A stretch of DNA of 64,000 nucleotides from the IMG/VR virus record IMGVR_UViG_3300028549_001461, positions 1 through 64,000 of that record; one strand, 5' to 3'. Made by a program: the position numbers and the translations under genes. The notes below the pieces were generated by a model that saw only the letters and a list, made by a program, of their open reading frames with translations, was not told the origin of the DNA and made no database searches. The number at the start of each line of letters is the position of its first letter. Position 1 is the stretch's first letter. The DNA is from a virus. Positions 1 through 64,000 of the stretch are shown here, piece after piece.

Positions 1-1981
1 GGATGTAGATAACACCAGTGTTTCCATGTACGGTGCTTTGGATGCTAACTCATTGGTATTAACTTCCAATTTTGCCGGAGGTGTTATTTCAAATGGAAAA
101 TTTCAACGTGGTAACACTCCAGGTACAAACGATCACAATATTAATATAAACTATTGTAAAGGAATTACGTTCAATAATATTCAAGGCGGTATTGTTCAAT
201 TTGTACGTTCTACCGGCGTGCCATTTGTCGCAACATACAGCACAGAATTAACTTTTAACAATTGCAAAAAGTTGAATGGCACAATGACTTTGACTGCTTG
301 TACTTTCATTACTGTCAATGATTTTGATCATTGTGATAGGTATAATGGAAGGACAAATGCAACATCCATTTACATGTTTACTCTTGGTGCCGGGTGTACT
401 GATATTACCATAGATGGAATTACATTCGGTAGAGGTACAATACCAGACTGCCATCCATTGGCAGGAATAGTAAGCTACACTGCAAACGCACGATTGAAAG
501 TAAGAAATGCTGGTACAAGGGAGAACATGCTATCAGGCGGGGTATGGGCTCCTAATGCTTACGGAATGGGTTACATTGGATTAACTGGTGGTAATAATGA
601 TACCATAAAACTTCAACGTCTTTATGCAGATAAATTAAGAGTTGCTCCTTTTACCAATATAAACTCCGATAAGAACATGCTGTATGAATCTGTAATGGGA
701 GGAATGTCCGTATGGGGTACTAAAGCAGTTCTTGGATTACATCATGCAGACCTGAACGGATATTATAAGGGTATTCAAGAAATCAACGGTGTAACTGGAC
801 AAGCATCCACATACGGCACTCATTTTGTTGACATGTTCATGGGTGATGGACGAGGAAGAATACTGCTTCCGTTCAATGAACCTACTCCAGAAACTTCTAC
901 TGTTTTTGAGATGAATTCAGGAACAGCAAAGTTTAACTCCTCTGGTGGATTACTTCTTACTGCTGTTGGAATGCAAGCCACTTTCACTGATCTGTTCACT
1001 CGCTATGGACACACTGCCTTTGAACGAACAGAGGCATTGCTTTCAGGTCCGACTCAAACACGATTTGATCTTCATTATGCTATCGACACTGGTTCTGGTT
1101 TTGGATCATTCCATAATCTCTATTACCAAATAGCTGGTGGTGCTGGAACATCTGGACAATTTACCTTTACTGTAACATCTGCAACAGGTGTTGAAGTAGG
1201 AGATTATGTTTGGGGTACGGGGATTGAATTACTTGCAAGAGTCACCGATATTGCTTCAAATACCATTACTGTCAATGTCGCAAACTCTGCAACGGTATCT
1301 GGAGTAATCAGATTTAATCATCTGCCATTTGAAACCATTTCCCCATCAACAGGATTTAAGCTGAAATTCAGGATCACAGTAATTACCACTGAGACTGTTG
1401 CTTGTGCATATCTTCGTGTTGATACGATATCCACTGCTGCTGCTCAAGCTGGAACTCTGTATCCACTTGATGCAGGGGTACCTGTTAGTTTAATAACACA
1501 AAATATTGATGGTATCAAAATCCAAGATGCACAAGTCCTATTAACAGCTTATTCAGGTGGAGGTTTAGCATACAATAATGTAGTAACTATAGTAAATTCA
1601 GGAACTACTGCAACTGTTACACATTCTACACATGAACTAACTACAGGTGACAAAGTTAAAATAAAAGGCGCCTCTCATTATCAGAATAACGGAGTCTTTA
1701 ATATAGTTAGAATTGACACTAACACATATTCATATACAATGGCATCAGTTCCTGGTTCTAGTCCAACAGGAACGATTACTTCTACATTTGTGTTTTTATA
1801 CGGTATCACTGATATAAATGGGTCAATAACGATGTCTAGAATAGTCCCAGTAAACCAACCCGTTATAGGATGGGCCCGTAAATCTTCAGGATCCCCTTAT
1901 TACAAAACCGCTCCTATAGCTGGAACTGTTAGTAGTTCAACAGGAGCTTCATTCTCAGCATTAATGATACCAGATGAATAA
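1..1981 (+). CDS. Virion structural or tail fibre-like protein, 5'-truncated
   Basis: Frame is open from base 2 up to the ATG at 26, so the true start is probably upstream. G/T/N-rich beta-helix-like N-terminus; C-terminal TATVTHSTHELTTGDKVKIKGA...NGVFNI module typical of phage tail proteins. Confidence 0.55.
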   Translation, partial: DVDNTSVSMYGALDANSLVLTSNFAGGVISNGKFQRGNTPGTNDHNININYCKGITFNNIQGGIVQFVRSTGVPFVATYSTELTFNNCKKLNGTMTLTACTFITVNDFDHCDRYNGRTNATSIYMFTLGAGCTDITIDGITFGRGTIPDCHPLAGIVSYTANARLKVRNAGTRENMLSGGVWAPNAYGMGYIGLTGGNNDTIKLQRLYADKLRVAPFTNINSDKNMLYESVMGGMSVWGTKAVLGLHHADLNGYYKGIQEINGVTGQASTYGTHFVDMFMGDGRGRILLPFNEPTPETSTVFEMNSGTAKFNSSGGLLLTAVGMQATFTDLFTRYGHTAFERTEALLSGPTQTRFDLHYAIDTGSGFGSFHNLYYQIAGGAGTSGQFTFTVTSATGVEVGDYVWGTGIELLARVTDIASNTITVNVANSATVSGVIRFNHLPFETISPSTGFKLKFRITVITTETVACAYLRVDTISTAAAQAGTLYPLDAGVPVSLITQNIDGIKIQDAQVLLTAYSGGGLAYNNVVTIVNSGTTATVTHSTHELTTGDKVKIKGASHYQNNGVFNIVRIDTNTYSYTMASVPGSSPTGTITSTFVFLYGITDINGSITMSRIVPVNQPVIGWARKSSGSPYYKTAPIAGTVSSSTGASFSALMIPDE

Positions 1982-1998
1982 TTATATAAAGGATCTTT

Positions 1999-2217
1999 AT
2001 GGAAAACGATAAACTAACTCAGTTATATATAAATACAAAGAATATTAATGCTTTGGTGGAACAATTAAAAATAATTCAAGCAGAGCAGCAAATTAATATA
2101 GATAAATTACATACACAAGCAACACAAATAGCCATGCTAAATACAGAAATTGCTTATATAAAACAACAATTTTTTATATTAAGAGCTTCTTTAAATGGTC
2201 ATGGCCCTACAGCATAA
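1999..2217 (+). CDS. Small coiled-coil protein
   Basis: 72-aa ORF with AAGGA SD, heptad pattern, tightly packed with neighbours. Confidence 0.7.
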   Translation: MENDKLTQLYINTKNINALVEQLKIIQAEQQINIDKLHTQATQIAMLNTEIAYIKQQFFILRASLNGHGPTA

Positions 2218-2226
2218 GGTGGTATA

Positions 2227-4497
2227 ATGGCTATTTCTATAGATTGGAAAAATAGGATTATTTTTATTCCAAAAAATGATACTACTTTAGTACAACTACT
2301 TCCTTCTGAAATTAGAGATCTTGATTTAAATTGGTTAAGAGTTCAATTAAAAAACCTGGAAGATTCAGAAATAGGCATGTCTTATCCAGATACTCATAGA
2401 CATAATACAGAAGTTACAATTGGTGGTTTAACTTACGCTAGAGTTATCGAGATAATAAATGATTTTACTATTACTATAGAAGATGGCCAATACTCAGTAA
2501 ATTTAATCGGAGCTAATAGTAACGTAGGAGATAAAGTAAATGTAAACCAAGTTTCTGTAAGATCAAATAACTCAGCCGGTATGACAAGTTCCGCAGCAGT
2601 AGAGTATGCTTCTTATAATAACTGTGTTACACTAAATGTTAATAGTGGTTTTTCTGGTACAACTTATCCAATAGGTACATTACAAAAACCAGTCAATAAT
2701 TTGACAGATGCTTTATCAATATGCGCCTATAGAGGATTCAATACTATAACTTTATTATCTAATGTAACTGTTAATGTAATCCATAATATTGATAATTTAA
2801 TAATAAGATCAACTGACTGGTATTTAGAAATACATATTGAACTAGGAGCCTCTTGTTATCATACTACTTTTGAGAAATTATCTGTATTCGGTACTGTTTC
2901 TGGTATTTGGAATGTTTTTATAGATTGTTGGATTTACACAGTTGATAATTTCTGCGGCTGGATGATAGGCGGATCTTTTACAGATATAACTTTAGCTCCT
3001 TATAATGATGAAGGTTTAGGACAATCTTGGTTTGATAATTTAGTACCTATGTACCCTAATATACCAGCCATTCTTATAATGAATACAAATACTGAAATAT
3101 CTTGTACTGGTTTGGATGGTGCTTATGAAATACAAAATATGGATGCAGCTTCTTTAGCAGAAATAGGGTTTGATTCAGGTACTTTAATAATAAATGCTTC
3201 ATGTACAGGAGGTACTATAGTAGCTATTGGAAATGGTATTCTTGTTAATAACTCTTCTAATGTGTCTATTAATATTGATGGTTTAATTTCTAAAGACACA
3301 ATCTCACAAGCTGTCTGGGATGAGTCTTTGGCTGTTCATACTGTTGGAGGTACCCCAGGGAAAGCTTTGGCTATAACAGCTTTTAATGGAGCTATTAATA
3401 TAGATTCTGATTTAGGTTTAGCTGGCGTAACTTTTCCAAGTGGCACCACTTTTAATCCTGTTAGTAATTTTACAGATGCTATAATTATGTCTACTAGTTA
3501 TAAATTTAATACTTTTAGAATACACGGTACTCATTTATTACCCAGTAATCTTACAAGTACTGATTTTATAGCTATGCATGGTTTTATAGGCGATATAGTT
3601 AATATTAATAATAGATCTATTGAACATTCTAGATTTAGAAATTTAAAAATAATAGGTACTTTTTCAACAACATCCCATGAAATTTCTTTTTATGATTGTT
3701 ACTTAGAAAATGTATCAAATTTACAAGGTGAGGCTTCAAATACAAGGTTATCTGGTTCTATAACCATAGCCCCAGGTAAAATTTTTTCTGGTGTATCTAT
3801 AGTGGTAGAAGGTGATAATACAGTAATAAATTTACAAAATGCTGCCAATACTGCAGTGTCCTTAGATGTTAATAGTGGTATTATAACTTTTATAAATGCA
3901 GTTAATACTTGTTTAATTGAACTTAATTTACGCGGAGGAGAAATAGTTTTAACAGACTCTTGTGTAGGTGGTGAATTTTATGCTGAAGGTTACGGTACTC
4001 TTTATAATGAAAGTAATATGACTATAAAAGATAATCACTTATTAGCTTTAGAAACTATACCTCCATATATATTGAATTCAATAGCCAGTGATTACATAAC
4101 TAATAATACAATAGGTAAGGCAATTAATGACGCCGCTGTTGGTGGAGGCGGAGGTGGTATTGATGAAGCTGGTGTGCATACTGCTTTAGACAGTTATACA
4201 CATAAGGATCTATATAAAGCAAATATCTCTACTTTAGCTACAAAAACAGATATACAAGCTCTTAATAACCCTACTGTTTCTGATATAGTAACTGCTGTTT
4301 GGAACCACTCTAAAGCTAACCAAATAAGTTCAGATGTTTTGTTTATTAAAAACATAGAAGGTGGTAAATGGGAAATAGTTAATAATCAGATGATTTTTTT
4401 CAAAGAAGATAATATAACAGAAATAGCAAGATTTAATTTATATGATGAAGAAGGTGTTTTGGCTAACACTAATATATTCACAAGATTAAGGGTATAA
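2227..4497 (+). CDS. Putative virion structural protein with internal duplication
   Basis: 756 aa, AGGTGG SD; two copies of a G-x-T-[YF]-P-x-GT...PV-x-N-x-TDA unit, each followed by beta-helix-like sequence. Confidence 0.6.
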   Translation: MAISIDWKNRIIFIPKNDTTLVQLLPSEIRDLDLNWLRVQLKNLEDSEIGMSYPDTHRHNTEVTIGGLTYARVIEIINDFTITIEDGQYSVNLIGANSNVGDKVNVNQVSVRSNNSAGMTSSAAVEYASYNNCVTLNVNSGFSGTTYPIGTLQKPVNNLTDALSICAYRGFNTITLLSNVTVNVIHNIDNLIIRSTDWYLEIHIELGASCYHTTFEKLSVFGTVSGIWNVFIDCWIYTVDNFCGWMIGGSFTDITLAPYNDEGLGQSWFDNLVPMYPNIPAILIMNTNTEISCTGLDGAYEIQNMDAASLAEIGFDSGTLIINASCTGGTIVAIGNGILVNNSSNVSINIDGLISKDTISQAVWDESLAVHTVGGTPGKALAITAFNGAINIDSDLGLAGVTFPSGTTFNPVSNFTDAIIMSTSYKFNTFRIHGTHLLPSNLTSTDFIAMHGFIGDIVNINNRSIEHSRFRNLKIIGTFSTTSHEISFYDCYLENVSNLQGEASNTRLSGSITIAPGKIFSGVSIVVEGDNTVINLQNAANTAVSLDVNSGIITFINAVNTCLIELNLRGGEIVLTDSCVGGEFYAEGYGTLYNESNMTIKDNHLLALETIPPYILNSIASDYITNNTIGKAINDAAVGGGGGGIDEAGVHTALDSYTHKDLYKANISTLATKTDIQALNNPTVSDIVTAVWNHSKANQISSDVLFIKNIEGGKWEIVNNQMIFFKEDNITEIARFNLYDEEGVLANTNIFTRLRV

Positions 4498-4514
4498 TAC
4501 AAAGGGATACTATC

Positions 4515-4769
4515 ATGTTAATCACACGAGGCTTTGGTGTAAATACAGGTGGTGGTACATCTGTAGATAGAATTTACGTGAATGTACCTAATCCAGAAGT
4601 GGTAACTAATTTTATTAATGCTTCTTCTTTTTCAACTGAGGAGATAGACCCAGTTTTAAATATTATTAGTTACGAAGCACAGCCCAGTATAAATGAAACA
4701 AAAGAGTATAAAACTAATATAAGTAGTGCTAATTTATTGAAACCGTCTCTAAAAATAACAGAGGAATAA
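4515..4769 (+). CDS. Small hypothetical protein
   Basis: 84 aa, GGGA SD, operon packing. Confidence 0.65.
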   Translation: MLITRGFGVNTGGGTSVDRIYVNVPNPEVVTNFINASSFSTEEIDPVLNIISYEAQPSINETKEYKTNISSANLLKPSLKITEE

Positions 4770-4774
4770 GCTTT

Positions 4775-5731
4775 ATGATAAATATAACTATAACGGTAGA
4801 CAATCTTACTGATGTTTTGACTATATTTAGTAGAATAGATATACTTAAGTACACTGGATCTTCCACACCTAGTTCTCCTATAAATATAGCTGAGTATATG
4901 TTTATAAATGATGGTATAGACCAGACAAATAATAGACCTAATGTTAGTAATGTTTTATTGTTTAATTCTATATCACAATACTCTTTTGTAGACCCATCAG
5001 GAGATTCAAATAGTTGGTATATAAGTAGATATTCAAATAATTCTGGGAGTACTACAAGCGGTTGGTCGGATCCTATTCAAGGTGATGATGGATCTCTCTA
5101 TTATAACCCTATCTATCCTTCTGAAATGAACTATGGCACTGCGGATAAATTGATAATTAATAAAATAAGATTACTTATAGGAGATCCTGTAGGGGTAGCA
5201 AGATCTTTTGGAGAAGACGCTTTAACTAATTTTCATAGTGATAATGTAGTGTTTGAATTACAAGAGAAGGGTTGGCCAACAAGTATAAATATTTATGGTA
5301 CACAATATAATTCTTCAGTTAATCCATCAGTTAATGGTTATAAATATTTAAAATTTACTTCACCGGTTAATCTAACTTCTACTACTATATCGGGTATAGA
5401 GCAGAGCTTAGATGTGTGGTATTACACATTTAGATATAGTGATAAACAGCTTATGGAGGCTTATGACAACTGTATACCTCCGGCACCTTTAACTATAGAT
5501 AATTGTACTCAGGCAGTTTATCTACTACAGACTGCTTATGATTTATTAAATGGTGAAGTTTGGGAGTTGGCCTTAGAAGATGGAGCTTCTATTTCTGACA
5601 ATAGGGATACATACAACCCAACTCCTGGTTTAAACGCAAGAGATAAACTTTTAGAACGTCTTAAAAAACAGTTAGCTGACGCGATTAAGTACAATTTATT
5701 TTCTGGTTTTAGTGGAGTTAGAATAGATTAA
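4775..5731 (+). CDS. Putative head-tail adaptor (head completion) protein
   Basis: 318 aa; KIRLLIGD motif and helical C-terminus resemble adaptors; first of four genes before the tail tube gene. Confidence 0.5.
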   Translation: MINITITVDNLTDVLTIFSRIDILKYTGSSTPSSPINIAEYMFINDGIDQTNNRPNVSNVLLFNSISQYSFVDPSGDSNSWYISRYSNNSGSTTSGWSDPIQGDDGSLYYNPIYPSEMNYGTADKLIINKIRLLIGDPVGVARSFGEDALTNFHSDNVVFELQEKGWPTSINIYGTQYNSSVNPSVNGYKYLKFTSPVNLTSTTISGIEQSLDVWYYTFRYSDKQLMEAYDNCIPPAPLTIDNCTQAVYLLQTAYDLLNGEVWELALEDGASISDNRDTYNPTPGLNARDKLLERLKKQLADAIKYNLFSGFSGVRID

Positions 5732-5748
5732 TTTTAGAGGATTTAGTT

Positions 5749-6342
5749 ATGATACGTAGAATAAGTGATTTGACAAAGAAAAAATATACAACAATTATAA
5801 GAGATATTATAGATGATTTGGGTAGACCGGTAGAGGTATTTAAAAAACCCTCTAAGTATGAATGCCTAAATTGTCATTATGACAAACTAAAGGATAGCAG
5901 TACTGGTATTTGTAAATGGACTCCAGCAGAAGCTTTTCAGAAACAATCAGATTATGAAAATTCCGGCGGGGTAGGAACCAGATACAAATTTTTTTCCAAA
6001 GGTAGATGTCCTATATGTAAAGGTAAAGGTTATCTGGAAACTATAAGAAAAGTATGGGTCAAGTGTAAAATTACTTGGGATCCAGAATCTGACGGTACAT
6101 TAGTTCATGACTCACCAGGTGTTGCAGGTAGTACTAGTGTTGAGTTAAAAACAGATCCTAAATATTTAGACCTTTTTAAAAATTGTGTATATTTAAAGGT
6201 TGACAACATGGAATGTGTTTTAGCTAAACCTCCTACTTTAAGAGGTATAGGTAGTAAATCTTTATTAATTGTTTTGGCCTTTACGTCAGATGGTGTAGTT
6301 AATACAGATGACCAACAGAAAGATTATTTACCCACATTATAG
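5749..6342 (+). CDS. Putative head closure/neck protein with Zn-finger insert
   Basis: 197 aa; CLNC and CPICKGKG; position after the adaptor candidate; GAGGA SD. Confidence 0.5.
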   Translation: MIRRISDLTKKKYTTIIRDIIDDLGRPVEVFKKPSKYECLNCHYDKLKDSSTGICKWTPAEAFQKQSDYENSGGVGTRYKFFSKGRCPICKGKGYLETIRKVWVKCKITWDPESDGTLVHDSPGVAGSTSVELKTDPKYLDLFKNCVYLKVDNMECVLAKPPTLRGIGSKSLLIVLAFTSDGVVNTDDQQKDYLPTL

Positions 6343-6353
6343 GCGGTATTATT

Positions 6354-7022
6354 TTGAATTTAAAAAATATTACTAATAAGCTTGGTAATGACTTAGAAAA
6401 AATATTATTTAACAATACATTAAATATTTTTGAACCGTATATATTTAAAATTAAGAAAGTTTATTTAAACAGTTTTTCAGATACATTACTTAGTTTAGAA
6501 ATACCTTCAGATAGTTTGGCTAATCCAGAATTTTTCTATGAAGCTTATTCTGAAGCTTTAGATAATTTTACTTATTTTACGGTTATGTCAGCTAATGAAA
6601 TAAAACTTAGAGTACCAGACGAGGATAATTTTGATTATACCGGTAGAATGTTTTTTATTAATCTACTTACGTCTGGTGTTGTTGGTAATTACTTAGAAAT
6701 ATCTTCTGAGGATTATAACTACTTAATGAATAGTACTCTTAGTGACCAACTAAAAAAGACACTTCAAGAACTTCCTGGGTTTCTTGGCGACGTAGATTCA
6801 GAGAATAGTTATTTGGACTTTTACATCTTAGATATGAATATTGGTATTCATACTATTTTACAAAAAATTCTAAAAAAAGATTTAGTGGTGTTTCCATTTT
6901 CAAATACACCGCCAATTGATTTGTTCACAGATGGTATTGATTTTTTTACTTCAATAAAGGATACAGTTACTGACATGATTGTAACTAAATCTATAAATGA
7001 TTTTAAGGGTTTGGTGATGTAA
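6354..7022 (+). CDS. Hypothetical protein in neck-gene position
   Basis: 222 aa, TTG start, TAATG overlap with next gene; function from synteny only. Confidence 0.45.
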   Translation: MNLKNITNKLGNDLEKILFNNTLNIFEPYIFKIKKVYLNSFSDTLLSLEIPSDSLANPEFFYEAYSEALDNFTYFTVMSANEIKLRVPDEDNFDYTGRMFFINLLTSGVVGNYLEISSEDYNYLMNSTLSDQLKKTLQELPGFLGDVDSENSYLDFYILDMNIGIHTILQKILKKDLVVFPFSNTPPIDLFTDGIDFFTSIKDTVTDMIVTKSINDFKGLVM

Positions 7023-7882
7023 TGTACATAGCTAGAAAAGAAGATTCAAGTATATATAGGTATTTTAGGGATGTAGTTCTTTCTGATTTTATTGAATTTC
7101 AGGAAAAGGATGAATTGGTTCTTTCTAATTTTTCAACAAGTAGTCAATATAAAATATATGATATTGTTACTGATTTGTATCCATCACCTTTAGAGAATGG
7201 TAGAGGTCTAACTTATTTTGATGATTTATCTTCAAGTACTTTAGTTGATCTTACCACCACTTCAGGTACACCAGAGCAGTCATCCAGAATTACTGTATAT
7301 GATAGATACATGAATATTTTAGATGAATCTTCTTATATGGTGGATTACGTCTCATGTAAAGTTATAATGCTGGATACATCTGTACCTAAATATATAGATT
7401 ATCATTGGTATTATGTTGGTATGGTTGATGGTTGGGATTCTTTAGCTGTATCTTCTCCTCCAATTGTTGTTATGGATATTGAAAAGACAAAAAAGACTGG
7501 TTATCAATTAGGCGGCGGTAAAAAGGTCATAAGAAAATGTAATTTATTTATTTTTTCGTCATCATCTTCAGAAAGATTAGATTTAACTGAAGTTCTTTAT
7601 GATGGTCTTTACCTTAAAACTTGTCCTATTTACGATTTCTCCAGTGGACTTGTACTAGATTTTGACGGTACTTTTCGTAATAGAAGAAATAATTTAGATA
7701 AATCTACAAATTTATTTAATAGAACTGTAGTAAGTGGTACGTCTAATATGTCTTTTGAGGACGTAGAAGCTAAAAATATAAATCTACCCTTAACCTTAAG
7801 CAGACGTAATGAATCTACTACCTTAACTAATTTAAATGCTTATAGGTCTAAAATAAGTTTTAATTTAGTTTATTATAATTAG
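7022..7882 (+). CDS. Putative tail terminator/completion protein
   Basis: 286 aa; PPIVVMD...GYQLGGG...CNLFIFS...ERLDLTEVLYD pattern; directly upstream of the tail tube gene. Confidence 0.55.
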   Translation: MYIARKEDSSIYRYFRDVVLSDFIEFQEKDELVLSNFSTSSQYKIYDIVTDLYPSPLENGRGLTYFDDLSSSTLVDLTTTSGTPEQSSRITVYDRYMNILDESSYMVDYVSCKVIMLDTSVPKYIDYHWYYVGMVDGWDSLAVSSPPIVVMDIEKTKKTGYQLGGGKKVIRKCNLFIFSSSSSERLDLTEVLYDGLYLKTCPIYDFSSGLVLDFDGTFRNRRNNLDKSTNLFNRTVVSGTSNMSFEDVEAKNINLPLTLSRRNESTTLTNLNAYRSKISFNLVYYN

Positions 7883-8025
7883 TACATACAGTTGTTTGAA
7901 GTAACCATTCAGAATTAAGGTGCTAATAAACTAACCTATAGTATATAGAAAGGATAGGACTATTAGATAAAAACTAACCTGAATTTATTTTAAAATTTAT
8001 AATTTATATTAAGGAGAATAAAAAT

Positions 8026-9615
8026 ATGTCAAGAAATAGAGTGATTTACGCCTCGCAAAGCGTATGGTGCAACGGTAGCTTACTGTACAGAGTACAGTCT
8101 TTAGGAAGTACTACTACCTTCACCAGTGAAGATATCTTCGAATTAGGCCACTTGGACATCATTGACGTTGTTGATGACGTACCTGCTGTTGCTGTTACTT
8201 TAAATACTAATGATTTTGGTGATGTTACCACAATGGCTATGTTGGCACAGGTTCTACCTACTCGTAGAGCTATGAATGCTACTGCTATTGTCTCTAATGC
8301 TAACTTAGCTGTAGTAAACTCTTCTTTAACACCTACTGGTGTTTATCTCCACGGCGCTTGTGTACCTGACTTTGCTATTTCTTGTGGTGCTCTTCCAGGT
8401 GTAACTTTGTGGGCCCCGGTTCAAGAAGAATGTTCAACAGGTACTTTGGCTAATAATATTGATCAGACTTTATTTTTAGATAAAGTATTCGTAAACAGTT
8501 TGGCATTTAGCTATTCTTCTGGAGCTAATGCTACTGAAAACTACGGAATGGAAACTGACAATAAAATGTGGCTTTTAAATGATGGCCGTTTTGTTAATTT
8601 TGATACTTTTACAGTTGACGCCCCAACATTGGCAAATGGTTATGTAGATTTGACTTTAGCCGCTTCTGCAAGTATTGCTGTTTTGACTAGTGGTATAGGC
8701 TTTCTACGTAAAGATATGAACGGTGCCCCTGCTGTTACTTGGTTCAGTTCTGCTGATACAAGCATGACAAATATTAAAGTTGTAGTTGGCGCTACAGCCG
8801 CTGTTGATACCTTTATATATCATGACACTGGTACCCAACACAGATTGTATTTCCCAACAGGTACTGCTGTAATTCTTACTGATAGAATTGAAGTTGCTTA
8901 TTCCGCAGATGCTTACGGTTCTGGTGCTTCTAATAAATATTTTGCACTTCAAGATAGTTTAAATACTCCTGACTTTGTTGGTGCTTTACGTCAAGGTCAA
9001 GTTGAAGTACATATATTATCTGATACTTCTGCATCTTTCGATATAGCCTGGCGTTTAACCAGTGCTAATATTACGGCTAATCTTACACGTACTCCTTTAA
9101 TGGAAGTAGGTCATTTGGCTCCTTACGACCGTCCTTTAACTTTGCCTGTACCTTTGACTATTGCTGTTGAGTCTACTGCAGGTGACTTGGAGAACTGGGC
9201 TAAAGTAGCTGACAAATTAACCGCTTTCAATGCTGGTACTATTGACAGTATGGTTCTTGCTGATTTAATGTCTTCTGAGGATCTTAAACTTGTAGTTAAA
9301 GTATACGCCCAGACTGACGAAGAAGCTGGTGGAACTGGAGCAAATCGTGTAGTTTCCTCTACATCTGATTTGATTGGTCAACATTATTGGGTAGACGGTG
9401 TTATGGCTACCTATAGTGCCGGTAATAGCGAGAGAGCCCTTAAGACTGTTATTGTTGAGCATCTTAAAATAACTGACGAGGGTATGACTTTGGATATGGG
9501 TGCTAATGCTACTCAGTCTTTCTCCTTTAGGTCAACCAACGACTTGTATGTTGTTAAAGGTGATATAAGTATTGCTAATATTACCAGTGGTAATAAAGTT
9601 AGAAGAAACGCATAA
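8026..9615 (+). CDS. Major tail (tube) protein with two tube-fold domains
   Basis: 529 aa; strong AAGGAG SD; RVQSLGSTTTFTSEDIFELG motif recurs as RLTSANITANLTRTPLMEVG; followed by a terminator, chaperone candidates and the TMP. Confidence 0.75.
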   Translation: MSRNRVIYASQSVWCNGSLLYRVQSLGSTTTFTSEDIFELGHLDIIDVVDDVPAVAVTLNTNDFGDVTTMAMLAQVLPTRRAMNATAIVSNANLAVVNSSLTPTGVYLHGACVPDFAISCGALPGVTLWAPVQEECSTGTLANNIDQTLFLDKVFVNSLAFSYSSGANATENYGMETDNKMWLLNDGRFVNFDTFTVDAPTLANGYVDLTLAASASIAVLTSGIGFLRKDMNGAPAVTWFSSADTSMTNIKVVVGATAAVDTFIYHDTGTQHRLYFPTGTAVILTDRIEVAYSADAYGSGASNKYFALQDSLNTPDFVGALRQGQVEVHILSDTSASFDIAWRLTSANITANLTRTPLMEVGHLAPYDRPLTLPVPLTIAVESTAGDLENWAKVADKLTAFNAGTIDSMVLADLMSSEDLKLVVKVYAQTDEEAGGTGANRVVSSTSDLIGQHYWVDGVMATYSAGNSERALKTVIVEHLKITDEGMTLDMGANATQSFSFRSTNDLYVVKGDISIANITSGNKVRRNA

Positions 9616-9646
9616 TTTGTAAAAATAGTTTAAACTGAATTAAACT

Positions 9647-9691
9647 AAAGTACTCGTGGTGTTTTACTACACTGCGAGTACTTTTTTTTTT
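9647..9691 (+). terminator. Intrinsic terminator after the major tail gene
   Basis: AAAGTACTCGTGGTGT / TTTACT / ACACTGCGAGTACTTT stem (2 G-U pairs) ending in a 10-nt T run; a second hairpin TAGTTTAA...TTAAACTA lies just upstream (9626-9647). Confidence 0.85.
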
Positions 9692-9777
9692 GTAAAAATA
9701 TTTTTATGTATTTTAGTCGAATTAACTGACTATATAATAATAGGGTAGTATTAACAGGATATAATAAAGGAGGTAGT

Positions 9778-10023
9778 ATGGGAGAGGTAGATAAAAAACA
9801 ATTAGAGGAAATGGTAAGAAAGGAGATTACTAAATTATTTGAATCAGTATTAGATTATACAGTTATTGCAGTACCAGACAACAATGCGTTTAAACCTTTA
9901 AGAGGACGTATATTACGTATTGGTAATGATTGTATAAGAAATATTATTTCAGAACTTAGTAATTATGAAGTTACTTGTTTAGAAATAAACGAGGACATTA
10001 TTGAAATTAAAAAGAGTAAGTAA
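9778..10023 (+). CDS. Small hypothetical protein
   Basis: 81 aa, strong AGGAGGT SD. Confidence 0.75.
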   Translation: MGEVDKKQLEEMVRKEITKLFESVLDYTVIAVPDNNAFKPLRGRILRIGNDCIRNIISELSNYEVTCLEINEDIIEIKKSK

Positions 10024-10036
10024 TAGGGAGACGGTT

Positions 10037-10777
10037 ATGGATAAGAAAGAATTTAGTACGGATGGTTTAAGAAGTTTTTTTAATACAAGAAAAGAAACTA
10101 CATATTATATTATTTCTCCTTCAGCAGAAGATATACGTGGTGCTGATTGGGAATATAGTAAGTCTTACACAAAAAGTTTGGTAGCTGGCATTACCACAAC
10201 TGCAGAAATGACTGATATACTTATGCGAAGGGGTATTATAGGACCTGAGTTTGAGAAGAGGTCTAATGAATTGGCAGCTGAGTTATCAAATAAAATAGAA
10301 GCTTTAAATAAAGCCACTAACTCTCAAGAAAAAGCTGAGTTAGCTTATAAAGTCTCTACTGCACGTGATGAACTTTTTCAATGGAATCAAAGATTATCTG
10401 CTCCTTTAGGTAACACATGTGAGCAAATGGCCGATGACTCTCGTCTAGAATACCTAACTTCCAGACTAATTGTCACAGAGACTGGTGCACGTCTTTGGGA
10501 GACTTTTGAAAATTATTTAACTGAGAAAGACCAATCTTTAGCTCAACAGGCAAGATTTCAAGTTATGTTGTATCTACAAGGACTTGACAGCAATTTCTTG
10601 GAAAACACCCCAGAAGCTACTGCTATGCGTGAGATAGAAGAGGAAGCCTCTCTACAAATAATTAAAGATCTTACATCTTTAACTGAGGAAGCGCCTATTG
10701 AAGACGTAGTAGTTGAAGACGCCCCAGAGGCTGTTAAAGTAGACAAGGTAGTAAAAAAAGTCACAAAAAAATCATAA
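10037..10777 (+). CDS. Putative tail assembly chaperone 1
   Basis: ATG at 10037 with GGGAG SD preferred over the TTG at 10001; helical with acidic/Lys-rich tail; lies between tube and TMP genes. Confidence 0.6.
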   Translation: MDKKEFSTDGLRSFFNTRKETTYYIISPSAEDIRGADWEYSKSYTKSLVAGITTTAEMTDILMRRGIIGPEFEKRSNELAAELSNKIEALNKATNSQEKAELAYKVSTARDELFQWNQRLSAPLGNTCEQMADDSRLEYLTSRLIVTETGARLWETFENYLTEKDQSLAQQARFQVMLYLQGLDSNFLENTPEATAMREIEEEASLQIIKDLTSLTEEAPIEDVVVEDAPEAVKVDKVVKKVTKKS

Positions 10778-10791
10778 TAATCTAACATATA

Positions 10792-10822
10792 TAGTACAAA
10801 TACTTAATAACTATTTGTACTA
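10792..10822. promoter_or_regulatory. Intergenic inverted repeat (hairpin)
   Basis: TAGTACAAATA-N9-TATTTGTACTA, perfect 11-bp stem ending 7 nt before the ATG at 10830. Confidence 0.5.
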
Positions 10823-10829
10823 AATTATT

Positions 10830-11882
10830 ATGGAGATATCATACGAAGAAGTAGATTTACTTATTAGAAAGATAGCTCTTGGTCAAGGTTTAATTTATTT
10901 GGATAATAGTTTCTTAAGTATCTATTATCCAAATAATATTTTAAAAATTAAATCTAAACAACTAAGAGATTTTTCTTATAACAGTGCTATAAAGGATGGT
11001 TTGTTGCCCAAAGAACATCTAGAGAAACTAATTTTGTCTAGGGGTATTTTCTCAGAAACTGATGAGGCAACTGTTGAAAGAATCAACTCTAAAATTAGTG
11101 CACAAGAAATACTTCTAGCTAAAACTTTGAAAGTTAGAGCTAATCAAGATAGAATTAAAAAAACTATATCTGAATTACAAAACGAGTTATCCACATTATT
11201 AGTTAAGAAGTACTCAAAACTTTACATGTCGGCAGATAATAAAGCCGACGAAGATATGTATGGTTATATGTGTAGTGAATGTGTTTTTAATGATAAGGGT
11301 GAAAGGTATTGGCCCACACATAAAGACTTTTTAGACTATAGAGATATACCAAGTAAAAACATGATATTTTCTTCTTTTATGGATTTGATGAAAGGTATGG
11401 ACACTACTACCATACGTTATATAGCCAGAAGTAATTTATGGAGAATACGTTATACAACCAGTTTAAAAACATCTGAACCTTTGTTTGGAGTACCTTTAGT
11501 TGATTATACTTCCGATCAGTTAAGTTTAATTTATTGGTCTAATTATTATGAACAGATTTACTCAATGTTGACATCGGATAGACCATCAGAAAGCGTTATT
11601 GAAGATGATGAAGAATTAGATAAGTTTATGACTGATTATTATAAAGAAATGAATAATGAATCTTCTATAAGAAGAGACCAAAAAAATAAAAATAAATTTA
11701 ATTTAGGTTTGTCAGCTTTAGATTCAGACGAGGTTATTATAACACAGTCCAATTCTTTGTATCTGGACATTGATTATGATAAACCAAGAGAAGCTCAGAA
11801 GATAAAAGATAAAACAGATATAAAGAAAAAAGCAATACCTAATAAAGCGGCATATATTTCTAATAAAAAATTAGGAGGGTAA
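10830..11882 (+). CDS. Putative tail assembly chaperone 2 (paralog of the previous gene with a C-terminal extension)
   Basis: 350 aa; aligns by eye with 10037-10777; directly upstream of the TMP. Confidence 0.6.
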   Translation: MEISYEEVDLLIRKIALGQGLIYLDNSFLSIYYPNNILKIKSKQLRDFSYNSAIKDGLLPKEHLEKLILSRGIFSETDEATVERINSKISAQEILLAKTLKVRANQDRIKKTISELQNELSTLLVKKYSKLYMSADNKADEDMYGYMCSECVFNDKGERYWPTHKDFLDYRDIPSKNMIFSSFMDLMKGMDTTTIRYIARSNLWRIRYTTSLKTSEPLFGVPLVDYTSDQLSLIYWSNYYEQIYSMLTSDRPSESVIEDDEELDKFMTDYYKEMNNESSIRRDQKNKNKFNLGLSALDSDEVIITQSNSLYLDIDYDKPREAQKIKDKTDIKKKAIPNKAAYISNKKLGG

Positions 11883-11886
11883 ACTA

Positions 11887-14800
11887 TTGGCTGGTATAAG
11901 TGAGCATTTAATTAAGATCCTGGTGAAGTCAGAAAGTGGTTCTGGCCCTGTTCATGAATCTCTAGATGTCAGTAGTATTAGTAATGCTGTAGAAAGTACC
12001 ATAAGTGCTTCTATTAAGTCTATGGAAGCTTCTATTGGTGACACTTTAAGCAAGGCTTTGACTACTGCTACATCAGCTAATTCAAAAAATCCTTCCGATA
12101 ATTCTGGCTTTGTCAGAACATTAACTAAAGAAATAAAAGGCTCTATTGTCGAGATTGTAAATAAATCAGCTTCTGGTGAACTTCCTACATCGTCTGTTGA
12201 TATTAGGAAAGAAGTTACATCTGCTATAGAAAGTATTCTTACAAAGAAGCTTGAAGGTTATTTCAAAGCAAATAACGTCGATAAGACTGAAAGTGCTTCC
12301 AAGAAAGTTATAAAAAGTGTATCTTCAAGTATTTCAAGTGCTGAGCTATCCGGTATAGCTAAAGTAGCTCAAGAACTTTCTGGTATTCTAAAACAACTTT
12401 CTGTTATTACTGGTTTACTGACAAAAAATACCACAGATAGTACAAAAGACAGTACTTCTGTAACATCAACTACTGTAGAAAATATTATAGGTAGTAAAAA
12501 ACTAGTTAAAATACAGGAGAATCAAACAAAGGTAGTATCTAATGTAGGTACTGCTGATTACAAGGGGGCTTCTTCAGAATTATCTAAATTAAATGCAAAA
12601 TATGCCAAACTGCAAAAAGATTTAGAAAGTAATGTAGAATTAACTGTGGTAGTAAACACAGACCAAGCTGAGAAAGATATAGCGGAGTTTACAAAAAACC
12701 AGGCCGCTGTTATAGACGTAGATGTCGACACTACTGGTGCGCAAAGTAAGATAGATAAAGTACTTACTCAAGATCCTCTTTTCCTTAACATAGACTTACA
12801 AAATGAAGATATTACCAGTATTTTTGATAAAATAAGTAATATTCAAAAAAAGGTTAAAGTTCTTGGTTCTAATGGTATAAAGGTAGGTGTTGACACAACT
12901 GCTTTACAAGATTTGCAGAATATGCTTTTGCAGTTGGTACAAGACTATGATTATGTAAAAAGTGCCTTAGGTCAGCAGCAGAAAACATTAAAAACAACTT
13001 TATCTACTAGTCATTCTAAGGAAGCTATTAGCGCGTTACCCCCACAAGAACAACCAGCAGCGGAAAAAGCTGCCAAATTTTATGGTAACAAATATAAACA
13101 AATAGACGCTATACTTTCAGGTTTACATAAAGTAGCAGATAGAAAACCTGAATATTTTAATGATGAACAGCAAAGTAGACCAAGCAGTTCTTTAGCTATT
13201 AATCATTTTAGACATATAGGATCTGTGTCTAATATATCTGAGGCCTTGCAAAACAAAAATGTTACTCCTTGGGTAACAGCCAATGATACACAAAAAACTC
13301 GTAATTCAGCTGTTGAAAGTATTAAGAATATACAAGACACCTCCGGTGTAGTTAATAATATTATACAGCAACTTAACAGCAATCCAGAGACAAAGGCTTT
13401 AATAGTTGCCTTAGAAAAAAATACTAATGCTAATATTGCTGGTACCAGAGCTCAGAATACTCAAGCTAAAACTAATGCTTCCAGTAGTACTACTGCTTTA
13501 AGAGACTATAGATATGACATAAAATATCCTGCTGGTATTATAAAGCCAGGTGAGAAGTACATGCCTGCTGATAAGCCTAATAATGAATATGAACTAAAAG
13601 TATATGATAATTTAGATAGATTGGCCTCATCTTTAGATGAACTTCAGAAATTCATATATGCTAAAGTTAAATTTGGCTTATCAAAGCAAAGTAAGTATGA
13701 ATCTTGGAAAGTTGTAGAAGACCCTGAAGCCAAAGGGCCGAGGAGTGCTTTTAATGTCAGAGGCCGTGATTGGGCCATGGATATAGTAGACGCAAAAAAA
13801 CTAAGTAGTTTGACAGGTAAAGAAGGGTCTCCTAAAGAGCTTTTGAAAAGTTACACTAGCATATTAACTAATAGTATGCTTGAAAAAAAGGGCGTTACTG
13901 TAGATTCACCTTCTGTAAAGAAAGAAATATCTGCATGGCTGACTAATAATATTAAAGCTGTTGGTGGAGTAGAGAATCTGTCAGATGAGGTAAAAAGTTC
14001 TCTAGGAAAAGTTCTTGTAGACTTAAATGGTATAAAAAAAGTAACTAAGACAGAAGTATCCAAAGCTTTAAAAAATACACCAAAAGAAGATCTAGAATCA
14101 ATATATGCAAATACAGTTGGTTTTTCAGATATTCAAAAACAACTTTCAGTTGTTAGACGTACTATAGCTATTCCAGCAGCTAAGCTTACTAATACAGGTA
14201 GCACTGTTCTTGAAACTAAAGGTGGAAGCCAAAGATCTACTTTAAATGTGGCTGCTTATAAAACAGGGCATGAGAGATTTTTTGATACTTACTTAACTAA
14301 AGTTACTGATCGCATTAAAGGTCTACCAGAAGAACAACAAGAAGCAGCCAGACAAAACAAAGCTGGTGAACTACAGCTACTATCAAAAGCAGTAAGAACT
14401 ATAGCGTTTGACACCAACGAAAAACAACCTATTTCACCAAAAATTGATGTTAGTTACGAACAAGCTTCAAGAAAGCTACTTTCAAAAGCTGCTTCTGCTG
14501 ACGTTGACGCGCCTACACTTGCAGAAACTGCTGATATTTATAGAAAAGCACTTGTACCTATAAGTATAGAAAGGCAAAGAATAACCAGAGGTACTGGATA
14601 TGAGTTAGATGCCCCTACAGAATTTTCTGACCTCAGCACTAAAATGAACACTGCTTTAAATTCATCAACATCTATAGATGACTTTATGGATAAGATGAAT
14701 GCCCTTGGTATATCTGCTACAAAGGTTCTACGCTCTTTTGATTCTTTAGACTTTTCAAATATGTATGACACCATCGCACATGCTACCAGTAGTAAAATAG

Positions 14801-17800
14801 ATGATATAGTTAGTAATATTGCTACCTCTACCGGGGCTTTAGGAGAATTTGAAAAGATTATAGGTACCTTAGAAGGAGCTATGCCTATAGCTGGTAATAA
14901 TACTCCTAGAAGGGCTATGCATCAAGGTGATGTTGTATCAACAGTATCTAATTTTTCTAAGGCGTTCTCTGGTCAGCATCTACCAGAAGCGCTAGAAGAC
15001 ATGGAAGCAGAGGATAGTGCTTTTAACACAGACAGTAAACGTAAGAAAGCTTTTATAACAAATCAAAATAGAAGATTTTCACAATTATTTTATGAAAGTC
15101 AAAACCTAGATTTGAAAGAATTTGCTGGTATACCAGAAGTTGAGCCTAGAAAAAGATATTTAAATGTTGGACTACATAAACAATTATCAAGTTTAGGGCT
15201 ACCTGAATCTACAGCTAGTGACTTAGTGGATGATGATAATACTAAAGGTGTACGTGGTAGATCTTTACCTATGTATACTGGTAATCTTAGAGAGATAGCT
15301 CCATTTTCTCTTGAGTATCAACAAACTGGTAGGAATATATCAGGTATTTCTTCAGCTAAAGGTTTTGATGCTGGTTTATTTCCAAAAGTGCATGGTTTGA
15401 AATCAGAAATGCCTAGGTTGAGATCTGAATCTGAAGATAAGGTAATTCAAGCAGGTAGATTTGGTACTTCTGGTGTTGGTTACAACGTATTGGCTGAACT
15501 ACGACACACTGCTGGTACTTTTGAAGATCAAATATTGGTTTCTGGTAAGTTAGCTGACGCAGCTACTACAGCTGTTAAAAAACTTATTAGACCTAAAGCT
15601 GAAGCTGGTAAAGCAACACCACTAAAAGCGCATGTTTTAAAAGATGCTGATATAGAAGACGCAAGTACTAAAATTATGTCTATTATGGGTGTTGAGGAAG
15701 AATACAAAAGGCGCCCAACTAAAGCCTTCATGTCAGATGTTAGAAATGAGGTTATGACTAATAGAGGCTCTTCTGTAGAAGTACAAACAGCTAAACTTGC
15801 TGAATTATTTTTAAATCATTTTGGTAGGAAACTTACGACCAGATATGGTTCTAAGGGTGTTTCTGTCACTCCTACAACTCCGTCTACTTTAGGACAAATA
15901 CTTGCAGAAAATAAAGGTACTTCTGTTAAAGTTCTTCCAGGGGACGAGGGTAAGAAAGCTGCTCTTGGTGTTGCTCTTATGCCAAAATCTATGGGTGAGT
16001 TATCTGCTGATATTTTAAATCAACAACCTAAAAAAATTAAAACTAAAATATCTAAAGATTTAGGTATAAGTGTTGATACCTTAGCTAACGACCTAAAAGA
16101 ATCAGGAAATAAATTTATATTAGATATATTCACAAATGCACAAAGAGGTTTAGTTACAGAAACAGAAGAAACCAAGAATGCGCTTAACTTTGAAAAAGCA
16201 AAGAAGGCTTTTAAACATTTAGGCATTACTCTTGAGAAAGATGCTGTTGGTATAGAAGCTATTAAAACAGCACATACTGGTGATAAAACAGTAGCTAAAG
16301 CTATCGATGTACGTATAAGTTCATATGGCGCCGCCAAGCGAGGTCTTCAGACAGAACCTTTAGAGATGATTACTAATAATTTAGCTGGAAGTTCTGAAAA
16401 AGAAACTGTTATACAAAATACAGTAAAAGACCAGAAAAATAAGTTAATTTCAGGTAAGGGTGCTGCTTTTAGTAAATTTAGTAAGTTGCTTGGTTTCTCA
16501 GACTCAGGTAAGGATGAGAAAGAAATCAGGGAAAGAATCGAAGCTATGTTTAGTGAAAAAGATAAGGAGAAGAAAAGCGTACAAGAAACTATAAATGCTA
16601 TGATAGAGTTAGAAAGTAACTCTAGTTTTTACGTAGATGTTATTGATGAACTAGACAGTAGCAAAAAAAGAAAAAGTTTAGTAGGCGAAAAGTTTTTAAC
16701 AATAGTTGAAGAAGCCACACAAACTGAAGAGTGGTCTAAGGGAGCTATTGAGGCTTTAAGTAAGGGTCTTAAATTAAATATACCTGCTTACTCAGCTTTT
16801 ACCACTATTTTTGGTCAAGATTCTGAATTTATGACCAACCTTAATGATACTTTCACCGATAAACAATCAGAGCATTATGATAATATTTTAACATATTTAA
16901 TGCAAAGTAATGCAGAATACCAGCAAAAATTTTTGGGATCTTTACAAGAAATAGATATTAAAAAATTAAATTCTATAAACAAAGATGCTTCAAAAACTTT
17001 TGAAGAGGGCGTCCCAGGGTCTTTGTTAGGTACAATTTTTGATACTGATAAACTTCCAGGAGCTTATAAAACTAAACTACCCTCTACTGTATCCAAAGAC
17101 GCACCAGGTGAGGATTTTTATATTCCTAGGTCTATTTCAAGAACTACTTTTGCAGACCCTACTGAAGCAGGTGCTTACGGTATAAAAACTAATGCGGGCA
17201 AACTTCAAGAAGTTATAGAAAAGGCTAGATCTTTGGAAGCTTTTTATTCAAAAGACCCAAGTCTTTTACTAGATAGTGATGTTCAAGGTATGTCTCAAAC
17301 TTTTGGTTCCCGCACAAGTAAAGATTTAAGAGAGTTTGTAAACACCACAGGTGTAGAAACAAAATCTCATAAAGTTGACCAAGATATGTTGGACACCGTT
17401 AAAAAAGATCTTCTTGGTATACTTGAAGATTTGGCGGCTGATGGACAAATTTCTAAAGATCCACATTCTCTTGACAAGTTTACTAAAACATTCTACAACA
17501 GGGGGGAAAATTCTTCTGGTAAGTTAACTGGCAACAACAGCAGTCAGATGGATTTACTTAAACATTTACAGACACCAGAAGGTTTTGGTTCTCCAACTGC
17601 TTTAGCAGCTATGAAGAATTTATTGGTAGGTACTGGTAAACCAGGACCAGACCAAAGTGTACTTGGGAGATCTACTGACAAGGCTACAAAATTAAAAATA
17701 ATGGAGCGTACTTCAGCAGCTCTTAATGGTGGTAATACAGACAAAATATTTAATTACGGCGGTTTTGAAAATGCCACTTCTGAGGAACAATATGATTTCC

Positions 17801-20800
17801 AGGTTTCTAAAAGACAACAAGATTTAGAAGATGCTAAAGCGAATTACAACCAAAGTTTAAAAAGAACTATGGTTGGTAAACAAGGCTCAGTAGCTCGTAC
17901 CTACTTCACACGTAATTTACCTGCAGTATTAGCTAAAGCCGTTAACGCTACTGTAGACAAAACAGAAGAATTAACAGCTTTTTCTGAAGCACTTAGTGCT
18001 ATAGAGGGTGTTGATTTATCATCCGAATTAGGAAAAATATCTACGTTAACTTCAGAACATGCGTCTAATGTTGAGAAATATAGAAACCAAGGTATGCCTG
18101 TATTAAAACAACATGAAATAGGTATGTCTGAAAAAATGGCAGAAAAGCTTAAAGTAAACTTTACTAAGAAGTATGATGAAGAATCAGGTATGCCTTTAGG
18201 TAAGCTTCAAAAAGAAACCAATGGTTCTTTAAAAGATTTATTATCTTACGGTGATACTTTAAAAGAAACAGCTAATAAATATACAGACCCAAAATTAAAA
18301 GAGGAAATTTTTAATTATGTAGATACTGAATTAGCCCCCTATGTAGAAAGTGTTAGATTTCCTTTCACAGGTACTTCTTCTGTAAAACCATATAAAGCTA
18401 AATTAACTTCTACTGAAGGTAACATAGGAGATGAAGCTTTTATTGTTCCTGGAGCACCAGAGATGGACATGGGTGCCTTTGAGGAGGTTTACAACTCTAT
18501 ACAGGATAAAATAAAAAAACTTACTGGGGAAAGAGAAGAAGCACGATCTACAGGTGCTGACGACACAGCTGATGCTTTAACAATTACTATTGATAAACTT
18601 AATGATGCCTTATCTGCTGTACTCCCTAAGTATGTAGCTCATGCCCAGAAATTAGACTATGACGGTGACCAGCTTGAGATACACACCGCTAAAACTTCTG
18701 GGGCTCGTGGTGAAATTTACAAACATTTTAAAATGTTAACAGAAGATAATAAAACTACTTCTGGTAAATTTAGTGACTACTACGCATATGACGCAAAGCA
18801 GCCCTCTCAAGGTGACTTACCATTATCTTTTATGGCTAAAGCCTTTACCAAAAAATTCGATTCTTCAAAAGGTTATTCTTTCATGGATAAACCTTTTACT
18901 ACAGAGGATTTATCTTATTTATCCACAAAAGAAAAGATAGGTATATTAGCTAGTAAAGAACAAGAACTTAATGATGTTTCAAGTAGAGATGCTGTAGAAA
19001 ATGTTATGCGTTCTTTATTCGAAAAAGTAGGTGAAACTTTTACTGGGTTACCCGCAGGTGTTGTGGATTTGGATAAAGCTGCCGAAGAAGCTGCTTCAGC
19101 TTTAGAAGGTCTTAGTTTAAAATCAGCAAAAACTGGAGCCCTTGCTAAAGGATATCTTAAAGAAGAATTGCATGGTTCTAAAGAAGATACTGCTGTTAAT
19201 GCCCAATTGTTTAAGATTAATACTGGTTCTGATGTAGAAAGCATGACCAGATTAATGCGCGCTTATGAGCAAAGAAGAGGTTTCGGTAGTTCAGGTGGCG
19301 ACTTAGGTTTGTACGAAAGAACAAAGTCAGGAAAATTAAATAACGATTTTGTTGTGAGAGAACGTAATACACAATTGAATGAGTTTTTTAGATTTGCTGT
19401 ACAAAAAGGTATGGACGTTAAACACGCTGGTGAACAGCCAATAGCTGGAGAATTAGTAACTGGTGTAACAACAGGTAAAGTAGGTTTAGATAGTTTACTA
19501 CATAAATTAGAGAAAAAAGAAAGTTACAAAGATCTTAAAAAATTTAGTGATATTAATGAGGAATCTCTAAGAAGTACTTTTGGTAGATTTTCAACTACAG
19601 ACCTAAAAAAACAAGTTAAACAACTTAATCCTGCTCATTATAACGCAGGAAATGTTGATAAAATGCCAAGAGAGGAATTAATTAATTCTTTAGTAGGCCA
19701 TCTAGGTTTTAAAGGCTTTTTGAAAGAGTTGCAACTTACTATAGAAGAGCAAGCAGCACAAGGCTTAATGACCTTATCTCCTAAAATTAGAAATATAGAC
19801 CAAGGTAAGCATATATTAGCCAAAGGATATGCGAAAGGTGAGAGTATCGACATGTCTCGGCTGGTGACTAATCCACACGATCCTCTTTATAAATACAGAA
19901 CAGCTTCTGCAAAAGTTGGAGAGAATTTTGATGAGAAATTTCAAGGCGCACTTGCTTCTACAAAAACACCTTCTAGTAAAAAAGGCGCTTATGCTGAGTT
20001 GACTGGCACTTTTGATACTTTAAATAAAGACGGTATTGATGCATCCTCTTTTATAGCTATTAAAAAATTATTAGAAAGTAATGAGCTAAAATCAAGTAAT
20101 ACTTCTTTGAAACCTATAAAAGGTTTACTTGGTAATATGGAAAACAGATTGGGTCTTGCGCCTATATCAGATAGAGGAAGGGTTGCTTTACTTCAATCTC
20201 CAAAGCATATAGAATCACTATTAGATATACCAGAAGAGGCTTCCGATAAAGACCGTGCTAAAATAGAAAAATCTAATAGAAGATTAGATGAGATAGCTAT
20301 CGCTAAAGCAAGATTAGATCGTATTGCTGAAGTGGCTAACTACAATAAGAATGTGCTAACAACACCTGTAGATATTTCTATAGGTGATGACTCTAATAAA
20401 GAATTGGTAGAGAAAGCTGGCCTTGGTTCAGCTAAAGAATCAGCATCTGATACAGAGAAACTGTTTGAAGTACCTCCACCTATACAAGCACCTACTGCTC
20501 AACAGAATTTTACAGAGCCCTCAGAACAAGTTTTTGAACCACCTACTAATATAACAAGAACAAAGGTAAACGCACAAACTACTGAAAATGACTTTGAAAG
20601 TTTAATGGGCCCAGAGCCACCAATGCCAGGTAGTACTTCAGGTGGTGGTGTACAGCCTCCTGAGCCCCCAATGCCTGGTATTCCAAGTACATCTGCTGCT
20701 CCTTCGGGTTCGGCTCCTATATCAGTATTCTTAGAAGGTATGAACTCAAGTTTAGTTTTCCCTGTTAAACTTTTAGGTCAACTGTTATCTTCAGCGGCTA

Positions 20801-23800
20801 TTTCTAACAGTACAGGTACTTTTGCTAAGGACGACTCTTCTTTTGTAGGTGATGTAGTTTCTGATGTAAATAAGTTTAAAGATACAGAAGAGCAAAGAAA
20901 ACAAGCTTATGTTAAGTCTGCCAATATTTTAGAACCTGTACAGGGTTATGGTCCAAGTACCGAATTAAAAAATGTAGAGTTACTGAGAGAGGCTTCCAAG
21001 TCTTTATATGAAGCTCGTGGTATGGACTTTGAAAAAGAAGCTGAAAAATTATCAGGTGAAGCACAAGGTTTTATAAAAGAAGCTAAAGTAAGTGGTAACG
21101 TCAATGTCATGGAATTTTTGGAATATACAAAAAATGCTGGTATCGAATTCAAAAATGATCCAAATCAAGGGATGTCGGGTGATAAGGTAGCCACAGCTTG
21201 GCGTTTGTATAAAGACTCTGTAATAGAATTTTTAATAAATAAAGCCAAATCTGCCGAAGCTGACTATGAAAGTATGAAAGGTGTCGGAGGAAATTCTGAA
21301 GCATTAGCTCGTTCTAAATTTGCTGCCTCTGTTAAAGCAGTACAAGCAAAAATATCTGGAGACGCAGGTAAACGTAGTGATATATATACATCAAATAAAG
21401 TTTGGGCATATCCTGATATAGCCAAAGCAGCTGGTGTTTATGAATCTCCTTTAGACATACAGAGAAAAACAAGTAGAGACTTAGGAGATATTGAAGATCC
21501 TGATAGTGATTTGCTTACAAATACTTTCAATAACATTACAAAAGATTTGTCAGGTAAGAATAGAGATACCATGGTGGCTCCTGCAGATAAAGCTCGTACA
21601 GCTTTAAAAGACCTTACTGAAATGGATTCCACTACTATTGACTTAATGAAAAATGGTAAGCTCCTTGAGAGATTAGGTCCAGAGATTGCCGAAGCATGGA
21701 ATTTTGAAAAAGCTGCTGAAAGATTGACACGTCTTAGAAGTGCTCTTGAGTTATTTAAGCAATTCAATGTATCAGATAGTCCATTATCGGTAGAAAAGAA
21801 AAATTTAGAAGAAACAATAAAATTTTTAAAGGATGCCGAAAATAAATTAGTAAAAGTAGATATGAGTCGTAAAAAGCAACCAGGAGGTACTGGTGTTTGG
21901 GGCGACACAGGTGTGGTGCAGGTACCAAAATGGGTAGATCCTAGTATGCAATCAGATTTGCATAAGAGAAACATAGCTAAAGTTCGTGAGTACTATGGTA
22001 AATCAGAAGAATCTGGTGGCGCTAAAGTAGGTGAACGCTATGCCTATGACGCTAAGATTTTCGATGATTCCGGTAAAGCAATTAGTAATCAAAGAACTTT
22101 ATTTCATAAGTTTGGTGAATCAGTAGATTCTGCTGGTAATAAGATTGGTCTGTTTAAAGCATCTCAGGAAGATTTGTCAGCTTCTTTAGCTGGGGTTAAC
22201 CGAGGATTTATGGGTGCTATTGAGCGCGCTATTAAATGGGGAGCTGCTGCTACTATAATTTATGGAGGTGCTGCACAAATAAAAGAAGCCGTACAAACAT
22301 TGGCTGAAATAGAAGTTGAAATGGCTAAATTACGTATGGTTATGCCAAAACAAGGTACAGACTTTGAAGGACTGCAAAATTCTGCTGTAGGTATAGCTAA
22401 AAAATATGGTACGCCTACTGTAGGAGTACTTGAGTCTATGACTTTATACGCTCAACAGGGCTTAGACTCATCTGCTGTTTTAGATAGAACAGATACTTCT
22501 ATGATGGCTGTAAACGTCACTACTTTAAAAGCTAAAGAGGCTACAGAGGCTTTAACTGCTGCTATGAAGGTATTTAAGACTGAGGGTGAGAGTTCTATGC
22601 GTTTCTTAGATTCTTGGTCCGAAGTTGAAGCTTTGCATGCTATTACTGCTAACGATATGGCTGAGGCTATAAAAAAATCAGCTGCCGCAGCTTCCGCAGC
22701 CGGTATTACATTTGATCAGTTAAACGGTATTGTAGCAGCTATAGGTTCTGTTACTAGACAGTCTGGTAAAGAGGTTGGTACTTCTTTACGTTTTATTATG
22801 AGGAGACTATCTGCGGAGAAGGGCCCTGAAGCATTAGCTAAAATAAACATACCTACCGTCACTGGAGAAGGAGAATTAAGAAGTGGCTACGATGTTTTGG
22901 GTGCTTTAGCAGAAAAATGGAAAGATTTATCTTCTGCTCAAAAAATGTCAATAGCCCAAGCTATAGGTGGCACACGTCAATATAACTCTTTACTCGTATT
23001 GATGGAAAACTGGCAAGAGGCTATCGATGGTGTACATCATAGTTTGAATTCGCAAGGTTCTGCATCTAGAAGAAATGCTGAAATGATGCAAACATACTCT
23101 AAACAAGTCGAACAAACAAAAGCTGCTTTCCTTGAACTCCAACTTTCTATAGGTAAAGTAGCTTTCCCTGCTGCAAAAATGGGTCTTCAGGGATTGAAGG
23201 CCATGGCAGAAACTATAAATGCTATACCTAGTTCTTTCAAAGCTGCCGGAGTGGCTGCGGTAGCCTTGTTTACATACCTTTCGCAAGGTGCTAAGATTTT
23301 AGACGCTATATCTAATTTCTTTTCTGGAGGAACGCCTATAATAGGCGGGTTGATTACATCTATAAAAGACGAATTGAAGACAGCCTCTTTTGAACTTATA
23401 GGTGCAGGACAAACAGATGAGTCTACTAGAGGTTTAAATACACTAACCAGTGGACAAGTTAAAGACCACAATCAAGGTAAAAGTTTAAGAGATTTTGAAT
23501 CATCTTTAGGTAAAGCTGCATATCTCCTTGTGTCTGCTGGTAAAGGCTTTAACGATGCTGTGGGAGGTACATTGAAAGGTACCGGTAAAGCGGGTCAATC
23601 AGTTGGACAAGGTATGGTACGTGCCGGATCTTGGTTTAGTAGTATAGTATCATCTTTAGGTGGTGGTAAATACGGTAAAGGTGAAGATGTCACCTACAAA
23701 GATTTAGCAGGAGGCGTGGCGTCAAAGTATACAAAATCTGAGGGCATTAAAGGCGCCTTTGCTCTAGGAGGTTTGAAAGGTCTTGGTAAAATAGCTTCTT

Positions 23801-26800
23801 CTTTTGTTGGTGTAGCTACGGAAGTTGGTGGCCTTGGCTCAGCTGCTGCTGGTATATTTGTAGATGAATTTTCTAAGAAATTAGGAGCTGGTGGTGATAT
23901 TTTTAAATCTTGGGCAAAAGACAATGCTGGTTTAATAAAATCCGTGGCTCCTATGTTGCTTACTTTAGGTTTACTCACACCAGCTATCAAAGCACTTGGA
24001 ACAGAATTTCTAAATACAACAAGGTCTTCACAAGATTTTGAAGATTCTATGTATGAGTTAAGAATAGCCGATGAAAATGTTCTTAAACAAACAAGAGACA
24101 CCAGTAAGTCATATAAAGATTTGCAATCAAAACTAATGGATGTTCAAAAAAGTTCTGATCCTGAAGTTAGTGCAAATCAAAAACATTTAGGTAGTTACGA
24201 ACATCCTTTAACAGCTTTGGCTGGTGTTCAATCAAATGCCTTAAAATTAAATGAAAGTATTGCTAACTCAAATATTAATATGATAGCTGGTTACGATGAA
24301 TTAGGTAATGCCATATTAAGAACTTCTGATAATTACCAAGTATTGTTAAGTACGTTTGAGAAAGCTACTGTACGAGATTTGGCTTCCAGAGATATCGCTG
24401 TTGCAGCAAAACATATTGAAGCTTTAACCAAAACTGATGGTCCTGAAAATTGGAAAAAAGAGTTAAAAGATCTTACCAAAGAAATACCTGTTGTTGGGGG
24501 TATGATTAGTGACCAGATAAAACTATCTCCTGCTAAGAGTTTAGAGTTGACTACTGGTAAACTGAATAATCTTTTAGCTAAGAAAAATGCTTCTCCTATG
24601 TCCACCGTTTATGACGATGACATAAAAGATCTTCAAGGTAAGTTAGCCAAAGTTAAGATAAGCTTTAATCAGACTTACTCCGACTTTAAGAGAAATTTAA
24701 CTAATATTCCTACAACTGGTTTAGCTAAAGAAGAAGTAGCCTCTTTACTTGGCTCTAAAGAGTTACAAGCAGGTTACCAATTAATGGTTGATATTGAACC
24801 TAAATATAATGTTAAAGGAACTAAAGGTAAAGTAAAATGGGAAGATGTCTTAGGCGCCGAGGTTTTGAAAAGAATTTTTCCTGACAGTAATTTAATTGAC
24901 GCAACTAAAGAACTAAGCACTGCGAATATAGAATCAGCTGGTATTGCTAAAAGACAGAATAAAGTATTAAGTGGAGATCTTGTAACTTTTGGTGATGAGG
25001 CAGCAGACAAATTTAATATGTCTGGTAACCAAGCAATAGTTAAACTAAAAGAAACTTCTGATGGTATATTCGAATGGGTAGCTACATATTTTAATTCTAA
25101 GACTTTAAAAATAGAAGAGCGCACTTTTGATAGTGGTATGCAAGACTTAGTTGAATCTATATTACCTACAAAAGCTATACAACAAGATTTATCTGAAAGA
25201 ATTGAAGCTTTAGGTTCTTTTGTTACTGGTGCCAGTGCTGGATTAATAGGTATAGCTAAAAAGGGTTTCAAAGCTGATTTTAATCTAGGCGAAAGATTTT
25301 TTAGTGATATAACTACTTCTACTGTAATACAGGGAGATAAAGGTTTTGACCCTATGTCAGGTTTCGGAGAGTCTAAATTTCAAAAAGGTTGGTCAGACGA
25401 CTTTAAGAAATACTACAGCGAACCAATGACTGAGTATAAAAATAGTGTAGAAGAAATACAAAAATTGTCTTTAGAAGGTCTGGACAAATCTGGTGTAGAG
25501 ATGTCTACTGAATTATACGAGTCTATTGTTAAACTTCAACAAGTTCTTATGAACAATCAGGTTGTTCTTCAGTACAGAGCTGTTTTTGCTGATTTAACTA
25601 AAACTATGGACGCCAATTCCAGAGCGATAAAAGAAAACATAGCTGTAGAGAAAACCAGATCATCTCTGTCTAAGGAAACTAGTGGTCTTTTAAAAGGTAA
25701 AGATGTTTCTTTGGCTAATATGGATTTGGGTAAATATGATAAAAATGCTTTAACAGCACAAGAAAGATTGTTAATTTCTAAGCCAGAATTTAGTAAAAAA
25801 GCAGGCAGACTAAAAGAATTAGAAATTACAAAATCTGGTCTTTCTGAACAAATATATGCGGCTGATAAGTCTAAAGTAGCTTTAGATAGTATAAAAAATT
25901 TATCTAGCGGTTTCGGCACTTCTTTGTCTAAAGAAGATTTATCAAAATACACTGAAACTGTAGCTAAAACCGGTGATTTAGGTGTAGCAGAATTAAAGAT
26001 AGACACAAGTAAAACTGCTGAAAATACTGCAATGACTGTAGATAAGTTAGAAGAGATACTTGACAATTTACATGACACAAAAGCTATACAAGAGATGGAA
26101 CATAAGTCTCTTGATCAAATAGCTTCTATAAGAAATGATGCTGAAAAATCTGGAGATAGTGAAACTGTGACAAAAGCTAATAAAGCTTTAGACGACTTGT
26201 CCAGACAGTTAGTAGATAAACTTGGTTTAAAAGGAGCAGCAAAGGAAGTCGATAAAGGTTTATTTGGTGCTGGTGCTTTTAATAGTAAAGAATTAGTTCA
26301 GAGGGCTTTTGGTGGTATGGATTTTAAAACTCTTTCTTCTGAGATGCGCACAGGCATGGAAGGAAAGGATTTGGAAAAGTTTGATAAATCTACTGAAGAT
26401 ATACTGAAATTACAGGATGAAAATAAAGCTAAAGCTAAAGAAAGTACTTTATTTAATTCAAAAAATATAGCTGGTGCTTCCACTGCTTTTGGTGTATATC
26501 AAGCTTTCAATAGTAATTTTTCTAATAAAAAAATAGAGGCATATGAAAAACAAATAGCTGATTTAAAAGCTCGTGAAAACGAGGTTGGTTTTATAGATTA
26601 TGACCCTCAAATGGCTGCTTTGACCTCAGCAAAGGCCGAAGAAGAGAAGAAGGCTAGGATGTATGGTACCATGCGATTTGCCGCTGGTGGGGCTTCTGGT
26701 AGCATGCTTTTAGCTCGTAATTTAGGAATGTCCGAAGACAATATAAAGCGCATGGGAGCTGGTGGAGCTGCACTAGGTGTTTATGGAGCTGCCAAATTAA

Positions 26801-29800
26801 ATCAAGGTATGACTGGTGATGATTTACCGCCTATTGTTAAGGAGTTTGGTAAGGAAGTTACTATATTTGCTGGAGCAATGAAAGATGAGGGTATATTTAG
26901 CGCTTTAAAGAAAGGCAAAGCTGCCGATAGATTTAGAACATCTTCTGAAGAATTTATGCGTCAGTTCACAGAAGAAACTTTAGACCTTAAAGTTACACCG
27001 AGAACTACAGACGCTGATAGGCAGTCTGAGTATGATTCATCTTATAATGCATTCAGTCAGAAAGCAGCTGATGTTAAATTTGATGCTGAGTGGAAAGCTA
27101 AAGAATTCAAACGTTCTGTAGAAAATCCTAATGCTAATTTACGTGAGAATACTAAAGACTCTGTTAACCAAACAGTTGATGATCTAAAAGCTAAATTAGC
27201 TAGTTTAAAAGATAATATTAAAACCTCTGGTCAAGATGCTATTAGGACCGCTGCTGAAAAAATGGCCAGAGGAGAAGAAGTCAATCTCAAAGACGAGGCT
27301 TCTCAGGTTTATCGTGGCGCCAAAATAAAAACTAAAGAAGCATATGAAGACTTAAAAACACGCGCTAGTAGCGCTGCAGACTTTACTAGTAAAACTACCA
27401 GTTATGCAGGAGAAGCCTCTCTTGGGGCTTTCGATGCTCTTAAAGAAGCCGTAAATAAAAATACAGAGGCAGTTAATGGCAATACTAATGCAACCGACGG
27501 AACTACCGGACATGCCTTAGGCGGATACATACAGAAGTTTGCTGATGGTGGTACAGTCAAACAAATAATGCCTGGTCCAGGTGATAGACAGCCCGCTTTG
27601 TTGACTGCCGGTGAAGAGGTTCTTACAGAAGAACAAAGCAAAGAACTTGCTATGGCCGCTAATTACGCATCAGGTGGTTATATTGCTGATAAATTTAAAA
27701 CTTTTGCTGGTGATACTTTAGAAAAAGCTAGATATCAGGCCGCCCTTTTAAAAGGCGCTGTGTCAGACCCATCTGGTTATATGAAAGCTACGGGATTCGG
27801 GTCTGGCACACTTGATAGTTTTAAAACTTTTGCTGGTGATACTTTAGAAAAAGCTCGATATCAGGCCGCCCTTTTAAAAGGTGCTGTGTCAGACCCATCT
27901 GGTTATATGAAAGCTACGGGATTCGGGTCTGGCACACTTGATAAAATTGGTGAGTTTAAAACTTTTGCTGGTGATACTTTAGAAAAAGCTCGATATCAGG
28001 CCGCCCTTTTAAAAGGTGCTGTGTCAGACCCATCTGGTTATATGAAAGCTACGGGATTCGGGTCTGGCACACTTGATAGTTTTAAAACTTTTGCTGGTGA
28101 TACTTTAGAAAAAGCTCGATATCAGGCCGCCCTTTTAAAAGGTGCTGTGTCAGACCCATCTGGTTATATGAAAGCTACGGGATTCGGGTCTGGCACACTT
28201 GATAAAATTGGTGAGTTTAAAACTTTTGCTGGTGATACTTTAAAAGCAGGTAAAGAAACAATTGGTAAATACGCTGCAAAAGCAGCAAGTAGAATTGGTT
28301 TAAAAAAGATACCAGGATTAGGTACTGTAGCTGCCACTGGCTTTGCCACAGAACGCGCCGCTTCAGGAGATTACATTGGCGCAGGATTAGAACTAGCCTC
28401 TGGTGCAGTAAGTAATATACCAGTTATTGGAACAGCAGCAAGTTTTCTAATCGACGGTGTGTTAATGGGTAAGGACGCTCTAACTAGTAAAATTCCTAAT
28501 AAAGAAAGAATAGCAGAATTACAAAGTACTTTAGGACAGAAACTGAAAAATACTTCTAAATTAAAGTACAGTATGCTCGCAGCAGGCGCTTATGGTTTAT
28601 CTTCACTATTTGGTGATGAAGATACTGAGGAAGATCAAGCTTCTTATGCAGATGGGGGCTATACTACAGGTATGATACGTGGGGCTGGCACTGGTACTTC
28701 TGATTCTATTAGAATGGAAGATGTACCAAGCGGATCTTTTATTATCCCAGCTAAGTACGCCAACAAAGCTAAAGATAAAGTAGAATACTTAAAATTAGCA
28801 AATGGGGGTAAAGGAAGCTCAGACATACGTGTTAGTAATGGTGAATTTTTTATAGACCCTGAAGATGCAGAGAATATAGGCGCTGAAAATCTTAGAAAAA
28901 TGCAATTAGGACAAGAACCTAAATTCAGTGCCGGAGGAGTTGTTAATCGATTTGAATCTGGTGGGCCTGTTCAAGACGAAACTAATTCAACTTCACCTAA
29001 TGATATCTCCATTGACCAAGATAGTATAAATAGATTTGCACAGGCTTCTGCCGCTTCCGCCGCTTTTACTTTTTCTAGATACGCTTCTGAAAAGACAGCT
29101 GATAAAACAAGAAAATCTGATTTAGAAAATATGGCTGAGGGTGAAAATGAAGCCATATATAAAACTATTATGTCTAATGAAGAGGAAGCTCAAAGAGTAT
29201 TAGGAACTTTACAAACTCCTAAAAGCGTAGATAGTGCAGTTGCATCTACTGAAGAATCTTCCAGAGTTTTAGATACAACTAAAGAGTATAAAAAAACACA
29301 GGAAGACGTTAGTAAATTACAGGAAGATTTAACTAAAGAATATGAGAAGCAGAATGAGGAAGTTGAGAAATTAAAAGAAGAGCTACATAAACTTGAGATT
29401 GCTGAAAAGTTTTCTATGCAATTAGAAGCTATGTCTAAGGCAGTGTCGGATAATAGTTTCGCAGAAGAATTTAAGAGATCTTTAAAAATTGGTACAGGAC
29501 CTTTTGAGGGTTTCACTGGTCCTAGAACTGATTTGAATCTTGAAACACGGAATGCACTAGATTTAACTGGTGTAGAATTATTGCAACTGGTTTCAAAACG
29601 TAAGGAAGACCAACATTCTTATTTTAATATAGAAGATAGTATTAAAAACTTCGGTTTAAGAATGGTAAACTTTTTAAATCCTGAAGATACTTATAATAAT
29701 AAATATAGAGGGCAAAATGTTTTAGCTAAGTTTTCAGATTTGGAGGATGAAAAGATAGCCTTAAACACCAATATAAACGCATCTTTACAAAACAGATCTC

Positions 29801-32800
29801 AGGCAACAACACCAGAAGAAGTTGACAATTGGAACGACCATTTAAAAGATCTTGGTAAGCAACTAGAGGATGTAACTAGAAAGCAAGATGGCTATGCAGT
29901 TGCTTTAAGAGAACAAGTTAGGGCAGTAGAAAAAGCTAATAATGTACTAATAGATTACAGAGAGGCTGCTGTTGCCGTCTCTAACATACGAAATACAGCT
30001 GAGTATAGTTTGAATAACCAGGGTTTTGGCGGGAAATTAAAAGGTGCAGTTTCAGATTTGCCGTTAACTCCATTAAATATAGAAGAGTTAAACCCACAAC
30101 AATATTCCTTTATGAAGGCTGGGTCTGGCATGAAAGATTTAATGACACAGCAAAAAGTAAATACTACATTGTATGACCAGGAATTTCAAAAGTATAATCA
30201 ATTAAGTGCAGAACGTGAAAGATTAAAAGTTCAGGCTATGGCCACTTCTGATAGGGGTATTGTTTTTAAAGATAATCAGGTTCAGAATAATGATGGAGCT
30301 TTAAAAAATTTAGAAGAACGTTTGTCAGAATCTAAACTTAAACTTGATTCTATAGGAGCGTCTGTATATCAGGCAAGTGTACGCATTAGTAACTTTTTCG
30401 CAGCTACCGAAGCCGCTAAACAGTTTGACGTAGCTATGTTAAATTTAAAGTCTTCTTTTATATCGGCTTCTATGGGTACACTTGAATTATCCAGTGCCGT
30501 AAATAAAATGTATGGTGGTTCTCATATTGACGCCACACAAAATATAGATGTAGAAGAAAGACAATCAGCTGCTTTGGTAGGTATTAAGTTAGAATCAGGC
30601 AAATCAACACAAGCCAACAGAGAAACTGCCAAACATTTAAATGACTTCTACAATAGTAATGATGCTACTTCCAGCGATAAAGCCATAAAAAATTTCTGGA
30701 ACATGAAACAAAGACGTGTAGATTACGCAGAACATGAGAAATTAACCAATATTACTGATAGTAATAAGGAATATATAAATAATAGTCAGGCTTATGTCAA
30801 GAATATATCACTCGCTGCAGCAAGAGCAGATGATCGTATAAGGGCAAATGCTTACTCTGATATGGATTATGAAGGTAATTCTAAGTCTAGAAACAATGAT
30901 ATCATAGCAAGTGGTTCTTTAAAGGAAAATGGTACTGCTTTAACTGATTTTTTAAAGCAACTTGCTACCAAAGCTAGAGAAACCAATCAGCCCATAAGTG
31001 AATCTGATAAGGGTATTGTACAAGGTATGATTGATAAAACTACTGCTTCGTTAGGTGGGGTTTCTGCAGAATTGTATAATAAAGCTATTGAACTTAATCC
31101 AGTAGTAGATTCTATTGATAAGCAGACAGAAAGACTTATAAGTAGTTTAGTAACACCTGCATCTTTACAAGAGGCTCTAGCATTTTTAAAAGTAGAAAAG
31201 AGTCCAACAGTTATAGATAAAGTGTCTAATATGGCTTCTTCTGCTTTAAATTTTAGAGCTTTTGAAGACCGTAATCCAGTTGTTAGTATATACGATAAAG
31301 AAGCTGCGAGAAAGGCAAAGGCCGATGAATTAAAATATATGCCTAATAATTTCGCTACTGGAGGGCAGATAGGTACTTTAATATCTGGTCCAGGTACTGA
31401 AACTTCTGATAGCATACCAATGGCCGTTCCAGCAGGATCTTTTATAATTAAAGCCAAGCATGCCCAAAATGCAAAAAATTATATAAATAATTTTGCTAAT
31501 GGTGGACAAGTTCCTATAAATGTAAGTAATGGTGAATTACTACTGACTCCAGAAGAAGTCGCTAATATAGGTGGTGTAAAAAAAGCAGAAGAACTAAATA
31601 AAGGTATTTTTGATAAACTTAGAGAAGTTGTTTTAAGTAAAAAAACTGAAGCTTTGTTTTTAGGTGCAGAAACTTCTAAAAATATAGCTGACAGAGAGGG
31701 AGCTTTAAAAGATGCCATCAGCTTCGCATCAGGCGGTGCAGTAGATTCTATGAATGCTTCCTGGACAGAAGAAGATTATAACAAGCATGGCTTTGCTGAT
31801 GAGAAAGATTATAATCAACAAATGATGGGTCTTGAAAAACCAATGCTAGATCCTATAGACCTTATTGGTGGCTTCGGAGCATTACCTTTATTAAAAGCCG
31901 CAACAAGTAGATTAGGTACTAAGTTATTCAGTTCTAGTGTAGCACCTTTAAGTAATGAAATGGGTTCTATAGCTTTACCAACTATGTCTAAAACAGCTTC
32001 TACAGGTAGTTATTTAAAGGAAGCTGAAAAAATAATGGGTATAAATCTCAATGTTTCTAAATATACAAAGGAAATCACAGGTAATAAGGAATTACTACAG
32101 GAAGTGCTTTCTAAAGGACAAGCTATATATGGAGAAGGTTCTTCTCTTAATCAAATAGTAAGTCGTTCTGGGCCTATTGGTATTAAAAATTTAGTAGAAA
32201 GTATAAGCAAAAATCGTGGTTTTGCCGATGGTGGTTTAGTTGATAAAAGAAATAAGTTACTTGCTAATATAGCTGCTTCTAATGATGATACCTCAAAGCA
32301 TGTTTTTGAAAGTATGTCTGAAATATTGGATAAAAATCCAGAAGTTTTGGATTACTTGAGTGAGGTTAATATTTCTTCAAGTGCTAGTGTTAAGAAACCT
32401 TCAGGAACAGCTGGTTTTGCAGGAAATTATCCTGGATCTCCAAAAACAGACCTTTGGTATAATAAAGATATTATTTCAGATGTTTTAAGTGGTACTAATA
32501 AATTTAAATATCCAAAAGATATGGGGGGATCACCAAAAGAAATAATAAATAGTATTTTATCTCACGAAGTAGGTCATGCTGCTCTTAATGTTATGAAGGT
32601 CAATCAACCCGAACTTGCTAAAAAATGGATAGCAGAATTATCTAAAGTACCTGCAAATAGTTTAACAGACTATAGTAAAAAATACAGAGATAATAGTTTA
32701 AAAACTATACCAGGTAGAGATGAACATGAAACATTTGCTGAATTATTTAGATTACATAATGCTACAAATAGCAAAGTAGCTTTAGCCGATATGGATCCTA

Positions 32801-34866
32801 AAGAAGCTATTAAACTTTTTACTAATAAAGAAGGGGTTGTTAATAAAGATACTAATACTACTACACCTGTAAATAAAGTTATACTATCTCGTGGCGCAGA
32901 TTTAGCAAATTTATCAAGTTCCAGGTCATACCCACTAAATACTGAAAGTCGTATGGTACCAAAAGTTTCTATGGTTAGTGAATCTTTTGAGAGTCTTTTA
33001 GATAATGTGTCTACAGAAGCAAAAGCTAAAAAAAGTAACTTGTCCGATATAAATAAATTTAAAAAAGACCAAGCAAAAGTACAAATGCTTCAAACAACAG
33101 ATGATGAAGGTAGTTTTATAAAGCAAAATATTTTAGATACTTTGAAAAACACAATTGAAAGTAACAGACAAAGTATTGATATACATAATAGTAATATGGA
33201 TGTACCCACAAATAAGTTAATAGCCAAACAGTTTAATGCTACACATATAGGTAAAGCATTCACATCTGCTGGTTATGGCTCAAACGGCGGTGGAGCTGGT
33301 CTATCTATTATGAATGGTACCGGTAAAGGCAATGCTTTAGTAAGTAGTGCTACTGTAGCTAAAAATTTACCAAATTCATTTTCACAATTAAAAGATAGAT
33401 TATCATATGTTAGTAAAGATACACCAAGTAGAGCTGAGTATCTTAAAGGCTTATCCGAAGAAGAAAGAAATTCTTTCATGTCTTCATTAGATGTGAATAA
33501 AGCTACTTTAAACGCAATTGAAGAATCTGGTGGCTTTGAATACGCTATTCGTAGCCAAGAAGGTAACTTTTTGATGGAGAAGGCCAGACAAAACTTTATG
33601 CGGCATACTGGCGAGTTTTATTTTTATGATATTGGAGATAAAGCTAAAGAAAAATTTAATAAAAATGAAAATAGATACTTAAGAACTTACACGAGAGAAC
33701 AAGAAGTCGATATCTTTGCAAAGCAGTTAAAAAATGCTCAAACTGATAAAGAGCTTAATAAGAATTACTATGGGAGTGTACCTGGACAACCACATTTAAG
33801 TGAAGAAACTATACTTTTATGGGAACGTTTTAAAAAAGAACATCAAATTAAAGGTGAAAAAAGAACTTTAAACACAAACAATAATAGTAATAGAGTTTTC
33901 CATAACGGTGGTATAGCTAATAATACTGGTACTTACTTTCTGGAGCAAGGTGAAAGAGTTTTGCCTAAAAACTTTAAAGATGGGGGACAAGCCCTTTCCG
34001 ATGTTTCTAGTGCATCTATGTCAAGGCAGTCATACTCAGTTGAATTAGAAGGTTTAGATACTTTTGAAGAATTAGTTGACACATTTGAAGAAAGTATTTC
34101 TAAGCTGTCCTCTATTAAAATAGAAGGTTTAGATAAATTAACTAATATTAAAATAGAAAATATAGATAAATTAACTGATATCAAGATTGAAGGTATAAGT
34201 GAACTACGAGATATTAGTATAAAAGATGTTGATAAATTAACAGACATACATATAGAAGGTGTAGATAAACTTACTAATATTAAAATAGAAGGTTTGTCAG
34301 AATTAAGAAATATAAAGATAGAAGATGTTGATAAACTAACTTCTATAAAAATAGAAGGTATAGATCAACTTCGAGATTTAAGAATAGAAGGTATTGAGCA
34401 AATTCGTGATATAAAAGTAGAGGGTTTATCAGAACTTAAAAATATAAAAATAGAGGGTTCAGAGAATCTTAGAGATATAAAAATAATTGGTATAGAAGAA
34501 CTTAAAGATGTGAGTATAAATAGTAACAATCAAAGTTCTGTTGGTGCAGACACTAAGGATATGTTAACATCTGCTTTAAAGGATTTTGATTCACGAGTTT
34601 TGAATTTAGAAGAATCTTCTAGTAAGCAAATTGATATAATAAAAACTACAGTTACTGACCTAGTTAATGACTTACCTACTATATCAATGGTTCAAAAATC
34701 CGATATAGATAATTTAAAGAAAGAAATTACAGATACTAACTCTGAGATATCCAATCTTGCTTCTAGTATAAAAAGTTTAAATCAGGAATTATCTATAAAG
34801 GTAAAAGAAATAAATGATAAACAGAACACAGCTATGACACATATATATTCTATAAAGAGAAATTAA
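11887..34866 (+). CDS. Giant tape measure protein fused to a two-barrel RNA polymerase (beta+beta'-like) and an HExxH metallopeptidase
   Basis: 7,659-aa ORF with TTG start and AGGAGG SD; TMP position in the tail operon; TP901-type TMP core; ordered RNAP motifs; HEVGH motif. Confidence 0.9.
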   Translation: MAGISEHLIKILVKSESGSGPVHESLDVSSISNAVESTISASIKSMEASIGDTLSKALTTATSANSKNPSDNSGFVRTLTKEIKGSIVEIVNKSASGELPTSSVDIRKEVTSAIESILTKKLEGYFKANNVDKTESASKKVIKSVSSSISSAELSGIAKVAQELSGILKQLSVITGLLTKNTTDSTKDSTSVTSTTVENIIGSKKLVKIQENQTKVVSNVGTADYKGASSELSKLNAKYAKLQKDLESNVELTVVVNTDQAEKDIAEFTKNQAAVIDVDVDTTGAQSKIDKVLTQDPLFLNIDLQNEDITSIFDKISNIQKKVKVLGSNGIKVGVDTTALQDLQNMLLQLVQDYDYVKSALGQQQKTLKTTLSTSHSKEAISALPPQEQPAAEKAAKFYGNKYKQIDAILSGLHKVADRKPEYFNDEQQSRPSSSLAINHFRHIGSVSNISEALQNKNVTPWVTANDTQKTRNSAVESIKNIQDTSGVVNNIIQQLNSNPETKALIVALEKNTNANIAGTRAQNTQAKTNASSSTTALRDYRYDIKYPAGIIKPGEKYMPADKPNNEYELKVYDNLDRLASSLDELQKFIYAKVKFGLSKQSKYESWKVVEDPEAKGPRSAFNVRGRDWAMDIVDAKKLSSLTGKEGSPKELLKSYTSILTNSMLEKKGVTVDSPSVKKEISAWLTNNIKAVGGVENLSDEVKSSLGKVLVDLNGIKKVTKTEVSKALKNTPKEDLESIYANTVGFSDIQKQLSVVRRTIAIPAAKLTNTGSTVLETKGGSQRSTLNVAAYKTGHERFFDTYLTKVTDRIKGLPEEQQEAARQNKAGELQLLSKAVRTIAFDTNEKQPISPKIDVSYEQASRKLLSKAASADVDAPTLAETADIYRKALVPISIERQRITRGTGYELDAPTEFSDLSTKMNTALNSSTSIDDFMDKMNALGISATKVLRSFDSLDFSNMYDTIAHATSSKIDDIVSNIATSTGALGEFEKIIGTLEGAMPIAGNNTPRRAMHQGDVVSTVSNFSKAFSGQHLPEALEDMEAEDSAFNTDSKRKKAFITNQNRRFSQLFYESQNLDLKEFAGIPEVEPRKRYLNVGLHKQLSSLGLPESTASDLVDDDNTKGVRGRSLPMYTGNLREIAPFSLEYQQTGRNISGISSAKGFDAGLFPKVHGLKSEMPRLRSESEDKVIQAGRFGTSGVGYNVLAELRHTAGTFEDQILVSGKLADAATTAVKKLIRPKAEAGKATPLKAHVLKDADIEDASTKIMSIMGVEEEYKRRPTKAFMSDVRNEVMTNRGSSVEVQTAKLAELFLNHFGRKLTTRYGSKGVSVTPTTPSTLGQILAENKGTSVKVLPGDEGKKAALGVALMPKSMGELSADILNQQPKKIKTKISKDLGISVDTLANDLKESGNKFILDIFTNAQRGLVTETEETKNALNFEKAKKAFKHLGITLEKDAVGIEAIKTAHTGDKTVAKAIDVRISSYGAAKRGLQTEPLEMITNNLAGSSEKETVIQNTVKDQKNKLISGKGAAFSKFSKLLGFSDSGKDEKEIRERIEAMFSEKDKEKKSVQETINAMIELESNSSFYVDVIDELDSSKKRKSLVGEKFLTIVEEATQTEEWSKGAIEALSKGLKLNIPAYSAFTTIFGQDSEFMTNLNDTFTDKQSEHYDNILTYLMQSNAEYQQKFLGSLQEIDIKKLNSINKDASKTFEEGVPGSLLGTIFDTDKLPGAYKTKLPSTVSKDAPGEDFYIPRSISRTTFADPTEAGAYGIKTNAGKLQEVIEKARSLEAFYSKDPSLLLDSDVQGMSQTFGSRTSKDLREFVNTTGVETKSHKVDQDMLDTVKKDLLGILEDLAADGQISKDPHSLDKFTKTFYNRGENSSGKLTGNNSSQMDLLKHLQTPEGFGSPTALAAMKNLLVGTGKPGPDQSVLGRSTDKATKLKIMERTSAALNGGNTDKIFNYGGFENATSEEQYDFQVSKRQQDLEDAKANYNQSLKRTMVGKQGSVARTYFTRNLPAVLAKAVNATVDKTEELTAFSEALSAIEGVDLSSELGKISTLTSEHASNVEKYRNQGMPVLKQHEIGMSEKMAEKLKVNFTKKYDEESGMPLGKLQKETNGSLKDLLSYGDTLKETANKYTDPKLKEEIFNYVDTELAPYVESVRFPFTGTSSVKPYKAKLTSTEGNIGDEAFIVPGAPEMDMGAFEEVYNSIQDKIKKLTGEREEARSTGADDTADALTITIDKLNDALSAVLPKYVAHAQKLDYDGDQLEIHTAKTSGARGEIYKHFKMLTEDNKTTSGKFSDYYAYDAKQPSQGDLPLSFMAKAFTKKFDSSKGYSFMDKPFTTEDLSYLSTKEKIGILASKEQELNDVSSRDAVENVMRSLFEKVGETFTGLPAGVVDLDKAAEEAASALEGLSLKSAKTGALAKGYLKEELHGSKEDTAVNAQLFKINTGSDVESMTRLMRAYEQRRGFGSSGGDLGLYERTKSGKLNNDFVVRERNTQLNEFFRFAVQKGMDVKHAGEQPIAGELVTGVTTGKVGLDSLLHKLEKKESYKDLKKFSDINEESLRSTFGRFSTTDLKKQVKQLNPAHYNAGNVDKMPREELINSLVGHLGFKGFLKELQLTIEEQAAQGLMTLSPKIRNIDQGKHILAKGYAKGESIDMSRLVTNPHDPLYKYRTASAKVGENFDEKFQGALASTKTPSSKKGAYAELTGTFDTLNKDGIDASSFIAIKKLLESNELKSSNTSLKPIKGLLGNMENRLGLAPISDRGRVALLQSPKHIESLLDIPEEASDKDRAKIEKSNRRLDEIAIAKARLDRIAEVANYNKNVLTTPVDISIGDDSNKELVEKAGLGSAKESASDTEKLFEVPPPIQAPTAQQNFTEPSEQVFEPPTNITRTKVNAQTTENDFESLMGPEPPMPGSTSGGGVQPPEPPMPGIPSTSAAPSGSAPISVFLEGMNSSLVFPVKLLGQLLSSAAISNSTGTFAKDDSSFVGDVVSDVNKFKDTEEQRKQAYVKSANILEPVQGYGPSTELKNVELLREASKSLYEARGMDFEKEAEKLSGEAQGFIKEAKVSGNVNVMEFLEYTKNAGIEFKNDPNQGMSGDKVATAWRLYKDSVIEFLINKAKSAEADYESMKGVGGNSEALARSKFAASVKAVQAKISGDAGKRSDIYTSNKVWAYPDIAKAAGVYESPLDIQRKTSRDLGDIEDPDSDLLTNTFNNITKDLSGKNRDTMVAPADKARTALKDLTEMDSTTIDLMKNGKLLERLGPEIAEAWNFEKAAERLTRLRSALELFKQFNVSDSPLSVEKKNLEETIKFLKDAENKLVKVDMSRKKQPGGTGVWGDTGVVQVPKWVDPSMQSDLHKRNIAKVREYYGKSEESGGAKVGERYAYDAKIFDDSGKAISNQRTLFHKFGESVDSAGNKIGLFKASQEDLSASLAGVNRGFMGAIERAIKWGAAATIIYGGAAQIKEAVQTLAEIEVEMAKLRMVMPKQGTDFEGLQNSAVGIAKKYGTPTVGVLESMTLYAQQGLDSSAVLDRTDTSMMAVNVTTLKAKEATEALTAAMKVFKTEGESSMRFLDSWSEVEALHAITANDMAEAIKKSAAAASAAGITFDQLNGIVAAIGSVTRQSGKEVGTSLRFIMRRLSAEKGPEALAKINIPTVTGEGELRSGYDVLGALAEKWKDLSSAQKMSIAQAIGGTRQYNSLLVLMENWQEAIDGVHHSLNSQGSASRRNAEMMQTYSKQVEQTKAAFLELQLSIGKVAFPAAKMGLQGLKAMAETINAIPSSFKAAGVAAVALFTYLSQGAKILDAISNFFSGGTPIIGGLITSIKDELKTASFELIGAGQTDESTRGLNTLTSGQVKDHNQGKSLRDFESSLGKAAYLLVSAGKGFNDAVGGTLKGTGKAGQSVGQGMVRAGSWFSSIVSSLGGGKYGKGEDVTYKDLAGGVASKYTKSEGIKGAFALGGLKGLGKIASSFVGVATEVGGLGSAAAGIFVDEFSKKLGAGGDIFKSWAKDNAGLIKSVAPMLLTLGLLTPAIKALGTEFLNTTRSSQDFEDSMYELRIADENVLKQTRDTSKSYKDLQSKLMDVQKSSDPEVSANQKHLGSYEHPLTALAGVQSNALKLNESIANSNINMIAGYDELGNAILRTSDNYQVLLSTFEKATVRDLASRDIAVAAKHIEALTKTDGPENWKKELKDLTKEIPVVGGMISDQIKLSPAKSLELTTGKLNNLLAKKNASPMSTVYDDDIKDLQGKLAKVKISFNQTYSDFKRNLTNIPTTGLAKEEVASLLGSKELQAGYQLMVDIEPKYNVKGTKGKVKWEDVLGAEVLKRIFPDSNLIDATKELSTANIESAGIAKRQNKVLSGDLVTFGDEAADKFNMSGNQAIVKLKETSDGIFEWVATYFNSKTLKIEERTFDSGMQDLVESILPTKAIQQDLSERIEALGSFVTGASAGLIGIAKKGFKADFNLGERFFSDITTSTVIQGDKGFDPMSGFGESKFQKGWSDDFKKYYSEPMTEYKNSVEEIQKLSLEGLDKSGVEMSTELYESIVKLQQVLMNNQVVLQYRAVFADLTKTMDANSRAIKENIAVEKTRSSLSKETSGLLKGKDVSLANMDLGKYDKNALTAQERLLISKPEFSKKAGRLKELEITKSGLSEQIYAADKSKVALDSIKNLSSGFGTSLSKEDLSKYTETVAKTGDLGVAELKIDTSKTAENTAMTVDKLEEILDNLHDTKAIQEMEHKSLDQIASIRNDAEKSGDSETVTKANKALDDLSRQLVDKLGLKGAAKEVDKGLFGAGAFNSKELVQRAFGGMDFKTLSSEMRTGMEGKDLEKFDKSTEDILKLQDENKAKAKESTLFNSKNIAGASTAFGVYQAFNSNFSNKKIEAYEKQIADLKARENEVGFIDYDPQMAALTSAKAEEEKKARMYGTMRFAAGGASGSMLLARNLGMSEDNIKRMGAGGAALGVYGAAKLNQGMTGDDLPPIVKEFGKEVTIFAGAMKDEGIFSALKKGKAADRFRTSSEEFMRQFTEETLDLKVTPRTTDADRQSEYDSSYNAFSQKAADVKFDAEWKAKEFKRSVENPNANLRENTKDSVNQTVDDLKAKLASLKDNIKTSGQDAIRTAAEKMARGEEVNLKDEASQVYRGAKIKTKEAYEDLKTRASSAADFTSKTTSYAGEASLGAFDALKEAVNKNTEAVNGNTNATDGTTGHALGGYIQKFADGGTVKQIMPGPGDRQPALLTAGEEVLTEEQSKELAMAANYASGGYIADKFKTFAGDTLEKARYQAALLKGAVSDPSGYMKATGFGSGTLDSFKTFAGDTLEKARYQAALLKGAVSDPSGYMKATGFGSGTLDKIGEFKTFAGDTLEKARYQAALLKGAVSDPSGYMKATGFGSGTLDSFKTFAGDTLEKARYQAALLKGAVSDPSGYMKATGFGSGTLDKIGEFKTFAGDTLKAGKETIGKYAAKAASRIGLKKIPGLGTVAATGFATERAASGDYIGAGLELASGAVSNIPVIGTAASFLIDGVLMGKDALTSKIPNKERIAELQSTLGQKLKNTSKLKYSMLAAGAYGLSSLFGDEDTEEDQASYADGGYTTGMIRGAGTGTSDSIRMEDVPSGSFIIPAKYANKAKDKVEYLKLANGGKGSSDIRVSNGEFFIDPEDAENIGAENLRKMQLGQEPKFSAGGVVNRFESGGPVQDETNSTSPNDISIDQDSINRFAQASAASAAFTFSRYASEKTADKTRKSDLENMAEGENEAIYKTIMSNEEEAQRVLGTLQTPKSVDSAVASTEESSRVLDTTKEYKKTQEDVSKLQEDLTKEYEKQNEEVEKLKEELHKLEIAEKFSMQLEAMSKAVSDNSFAEEFKRSLKIGTGPFEGFTGPRTDLNLETRNALDLTGVELLQLVSKRKEDQHSYFNIEDSIKNFGLRMVNFLNPEDTYNNKYRGQNVLAKFSDLEDEKIALNTNINASLQNRSQATTPEEVDNWNDHLKDLGKQLEDVTRKQDGYAVALREQVRAVEKANNVLIDYREAAVAVSNIRNTAEYSLNNQGFGGKLKGAVSDLPLTPLNIEELNPQQYSFMKAGSGMKDLMTQQKVNTTLYDQEFQKYNQLSAERERLKVQAMATSDRGIVFKDNQVQNNDGALKNLEERLSESKLKLDSIGASVYQASVRISNFFAATEAAKQFDVAMLNLKSSFISASMGTLELSSAVNKMYGGSHIDATQNIDVEERQSAALVGIKLESGKSTQANRETAKHLNDFYNSNDATSSDKAIKNFWNMKQRRVDYAEHEKLTNITDSNKEYINNSQAYVKNISLAAARADDRIRANAYSDMDYEGNSKSRNNDIIASGSLKENGTALTDFLKQLATKARETNQPISESDKGIVQGMIDKTTASLGGVSAELYNKAIELNPVVDSIDKQTERLISSLVTPASLQEALAFLKVEKSPTVIDKVSNMASSALNFRAFEDRNPVVSIYDKEAARKAKADELKYMPNNFATGGQIGTLISGPGTETSDSIPMAVPAGSFIIKAKHAQNAKNYINNFANGGQVPINVSNGELLLTPEEVANIGGVKKAEELNKGIFDKLREVVLSKKTEALFLGAETSKNIADREGALKDAISFASGGAVDSMNASWTEEDYNKHGFADEKDYNQQMMGLEKPMLDPIDLIGGFGALPLLKAATSRLGTKLFSSSVAPLSNEMGSIALPTMSKTASTGSYLKEAEKIMGINLNVSKYTKEITGNKELLQEVLSKGQAIYGEGSSLNQIVSRSGPIGIKNLVESISKNRGFADGGLVDKRNKLLANIAASNDDTSKHVFESMSEILDKNPEVLDYLSEVNISSSASVKKPSGTAGFAGNYPGSPKTDLWYNKDIISDVLSGTNKFKYPKDMGGSPKEIINSILSHEVGHAALNVMKVNQPELAKKWIAELSKVPANSLTDYSKKYRDNSLKTIPGRDEHETFAELFRLHNATNSKVALADMDPKEAIKLFTNKEGVVNKDTNTTTPVNKVILSRGADLANLSSSRSYPLNTESRMVPKVSMVSESFESLLDNVSTEAKAKKSNLSDINKFKKDQAKVQMLQTTDDEGSFIKQNILDTLKNTIESNRQSIDIHNSNMDVPTNKLIAKQFNATHIGKAFTSAGYGSNGGGAGLSIMNGTGKGNALVSSATVAKNLPNSFSQLKDRLSYVSKDTPSRAEYLKGLSEEERNSFMSSLDVNKATLNAIEESGGFEYAIRSQEGNFLMEKARQNFMRHTGEFYFYDIGDKAKEKFNKNENRYLRTYTREQEVDIFAKQLKNAQTDKELNKNYYGSVPGQPHLSEETILLWERFKKEHQIKGEKRTLNTNNNSNRVFHNGGIANNTGTYFLEQGERVLPKNFKDGGQALSDVSSASMSRQSYSVELEGLDTFEELVDTFEESISKLSSIKIEGLDKLTNIKIENIDKLTDIKIEGISELRDISIKDVDKLTDIHIEGVDKLTNIKIEGLSELRNIKIEDVDKLTSIKIEGIDQLRDLRIEGIEQIRDIKVEGLSELKNIKIEGSENLRDIKIIGIEELKDVSINSNNQSSVGADTKDMLTSALKDFDSRVLNLEESSSKQIDIIKTTVTDLVNDLPTISMVQKSDIDNLKKEITDTNSEISNLASSIKSLNQELSIKVKEINDKQNTAMTHIYSIKRN
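14900..16830 (+). other. RNAP beta-like region within the TMP
   Basis: IAPFSLEYQQTGRN (15295-15336), GYNVLAELRHTAGTFEDQILVS (15478-15543), GRKLTTRYGSKGV (15823-15861) and IDVRISSYGAAKR (16303-16341), in the order found in cellular beta. Confidence 0.85.
17100..19430 (+). other. RNAP beta'-like region within the TMP, including the catalytic DxDGD
   Basis: SLKRTMVGKQG (17854-17886), PVLKQHEIGMSEKMAEKL (18097-18150), VRFP (R at 18355), KLDYDGDQLEIH (first D at 18655), QKGMDVKH (19402-19425). Confidence 0.9.
22200..23400 (+). other. TP901-family tape measure core domain
   Basis: AIERAIKWGAAATIIYG...LQNSAVGIAKKYG...ATEALTAAMK...RQSGKEVGTSLR...LSSAQKMSIAQAIGG followed by hydrophobic helices. Confidence 0.85.
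27694..28242 (+). repeat. In-frame tandem repeat: units of 126/135/126/135 bp plus a 27-bp partial
   Basis: Units start at 27694, 27820, 27955, 28081 and 28216; near-identical DNA encoding FKTFAGDTLEKARYQAALLKGAVSDPSGYMKATGFGSGTLD(S/KIGE). Confidence 0.95.
32300..32800 (+). other. Zincin-like metallopeptidase domain within the TMP
   Basis: ILSHEVGHAAL (H at 32563), then LTDYS and HETFAELF (E at 32728). Confidence 0.7.
34114..34509 (+). repeat. Twelve degenerate 33-bp (11-aa) repeats near the TMP C-terminus
   Basis: Consensus IKIEG(L/I/V)(D/S)(K/E)L(T/R)(N/D), counted in the translation. Confidence 0.9.
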
Positions 34867-34867
34867 T

Positions 34868-36907
34868 ATGGCTGATACAGAAGAACAAGAGGTAGGTGAT
34901 TTTTGGCCAGGCTTTCAAGTACTTTTTGAGATGCCTGCCACATCAAGTTTGGAGGGTGTGGCTAAAAATATCCTTGAATCCTTCCATATACCTTTTAATG
35001 GTAGTGTGGAGGGTGGATCATTGGCTAATGTTGACATAAAGAGAGCAGATGCTTTAGCTACTTTAAAGGCTTCTCTACTTGAAACTTTTGCAGAAGGTGA
35101 GGGATCTAAGTTAAAAGAGATAAGGATAAATCCAGAAGGAGAGGCTGAAATATATGATGTTGGTACAAATTCCTCTGATATACATCCTTACTACACTATA
35201 GAAGCTAGTACTTATATAAAACCTAAGGTTTCTGTTACAGTTACTGGTGCTAAACCGCAACAACAGCGCATTATATACCCTTGGTATGAACTGATTGGTT
35301 CAAAAGCTAAAGCAGAGAATAGGTGTACTTTGTTTGACACTTCTTACTTTAATTCAAGCTGTTTAAGTAATTTAGTTACACATGCCACAATAACTTATCA
35401 AGACCCATTTAGAAACACACCTAATAGTAATTGGAACAATGGTATAAAAGAAACATTTGAGCTCAATAGTCCATTTGAAAGATTTATAGGATTTTCTTGG
35501 AGAGTAACACCGCCCCAAGCCTTAGTAACACCTTATACAAAGATATATCAACAAAGCCAAGCTTCTGTTCCTGTGGCTTTAACAGGTGTTGACTGTAAAA
35601 TAGGAATGGATGGCCCCCATCCAAACATTGGTAAATTAGTTAGACGTAAGGTTATGTTGCCAGGGGTTGGTGTAGATATACAAAATTGTACTATTTTTGA
35701 TGGTGAATATAGAGAGTGTTCAGAAGACTCTGTAAAATTAAATATACCAATACTTGAAGGTCTAACTTATGACACTGTAAGAAAAACGACTGTTAGTAAG
35801 TTCTTGGGGGTATCAGGTGTTTTTGTTATAGGTATACCAATAAGAAATTGTTTTGGAGTACCAGCAGATGAAAAAGCAGCGCGTTTAGAGAACACAGCTT
35901 CAAATACTGTATTGTCAGTTTTTACATCTAATGTTTTTAGGACTATTATAAAACTTAACGAAGGTATACACTATGCCACATTATACCCTTCAACTGAGGA
36001 TGACCCTAACTTTGAAAATTTACCTTGTTTTCAATTTGTTAATAATTTAAGATACTATGATTATGCTAATGTTGGTACAGCGGTAAATTTTTATGTAAAC
36101 CCTTTAAGTGCTGAGTTAGATAAGTTATATGGTGAAGCAGAAGTAGCCATAGGTACCATTCTTCCTCTAGAAAATTTAAACGGTATTTTAGTTGAACAAG
36201 TGATAGCACAAGCTAATTTAGATACACCTTGTTTTGTTGTAACAGACCCTACGAAGAGTGTAAAAGAGATAGCCGAAAATCTTAAAGTAGAACTTTTAGC
36301 AATGGCTATAAGGGATCTGCCCTCTCCTATTTCAATAAATGGTAAATTAATAAATCAAGAAGACGGTATAGTAGATAATGACCCAACAACACAAGCACAA
36401 GAGTTACAAGAGACAGAAATGGAAAAAGCTTTGAATGAAATGGGATCAGGAAGAGCTATAAGTATAACTATGGCTTCTTTAAATGAAGACCATACTGTAC
36501 TTCTTTCACAAAAACTTTACGATATATTATCAGACGATAACGGAGCTATTTTTACACATACCTGTCCACCATCGGATAACCCTAAGGTTGGTGATAAAGG
36601 TAAAAACGGTGGTATTATAAATGTAATTGAATACTCTTACACTGACCAGGGTTCTTATCTTATAAATATTACAGAAGGTCCAGAATCTTTCGGTGATTTT
36701 TCAGGAATAGATGGTGGTATCTATCAAAAACAGACTGAGGAACTAACTACAAAAGGTACAATAATAGAAGATCTTGGAAATCACGTTCAATATAGAGTAC
36801 ATGTAGATGGTTACGGAGATATTTGGGCTATAAATGGTTGTGCAAGTGTATTAGGTCTAAGGGATCGTGTTTCTATAACTATTCATAATAACGCAGTGGA
36901 GAAATAA
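34868..36907 (+). CDS. Putative tail tip/hub-related protein
   Basis: 679 aa directly after the TMP; beta-rich; the last ~60 aa resemble an OB-fold. Confidence 0.45.
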   Translation: MADTEEQEVGDFWPGFQVLFEMPATSSLEGVAKNILESFHIPFNGSVEGGSLANVDIKRADALATLKASLLETFAEGEGSKLKEIRINPEGEAEIYDVGTNSSDIHPYYTIEASTYIKPKVSVTVTGAKPQQQRIIYPWYELIGSKAKAENRCTLFDTSYFNSSCLSNLVTHATITYQDPFRNTPNSNWNNGIKETFELNSPFERFIGFSWRVTPPQALVTPYTKIYQQSQASVPVALTGVDCKIGMDGPHPNIGKLVRRKVMLPGVGVDIQNCTIFDGEYRECSEDSVKLNIPILEGLTYDTVRKTTVSKFLGVSGVFVIGIPIRNCFGVPADEKAARLENTASNTVLSVFTSNVFRTIIKLNEGIHYATLYPSTEDDPNFENLPCFQFVNNLRYYDYANVGTAVNFYVNPLSAELDKLYGEAEVAIGTILPLENLNGILVEQVIAQANLDTPCFVVTDPTKSVKEIAENLKVELLAMAIRDLPSPISINGKLINQEDGIVDNDPTTQAQELQETEMEKALNEMGSGRAISITMASLNEDHTVLLSQKLYDILSDDNGAIFTHTCPPSDNPKVGDKGKNGGIINVIEYSYTDQGSYLINITEGPESFGDFSGIDGGIYQKQTEELTTKGTIIEDLGNHVQYRVHVDGYGDIWAINGCASVLGLRDRVSITIHNNAVEK

Positions 36908-37506
36908 TGTCTATTAAAAGTGTTCCTATAAGAGCTACAGTAACTTTTGGGGGTTTAACAGTATCTACACCTTATGTGCTTTCTTTCAATGTTACGAAAA
37001 CAAGAAATAGTAAATCTACTTTTTCAGCATCTTTGAAAGTAAAAGCTGAAGATTTATCTTCTTTAACTGATAATACAGTTACTATTTCAGCAGGCGAAAA
37101 GGGGAGTTTAATAAAAATATTTACAGGTTTTATACTTTCTTCCAGACCAAGTATTTGCTTTGATGATCCTAATTATACTGTTTTAAATATATCTGGAAGT
37201 GACATCCTTTTTAGGCTTGAAGGTGAAAAGTATACACGAAGACAAATGGACTCAAGATCAAGGTGGGCTATAATAGATAGTGTTATTAGACAAGCAGAAA
37301 AGGGTAGTCAATTTGCTTTAGTAAATGCCAATGTGCAGTTTAATGATGATGATATAACAGGTAATACTGAGAAGAAAAATAAAAGTAATGTTAACCCTGA
37401 TCTAACTTCTTTTGGTGTAAGTAATTTAGCTAGTGGTTTAATGTCTTTAAATTTTCAGTTTAGTGCTGTTACTAATGTACCAGAAACTACAAAACCTAGT
37501 AATTAA
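36907..37506 (+). CDS. Putative baseplate-hub-like beta-barrel protein
   Basis: 199 aa; VLSFNVTKTR...TFSASL...VTISAG...KIFTGFI...LNISGSD pattern typical of hub N-terminal domains. Confidence 0.5.
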   Translation: MSIKSVPIRATVTFGGLTVSTPYVLSFNVTKTRNSKSTFSASLKVKAEDLSSLTDNTVTISAGEKGSLIKIFTGFILSSRPSICFDDPNYTVLNISGSDILFRLEGEKYTRRQMDSRSRWAIIDSVIRQAEKGSQFALVNANVQFNDDDITGNTEKKNKSNVNPDLTSFGVSNLASGLMSLNFQFSAVTNVPETTKPSN

Positions 37507-37523
37507 CCAGGGAGTAATAACTA

Positions 37524-37916
37524 ATGTTTTATAATGCAGCTACATTATCTATGCCTTCTGGAACATATATTGATATAAGTGTACCAGTTTTTCCTAAAGA
37601 AGGTCAAGGGGCTTTTCCTAAAAAAGCCACTGAGTTAGTTTCTATACATGGTGTTAAAACACCTCATATACTGGGTTTTGTTTCTGAAGATATTTCTGTT
37701 GGTACAATTACTGAATCACCCGATGCTGTAGGTTTAAAAGTACGTTATACTCATCTTGTAAGTAAGGAAAACCGTATTTACTTTTTTTCAGCAAATAATG
37801 ATGTTTATATAATATCTCTTATTTCTATACCGATACATACACATGAGTCAATTGAACAAGGTGGTCCAGCATATGGTACATATATGGCCGATATACCAAA
37901 AAAAGCTACTTCATAG
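37524..37916 (+). CDS. Hypothetical tail-tip region protein
   Basis: 130 aa, GGGGAG SD; has an HTHE motif near the C-terminus. Confidence 0.6.
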   Translation: MFYNAATLSMPSGTYIDISVPVFPKEGQGAFPKKATELVSIHGVKTPHILGFVSEDISVGTITESPDAVGLKVRYTHLVSKENRIYFFSANNDVYIISLISIPIHTHESIEQGGPAYGTYMADIPKKATS

Positions 37917-37935
37917 TATATAAAGGATAATAGCC

Positions 37936-38559
37936 ATGGCAAAAACTACTTGTTGTAATTTAGTTGGTGACTTTGATATAACAGCCCCTGGTATACTTTC
38001 GATTACCTCACAAGGTTCCACACAAATGAATCTTATTTCGGCGAATAACGTAAATGCTTATACCATATCCGCTAGTACAGGGACAGTATCATTAACAGCT
38101 TATGCCTCTGCACTTAGATATAAAGGTTGTCCAGGGAGAGCTGGGGTAAGTATACCATGGATTGTAAAAAGTAATTGCGCAAAGAATATATATCTTTTTG
38201 GTGGTTACGGACGTTCTTATATATCAGGAGAAGTTGGGGATTACGCTAAATTTCCTTCTATAGCTGGTGTACCTAATCCTATAAGTGAGTATGATGTAGT
38301 AAGCGCTACAGCTGGTTCTGGCCCATCAGCTTTGTATGAAGACTCTACTCAAAAGGATGGTTATGGTTTGATATATAAAGGTAACCCTTGGGATATAGAT
38401 ACGTCTTCAGAGTCAGGTTGTTTAATTAATCTAACCTCCTATGGTATAGGAGGATATGGTTTGTGCATGCTTCAAAATATAAATATACAGTGTGTACCTG
38501 GACAGATTCCAATAGTCAATATGAGTTTTATATATTCCATAGATCCGGAGGATAAGTAA
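37936..38559 (+). CDS. Hypothetical tail-tip region protein
   Basis: 207 aa, G/S/Y-rich beta protein, AAGGA SD. Confidence 0.65.
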   Translation: MAKTTCCNLVGDFDITAPGILSITSQGSTQMNLISANNVNAYTISASTGTVSLTAYASALRYKGCPGRAGVSIPWIVKSNCAKNIYLFGGYGRSYISGEVGDYAKFPSIAGVPNPISEYDVVSATAGSGPSALYEDSTQKDGYGLIYKGNPWDIDTSSESGCLINLTSYGIGGYGLCMLQNINIQCVPGQIPIVNMSFIYSIDPEDK

Positions 38560-38835
38560 ATGGTTGATGTAGTAATTACAGGAACTACTTATAAATTACG
38601 TGCTGGATCTCCTATGCCAGTAGGTGGTTCTGCTTTTATTTTGCAAACTTTTATGGGTGAGGAATCTAAGGTAACAACTTATTTGTATACAGAATCTTTA
38701 CCTGGAAGCGAAGAATTTAGAGGACAAGGTGGTGATCTAGTTTCTGGTTCTTTTACTCGTATGTTAGATGTTAGTGGAGATGTATTTTCTGGCAATACTG
38801 TAAATGACCCGACATTTGTTGAAGAGCGCACCTAA
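38560..38835 (+). CDS. Small hypothetical protein
   Basis: 91 aa, GGAGG SD, abuts both neighbours. Confidence 0.65.
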   Translation: MVDVVITGTTYKLRAGSPMPVGGSAFILQTFMGEESKVTTYLYTESLPGSEEFRGQGGDLVSGSFTRMLDVSGDVFSGNTVNDPTFVEERT

Positions 38836-39086
38836 TGGCAACAACTACAGACCTGACTTGTGGTTTTATAGAATGTACTTCTCTTTCTGTTAGTTATGAT
38901 ATAATGGGTAGAGTTAGCGTATCCTATGTAGTAGTCCATAAAACTGCTGATTTTTGTTATACAAACACGATTGAAGCAGGCGGGCAAACATTTAAAGGAG
39001 AGGTAATGTCACTCTCTTTGAATCAAATAGTAGGTACAGTAGGTTGGTATGAAACACATGTAGTTTTAATTGCTACTACAAATTAA
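38835..39086 (+). CDS. Small beta-barrel-like tail protein
   Basis: 83 aa, TAATG overlap, alternating strand pattern. Confidence 0.6.
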   Translation: MATTTDLTCGFIECTSLSVSYDIMGRVSVSYVVVHKTADFCYTNTIEAGGQTFKGEVMSLSLNQIVGTVGWYETHVVLIATTN

Positions 39087-39097
39087 AGGAGTTTATT

Positions 39098-39304
39098 ATG
39101 GGTTGTGGTAGTTGCTCTAAGAGAAGTAAATATGCTAATAGGGTTTCTGATGTTAGCAAAGAACTTTTCGGCGATTATAAATATCTATCTAATGCTCAAA
39201 TAGAGGCTAGATTAGCTTCTTACAAAAGACATAATTGTACACAATGTGATAAAAGATATGAGTGTAACTACACTTCTTTTTTAATATGCAAACAAGGGGA
39301 ATAA
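39098..39304 (+). CDS. Small Cys-rich protein
   Basis: 68 aa; MGCGSC...CTQC...C...C; AAGGAG SD. Confidence 0.7.
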   Translation: MGCGSCSKRSKYANRVSDVSKELFGDYKYLSNAQIEARLASYKRHNCTQCDKRYECNYTSFLICKQGE

Positions 39305-39309
39305 AATAA

Positions 39310-39969
39310 ATGGGTATTATAATAGGAGCAGTAACTACAGTTAACTTTTCAGGGGGACACGCCACACAAGTTTCTTGGAGTGTAAATTCTAATGTACAAA
39401 GGGCTTATGTTTTGGGTAGTTGGGAACCTTATTCCCTTGCAAGTATAAAAAGCCCTTCAGAAACTTTAAATGTTACAGTATACTCACCTGGACCTACCTA
39501 TCCTACGTCACCTACAACTACTTGTACTTATGCTAATACTATATTAGCTTCAGTAGCTCCAGCAGGTTGTGGAGCAGGTTCTGAAGGCCCAAGTTCTATA
39601 GATTGGTATGTTACTAGCTATAACTACTCTAAAGGTGACGCCCGTTCTCCTGGCACGGAATCTTGGTCTATGATGAATTACGTAACATTAGGTGATAGTG
39701 CGGTAATGCTACCTACTTATGTTTTACGTGGTATATCCGAAGGTTCTGTTACTAGTTCAGACACTTTAGGACCTGCTCAATCTAAGACCGGAATTAATTT
39801 TGCTGGAACGGTTGACTCCGGTACTTCTGGTTCTGTTTCAGCTGGTCAAATTGGTAGGTCTGATTTTCAATACACAGGTGTTATCGATTCTGTAGGGGGT
39901 TCAACGGGTGGTTCTGGGGATGTAGGCAATGCTTCTTGCTCTATGCCATATACTCCTCTTTATATTTAA
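39310..39969 (+). CDS. Putative tube-fold-like minor tail protein
   Basis: 219 aa; QVSWSVNSNVQRAYVLG...LNVTVY...YVTSYNYS...ESWSM resembles the tail tube strand pattern. Confidence 0.45.
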   Translation: MGIIIGAVTTVNFSGGHATQVSWSVNSNVQRAYVLGSWEPYSLASIKSPSETLNVTVYSPGPTYPTSPTTTCTYANTILASVAPAGCGAGSEGPSSIDWYVTSYNYSKGDARSPGTESWSMMNYVTLGDSAVMLPTYVLRGISEGSVTSSDTLGPAQSKTGINFAGTVDSGTSGSVSAGQIGRSDFQYTGVIDSVGGSTGGSGDVGNASCSMPYTPLYI

Positions 39970-39985
39970 CTATGGTATTTAAACT

Positions 39986-40414
39986 ATGCGCGATTTATTT
40001 TTATTAGGTGAAAAATATAGATTAGAGTTGTTATGGGATTCTGTGTCTTATTCTGATAATGTGTGCACTTTTTTAGGTGCTTATTTTTCAGGACCAGTTT
40101 TACAATTAGCTGAGAAAATAGAAAGTAACACTTTTATAATGTTAGATTTTTTTAGACAATACTTTGTATTAGTGGATAACGTATATATTGGTAAATTATC
40201 TTGGGGAGAAGTAACGTATAAAGAAGGTAAGATTCTTCTTAATGACTGTAAACTAACACATAAGTCAGAATTACATAAAGTTCCCAAGTTAAAAGATAAT
40301 GACATTCTTATAATTGATTGTAAGAATCATGATAGAGAAACACATGCCTTTTATACTACATATAAAACTTATGTGTCTAATGAAAATCTACATTTATATA
40401 ATTTTTTAAATTAA
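39986..40414 (+). CDS. Hypothetical protein
   Basis: 142-aa ORF within the operon. Confidence 0.65.
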   Translation: MRDLFLLGEKYRLELLWDSVSYSDNVCTFLGAYFSGPVLQLAEKIESNTFIMLDFFRQYFVLVDNVYIGKLSWGEVTYKEGKILLNDCKLTHKSELHKVPKLKDNDILIIDCKNHDRETHAFYTTYKTYVSNENLHLYNFLN

Positions 40415-40415
40415 T

Positions 40416-40700
40416 ATGGTTGACTATACTTGTGGTAATTTTCCAGAATATTTAGTAAATAATCATGTCGGCAAGTGTTATGCGCCTTGCCCGTTTGATA
40501 CAGAAGCTTCAGATATGAGAACAAGACATTTATTAAATATTCCATTTTCTGGTACTTTACCTTTAAAAACACCTCATATTGGGGATGATAACAAACATTA
40601 TTATATGAAAATAACTCATAGTGGTGATTGGGGATATGTATGTACGTACAGTGGCTGTTCTTATTTACTAGATTATGGCATACCATATTTTTGTAGGTAA
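40416..40700 (+). CDS. Small Cys/His/Tyr-rich protein
   Basis: 94 aa with 6 Cys; starts 1 nt after the previous stop. Confidence 0.6.
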   Translation: MVDYTCGNFPEYLVNNHVGKCYAPCPFDTEASDMRTRHLLNIPFSGTLPLKTPHIGDDNKHYYMKITHSGDWGYVCTYSGCSYLLDYGIPYFCR

Positions 40701-40764
40701 TTACTTTCAACAAAATAAATTTTTTATTTTACTAATTATTATATTTTAAAAGGAGAACATATAT

Positions 40765-41736
40765 ATGTCAATTTCACTTGATGTGCAAAACCTTGAATTG
40801 TATCCTGGTGTAACAAAGAAAGTTACTTTGGACACAACTGTATTAGTGCCTACAGGTATGGAAGGTGATGAAAAATACATGATAACAGCCTCTACTACGG
40901 CTTATTCTGATTCTGTTGCTAGAACTAGTATACAAAGTCTTTATATTGCCAGTGGTAAAATAGGATGGACAAAAAGTTCAGGTTTTAAAGGAACAAATGG
41001 TAAGTTTGCGTTGGATTCTACTCACTGTGTTTTTGGTGTTAAATTGGACGCTACTGTTAGTGGTACTACTGGTAATACTTATTATGATATTACATTAGAA
41101 CACGAGAATGGTATATTAAGACGTGGTGAAGATATAGCACTGGATATGCAGAAAAAACTTCAAGCTTTAACTATGAATACTGCAGATACTGGTTTTAGAT
41201 TGGCCTATAAAAATTGTTCTGTTAAATTTACAGATAATAAGTTTTTTATATCTTCTGGTAGTATAGGTAACTATTTTACAGGTTCTATGCGTTCTTCAGC
41301 TAGAGTTGGTGGATCTCCAGCTAATGACTGCTCTGCTCTTTTAGGCTTTGATCAACAAGTAACCACTGAAGACTTATCAAGCATTACAGTTTTAGAAGCG
41401 CCTTTATTAAACAACTATACGGCTGATACCGCTTCTTTGGTTATTAATATGAATACTGGTATAAACATTGGTGATGCTCTTTGTATAACTGCTGGTCCCA
41501 GTAAAAAGGATTATTTTACAGTTTTAGATGTAGCTACCAATACATTAACAGTACCGACTTCAGGAACTAATGGTTTCGTGGGTATAAAAAACTCATATAC
41601 AACTACTGAAGGTGCATATATACAAGTTTTACAGAAGGGTGACCCAGATAATACACCAGATAGTTATCATAAAGATACTGATGAATTACTTAGGTATATG
41701 GCTAAAATAATGATTAATCAAATAGACTTTTCATAA
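40765..41736 (+). CDS. Putative virion structural protein
   Basis: 323 aa, AAGGAG SD; shares a module with the 50082 and 57860 proteins. Confidence 0.6.
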   Translation: MSISLDVQNLELYPGVTKKVTLDTTVLVPTGMEGDEKYMITASTTAYSDSVARTSIQSLYIASGKIGWTKSSGFKGTNGKFALDSTHCVFGVKLDATVSGTTGNTYYDITLEHENGILRRGEDIALDMQKKLQALTMNTADTGFRLAYKNCSVKFTDNKFFISSGSIGNYFTGSMRSSARVGGSPANDCSALLGFDQQVTTEDLSSITVLEAPLLNNYTADTASLVINMNTGINIGDALCITAGPSKKDYFTVLDVATNTLTVPTSGTNGFVGIKNSYTTTEGAYIQVLQKGDPDNTPDSYHKDTDELLRYMAKIMINQIDFS

Positions 41737-42233
41737 TGGCTGAAATATTTGTTAAACATACCTTAAATCCTAGAAAGGCTATTAAGGTCAACTTAAATCT
41801 ACGTAAGTATGTTTTAACAGATACAGATGGAGAAGCTGTTTGGTTGTTAGAGGCAGGAACTACGGAGCCAGATAAAAATGGTTTTGACATACCTCCTAAA
41901 TTTGTACATAAAATTTTAGAAGCAAATATTGAAGATGAAATTAATAAGATAATTGCTGATATTTGTGACGTAATAGATTGGGGCGAAGTAGACATAGATA
42001 GATTCGCCCCAATTATTACAGATTGTTTACCTTCAGGTGATAATGCATTAATTACATCGAAAGTTACTTTTACTATTTCAGAAGATTTTCCTGCATCTGG
42101 TGTAGACTTATCAGACATGGTAGTTTTGTTAAATAATGGTGATGTTGACTTTGACATCACTTCAGAAGTACTTATTCAAGGGGACCCATATAAATACTTT
42201 ATTTATTGGGAACCTACAATTTTTTATGGGTAA
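41736..42233 (+). CDS. Acidic protein with an Ig-like C-terminus
   Basis: 165 aa; APIITDCLP...VTFTISE...SGVDLS pattern also seen in the C-terminal part of 46794-49406. Confidence 0.55.
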   Translation: MAEIFVKHTLNPRKAIKVNLNLRKYVLTDTDGEAVWLLEAGTTEPDKNGFDIPPKFVHKILEANIEDEINKIIADICDVIDWGEVDIDRFAPIITDCLPSGDNALITSKVTFTISEDFPASGVDLSDMVVLLNNGDVDFDITSEVLIQGDPYKYFIYWEPTIFYG

Positions 42234-42238
42234 TACAC

Positions 42239-44086
42239 ATGGCGATAAATATAAGTTTACGTAAATCTAATTTTACAGTTGATGATGGCTACTTCTTTAC
42301 TTTTGACGAAGAACAGGATGCTTTGCTACAAAAAACAGATGATGGCAACACAGCTTTTTCTTATCCATGTGATACCCTATTAACTAATACTGTTAAATCT
42401 TTAGAATACGACGGGGTTAATTACTGGTCTTTAGAAACATCTGGTGTTAATTTACTTGTAAAGCGCTGGAGAATATCAAATTACTTAATAAAACTTCAGG
42501 AAACTTTTACAATAGCCTCTTCAGGGGCAGATACGTATAGTGCTGATTGTTTTACTGTGGAGCACTATCACACTAATTTAACTTCTTCTGTAGATCCAGG
42601 AGAAACTATTTTATATATTGATGATTATTCCAATAAGCCCGAAATTATAGCTGGTGTTACTTTACATATAGGTCCTAACATTAATGGTGAAGAAGAAGAC
42701 ATACCTATCTTAGAAACTATTTTTGGAGGAGTAATTTTAAGTAGTCCTGTAAGCTATAGTTATAGCGCAGGTGTGCATATAAATTTTCATAAATATATTT
42801 GGCTTTTTAATAATAATGATGGCACGGATACCACCACTGGTGCTTTGTATAAATTTAATTCTCATACTGGGGCGTTTATTAAAAAATTCTCAGGCGGTGC
42901 TTATAAAGCCATAACAGCATGTACCTATTATAAAATACAAGCTTTTGAAGATATAGGGCCCACAGATATGCTCTTATTTGCTAAAGGCACAAATACTTTA
43001 TTTGTAAATACTTCTGATTATAAACGTACTATTTTTGATGCGGATACAATGAATGATTCGTTTTCTTCTTTAGACGTAAGTAAATGGACCACAATTTCTG
43101 GTTCTCCAAGTATATCAAGTAGTAAGTTATATCTCGACCCAGGTGCTTTAACAGGTCATGAAGCTATACAATCTACTTATTATTTACCTGCAGATTTTGA
43201 TGTTTATATATCTGGAAATTTACTAAGTTATGAAAATTCTTATACTGGTTCAGCCTTTATGGAGAATTACATAAAAATTGTTTTTCATAATGAACAAGAT
43301 AGATTTTGTAAGATAGCTCGTGGTTATAGTTGTGAATTTGGTGGTGGGTTGCATCAAAATTTTTCAGTAAGTTACAGGAAAGGTACAGATGTAGTTTTTT
43401 CTACAGTTTCAGGTACTGAAGATGATATTCTTACAAATATAGATATCTATGGTTTACGTATAAAAAGAGTAGCAGAAGATATACATTTTTATTATAGAAC
43501 CACTACAGATGCAGCTTTCACAGCTTGGAGATATTTAGGTGTAATACAAATGTTTTCTTCAGATGCTACTTTAGTAGTTGGTTCTTATAATACTACAGAT
43601 ACTTCCATTATAAATACTTTTGACGACCTTATATTCGACTCTGGAACAATAGTTAAGATAACTTCTGCAGTTGAGTTGCCTTACTTTGGTTCAATGGTTA
43701 TGGACAACATATCATCAAATGTTCCTATAGCTTTACAAGATATGGCTGTTGATAGGGATAATTTATATCGTTTGCAGGGAAGTAGTACGTTTGATTACTT
43801 CTTATCTCCTTTAGAGTCTTTTGTTACTTCTATATCATTATCTGCATCTCCTGCTATTATAGCTGCTAATGGTTTGAGCACCACAGATATAAATGCTTGG
43901 GTTAAAGATCAATTTTTACAACCAGTAAAAAACAGAAGGGTTACTTTTTCAGAAGCTGGTGATGGTGCTATTACTGGTGGTGTAGAGCTTAATACAGATA
44001 GTAATGGTTTTGTTCAAACTGTTTATAGGGCGGGTGTCCTGGGTCAAGATGTACTCATTACTGCCACAGTACAGCAAACTAATTAA
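42239..44086 (+). CDS. Tail appendage protein, paralog 1 (C-terminal Big-1-like Ig domain)
   Basis: ATG at 42239 aligns with the paralog N-termini; VKDQFLQPVKNRRVTFS...TDSNG is an invasin-type Ig pattern. Confidence 0.6.
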   Translation: MAINISLRKSNFTVDDGYFFTFDEEQDALLQKTDDGNTAFSYPCDTLLTNTVKSLEYDGVNYWSLETSGVNLLVKRWRISNYLIKLQETFTIASSGADTYSADCFTVEHYHTNLTSSVDPGETILYIDDYSNKPEIIAGVTLHIGPNINGEEEDIPILETIFGGVILSSPVSYSYSAGVHINFHKYIWLFNNNDGTDTTTGALYKFNSHTGAFIKKFSGGAYKAITACTYYKIQAFEDIGPTDMLLFAKGTNTLFVNTSDYKRTIFDADTMNDSFSSLDVSKWTTISGSPSISSSKLYLDPGALTGHEAIQSTYYLPADFDVYISGNLLSYENSYTGSAFMENYIKIVFHNEQDRFCKIARGYSCEFGGGLHQNFSVSYRKGTDVVFSTVSGTEDDILTNIDIYGLRIKRVAEDIHFYYRTTTDAAFTAWRYLGVIQMFSSDATLVVGSYNTTDTSIINTFDDLIFDSGTIVKITSAVELPYFGSMVMDNISSNVPIALQDMAVDRDNLYRLQGSSTFDYFLSPLESFVTSISLSASPAIIAANGLSTTDINAWVKDQFLQPVKNRRVTFSEAGDGAITGGVELNTDSNGFVQTVYRAGVLGQDVLITATVQQTN

Positions 44087-44094
44087 GGGGTTGT

Positions 44095-46791
44095 ATGTCT
44101 TACGAGAATATAAAATTTCATCAACCACATATGGTTGTGCAAGATGGTTATTTTTATCTTCTCGACTACACCCAAAGATTGATGTCACAGAAAACATCCA
44201 ATGGAGAAACTAGTTTTCAGTATCCTGTAGATATACCAAGTAGTTTTGGTAATAATTATGTAGTAGATCCAGTTACATGTCTTCAATATGATGGTTATAA
44301 TTTTTGGTCACTTCAAAAGATAACAGATGGTACAGGTTTAGTAATACGTTGTTGGACTATAACAAACTTTATATGTTTATTAACAAAACAATTTAATTAT
44401 ATCAATGACTCTTCACTAAAATATTCTGCTGATACATTTTCTGTTGAGTGCTATTCTACAAAATTATCTAATGATTATGGAGATGGCACTAGTATAATTA
44501 ATATAGATGAATTTTCTTCTTTTGCAATAACTTTTGGTACATTACTTGGTATAGGACCTAATAAGTTTGGTAACAGAGAAGTGGTTTTAGTTAGCGATAC
44601 AGATAATTTAGATATTATTTTAAATACTGGTTTAATACATACTTATCTATCAGGAGATCCTGTTGTTATAGTATCTGGTATATTTATATTTAATAAATAT
44701 ATATCAGGTACAGATGACTCAGTAGGAACATTACTTGTAATTGATCCAAATTCAGGTGAAATACTGAATAGGCAAGATTCTGTAGATTATCAGAATATTA
44801 AAGCCTCATCTTTTAAACGTTTAAAGAACATACTTAATGACTACGAAGATATACATACTTTAACTTTTGTATCTAACACTTCTTTAAAATTACAAGATAC
44901 CAGTAAATTAAAACGTTTTAAAGCGTCTATTATAGGAAATGACTCTTTTAATGATCCTTTTCTTGACTTATATAATAATGATCGTTGGATTGTTGATTTA
45001 GGTAATCCTAGTTTAATAAATGATTGTTTATATTTTAGCGCGGCTGGTTCAGAGCACGATAAACTTACTACCAGTTATTATTTGATAGATGATTATGAAG
45101 TACAAATTTCAGGTACTATATTTGGTTTGAACACTTACCCAGGACCAGAAATACCTTATTGCAATCATTATATAAAACCCAACTTTGAATCTGAATCTGC
45201 AGAAATTTATTTCGGTTTTAAATATAGTACTACTTATTATAAACCAGTCAGTGATGCGGATTTACTACTATATTTAAAATTTGATAATTCGATTTTAGAT
45301 TATTCTGGTGATGACGTTAATATCACAGTATATGGGACACCTCAGTTTACTAGTGGTTTCGATGAAACTGCTTCTTCTGCTATTATTTTAAATTCATATA
45401 ATTTTCTGGTTATTCCAAGAGAGTATACACAGTTTAAATTAATGTCGGAAGATCCTTTTACTGTCAATGAATTTTCAATTGTATTTTGGATTAAGGTACC
45501 AAGTGCTCCATATTTTGCTACCCACAATATTTTTAGGCCTGGTGTTGATCTTGATACTTGGGAAAGTAATCATTCTGAAGGACCATTTGTAACTTTTTAT
45601 GGAGGCAGCACTATAATTGATAGATTTATACAATGCCGCTTTCTTGGTGTGACAATTCATCCGGGAGAAGATGAACTTTCGGTTATGGATGATATTTATA
45701 TTACAGACCCAGTTACTGTTGATGTAGAACCAATTCCAGTTGATACTTGGGTATTTATTGCTTTTACAGCAGATGACAATCATTTAATAGGTTATATTAA
45801 TGGCGACTTTTGTCAGGCACAACAGATTGTTATTCGTCCAGATTCCAGAGATCACGACATCTGTATAGGCCCAGCAAATTTAAACTTTGAAATAACAGAT
45901 GATTACCACCACGACCCTATAGGAGATATAGATTTACATATAGACGAGTTTAGAGTATACAAAAGGAAACTTACGGCTTCTGATATAAGAGCAATATATG
46001 AAAAAGAAAAAGATGTACATTCTGAAATTAAAGACACTCCTATTATATGCTTGGAAAAAGATGGTTTTATAGAAAGTTACTATCCTTTGGCTTCGGGTAT
46101 AGATAACTTATCTTATAAGTTTAAGTTAAAAAAATTAGATAATAATTTAAATTTCGAATATAAAATTTGTTCCTTCGGTGAAGATCTTGCTGATTGGTCC
46201 TTAATGTATACCTTTAATGATTCATCACATAATACACTTTCTTTGGGGTTACACACACATTTAACTGTGGTTTCTGGTGCATACTTTGATGACTTTACTT
46301 TTACAAGTGGTTACGCGCAATATACTCCAAATTTAAATAATTATTATGGTACAATGAATTTAGAAAATATAAAAAAAAATCAATCAACAATAATACCAGT
46401 GTATGCTATAGATATTTATGAGGATAATTTATATAGACTTCAATTAGCAGCAACGTACTATGGTTCTGATATAACCTGGTCTACTTACAATTATCAAATA
46501 TCTCCTATAAGATCTTTTGTTGATTTTATAACTGTGGATTCTTCTACTGGTATACTACCAGCAACAGGGAGAAACACAGCAGTCATTAGATCAGTCACTT
46601 TAGACCAGTATGGCCAAGGTGTTATAAACAGACCAGTGTCTTTTAGTGACGATGATCCAATTGGTTTTATTACGTCTAAAACTGTATATACTGATATTTT
46701 TTATAACACAGGTAGTGCCAATACCGGATACACTTCAGGTACAGCACTTAGAGTTGTTAAAATAGACGCTTCTGTTACTCAACTGGACTAA
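44095..46791 (+). CDS. Tail appendage protein, paralog 2 (LamG/ConA insert plus Big-1-like domain)
   Basis: 898 aa; LLLYLKFD...FSIVFWIK...WVFIAFT...YING...IDEFRVYKRKLTASDIRAIY. Confidence 0.65.
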   Translation: MSYENIKFHQPHMVVQDGYFYLLDYTQRLMSQKTSNGETSFQYPVDIPSSFGNNYVVDPVTCLQYDGYNFWSLQKITDGTGLVIRCWTITNFICLLTKQFNYINDSSLKYSADTFSVECYSTKLSNDYGDGTSIINIDEFSSFAITFGTLLGIGPNKFGNREVVLVSDTDNLDIILNTGLIHTYLSGDPVVIVSGIFIFNKYISGTDDSVGTLLVIDPNSGEILNRQDSVDYQNIKASSFKRLKNILNDYEDIHTLTFVSNTSLKLQDTSKLKRFKASIIGNDSFNDPFLDLYNNDRWIVDLGNPSLINDCLYFSAAGSEHDKLTTSYYLIDDYEVQISGTIFGLNTYPGPEIPYCNHYIKPNFESESAEIYFGFKYSTTYYKPVSDADLLLYLKFDNSILDYSGDDVNITVYGTPQFTSGFDETASSAIILNSYNFLVIPREYTQFKLMSEDPFTVNEFSIVFWIKVPSAPYFATHNIFRPGVDLDTWESNHSEGPFVTFYGGSTIIDRFIQCRFLGVTIHPGEDELSVMDDIYITDPVTVDVEPIPVDTWVFIAFTADDNHLIGYINGDFCQAQQIVIRPDSRDHDICIGPANLNFEITDDYHHDPIGDIDLHIDEFRVYKRKLTASDIRAIYEKEKDVHSEIKDTPIICLEKDGFIESYYPLASGIDNLSYKFKLKKLDNNLNFEYKICSFGEDLADWSLMYTFNDSSHNTLSLGLHTHLTVVSGAYFDDFTFTSGYAQYTPNLNNYYGTMNLENIKKNQSTIIPVYAIDIYEDNLYRLQLAATYYGSDITWSTYNYQISPIRSFVDFITVDSSTGILPATGRNTAVIRSVTLDQYGQGVINRPVSFSDDDPIGFITSKTVYTDIFYNTGSANTGYTSGTALRVVKIDASVTQLD

Positions 46792-46793
46792 TT

Positions 46794-49406
46794 ATGGCAC
46801 AAGAGAACTTAAGTTTAACACAGCCTAATTTTTGTATAGCACCTTTAATAGGCACTTTTGCTACTATAGATACAAGTAATAGTGCTTCTCAGTTACTTAT
46901 TAAAAATAGTACTGGTATAACTACAGTTGCATATACATTAAATCCAAGTTTACCACAAAATACTACTGTTTACTATTTTGATTACTTAGGTCCTAGAAAC
47001 TTGAATTCATTACAATCTGATATGCCTTTTATAACTATGGAGAGCAATTTAGTTTCTGGAGTACAAATTAAAAAATGGCATTTAGACCTTGATAATACTA
47101 GATTAAATTTAGAGAGTAATTTACAGGTCAACTCAAGTGGTTTTGATAGTATAGTTAGTAAGTCTATGGCTATAAATAGATTTTATACAACTCTTAATGC
47201 AACTAGTGATATAGGTACTGGTTTTGTAAGACTTTCCAGTGTAAACGACACTGTTATATCTGGTACAAAAATGTATCTAGGGCCTAGTTCTAATACTTCT
47301 TTTTTAGGTGCTTTTGAAGAAGTTACAATAACGTCTGTTTCTGGTACGTATGTTACAATCAGTTCTTCTCATGGTATACCACCTTTCAGTTATTTTAATT
47401 CAGGGGACCCTATAACTTGTGTTAGTGATATATATTTATTCAGTGATGTAGGTTTCTCAGCTGACAACACAAAAGGAGCCTTACTAGTATTGGATAGTAA
47501 TACTGGAAGTGTTTTAAGAAGAGATAATAATGCCTTATATAATAAAGTTACTACTGCTAATTACGGTACACCTTTTAGCAATACCGTAGCGTTAGTTAAA
47601 AATTCACAACTTCTTTACGTAGATATAAATGATTTCTCAATTGTAAGATCTATTAGATTAAATGTTACAAAACCTTTTAGTAATACTTGTCTTGTAGTTA
47701 GTAGTATAGCTCTTACATCTTCAAATATATTTAGGCTTCAAGGTGATAAAATTTTTAGAGATGATGACGGTTCTTATTCTACTATTGATTGGTCTACATA
47801 TAATTATCATGAAGATTTTGTAACGCGTTATTCAGATTGTATTAGTTTATCCACGAGTACCTTTACTTTGTCTAATCAAGAAACAATACTTATCACAGCA
47901 GTAGTTACAGACCAGTATGGTATGGGTATTTCTGGTAAAACTGTTAAGTTTTCAAAAGAATACGGAGATATGATAGGTGTTTGGGGTAATGTAAACTCCG
48001 AGGCTACCACAGATATAAATGGGATTGGTACTATAACTTATACAAGCGGTTGGTATAATCCTGCTTTTTTTACTTCAGCTAAAGAGGATATAAAGATATT
48101 TGCCAAAACCGATGGTTCTAGTATACTGATGGGAAGTATTTATATAGGGGCCTTTTTAATTTTAAAATTGAATGCTAAGTTTTTATTAGATCATCCTAGT
48201 GTCTCTGGCCTTGGTGTTAATTTAATTACACAAAAAATAAACTCTAAAGCTTCTGGATATGACCTTATACAACGTGAGAAGAGGACTTCTACGTTTGTTT
48301 TGAGAAGTTTGAGTAAATTTAAAATGCCAGGCGGCCATGTAGGTTTTGAATCCTTACCCCAGGCTCCAATTATTAAACAATTACGCAGTGTTGATTGCGA
48401 AATGGAGATTGTACAAGAATTAGAATTTTCAGGTACTTCTAAATTTAAGCAACTTATAGACTACGAAGGTAACTGTGCAGTAAGTCAGACGTTAGTTAGT
48501 AGACATTTACCTGTAGGTAGCAACACAGACACAGTTTTTATTGCACAATTTAAATTTCTTATTGATGCTGTCCCTGTTCCTTTTTCAAGTAAAAATAATG
48601 TCAATTCCACCATCTGGTTAAGATTAGCTCCGTATGGCTTTGACTTAGATAAAAATACATTAGTTTTTAAAGTCAGAGAAGTATCTTATGCTGGAGACAC
48701 TGGTTTTATAGATTTTGTTGGTACACCTTATCTACAGGTATTTGAGTTCGACGCTGGTGGTGGTTTAGTTGGTTTAGAGATTTTATACACACCTTTAGAA
48801 TATTTTCATAATGATGCTATAGTTTATGTGTACTTAGAAATATACGATGTAGCTTTGCCGCCTAATAGAATAGAATTTGATTATTGGTTTGCGGTTATAC
48901 CAGACTATAAATCACCCTATATAATAAATGAATTGCCGCAAAGAGATTCGATAAACATTGATATAACTACCGATATTACTTTTGATATAATTGATAATGA
49001 AGTAGGTGTAAATATAACTTCTTTAGAAATATACATAAATAATAGAGAAAAAACTTTTATTTACATCCCCATAGATGGTGGTTACAGAGTAGTGTTTTTC
49101 AATGATTATACTTTTTACTATGGCCAAACTATAGAGATAGCTGTATTTGTTGAAGACTCTTCAGGTCAAAGTAATCCTTTATACGATATGTGGAAATTTA
49201 AGTTAATACATAGCGACCCGCCATATGTAGATGCAGAGAGTTTCTATCCAACAACTTGTTCCAGAGGTTTGCCTACAAGAACCACTAAAGTAATTTTTAA
49301 TGTTTTTGACGAGAATACAGGAATAGACGTATCTAGTATTGGTTTAATTGTTGATAATATTACTCGTATTTTTAAAGTAACTCCTATAGTTAAGAGACTA
49401 CAATAA
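46794..49406 (+). CDS. Tail appendage protein, paralog 3 (Big-1-like plus extra Ig-like domains)
   Basis: 870 aa; ITAVVTDQYGMGISGKTVKFS...TTDINGIGTITYTSG; repeated C-terminal PYI...TFDI.D...GV units. Confidence 0.6.
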   Translation: MAQENLSLTQPNFCIAPLIGTFATIDTSNSASQLLIKNSTGITTVAYTLNPSLPQNTTVYYFDYLGPRNLNSLQSDMPFITMESNLVSGVQIKKWHLDLDNTRLNLESNLQVNSSGFDSIVSKSMAINRFYTTLNATSDIGTGFVRLSSVNDTVISGTKMYLGPSSNTSFLGAFEEVTITSVSGTYVTISSSHGIPPFSYFNSGDPITCVSDIYLFSDVGFSADNTKGALLVLDSNTGSVLRRDNNALYNKVTTANYGTPFSNTVALVKNSQLLYVDINDFSIVRSIRLNVTKPFSNTCLVVSSIALTSSNIFRLQGDKIFRDDDGSYSTIDWSTYNYHEDFVTRYSDCISLSTSTFTLSNQETILITAVVTDQYGMGISGKTVKFSKEYGDMIGVWGNVNSEATTDINGIGTITYTSGWYNPAFFTSAKEDIKIFAKTDGSSILMGSIYIGAFLILKLNAKFLLDHPSVSGLGVNLITQKINSKASGYDLIQREKRTSTFVLRSLSKFKMPGGHVGFESLPQAPIIKQLRSVDCEMEIVQELEFSGTSKFKQLIDYEGNCAVSQTLVSRHLPVGSNTDTVFIAQFKFLIDAVPVPFSSKNNVNSTIWLRLAPYGFDLDKNTLVFKVREVSYAGDTGFIDFVGTPYLQVFEFDAGGGLVGLEILYTPLEYFHNDAIVYVYLEIYDVALPPNRIEFDYWFAVIPDYKSPYIINELPQRDSINIDITTDITFDIIDNEVGVNITSLEIYINNREKTFIYIPIDGGYRVVFFNDYTFYYGQTIEIAVFVEDSSGQSNPLYDMWKFKLIHSDPPYVDAESFYPTTCSRGLPTRTTKVIFNVFDENTGIDVSSIGLIVDNITRIFKVTPIVKRLQ

Positions 49407-49440
49407 ATAATCTAACTATGAAATTATATACAAGATAAAT

Positions 49441-50052
49441 ATGAGCTTATACATAACTAATTTTTCTATACCCGAAGGAGAGACACAATATTTTACTTCT
49501 TTAGTTGATTTTTCAGTAGATATTACGGACGATTTGTATGATGTAACTACTTCGGGAACATATGTTTTAGTTAATAGTAATATACCTGACTATAGTTTGA
49601 CAAGTATATTTGGTGGATATAGACTTTCAAGTTCTGTTGTCCCTAGTGGGATCACAGATATAAAAGTTTTCGCACAAAACACAAATAATGATTTTTTAAA
49701 TGATACTTTTGTAATACAAAATGGATTTGAAATTGTTTGGGAGGAAGTATCTTATTGGGGACCAGATAAAGAAGTACCAATATCGGTTATAGTTAGCAAT
49801 ACTGTTGAGGCTCCAGGTACTAATTATTTCTCTACTTTTTTTAAAACAACACATTACAGAGAACTTAATTTAGAAGCAACTATAGCAGCAAATGGTTCTG
49901 GATATAATGAACTTGGTTGTTATATAAAACCTCAAAATAAATATTTTATGTACGGTAAAAATTTTACAGTAACTGTGTCAGGTGTGAAAGATTTTAGTGG
50001 TAATATAACCCCACCTAAAACGTATAGCTTTAAAATAGAAGAAAAAATGTAG
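49441..50052 (+). CDS. Ig-like putative virion protein
   Basis: 203 aa; C-terminal YGKNFTVTVSGVKDFSGN...YSFKI resembles Big-5-type Ig domains. Confidence 0.55.
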   Translation: MSLYITNFSIPEGETQYFTSLVDFSVDITDDLYDVTTSGTYVLVNSNIPDYSLTSIFGGYRLSSSVVPSGITDIKVFAQNTNNDFLNDTFVIQNGFEIVWEEVSYWGPDKEVPISVIVSNTVEAPGTNYFSTFFKTTHYRELNLEATIAANGSGYNELGCYIKPQNKYFMYGKNFTVTVSGVKDFSGNITPPKTYSFKIEEKM

Positions 50053-50081
50053 TTTATTAATTATACATAGGAGAAAAATAT

Positions 50082-51632
50082 ATGGCTGCAATAACAAGAT
50101 GGGTACAATACGACCCTTCAGCAAATGGTACTATAGGTATGGGAAGAGGTGCTGGTTGTAAAGGTAAAAGAGGTTACTCTGTGGGTACTTCTAGTGTTAC
50201 TGACGTTTTTACTATAGGACCGACTACAAATAAATTATACATGAGTGTGGATGGAGATCCTGGTCCATACATTACGTTGTACTCAGGTACTGGTTTAGAC
50301 CCAAGATTTGTAGCAAAAGACATAACTGAGAAGATGCGTAACTTGGGCAAGAACGATGAAAGATGGAACAATGCAATATGTAGTTGGGAAAACACCCCCG
50401 ATCAAGGTAACAGATTTAAAATATATTCTGGCACTTTAGGTGTAGCTTCTTCTGTAGCAGTATCTACTGTAGGTTCAGAAAGCGCCCACGCTGTTCTAGG
50501 ATTTTCAACTGTCTCAGAAGTAGGCGGTGCAGCTTCTACAAACAATTTTCAAGGTACTGTTAACATCACTGGTACTTATAGAGGAATGGAACCTGAAGTT
50601 TATAAAGTAGTTATAACAAACGATAACGATGCTCCAAGAGGTATTGGTACACCTGTAAAAAATATAGCCTATGACGGTGTAATGACCACTGGTGGTGTTT
50701 ATAATCACACAAGTGATACTACCTACACAGTTACTATAAATGTAACTAACGGTACTACTATGGCTGGTGGTTCGGGCAATGTACCTACAATGACTTGGAC
50801 AGCCTCACCTTCTGTGGATGATTCATCTGTTTCTACAGAGTTATTATACCCTGGTTATTGGTATAACGTTGGAACAAGGGGGTTAATGGTTAAATTTACT
50901 GATGCTGTATTTACAGCTGGTTACTGGACAGTTCCATGTTACAAGCCTGATTACACCAGTGGTACAAATGTTACAGACGCCCCCGGTAATGCCATCATGT
51001 CTTATAGTTCTACTAGGGGAGATATGGGTGCTGGAGTAGTGACACCTGTTTCAGGTACAACTACTAATTTAGGTAGCCGTGGTTTAAACATAGGTTTTGT
51101 ACCAAATGATGGTGCTGATTATTTAGGTATACGAGATGAATTCTATGTAATGTGTCATGGACCAAAACCACTAAATTACAATATATCCAGTATAAATTTT
51201 GGTAATGTCACTGTATCTACTGAATCAACAGTAAGATGTGTAACCTTTGAAATTGAATCGGGTGCTTATCAACTAAGTTCCGTAAAATTTGGTTTGCAGA
51301 GTCATGGGTCTTTTCAACATCATTATGCCGGTAATAGTGATACGATGTTTCGTTTTGGTACTGTTGGTCCAGGAAATAAAGCTGGATCTGGCGTAGAAAA
51401 TGGTGTAGAATGGTATTCTGGAATTTCTTCTGGGGATATAGATAGTGATATAGCTCCTACATATCTTTATTCTACAAAAGCTAATTTAGCTGTTGTAGCT
51501 ACTGCTGATGACTCACAAGCTGTAGGTAACACTTTCCTAGTGGCAGACCCGGTATGGTTTAATATAAAATTAGGTAGTTCAGAAACAGGAGCAAGTACCT
51601 GTAATTATAGAACTTTTTTTGATTATTCATGA
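50082..51632 (+). CDS. Putative virion structural protein
   Basis: 516 aa, AGGAG SD, G/T/S-rich beta protein with internal repeats. Confidence 0.6.
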   Translation: MAAITRWVQYDPSANGTIGMGRGAGCKGKRGYSVGTSSVTDVFTIGPTTNKLYMSVDGDPGPYITLYSGTGLDPRFVAKDITEKMRNLGKNDERWNNAICSWENTPDQGNRFKIYSGTLGVASSVAVSTVGSESAHAVLGFSTVSEVGGAASTNNFQGTVNITGTYRGMEPEVYKVVITNDNDAPRGIGTPVKNIAYDGVMTTGGVYNHTSDTTYTVTINVTNGTTMAGGSGNVPTMTWTASPSVDDSSVSTELLYPGYWYNVGTRGLMVKFTDAVFTAGYWTVPCYKPDYTSGTNVTDAPGNAIMSYSSTRGDMGAGVVTPVSGTTTNLGSRGLNIGFVPNDGADYLGIRDEFYVMCHGPKPLNYNISSINFGNVTVSTESTVRCVTFEIESGAYQLSSVKFGLQSHGSFQHHYAGNSDTMFRFGTVGPGNKAGSGVENGVEWYSGISSGDIDSDIAPTYLYSTKANLAVVATADDSQAVGNTFLVADPVWFNIKLGSSETGASTCNYRTFFDYS

Positions 51633-51668
51633 CCTAACTACTTGAAATGTCTAAAAATATTTAGGGAC

Positions 51669-51709
51669 AGTCTCGACGGAGATTGAGAAGGTGCCTATTA
51701 CACCTTCTC
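51669..51709 (+). promoter_or_regulatory. Tandem hairpins in intergenic region
   Basis: AGTCTC-GACG-GAGATT directly followed by GAGAAGGTG-CCTATTA-CACCTTCTC; no U-tract directly after. Confidence 0.5.
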
Positions 51710-51746
51710 TAACCATATGTTTTATAACTTTAATAGGGAGTATAAA

Positions 51747-51791
51747 ATGGTTAACGACTATAAAGTAAAAGTATTTAGGAATACAAAGTAA
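51747..51791 (+). CDS. Possible 14-aa leader peptide (MVNDYKVKVFRNTK)
   Basis: GGGAG SD 6 nt before the ATG; its TAA overlaps the next ATG (TAATG). Confidence 0.35.
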   Translation: MVNDYKVKVFRNTK

Positions 51792-54700
51792 TGGCTTATA
51801 CAAGAAATCCCAGACCTATAAATAGGTGTCAATATTGGGTTGAAAAAGAACCTATTCAGTGTGTTTATTGGGATAAGGATAGAACTGTTTGTATTTTTGA
51901 AAAAGAAGTAAAAACTAAATACAATAACATAGAAACTGTCTTTACACAGCGTGGTGACTTATACCCATTCTGTAATTATATCGGCACTGCAAAATTTACT
52001 TGTACTAAATATGCTGTTGTTTTACCACCAGAAGATGGTGAAGAACCAGCAGATCCTCCTGAAGAAGTCATAGCTCCTCGTTGTGTTTTACCAGACCCTT
52101 ATAGACATAAATCCAAGTCTCCTAATTGTACTAAGTGGGTAGTTCCTAAGATGTTTACTCCTACTGAAACTGGAGGACCACCTGAAGAATTAGAACCAAT
52201 GGACTATTCTGGTATTACTGGTTATAATGAGGGTGCTTGTAATTTTAAAAAGGGCGATGATAAGACTGGTGGAACTGACGTAGCTTGTGAAGGATTTGCA
52301 CCGCATCATTTAGGTTTTGGCATCGTACCTTTTCAAGATTTATGTACTATTAGTGGAGTTACTGCTAGCGGCACTATTAATAAAGTAGCAGGTTTTCCAA
52401 GCGGGCCGAATAAACCCATGAATTACGATGTCCTAAATTTAAGAGCCTTATTAGGTAGATGTAGATGGTGGGATAGTGATGACTATCTATTTGTTTTAGA
52501 ACAAGATGAAGATGGTAAGCTTACTATTGTTCCTCCAGATTTTAAATGTACTAATACAAGTCCATTAGTTACACCATTTGCAAACTTTTTTAATGACAAA
52601 GAAAATTTATACACCAGACCACCTTGTAACGGTGCCATGCCGGACTGCCCTAAGTATACAGGTAACTTGGCTTCTTCTGGTTTTATGCCTTATTTAAGTA
52701 GTATATATCTAAGATCTGGTGATAAAGTTTTAGCAGAGCAGATATTAGAAATTAGATATAATATTAGAAAAGATACTTGGGATGTAGAAGATTATAAAAC
52801 ATACTTTGGTTTAGAAGCAATACTTTACGCTAATGAAGGATCCCCACCAACTATTGTGTATAAAGGCGCTGTTATAAAAGATTACAGTCTAAAGGCTATT
52901 AAAACTGAAATAGATAATTTTCTATGTTTTTCCATTAAAAAAACACAGGTACTTCTTACTAAAGGTACTACTGCAGACTCACTTCTTCCAAAATTTCCTA
53001 CTTTAATAAAGGAATTAAAAAATATTTTATTAGAGCCTATTATTAGGTCTATATTTGACACTGAGTATAATTATACAAAAACTGACATTGTCAGTAAAAG
53101 TAATGAAGAACGCATATTTGAAACGGCTTTATCAGATCATGAAGAATTATTAATAATTGGTGAATACTTTGGTAATAACTCAAACTTGTTTGCTATAAAT
53201 ATAGACGACCCAAGTATGGATTTTCCATTTAATAACCTCATAAAATGCAAGAACATGTATGAGTATAAGGAGCTTTTTGGAAAAGTTATAGAAGATAAAA
53301 ATCTTGCACAGAGTCAGTTCGAAGTTGCCCACAGAAACTTAGCTTGTTACTTTAAATTATTAAGAGAAATATCCTCTGATAAAATGTATTTTAATGAGTG
53401 GTCAACTTCTTGCGCAGCTTTTTCTATAGGCGTTAAAACTTTTTTTGGAAGAAATAGGATTTTTGTTTTTGATACAAGTACAGATATCTATACTTTTGCA
53501 GCCATAACAGTTAGAAAAATATTTTGTGGGGGTTTAGTTGCACAAACAGCTTTTGAGGTTTCAACAGAACAAAAAGAAATGAGTTCATTGTTCGATTTTG
53601 AAATGCAAACATGCTTTCCTGCTTTCTCGCCTAAAATAAAATATGAATTTAAGCCTTTTAAAAGTTCAGATAATAAAGTTGGGGCTCTACCTTATCATAC
53701 TTATTTAGATACAAGGGTAATAGTGCCTCCTGGAGGTACTTCTACATTTAGTGAAACTTCTACTTATTTTCTAGGTTATAAATTATATAAAATAAAAGTC
53801 ATGGAGCCTTTTGTTATAGATTCCTCTTGTGATGACGAAGAAGATGGTAGACTTGTTTTTTTAGGAAATGAGGGTCATGTACTTGTTTACATAAATGATA
53901 AATTTAAACTTCATTCAGTAATTCGTAATTGGGACAGCGGTGAAGTTAATGACGCTGGTGATCCTATAGCTATGACTTTTTTCTTAAAAGGTAAAAATTG
54001 CAATGAGGAAGATGTATCTATTGAAATGGTAATATTGGAACAAAGTTCAAAAAGATTAGAAGTAAATCAGATAATACTAAAACCTAAAAATACAAATACT
54101 TATGTTAGAGTATACGACCCTTTTATTGAATTTAAATATGGTTTATATATTTATGAACGTTGGAGTTTTGAAAGAACACCTCCTAAAAATTACGAGGAGA
54201 TAAGAGACAATTACCCAGATAAAGATGTTAACGTAATTGTAGCTGCTGCTGCTCTTGAAGGAAGTCTATCCTCAGGTGATTATACAATAACTTCTTTACC
54301 AACTACACCTATAGTTGCAGCTATTATGTTTAAGGGTGCTAATTCTGGTAGAATAAAAGGACAAGTTAAGTCTGACCTACTTGTTTGGATAAAAAAACCT
54401 TTCTGCAGTGATGTTGAGATTATGTACTCTTGGCAAGCTAATTATCAAGAAACATTATTACTACCTAATGGTTACTGTTTTGTTGCCCATATAGACACCA
54501 GAAAAATAAAAACTTATGTTGGTGGTAGTGCTCCTAGATGTGGTGACCATCAGTTTGGTAGATATACTACTCGACCAAACCCGATGTGGTACCCTTATAA
54601 CGCTTGTGATAGGTATGCTGTTTATGGCTTAGCCAGTGGAAATTATGAAAACGATAATAGCGCTCCCATGGAATTTTGGACAAATAGTGTAGGTAGACCA

Positions 54701-57463
54701 GACTTTGCTAATACGACACATGGTTCAGATGATTTAAGAATGTTAGGTCCTTCAAAACATTACGGTTATACAGTAGATGCTCATGCAAGAATATGGGCGT
54801 GTAGTTGTGACTACACATATCATAATAGTGATATGATATCTACACCTTGGTTTGCCGGTTGGGCCAGAATAAGAGGTGGTATAGAAGGTGAGGCTTATTA
54901 TTACTTAGTTCAAAATGGTGGTACATCACCTAAATTTGGTAATAAACATAGACCTTACCTGCTGAGCTATAGGTCTAATGCAGCTATGCATTATCAACTT
55001 GTAAACGACTCTGGTGGTGTGTCTATACATAAAAAATGGATGCCTTCTTATGAAGCTTTTTCGGATCTTGGTTTAAGAGAAGTATTTAAAGAATCTCTAT
55101 GGAAGAACTATTTTAACGAATCAGATAATTTTTCTTTATATTATAGTCAACTTGGTCTTCTAAAAGCGAGTTCTACAGTTAATAAAATACCAGTAAATGA
55201 GAAGTTAGTAAGAGAAACAAGTGATGATACTAACACTAAATTAAAACGATATAGCTTTGATGAAGTATTTATTCCTCATTTTCTTTATAATGCTTTAGCT
55301 TACCCAGAACCTCGTAAAGTTTATTATAGAGGGAAAGATAATCCTAAACCAATAACTGCTTGGCTTACTTACAAAGATTACTCAGACGTATCTGAAAAAT
55401 CTACTTTTTCAAGAGATTTTGGTGGAGGAGGTGCCAGCGGTGATTGGGACGTACCTTCCCCAGGGTCTTCCCCTATAGACTTTCAAGAAAGCGCTGGTAA
55501 AGCTATACAGTGGGCTTGGAGAGAACAATGGTCACCTTTAGAAAGAGAACTTCTTGACATAAGAAATATTTTAAGAGACCTACCTTTAGATACTTGTAAC
55601 ACAGTAGTTGTGCATTCTAATTACTTAAGTTTTTTGAATATCTATTATTTAAACTATACATATGATTTTAGATTAAAAGAATATCGTCGTATCCCTTTAG
55701 AAGGATTAATAAAAATTAGCTGGGAACCCTCAGTTTATGAAAAAGAGGGCGATGAAGAAACTTCTTCAAAAAACAAACCACCAGTTCATTTCTTAGTACG
55801 TTTAAATAATGGTCCAGCTAGAGTTTTAAATACTAAGTTAGAAGTAATAACTGAAGCTTCTGATTTAGAGGAAGGTATAGAATTTAAATCTTTGTCAAGA
55901 TCTGAGACTGTTAGTCATATTGAATTTTATAAAATATGCTCATCTTCTTTTTGGATAAATAGTGCTACTAGTGTTACAGATTTAGAAACAATGTCTCTTG
56001 CTACTAAAGCAACAAGTGGTTTTATATTATACGACCCTGAGACTGAAGTGGTTAGCTCGGAAGATGCTGCAAAAGAAAAAGCCGATTTAGCTGAAAGAAA
56101 AGTTGCCTATTACGAGGATGGCGAAGAAAAATATTTATATTTTAACAGAGGGTTATATTTAAATATAAATGACGCCATGACTAAGTATGTACCAAAGAAA
56201 CTTGAAATTATTAAATTACCTTACGAAATAAAACTTTCAAGACCCTCGAACGACGATACAGACTACTCTATCATAGATACAAATTTATTTTATCCCGCTA
56301 TGGAATCTTTTGGTATAAAATATATATTTCAAGCAGAAACAGTTACTATAATATTCAAATTTGAAAATCCAGTGAATGTAGGGCAATTGGATATAGTTTA
56401 TTTTAAAGGTCTGGAAAGAGAGGAAGTTACAATAGATGAAAAGGTTTTCGATTTTATAAACTACTATCATATACCAGAAGTTACTTTAAGTAGATCAACT
56501 GATGGTGTTACCTTTACAGAAGTGCAAAATTTCCCATTCGAATCTGCCGATACTACTACAGAGAAGGAATTTTCTGTAAAATACTATAACATAACAAATA
56601 TAGACCAGCAATACATGTCAGAACCAAGTACACATTTCAGTGTTACTTTTAATTTTTCAGAAGATAAAGTTACCTTTACTAATGAACCAGCTAAATTTTT
56701 TCATTTTATTTATATTGAAACTATTAAGTTGCATAGTATTCATTATACAGAACAAGAGGAATACGTACAGATACATGAAAGAAAATATCATATTTCTGTA
56801 GGATCTTATGGTACTTATCCTGTCCATGGTTTTGAAGATCAGGGTTCTTTACTATATCCTAGTATTTCTGAACTATCTACATTATACCAATATGATACTT
56901 CTTATGGTATGGCTGGTATGTCAGATAGTGCTGGAGATTTTACTTCTGGTGGCAAAACAAGGGATAGAATAGCAAGACCTATACAAGTAGATATGACACC
57001 TTTAGAGGGGTCTTACTTAGATTTTGAAGCTAAACAAAAAGAGCTATATGATGATATAGCTTTGTCAGGTTCAGACACTATAACTTTTACTTCGGTTACT
57101 TCTGAGATTTTTAAAGAAACTATGAGTACTATAGGAGTTACTACTTTTCCAGAATGGACTTGTGAATTTAAAAATAATCTAATGATTCCTTTAATGCCAG
57201 TTAAAGAAAAAGAATTGTACTACCCTGAAGGGCATAATTGGACTTGGGATACAAAGAGTTTTAAGGATGTTTTTAATTGCGGAGGTGGTGGTTTAAGAAG
57301 AATGGCTACTACTTTCGCTTATAAATGGGGTAGGGTTTCTGGTATATATGGTTATGTACATGAAAGAGATATTTTTGATTTATACTCTTATGGTTTGTCA
57401 GATGTACTAACAAGAATGGCCAATCCAGCTGAAACTATTGCAGAGAGATTAAATAATTCTTAG
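51791..57463 (+). CDS. Large protein with Cys-rich N-terminus, probably virion-associated
   Basis: 1,890-aa ORF; repeated C-x-[YW]-W and PPCNG...CPKY motifs. Confidence 0.6.
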   Translation: MAYTRNPRPINRCQYWVEKEPIQCVYWDKDRTVCIFEKEVKTKYNNIETVFTQRGDLYPFCNYIGTAKFTCTKYAVVLPPEDGEEPADPPEEVIAPRCVLPDPYRHKSKSPNCTKWVVPKMFTPTETGGPPEELEPMDYSGITGYNEGACNFKKGDDKTGGTDVACEGFAPHHLGFGIVPFQDLCTISGVTASGTINKVAGFPSGPNKPMNYDVLNLRALLGRCRWWDSDDYLFVLEQDEDGKLTIVPPDFKCTNTSPLVTPFANFFNDKENLYTRPPCNGAMPDCPKYTGNLASSGFMPYLSSIYLRSGDKVLAEQILEIRYNIRKDTWDVEDYKTYFGLEAILYANEGSPPTIVYKGAVIKDYSLKAIKTEIDNFLCFSIKKTQVLLTKGTTADSLLPKFPTLIKELKNILLEPIIRSIFDTEYNYTKTDIVSKSNEERIFETALSDHEELLIIGEYFGNNSNLFAINIDDPSMDFPFNNLIKCKNMYEYKELFGKVIEDKNLAQSQFEVAHRNLACYFKLLREISSDKMYFNEWSTSCAAFSIGVKTFFGRNRIFVFDTSTDIYTFAAITVRKIFCGGLVAQTAFEVSTEQKEMSSLFDFEMQTCFPAFSPKIKYEFKPFKSSDNKVGALPYHTYLDTRVIVPPGGTSTFSETSTYFLGYKLYKIKVMEPFVIDSSCDDEEDGRLVFLGNEGHVLVYINDKFKLHSVIRNWDSGEVNDAGDPIAMTFFLKGKNCNEEDVSIEMVILEQSSKRLEVNQIILKPKNTNTYVRVYDPFIEFKYGLYIYERWSFERTPPKNYEEIRDNYPDKDVNVIVAAAALEGSLSSGDYTITSLPTTPIVAAIMFKGANSGRIKGQVKSDLLVWIKKPFCSDVEIMYSWQANYQETLLLPNGYCFVAHIDTRKIKTYVGGSAPRCGDHQFGRYTTRPNPMWYPYNACDRYAVYGLASGNYENDNSAPMEFWTNSVGRPDFANTTHGSDDLRMLGPSKHYGYTVDAHARIWACSCDYTYHNSDMISTPWFAGWARIRGGIEGEAYYYLVQNGGTSPKFGNKHRPYLLSYRSNAAMHYQLVNDSGGVSIHKKWMPSYEAFSDLGLREVFKESLWKNYFNESDNFSLYYSQLGLLKASSTVNKIPVNEKLVRETSDDTNTKLKRYSFDEVFIPHFLYNALAYPEPRKVYYRGKDNPKPITAWLTYKDYSDVSEKSTFSRDFGGGGASGDWDVPSPGSSPIDFQESAGKAIQWAWREQWSPLERELLDIRNILRDLPLDTCNTVVVHSNYLSFLNIYYLNYTYDFRLKEYRRIPLEGLIKISWEPSVYEKEGDEETSSKNKPPVHFLVRLNNGPARVLNTKLEVITEASDLEEGIEFKSLSRSETVSHIEFYKICSSSFWINSATSVTDLETMSLATKATSGFILYDPETEVVSSEDAAKEKADLAERKVAYYEDGEEKYLYFNRGLYLNINDAMTKYVPKKLEIIKLPYEIKLSRPSNDDTDYSIIDTNLFYPAMESFGIKYIFQAETVTIIFKFENPVNVGQLDIVYFKGLEREEVTIDEKVFDFINYYHIPEVTLSRSTDGVTFTEVQNFPFESADTTTEKEFSVKYYNITNIDQQYMSEPSTHFSVTFNFSEDKVTFTNEPAKFFHFIYIETIKLHSIHYTEQEEYVQIHERKYHISVGSYGTYPVHGFEDQGSLLYPSISELSTLYQYDTSYGMAGMSDSAGDFTSGGKTRDRIARPIQVDMTPLEGSYLDFEAKQKELYDDIALSGSDTITFTSVTSEIFKETMSTIGVTTFPEWTCEFKNNLMIPLMPVKEKELYYPEGHNWTWDTKSFKDVFNCGGGGLRRMATTFAYKWGRVSGIYGYVHERDIFDLYSYGLSDVLTRMANPAETIAERLNNS

Positions 57464-57474
57464 GAGGTTTACGT

Positions 57475-57870
57475 ATGTTTCCAATAATGTGTGATATTTG
57501 TGGTAACAGTTTATTTTTTGATTACCATACAACTATCGAGGAGTATCTTCCCAAGGTTAATTACATGCAGAATACTCTAAAAGATATTTGTGATGTCGCT
57601 CTCGATTCTCACTTAAGTTATAATTGTACTCATTGTGCTGAAAAGTTCAAATATACTTTTAAAGAAGTGGAACTAAAACTTATAGATACTATAAAAAAAG
57701 ATGTAAAAAGATATAGAAAGATATATGTATTTAAAAATATAATCAACCCTATGAACATAGACCCAGATAATGGCTTGGTTTTTTGTGGTATTTGTGATGG
57801 TGTGGATAATTTAGGTAATTGCTATAATGACATAAAAAATGTATGCCCTTTGGTAAAAAATGAGCTATAA
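57475..57870 (+). CDS. Zn-ribbon protein
   Basis: 131 aa; CDIC, CTHC, CGIC...C...CP; AGGAGG SD. Confidence 0.7.
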   Translation: MFPIMCDICGNSLFFDYHTTIEEYLPKVNYMQNTLKDICDVALDSHLSYNCTHCAEKFKYTFKEVELKLIDTIKKDVKRYRKIYVFKNIINPMNIDPDNGLVFCGICDGVDNLGNCYNDIKNVCPLVKNEL

Positions 57871-60800
57871 TTTTCTTAAAGATGCTAAATCAATTAATAA
57901 CTCTACCCTTTGTAGATATGATTCTAATAGTGGTTATTTTACTGATTTCTCAAATAATGGGAATGTAAATGGTTGGACTATATACAACAACATATATATG
58001 TACGGTTGTTGGAATAATATATTATTTGGGTCTGCATATCTACCAGAATGTTACATAGGTAGAACAGAAGTATTTCTCTCGGTTAATGCTGAGAACTATT
58101 TTTTTATAGAATTTATTCTTAAAGTAGTGGACGAAAACCCTTCTAAAGTAGTTAAAGGATTAAAGAGGGGAAAAATAATGTGGCAACGTACAGACGATAT
58201 CACGTGGGCTGAAGATCGTACTATTTATTTTGATATAACAGGTATAAATACTTGGGAATACTACAAGTTAAATTTAGGTCCTTATAAATGGTGGCAAGGT
58301 GATATAAATAACTTACGTTTCTACCCTTTTGTTGATGCTCATACAGGTGATAAATTTTTTTTAAAGACTTTAAAAATTGTATCTGAAGATTATTGGATGT
58401 GTGTAAACACTTCCTGTTCGTATTACCAATTTTATGACCACCCTTGCCAAGGGGCTGGTAGAAGATTTTTTTGTGAATCTGTCGCTAAACTGCCTTTGTA
58501 TAATATTTTAAAAGGTACAAATAGTGAATTGCTTATTGATATTGATAACTATGGTATAGAAAGAATTGAGTTAGGTAACCATGTTAATATCTCAGGTAAT
58601 GATTTAGCCAGAGTGATTGGTAATAGTTTAAGTATGATTAATTTAGGTGGTTATTCTTTTGCGCAGGTTGACTATACAGATAATAATACATTTAAAATTT
58701 ACAGTGGTACAAATAGATTTGATAGTAGTGTAGTTTTGGTATATTCAGAGGCTGCCGAAGAACTTGGTTTTTTTAACTCAAAGAAAGAAAGCATTTACTA
58801 CACAGAAGTCGGGGAAGACCCTGCAACTGGCTTTGATTATGCTAGTACTAAATTATTACAAACATTCGAAATTAATGCCTTAGTTAATGGATCTAGTGAC
58901 ATAGCTTACATTCACAATCCTTCACAATATTCTGTAGAGGGTGGTAGGCGAGATTTCAATGAGATAGGTACTTCTAATCTTATATCTGAGTTAAATGATG
59001 TTACAGGATATGTGTCGTTCGATAATACAGGTAAAACCATTATAGACTTATCTAAAAAAATAGATAATAATGGTAAAATATCACATTTTTGGGTATACGG
59101 AAAACTTTACACTGGTGCATCTTTAAAAATACTGCGTCCGCATAATGATGGTAGCTTTTCTGTTGTGCATAGCATAAATCTACCAATGGAAGATCCTACT
59201 AAACTTTACACATCAAACCCAATTGTATCACGTGTTGATTGTGATGTTTTAGTTAATAAAGGAGATATTCTTGGAGTTTATAGTGTTGATATTTATGTAG
59301 GTCAAACAGCTTCAAACTTACCTGATGCGACGTTTATACAATTTAATGGAGATGTTAGTGGTAGAATTTATCCGGACATATCTTATTCATATGGTGTGGG
59401 TGGTTTTGCTATCTACGCCAGAGGGGATTTAAAACAAAATAATACTATTTTAGATATTGATTTAGGTTATAGATTAAATGTATCTGAATTTACAGTTTCG
59501 GGCGAAGAATTAGAAGGTTTTTATGAATTTAATTTAGCTTCTTGTTTAGATGTCACATGGTCTGTAGATCTTTTCGGAGAGACACACAATCATTCTGGTA
59601 TTTACTTATACACAGGTTATGGTTGGACAGATACACACACAAATATATATTATGGTAAATCTTGCCTTGATGATTTAATAGTAACAGCTGATAATGGCAA
59701 AGCTGGGGATATTTACACACAAGACAATGGTCTTGCTACATCAGGAGATCATTCTTACTTCTATGTCAACGGTGATTGCGAGTGGCCTTATAGTTTAGAG
59801 TGTACAGGTCTTACAGAGTATTGCGGAGGGAAATTACCACAAGGTGGAGCGTATAATTATACTACAGACCCAATATCTTTTACTTTATTTTTTCCAGCAG
59901 AACATGAATTTGATGTTCATAAAAGTATAATGTATTTTAAAGAAGAAAATAATTTTAAAAATATTGCCCTTTCTACTTATGGTGGTTCTTATCATTTTTC
60001 TGGAAATGCTGATAAAATTGAGTACGACCTTATCCCAGAATATAAGTATATTTATATAAATGGTGTTAGGTATTCTCTCGGAGATAATGATAACATAGAT
60101 AGGTATCTTTTCAAAAACCCAGCATCTAATGATTTATATAGTTCGTATTACACAGATGAAAGTAAGACAGCTGATCACATAGCTACTCATTTTGTTGATT
60201 GGAATATACTATCTCATGAGTTTGAGCCCATAAAATGTAAAGGTTTTAGAATATACTGCAACAACCACAATAGTACTAAAATTACAGAACTTGAGGTATA
60301 TTCAAGGATAGAAAATGATGTTTCTATGGTAGATAACACAATACTTCATTTTTCGGATTACAAAGATATATGGAGAACAACAGGTTTTAAAAAAATTGAT
60401 GCAAAAACTACTAGTGCCTTTATAGGAGGAACACCTAGATATTTTAGAGTTTATTTGGAATCTCAAACAGTTTTTAATATGAGAGAACTTATTATATCAA
60501 CTACTGAACAAAATTACGCAGATAATGATTTAGTTTTACTTGAAGATACACGCCAAGGTACCTTTGGAAATAGTAGGGCTTTACAAGTTACTAATACTTA
60601 TGATAAGGCGTTTGATTTAACTATAGACATACCAAGAGACTTAGTTAACAATAATAATATTGTTTTTTGGAATACACTAAATTCTTTGGAAGCTTTGAAA
60701 GATTCAGAATTTGGGCCATCATGTTTGCTATATAAAAACTTGGACTATCCAATTGTTTATAGCAGGGGTCAATGTGCAAATAACTGCTTTAGTTATGCTT

Positions 60801-63800
60801 TAAATAACATTGCTAGTGGTAAAAGTGCCTATTATAGTTATAACAACTATGATTGGTTCTACTACGGTACTGTTTCTTCGGGCATCCCCTTGAATTTTGA
60901 CAACACTACCTATCAAGGTAGAAATAATTATGAGGGGGCTATAACACCAGTTTCCAGTAAATTTTGGAGATTTGTATTATTAAATTCGGATAGAGTTATT
61001 GTTTTAAATGATATTCTTGTTTTTTACCAATCTACTCGTATACCTATTAATAAAATTTTATTACCTGATTTAACACCAGGATATGGTACGTCATACATCT
61101 CTTCTGATGGTTCTAATATACCTACTTTTTATATTTTAAAAGACTCTTTTTCTCTTGGTACTTGGGATGAATTTAGTATTTTTGGAAGTAAGAATCCAAC
61201 GGTTTCTATTTCAAATAATACTTATATGCATATTCTTGGTAGGACTGGTGATATAAATTTATCTACTTATGTTTTTGAAGGTACTAATAATTTTGAATTT
61301 AATATACATTATAAAATACCCTATGCTACCACAGTTAATATACCAGATGATAGTAGTTGTAAATTTGAATTCTACAATAATGTTTCTCGTAAAGTTTTTT
61401 ATTTAGTTTGGGCTACAACCTCTGCAGTAGCTAATTCATCCTGTAATAGTTCTGCTCACACGTTTAAAATATTTTTTGAAGACACTCAGGTCTATTCTAA
61501 TAATTCATTAGGGTGTTATTTTAACACAGCGCAGATAAACAAAATCTGTCTTAGAAAAGCTGGTAATTGGGTTTCTTTATATTTAGGAGAACATATATAC
61601 ATCACAACTTTTGCATATACCGGTTCTGATATTATAACATCCTTCTACTTTAGAGTTAGTTCTCAGATAACTTCTATTGATATTTATCGTTTAGATTTTA
61701 TATATAAAGTGCTTTTAAGTAAAAATTCATGGGTATCTATTGAGTTAAAAGACAACACACCTTTAGACAAACTTCAATTGATTGCTACGGGTGCTACACT
61801 AACTTTAGATACTCAAACTAGTACTAATAATATTAGTTATTCTTCTAATAATACCATTGTACTATCTAAATATGATATGTTTATTAGATTTGTACTTGAC
61901 TTAGTTAATAGACATAGTTTATCTATTGTAAGAAATTACGGTATAGGGGAGTTATTTGACATTTCTATACATTTGGACACAATTTTTTCTAATACTTCTG
62001 GTTTTATTTCACAGGCTATTTTTAATTCTACTTATATGGATTGTAGATGGTTATGTATAAAAATACAGTGCTCTGATAATATAATAAAATCTATTGAAAA
62101 ATTAGGTGTATACACAGATATAACAAAAATGTATTGTTTAAATGGTGGTTATAATAATACATGGAGCAATCTTCCTACAAATTTAACTACATATACACCT
62201 ATTATTAATATAGCACTTAATTCAACGGTATCTGGCACTACGTTTTATAATGATAACATACCAGAAAAAGTTAATGATGGTATGTTTACTGATTATACAA
62301 CGGATGCTTGTTGGGCTTTTGAAAAAGGCACAAACCCTAAAATATATTTTGAATTCGGTGCTGAGTATAATGTTGGATCTTTTTCTATACATCCTGGGTA
62401 TTCTCCGTCAATACCTAAAGGTTTTATCAAGTCTTATAAATTTAGTTTGGACAATACTCCTTCTGGAACTTCCAGAACCTGGAGTAATATTTGTCAAGTA
62501 AATGACATAACTACTTCTTCTAAAATAACTTATAATTTTAATTATAGGTATGCCAGAAGAGCTTTAGTAGAAATTTTGGACTTTGATGCTGTACCAGTTT
62601 TTCTTAATGATTATAATTCTTTTGCTACTAATATTTTTCTAGGATACATAAGAGAAATAGAAATTTTCTCAAAGGAACCTTTAGTATATATTAGTAGCGA
62701 AGATTATCCTATAGTATGCTTGGATTTGAGAGACACTTTTCAAGTAGTTGATGTTAAACTTTATAACTCTTTGGTTCAGGGTAGTAACGATCTAACTAAT
62801 ATAAATAATAACTATTGGGATAATAATAGTGAGTTTATAAGTTATTCAGATAGTTTAGTTGACATACCTCATAAGGCTCAATTTATGAGAGGGCAAGATT
62901 ACTCCATAGAATATGAAAATAATATTGATACTGGAGATTTGCAATACTCTATAAAATACTTAATAGATACGTCTATTTTTATAGCCAAAGGACATCATTA
63001 TCTTGATTGGTACGCTTATTATGCTACTAATGTAGAGAGCGTTAGTATTGATTTAGAAGGCTCTGTAACGATTACTTTGTATGCCACTAATTACGGAAGC
63101 GGCTGGAAAAAGCAGACTAGCGAGTTCTTTATTGATTCAGAAGGTTATTTTAATATATATGCAAGACAGAATGTGGACGCTGAGGCTTCGTGGGGAGTTA
63201 AGGATATTTTAATGTATCGTCTTTTTGGACTTACAAAGTGGGTAGCTGTTGTAAGAGATACAGCTACAAATTATTCATATGATTTCCAAGAAGGTAAGTT
63301 TGGTCCTGATTTTTTGGATAAAATAGAAGTGTACGGAGGAGATAAATATGTACCTACAGAGTATTGGTGGTGGTGGAGATCTGATTTAGCTATTTTGTCT
63401 AACGACAGTGTATATACCAAAGTAGGTAAAAGATCTCTTAAAATAAACTATCCAGCAGCTTCTTCTATGGATTTCTTAAGGCTTATAGAGGCAGATCATT
63501 TTGGACAAGATTATGGTTGGTCTCTTTCAGATTCTTTAAGTTTTTACCTATTTATAGATAACATTAATAATATTGATGTTACTTTTGGAAAAATTACATT
63601 AGGTTCTATAAATGGAACAACCTCTGATTTTTATTATTGGTGGGATATAAGTAATCTTAATCTGATTACAGGCTGGAATAAAGTTGTACTTAATTTTTAT
63701 GACTATTCAGGTGTATACCCTATAAATACTACAGGTTACTACACATATATAAAATCTGAATTGAATTTACAAAACAACGGTCGTAATATAACTACGTTTA

Positions 63801-64000
63801 ATATTATGTACAGGGGTACAGGAAATCCTTTAACTATGTTTTTAGACCATATTCATATAAAAAGAAACACGTTTGAAACAACTGTTAAATACTCTAAAGG
63901 GTTGTGCTTAACATATCACGACTATCTCGCAGTGCCTTTATCTAACATTAATTTAGATAAGGGTTCTTTAGAATTTTGGGTTAGAATGGGTGTTGATACT
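57860..64000 (+). CDS. Very large multi-lectin-domain virion protein, 3'-truncated (>2,047 aa; not in the ORF track)
   Basis: ATG at 57860 (MSYNFLKDAKS...); same frame reads as coding wherever I translated it, through to GSLEFWVRMGVDT at the window end; WQGDINNLRFYP carbohydrate-binding-like motif, F5/8-type-C-like NIALN...VNDG...IREIEIF (about 62205-62670), start of a LamG-like domain at the end. Confidence 0.8.
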   Translation, partial: MSYNFLKDAKSINNSTLCRYDSNSGYFTDFSNNGNVNGWTIYNNIYMYGCWNNILFGSAYLPECYIGRTEVFLSVNAENYFFIEFILKVVDENPSKVVKGLKRGKIMWQRTDDITWAEDRTIYFDITGINTWEYYKLNLGPYKWWQGDINNLRFYPFVDAHTGDKFFLKTLKIVSEDYWMCVNTSCSYYQFYDHPCQGAGRRFFCESVAKLPLYNILKGTNSELLIDIDNYGIERIELGNHVNISGNDLARVIGNSLSMINLGGYSFAQVDYTDNNTFKIYSGTNRFDSSVVLVYSEAAEELGFFNSKKESIYYTEVGEDPATGFDYASTKLLQTFEINALVNGSSDIAYIHNPSQYSVEGGRRDFNEIGTSNLISELNDVTGYVSFDNTGKTIIDLSKKIDNNGKISHFWVYGKLYTGASLKILRPHNDGSFSVVHSINLPMEDPTKLYTSNPIVSRVDCDVLVNKGDILGVYSVDIYVGQTASNLPDATFIQFNGDVSGRIYPDISYSYGVGGFAIYARGDLKQNNTILDIDLGYRLNVSEFTVSGEELEGFYEFNLASCLDVTWSVDLFGETHNHSGIYLYTGYGWTDTHTNIYYGKSCLDDLIVTADNGKAGDIYTQDNGLATSGDHSYFYVNGDCEWPYSLECTGLTEYCGGKLPQGGAYNYTTDPISFTLFFPAEHEFDVHKSIMYFKEENNFKNIALSTYGGSYHFSGNADKIEYDLIPEYKYIYINGVRYSLGDNDNIDRYLFKNPASNDLYSSYYTDESKTADHIATHFVDWNILSHEFEPIKCKGFRIYCNNHNSTKITELEVYSRIENDVSMVDNTILHFSDYKDIWRTTGFKKIDAKTTSAFIGGTPRYFRVYLESQTVFNMRELIISTTEQNYADNDLVLLEDTRQGTFGNSRALQVTNTYDKAFDLTIDIPRDLVNNNNIVFWNTLNSLEALKDSEFGPSCLLYKNLDYPIVYSRGQCANNCFSYALNNIASGKSAYYSYNNYDWFYYGTVSSGIPLNFDNTTYQGRNNYEGAITPVSSKFWRFVLLNSDRVIVLNDILVFYQSTRIPINKILLPDLTPGYGTSYISSDGSNIPTFYILKDSFSLGTWDEFSIFGSKNPTVSISNNTYMHILGRTGDINLSTYVFEGTNNFEFNIHYKIPYATTVNIPDDSSCKFEFYNNVSRKVFYLVWATTSAVANSSCNSSAHTFKIFFEDTQVYSNNSLGCYFNTAQINKICLRKAGNWVSLYLGEHIYITTFAYTGSDIITSFYFRVSSQITSIDIYRLDFIYKVLLSKNSWVSIELKDNTPLDKLQLIATGATLTLDTQTSTNNISYSSNNTIVLSKYDMFIRFVLDLVNRHSLSIVRNYGIGELFDISIHLDTIFSNTSGFISQAIFNSTYMDCRWLCIKIQCSDNIIKSIEKLGVYTDITKMYCLNGGYNNTWSNLPTNLTTYTPIINIALNSTVSGTTFYNDNIPEKVNDGMFTDYTTDACWAFEKGTNPKIYFEFGAEYNVGSFSIHPGYSPSIPKGFIKSYKFSLDNTPSGTSRTWSNICQVNDITTSSKITYNFNYRYARRALVEILDFDAVPVFLNDYNSFATNIFLGYIREIEIFSKEPLVYISSEDYPIVCLDLRDTFQVVDVKLYNSLVQGSNDLTNINNNYWDNNSEFISYSDSLVDIPHKAQFMRGQDYSIEYENNIDTGDLQYSIKYLIDTSIFIAKGHHYLDWYAYYATNVESVSIDLEGSVTITLYATNYGSGWKKQTSEFFIDSEGYFNIYARQNVDAEASWGVKDILMYRLFGLTKWVAVVRDTATNYSYDFQEGKFGPDFLDKIEVYGGDKYVPTEYWWWWRSDLAILSNDSVYTKVGKRSLKINYPAASSMDFLRLIEADHFGQDYGWSLSDSLSFYLFIDNINNIDVTFGKITLGSINGTTSDFYYWWDISNLNLITGWNKVVLNFYDYSGVYPINTTGYYTYIKSELNLQNNGRNITTFNIMYRGTGNPLTMFLDHIHIKRNTFETTVKYSKGLCLTYHDYLAVPLSNINLDKGSLEFWVRMGVDT

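Follow-up and report, generated by a model that had tools for sequence, protein, structure and literature searches.

A single ORF of 7,659 aa spans positions 11887-34866 on the plus strand of the window, i.e. the whole stretch of 64,000 nucleotides that was analyzed. The window comes from a 161-kb record of an uncultured large phage, for which CheckV gives a completeness of 61%. The features recognized within this gene are the following.

11887..34866, plus strand: whole gene, 7,659-aa tape measure protein (TMP) with a probable embedded RNA polymerase; TTG start, AGGAGG 8 nt upstream
11887..13536, plus strand: N-terminal region, aa 1-550, rich in Ser, Lys and Thr, unconserved in the family
13537..15258, plus strand: conserved portion of the polymerase module, aa 551-1124, without fold match; candidate beta lobe/protrusion
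15259..16854, plus strand: predicted beta (Rpb2)-like half, aa 1125-1656, by structural match to second-largest subunits
15520..15531, plus strand: FEDQ, aa 1212-1215, counterpart of beta E813/D814
15823..15861, plus strand: predicted beta-barrel hairpin with K1315 and K1323, counterparts of E. coli beta K1065/K1073
15874..16296, plus strand: lineage-specific insertion, aa ~1330-1470, mostly helical, in the beta barrel region
16912..17919, plus strand: beta-prime N-terminal, clamp-like region, aa 1676-2011, by structural alignment
17920..18690, plus strand: predicted beta-prime-type double-psi beta-barrel (DPBB), aa 2012-2268, ending in DYDGD, by DPBB superposition
18352..18363, plus strand: VRFP, aa 2156-2159, counterpart of beta-prime NRAP (R425)
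18469..18621, plus strand: helical hairpin of ~50 residues, aa 2195-2245, an insertion in the barrel immediately ahead of the catalytic loop
18655..18669, plus strand: DYDGD, putative Mg-binding Asp triad D2257, D2259 and D2261, in the loop before a barrel strand
18691..20001, plus strand: rest of the beta-prime-like half, aa 2269-2705
19210..19278, plus strand: candidate bridge helix, aa 2442-2464, a long helix whose assignment is tentative
19402..19431, plus strand: candidate trigger loop, aa 2506-2515, near-invariant Q-x2-M-x3-H-x-G at a helix-loop-helix
20002..21036, plus strand: linker between polymerase and ruler, aa 2706-3050, Pro/Ser-rich and unconserved
21037..26886, plus strand: tape measure core of TP901 type, aa 3051-5000, by PF10145, TIGR01760 and PHROG TMP families
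26887..34866, plus strand: C-terminal part, aa 5001-7659, which varies within the family
27687..28242, plus strand: tandem repeat, aa 5270-5485, 5 copies of a 42/45-aa unit
32563-32577, plus strand: HEVGH, aa 6893-6897, in the variable C-terminal part
34113..34496, plus strand: about 12 repeats of 11 residues (period 33 nt), LRR-like, with PF23952 below cut-off

The clear TMP core that had been proposed for this ORF is borne out by matches above cut-off to PF10145 (aa 3504-3695; E 3e-26, 92.9 bits, cut-off 33.2) and TIGR01760 (aa 3459-3799; E 1.6e-42, 145.8 bits, cut-off 28.8), and by eight PHROG TMP families with E down to 1e-65. The core contains one hydrophobic segment (aa 4016-4038). No Pfam or PHROG family could be assigned to the neighbouring genes, even with E relaxed to 1, and lectin/Ig-like genes of tail-fibre type are located downstream. 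The position of the gene in a TMP operon is therefore deduced from the TMP domain itself and from these downstream genes.

The fusion of a polymerase module to the tape measure protein is real. Two other assemblies of the phage break within the gene, at the tandem repeat, as might be expected if an assembly or gene-calling error had joined a polymerase gene to a tape measure gene. This break lies downstream of both modules, however. Moreover, an independent wastewater contig of 5,104 nt crosses the polymerase-linker-ruler junction without indel, and the same layout is common to 79 full-length homologues from many samples (about 80 independent giant homologues), making such an artefact extremely unlikely. 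What the breaks do make uncertain is the number of copies, five, in the tandem repeat. Wastewater runs labelled as RNA-Seq are probably DNA and carry no information on expression.

Predicted fold and catalytic residues of the conserved module

The module conserved across the family corresponds to aa ~550-2705. Template-free AlphaFold (AF2) models of aa 1120-2319 (model 1; pLDDT 77.8) and aa 1960-2720 (model 2; pLDDT 86.4, pTM 0.85) were used in an unbiased structure search against 48,161 PDB representatives. Nearly all of the best 50 Foldseek matches were beta or beta-prime chains of RNA polymerases (RNAPs). For model 1, ranks 1-9 were occupied by second-largest subunits (Z 12.5-15.9) and then largest subunits (Z 9.6-10.9); for model 2, ranks 1-11 were all largest subunits (Z 9.9-12.0). 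The absence of phi14:2 gp66 and PolD from the best 50 matches of the wide structure searches carries no evidential weight.

The original prediction expected two barrels in the AlphaFold model, and these are indeed predicted, as a beta-type half (aa 1125-1656) and a beta-prime DPBB (aa 2012-2268). The former aligns to Rpb2 485-1154 and to bacterial beta ~380-1010 (Z 12.5-16.9, rmsd 3-4 A, ~260 residues). Its K1315/K1323 hairpin is modelled at low confidence (pLDDT 45-60), and the two lysines pair with beta K1065/K1073 by hhalign, also via the family of compact RNAPs presented below. The insertion in the beta barrel region reaches pLDDT 88-93 over aa 1360-1469 and is absent from that compact family. 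Residues 1676-2011 fall within the alignments to Rpb1 21-516 and Mycobacterium tuberculosis (Mtb) beta-prime 14-580 (Z 9.6-10.9) and match the archaeal clamp construct 3qqc (Z 8.1), both moderate similarities; aa 1800-1960 are poorly conserved and vary within the family. These models suggest that the polymerase module may have a clamp. The designed DPBB 7dww superposes on aa 2012-2268 over all its 86 residues (1.9 A, Z 7.6-10.5), and designed and natural DPBBs together give rmsd values of 1.9-2.3 A over 85-90 residues. Neither the compact paralogue nor E. coli beta-prime has the helical hairpin of aa 2195-2245 (pLDDT ~96). Over aa 1960-2705, the model can be aligned to E. coli beta-prime 281-1355 (Z 11.5-12.1). 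One chain is thus predicted to contain a beta-like fold (aa 1125-1656) followed by a beta-prime-like one (aa 1676-2705). That both halves of model 1 can be aligned with QDE-1 (Z 10.7) and with gp96 of phage P23-45 (Z 8.7) implies a native-like arrangement of the barrels. For aa 560-1130, an ESM Atlas feature search gave no lead (best 0.79); judging from its position, aa 551-1124 could be the equivalent of the beta lobe/protrusion.

All nine motifs put forward in the original prediction were found where they had been placed (aa 1137-1150, 1198-1219, 1313-1325, 1473-1485, 1990-2000, 2071-2088, 2156-2159, 2257-2261 and 2506-2513), and simple arithmetic shows that the spacings within pairs (8 from K to K, 11 from D to R) match those of E. 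coli beta. Across 48-77 homologues with identities of 25-70%, thirteen residues do not vary: E1213, D1214, Q1215, K1315, K1323, R1485, R2157, P2159, D2257, D2259, G2260, D2261 and H2266. For DYDGD, this holds in 77 homologues. D1474 is the majority residue among homologues, below 90%. In the candidate trigger loop, K2512 and G2515 are invariant while Q2506, K2507, G2508, D2510, V2511, H2513 and A2514 are at least 90% conserved; in the candidate bridge helix, K2443 and G2447 are invariant and E2451 and R2455 at least 90% conserved. The pattern D-x-D-G/A-D occurs only once across all ORFs of the 161-kb record, as the DYDGD of the giant ORF. Given this invariance among homologues, the set of motifs, as read from the alignments, is beyond what chance would give.

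Similarity to RNAPs at the sequence level is faint. PF00623 matches only around the DYDGD site (aa 2249-2279), with 13.8 bits versus a cut-off of 25.3; it matches 56 of the 77 homologues, with a best E of 3e-5. PF00562 gave no match to the giant protein. By these sequence thresholds the protein stands outside the cellular RNAP families PF00623 and PF00562, although it would function in their manner. Searches of aa 1-3300 against Pfam, PHROG and NCBIfam yielded nothing usable, and phmmer found no match to the polymerase region in the PDB. Family profiles gave a marginal match to Rpb1/Rpc1 at the Asp triad in the PDB (E 1.1-1.9). When hhalign was run against single E. coli RpoB and RpoC sequences, the expected motif pairs came out on top with non-significant scores (E 0.16-0.23 and 0.0058, respectively). 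The low confidence of the lysine hairpin and the missed Pfam thresholds speak against reading the module as a polymerase.

The scores below Pfam thresholds and the large lineage-specific insertions in both barrels could also mean that the module is a catalytically dead relic, retained only for a structural or DNA-binding role in the tail. If it were dead, its catalytic residues should have been lost, but all of them are invariant in homologues down to ~25% identity, and we regard such a relic as very improbable. The single-chain beta-beta' RNA polymerase originally predicted is upheld by the structure prediction, the unbiased structure search and the conservation of catalytic residues. The gene product is probably a virion protein combining a tail-length ruler with a single-chain, two-barrel DNA-dependent RNA polymerase of the cellular (beta/beta-prime) type, whose complete core would occupy the first third of the chain.

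Comparison with known RNA polymerases

The only experimentally demonstrated case of a virion RNA polymerase joined to the tail ruler is that of a small group of Thermus phages around P23-45 (PMC10770324). The P23-45 enzyme, gp96 (Oshimavirus; PDB 8H2M, 8H2N), is fused to the tape measure protein, has counterparts in P74-26, G20c and TSP4, and was shown to transcribe the first phage genes without host RNA polymerase (PMC10770324). It had rightly been named as the precedent for the present gene (PMC10770324), which is a different, larger and more cell-like version of it. In both cases a two-barrel polymerase and a tail ruler are found in one giant ORF, the polymerase being N-terminal to the ruler. 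Both proteins also have a catalytic loop of the form D-aromatic-D-G-D and, in another part of the chain, a metallopeptidase-like stretch. The protease domain had been seen as an addition relative to gp96, which does not hold since gp96 too carries a metallopeptidase domain. Another common point is that relatives of the phage encode a second, homologous polymerase separately, as P23-45 does with gp64.

The differences are also marked. The polymerase of gp96 has ~1,050 aa and is located at the very N-terminus, whereas the module described here, of ~2,150 aa, begins only after ~550 aa of the protein. The structural match to cellular beta/beta-prime (Z 10-16) covers ~540 residues in all and surpasses that to gp96 (222 residues). 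The P23-45 enzyme is flat and clampless, a shape that its authors tie to passage through the tail (PMC10770324), whereas the module here seems, from its models, to have a clamp-like region. P23-45 is thermophilic, while the phage studied here comes with a mesophilic host and habitat (microbial mat, wastewater). At the sequence level, no match was obtained when the family profile was compared with gp96 1-1200 by hhalign; whole-protein blastp with gp96 reached E 0.74 at best, and profile searches gave nothing for the polymerase and ruler parts alike.

The best structural matches for both halves are cores of multisubunit RNAPs (bacterial beta/beta-prime, Rpb2/Rpb1, ASFV, vaccinia) and the split enzymes of the jumbo phages phiKZ and AR9. 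The likeness extends to the motifs, with a K-x7-K hairpin, an ED motif, R-x-P, the Asp triad and trigger-loop-like Q/M/H residues. Unlike these enzymes, which consist of two or more subunits, the present one is a single chain fused to a virion protein, and no counterparts of alpha, omega or sigma are seen. Its flap region is short, with ~100 aa from the ED motif to the first Lys versus ~250 in E. coli, and both insertions (aa ~1330-1470 and 2195-2245) set it apart. Single chains with two double-psi barrels are likewise found in phi14:2 gp66 (crAss-like), QDE-1 and YonO-type enzymes. QDE-1 aligns across both barrels, but the match to this group is below that of the multisubunit enzymes and none of its members is known to be fused to a tape measure protein. 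The phi14:2 enzyme gp66 is a virion enzyme too.

No match to the fused module, and hence no cultured member of its family, was found in 50,697 GenBank phage records, nor was any paper describing this family of tape measure-polymerases found in the literature. The mReC phages (Weinheimer and Aylward, PMC7481178) were considered and set aside as being something else: they were selected for separate beta and beta-prime genes, each of at least 800 aa, and the NADxDGD motif (PMC7481178). The concept is thus known from P23-45 and appears here in what, by sequence, would be an unrelated lineage of large environmental phages.

A compact polymerase in relatives and the possible origin of the fusion

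Three of the five large relatives with giant TMP-polymerases (G001, G003 and G004) also encode a compact single-chain RNA polymerase of ~1,100 aa, and these include the sole relative whose genome is 100% complete (268 kb). This homologous enzyme alongside the fused form is a new observation. The compact family (alignment A5; example L059:5335-8592) comes from uncultured large phages. It has the same motif set as the fused module and is homologous to it (hhalign Prob 99.2, E 1.8e-19, 459 columns, aligned motif by motif), but it is free-standing, half the size and devoid of both insertions. It is also nearer to the Pfam RNAP models, with up to 28 bits for PF00623 and a sub-threshold 16.5-18 bits for PF00562 (cut-off 23.4). 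The compact family matches bacterial beta with E 1.4e-4, precisely over the K-K barrel region; its other matches are to RNAPs only. No match to it was found in the GenBank phage records mentioned above, and the compact polymerase was not found in the 161-kb record, which is 61% complete. Because of its homology to the fused polymerase, it is likely to be the non-virion partner of the latter.

The same domain order, with the polymerase before the ruler, the separate second polymerase of relatives, reminiscent of gp64, and the alignment of gp96 across both barrels could all be explained if one ancient TMP-polymerase fusion had given rise to both lineages, which then diverged beyond recognition. 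This common origin with gp96 is rather doubtful: neither the polymerase nor the ruler was found to resemble gp96 in sequence, cellular-type subunits match about twice as many residues with higher Z, gp96 lacks the clamp-like region predicted here, and the compact family matches gp96 no better than it matches Rpb1 or AR9 beta-prime. Another scenario, which as a whole has nearly an even chance of being correct, is a fusion independent of the Thermus case. The lineage's own compact, cell-type polymerase would have been duplicated and one copy inserted in the ruler, leading to a convergent relay of two polymerases, one injected and one free, in an abundant and wholly uncultured group of environmental phages of ~230-270 kb. 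As the injected enzyme would have kept its clamp, it would have to pass a very long tail, or sit above it, in an unfolded or unusual form.

Possible delivery with the tail and early transcription

With its core inside a tape measure protein, the polymerase very probably means that this phage injects its own transcription enzyme with its DNA. By analogy with P23-45 gp96, we infer the following course of delivery and early transcription. The polymerase, as a part of the tape measure protein, would be built into the tail and, during infection, exit before or together with the DNA. It would then transcribe the first phage genes with no need for host RNA polymerase, as gp96 does. In the relatives, these first genes probably include that of the compact ~1,100-aa RNA polymerase, to which transcription could then pass, as the non-virion enzyme. 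The linker rich in Pro (aa 2706-3050) may tether the enzyme to the ruler or be a site of cleavage. A folded polymerase of ~240 kDa with a clamp-like region would be hard to fit in the tail lumen, which speaks against this reading. At about 1.5 A per residue, a ruler made of the entire chain would correspond to a tail of about 1.1 um, and one made of the tape measure core only to about 0.3 um. An exact k-mer search of the 161-kb record revealed no early promoter motif, the only repeat found being the tandem repeat within the gene.

Tape measure proteins of other phages, such as lambda gpH and T5 pb2, are proteolytically processed. The active polymerase could similarly be cleaved from the ruler at virion maturation and then be packaged or act as a free protein, or have another role, such as the priming of DNA synthesis or transcription confined to DNA entry, instead of acting as an early transcriptase tethered to the TMP. 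The unconserved Pro/Ser-rich linker that parts the two modules would suit such a cleavage, as would peptidase-like stretches in the C-terminal part. The latter comprise weak matches to phage 'peptidase' PHROGs at aa ~5400-5530 and ~6500, and weak, sub-threshold metallopeptidase (zincin) leads for aa 6760-7010 in an ESM Atlas feature search (0.86). On the other hand, the best structural matches are DNA-dependent transcriptases and not primases or PolD, and the fusion has been kept in ~80 divergent homologues, which suggests that the linkage itself matters. Furthermore, in P23-45 it is the fused form that was detected in virions and studied (PMC10770324). Cleavage is thus an unlikely alternative to the tethered virion enzyme.

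If an injected, TMP-linked polymerase is indeed at work here, tail-delivered transcription would be a recurrent strategy rather than a curiosity. The module would also offer studies on the structure and evolution of RNA polymerases, including their origins, a cellular beta/beta-prime core reduced to a minimal single chain, and would sharpen the physical puzzle of how an enzyme of ~240 kDa is stored in a phage tail and translocated through it. For genome annotation, giant tape measure genes may hide enzymes that are missed by Pfam and PHROG. The fused form falls into ~110 clusters at 50% identity, and the companion enzyme into at least 361 clusters at 90% identity.

Architecture of the giant gene and reality of the fusion

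One uninterrupted reading frame of 7,659 codons (window 11887-34866, + strand) encodes the giant protein. It has a TTG start codon, with AGGAGG located 8 nt upstream and overlapping the stop of the preceding gene. The source record, derived from a microbial mat sample, is linear, comprises 161,221 bp with a G+C content of 32.7%, and is classified as phage in IMG/VR. Its completeness is 61% (CheckV), the window being its first 64 kb. DnaK, a family-A DNA polymerase and ribonucleotide reductase are encoded elsewhere in the record. Near-identical sequence (at least half of the sampled words) is present in wastewater runs of two studies (P2 and P3), and smaller word shares were found in runs of further studies. 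Comparison with 79 full-length homologues divides the protein into five zones.

Conservation zones of the 7,659-aa protein
aa 1-550: N-terminus, variable
aa ~550-2700: first conserved block
aa ~2700-3050: linker, variable, Pro/Ser-rich
aa ~3050-5000: second conserved block
after aa ~5000: C-terminal third, variable

The conserved block at aa ~3050-5000 is a bona fide tape measure protein (TMP) core. It is matched by PF10145 (aa 3504-3695, 92.9 bits), by TIGR01760 (aa 3459-3799, 145.8 bits) and by eight PHROG TMP families with E-values down to 1e-65. The first conserved block has no sequence match in Pfam, PHROG, NCBIfam or PDB.

Other features of the gene (+ strand)
aa ~5400-5530 and ~6500: Gly/Thr/Ser-rich 'peptidase' PHROG segment, two copies
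window 27687-28242: near-perfect tandem repeat inside the gene, five copies of a 42/45-aa unit
window 32563-32577 (aa 6893-6897): HEVGH zincin-type motif in a family-variable region
window 34113-34496: about twelve repeats of 11 residues (period 33 nt) close to the C-terminus, weakly LRR-like

Metallopeptidase leads for the HEVGH region were sub-threshold (Atlas score 0.86), and PF23952 scored 26.3 bits on the 11-residue repeats, just below cut-off.

The layout of polymerase plus ruler is common to about 80 independent assemblies, and the linkage is lineage-wide. A 5,104-nt wastewater contig from another study covers window 17500-22503, from upstream of the DYDGD motif through the linker to the ruler, with 93 substitutions and no indels, and window 19702-21181 is bridged in a second study. 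Two other assemblies of the phage break within the gene, at the repeat 27687-28242, downstream of both modules. The copy number of this repeat is therefore uncertain, and it may be misassembled or variable.

For the eleven flanking ORFs (window 26-11882, 34868-36907 and 36907-37506), no Pfam family was found at E <= 0.01, and the ten of them in window 26-11882 and 34868-36907 gave no PHROG family at E <= 0.001. Giant genes further downstream (window 42206-49406 and 51791-64000; 626-2,269 aa) carry Big_1, Laminin_G_3 and galactose-binding-like domains and probably encode fibres or baseplate parts.

Conserved residues and fold of the polymerase module

Homologues were gathered by word-indexed and exhaustive HMMER searches, giving about 50 clusters at the 90% identity level and 109 representatives at the 50% level. 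Nearly all are PF10145 proteins of 7,000-8,000 aa, or fragments thereof, encoded on metagenomic contigs that reach 308 kb. IMG/VR holds 46 loci of the family, which also occurs on two MAG contigs labelled Fermentibacteria and Gammaproteobacteria; no member was found in GenBank phages. All RNA polymerase-type motifs listed in the original prediction are present in the ORF at the residues it named. In alignments of 48-77 members (25-70% identity), the catalytic residues are conserved. Across these members, D2257, D2259, G2260, D2261, H2266, R2157 and P2159 are invariant, as are K1315, K1323, G1324, E1213, D1214, Q1215 and R1485, and aa 2506-2515 are at least 90% conserved. PF00623 gives exactly one site in the genome (aa 2249-2279, 13.8 bits, under the cut-off). 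It is also the commonest Pfam match among family members (56/77, best E 3e-5). No PF00562 match was obtained in the fused module.

Structures were predicted from family alignments by AlphaFold2 without templates. The model of aa 1120-2319 has a pLDDT of 77.8 and a pTM of 0.61, with a weak stretch at aa ~1219-1359 (pLDDT 40-65); that of aa 1960-2720 reaches 86.4 and 0.85. Foldseek E-values were weak (0.015-2), but beta or beta-prime chains of RNA polymerases, including those of phiKZ and AR9, made up nearly all of the best 50 rows. A Foldseek-independent aligner was then run against 48,161 PDB representatives. For the first model, ranks 1-9 are all second-largest subunits (Pol I, ASFV, Xanthomonas beta, plastid beta, Pol IV, AR9, Pol III, phiKZ and vaccinia), with Z-scores of 12.5-15.9 over about 220-270 residues of aa 1125-1656. 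Next come largest subunits, whose N-terminal portions (Rpb1 21-516, Mtb beta-prime 14-580) align with aa 1676-2305 (Z 9.6-10.9). With the second model, ranks 1-11 are all occupied by largest subunits (Z 9.9-12.0), and re-aligned Foldseek matches place aa 1960-2705 on E. coli beta-prime 281-1355. Residues 2012-2268 can be superposed on double-psi barrels, both designed and natural, at 1.9-2.3 A, and DYDGD forms the loop entering the barrel strand aa 2262-2266 in this model. The single-chain two-barrel QDE-1 (Z 10.7, 263 residues) and gp96 of Thermus phage P23-45 (8H2M; Z 8.7, 222 residues) both align across the two halves of the first model, which indicates that the mutual placement of the two predicted barrels is that of real polymerases. 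With moderate Z values, the module also appears to retain a clamp-like region at the N-terminus of its beta-prime half. The original observation of a polymerase region within the TMP is confirmed, and we regard an RNA polymerase fold in this protein as practically certain.

A compact companion polymerase in related phages

A PF00623 search of five large related records revealed a second match in three of them, in a separate ORF of 1,085-1,180 aa. One of these records (G001, 228 kb) encodes a TMP 66% identical to the 7,659-aa protein, and another (G004, 268 kb) is 100% complete.

Compact polymerase ORFs
L059:5335-8592 (locus in G001)
L060:6212-9520 (locus in G004)
G003:C1:113087-116473

The compact proteins carry PF00562-like then PF00623-like segments (beta to beta-prime) in a single chain, with a GLDFDGD loop. 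The family comprises at least 361 clusters and is found on contigs as long as 327 kb; none of its members was found in GenBank phages. Its profile (A5) matched exclusively RNA polymerases in the PDB, the top match being bacterial beta (E 1.4e-4), exactly at the two-lysine barrel. The fused module aligns with A5 motif by motif (hhalign, profile-profile; Prob 99.2%, E 1.8e-19, 459 columns), pairing the PF-x-x-x-x-x-x-R-N segment, the ED motif, the K-x7-K hairpin, the I-D-V segment and the YVP segment; the beta-prime barrels align with an E-value of 2.5e-5. As judged from these profiles, the beta half of the fused module is tied to RNA polymerases through the compact family as intermediate. The alignments also delimit two insertions specific to the fused form.

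Insertions missing from the compact paralogue (+ strand)
window 15874-16296 (aa ~1330-1470): ~140 residues, mostly helical, separating the K-x7-K hairpin from the following barrel segment
window 18469-18621 (aa 2195-2245): helical hairpin of ~50 residues in the catalytic barrel, pLDDT ~96

R2157 and D2257, which flank the ~50-residue hairpin, are 100 residues apart, the equivalent distance in E. coli beta-prime being 35. The flap region of the fused module is short.

No copy of the compact gene was found in our record, which fits the record's completeness of 61%; the 16 kb around the compact gene of G001 have no counterpart there either. The compact enzyme is likely a non-virion partner of the fused polymerase. 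The gene that follows it in G001 (L059:9439-11877) encodes a ResIII/DEAD helicase split by a LAGLIDADG domain, intein-like.

Comparison with P23-45 and putative role

The first ~1,050 residues of gp96 (5,002 aa) constitute an active two-barrel polymerase that is flat, lacks a clamp and has DFDGD at 779 (Chaban et al., PMC10770324). Virions contain this enzyme, which transcribes pre-early genes; among them is the gene of gp64, a second, non-virion polymerase regarded as an ancient paralogue. A metallopeptidase and membrane segments are further parts of gp96 (PMC10770324). The precedent cited in the original prediction holds, and both proteins unite polymerase and ruler in one chain. However, they share no sequence similarity in either part, and the module described here is internal and about twice as long as that of gp96. 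It has ~540 residues structurally aligned with cellular-type subunits versus 222 with gp96, and apparently a clamp-like beta-prime region (moderate Z) that gp96 lacks. Our literature search found no TMP-polymerase fusion described beyond the P23-45 work. The mReC phages (PMC7481178) form a distinct set.

From established TMP biology and P23-45, we infer that the chain would be assembled into the tail, would leave it at infection, and that the injected polymerase could transcribe the first genes with no need for host polymerase, in line with the interpretation first proposed. In relatives, the compact enzyme would then probably take over. We consider it probable that the fused polymerase is an active, tail-delivered early transcriptase. 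Its storage in and passage through the tail pose a problem for an enzyme of ~240 kDa that possibly bears a clamp. An exact k-mer search of the 161-kb record gave no early promoter motif.

Some homologues (among P0044, P0046, P0047 and P0051) carry an extra precomputed RNase T-type exonuclease domain (PF00929), and others of that set have helix-hairpin-helix DNA-binding modules and a SLOG domain; the payload of the giant protein therefore varies. The full-length Hsp70/DnaK gene lies outside the window (G000:C1:114356-116212 = L003:11356-13212; PF00012, E 6e-244). Its product could conceivably help to refold a tail-delivered polymerase, which is pure speculation. Also outside the window, a short adenylosuccinate-synthetase-like gene (344 aa; G000:C1:99690-101723 = L002:15690-17723; PF00709, E 6e-26) adjoins a radical SAM gene.
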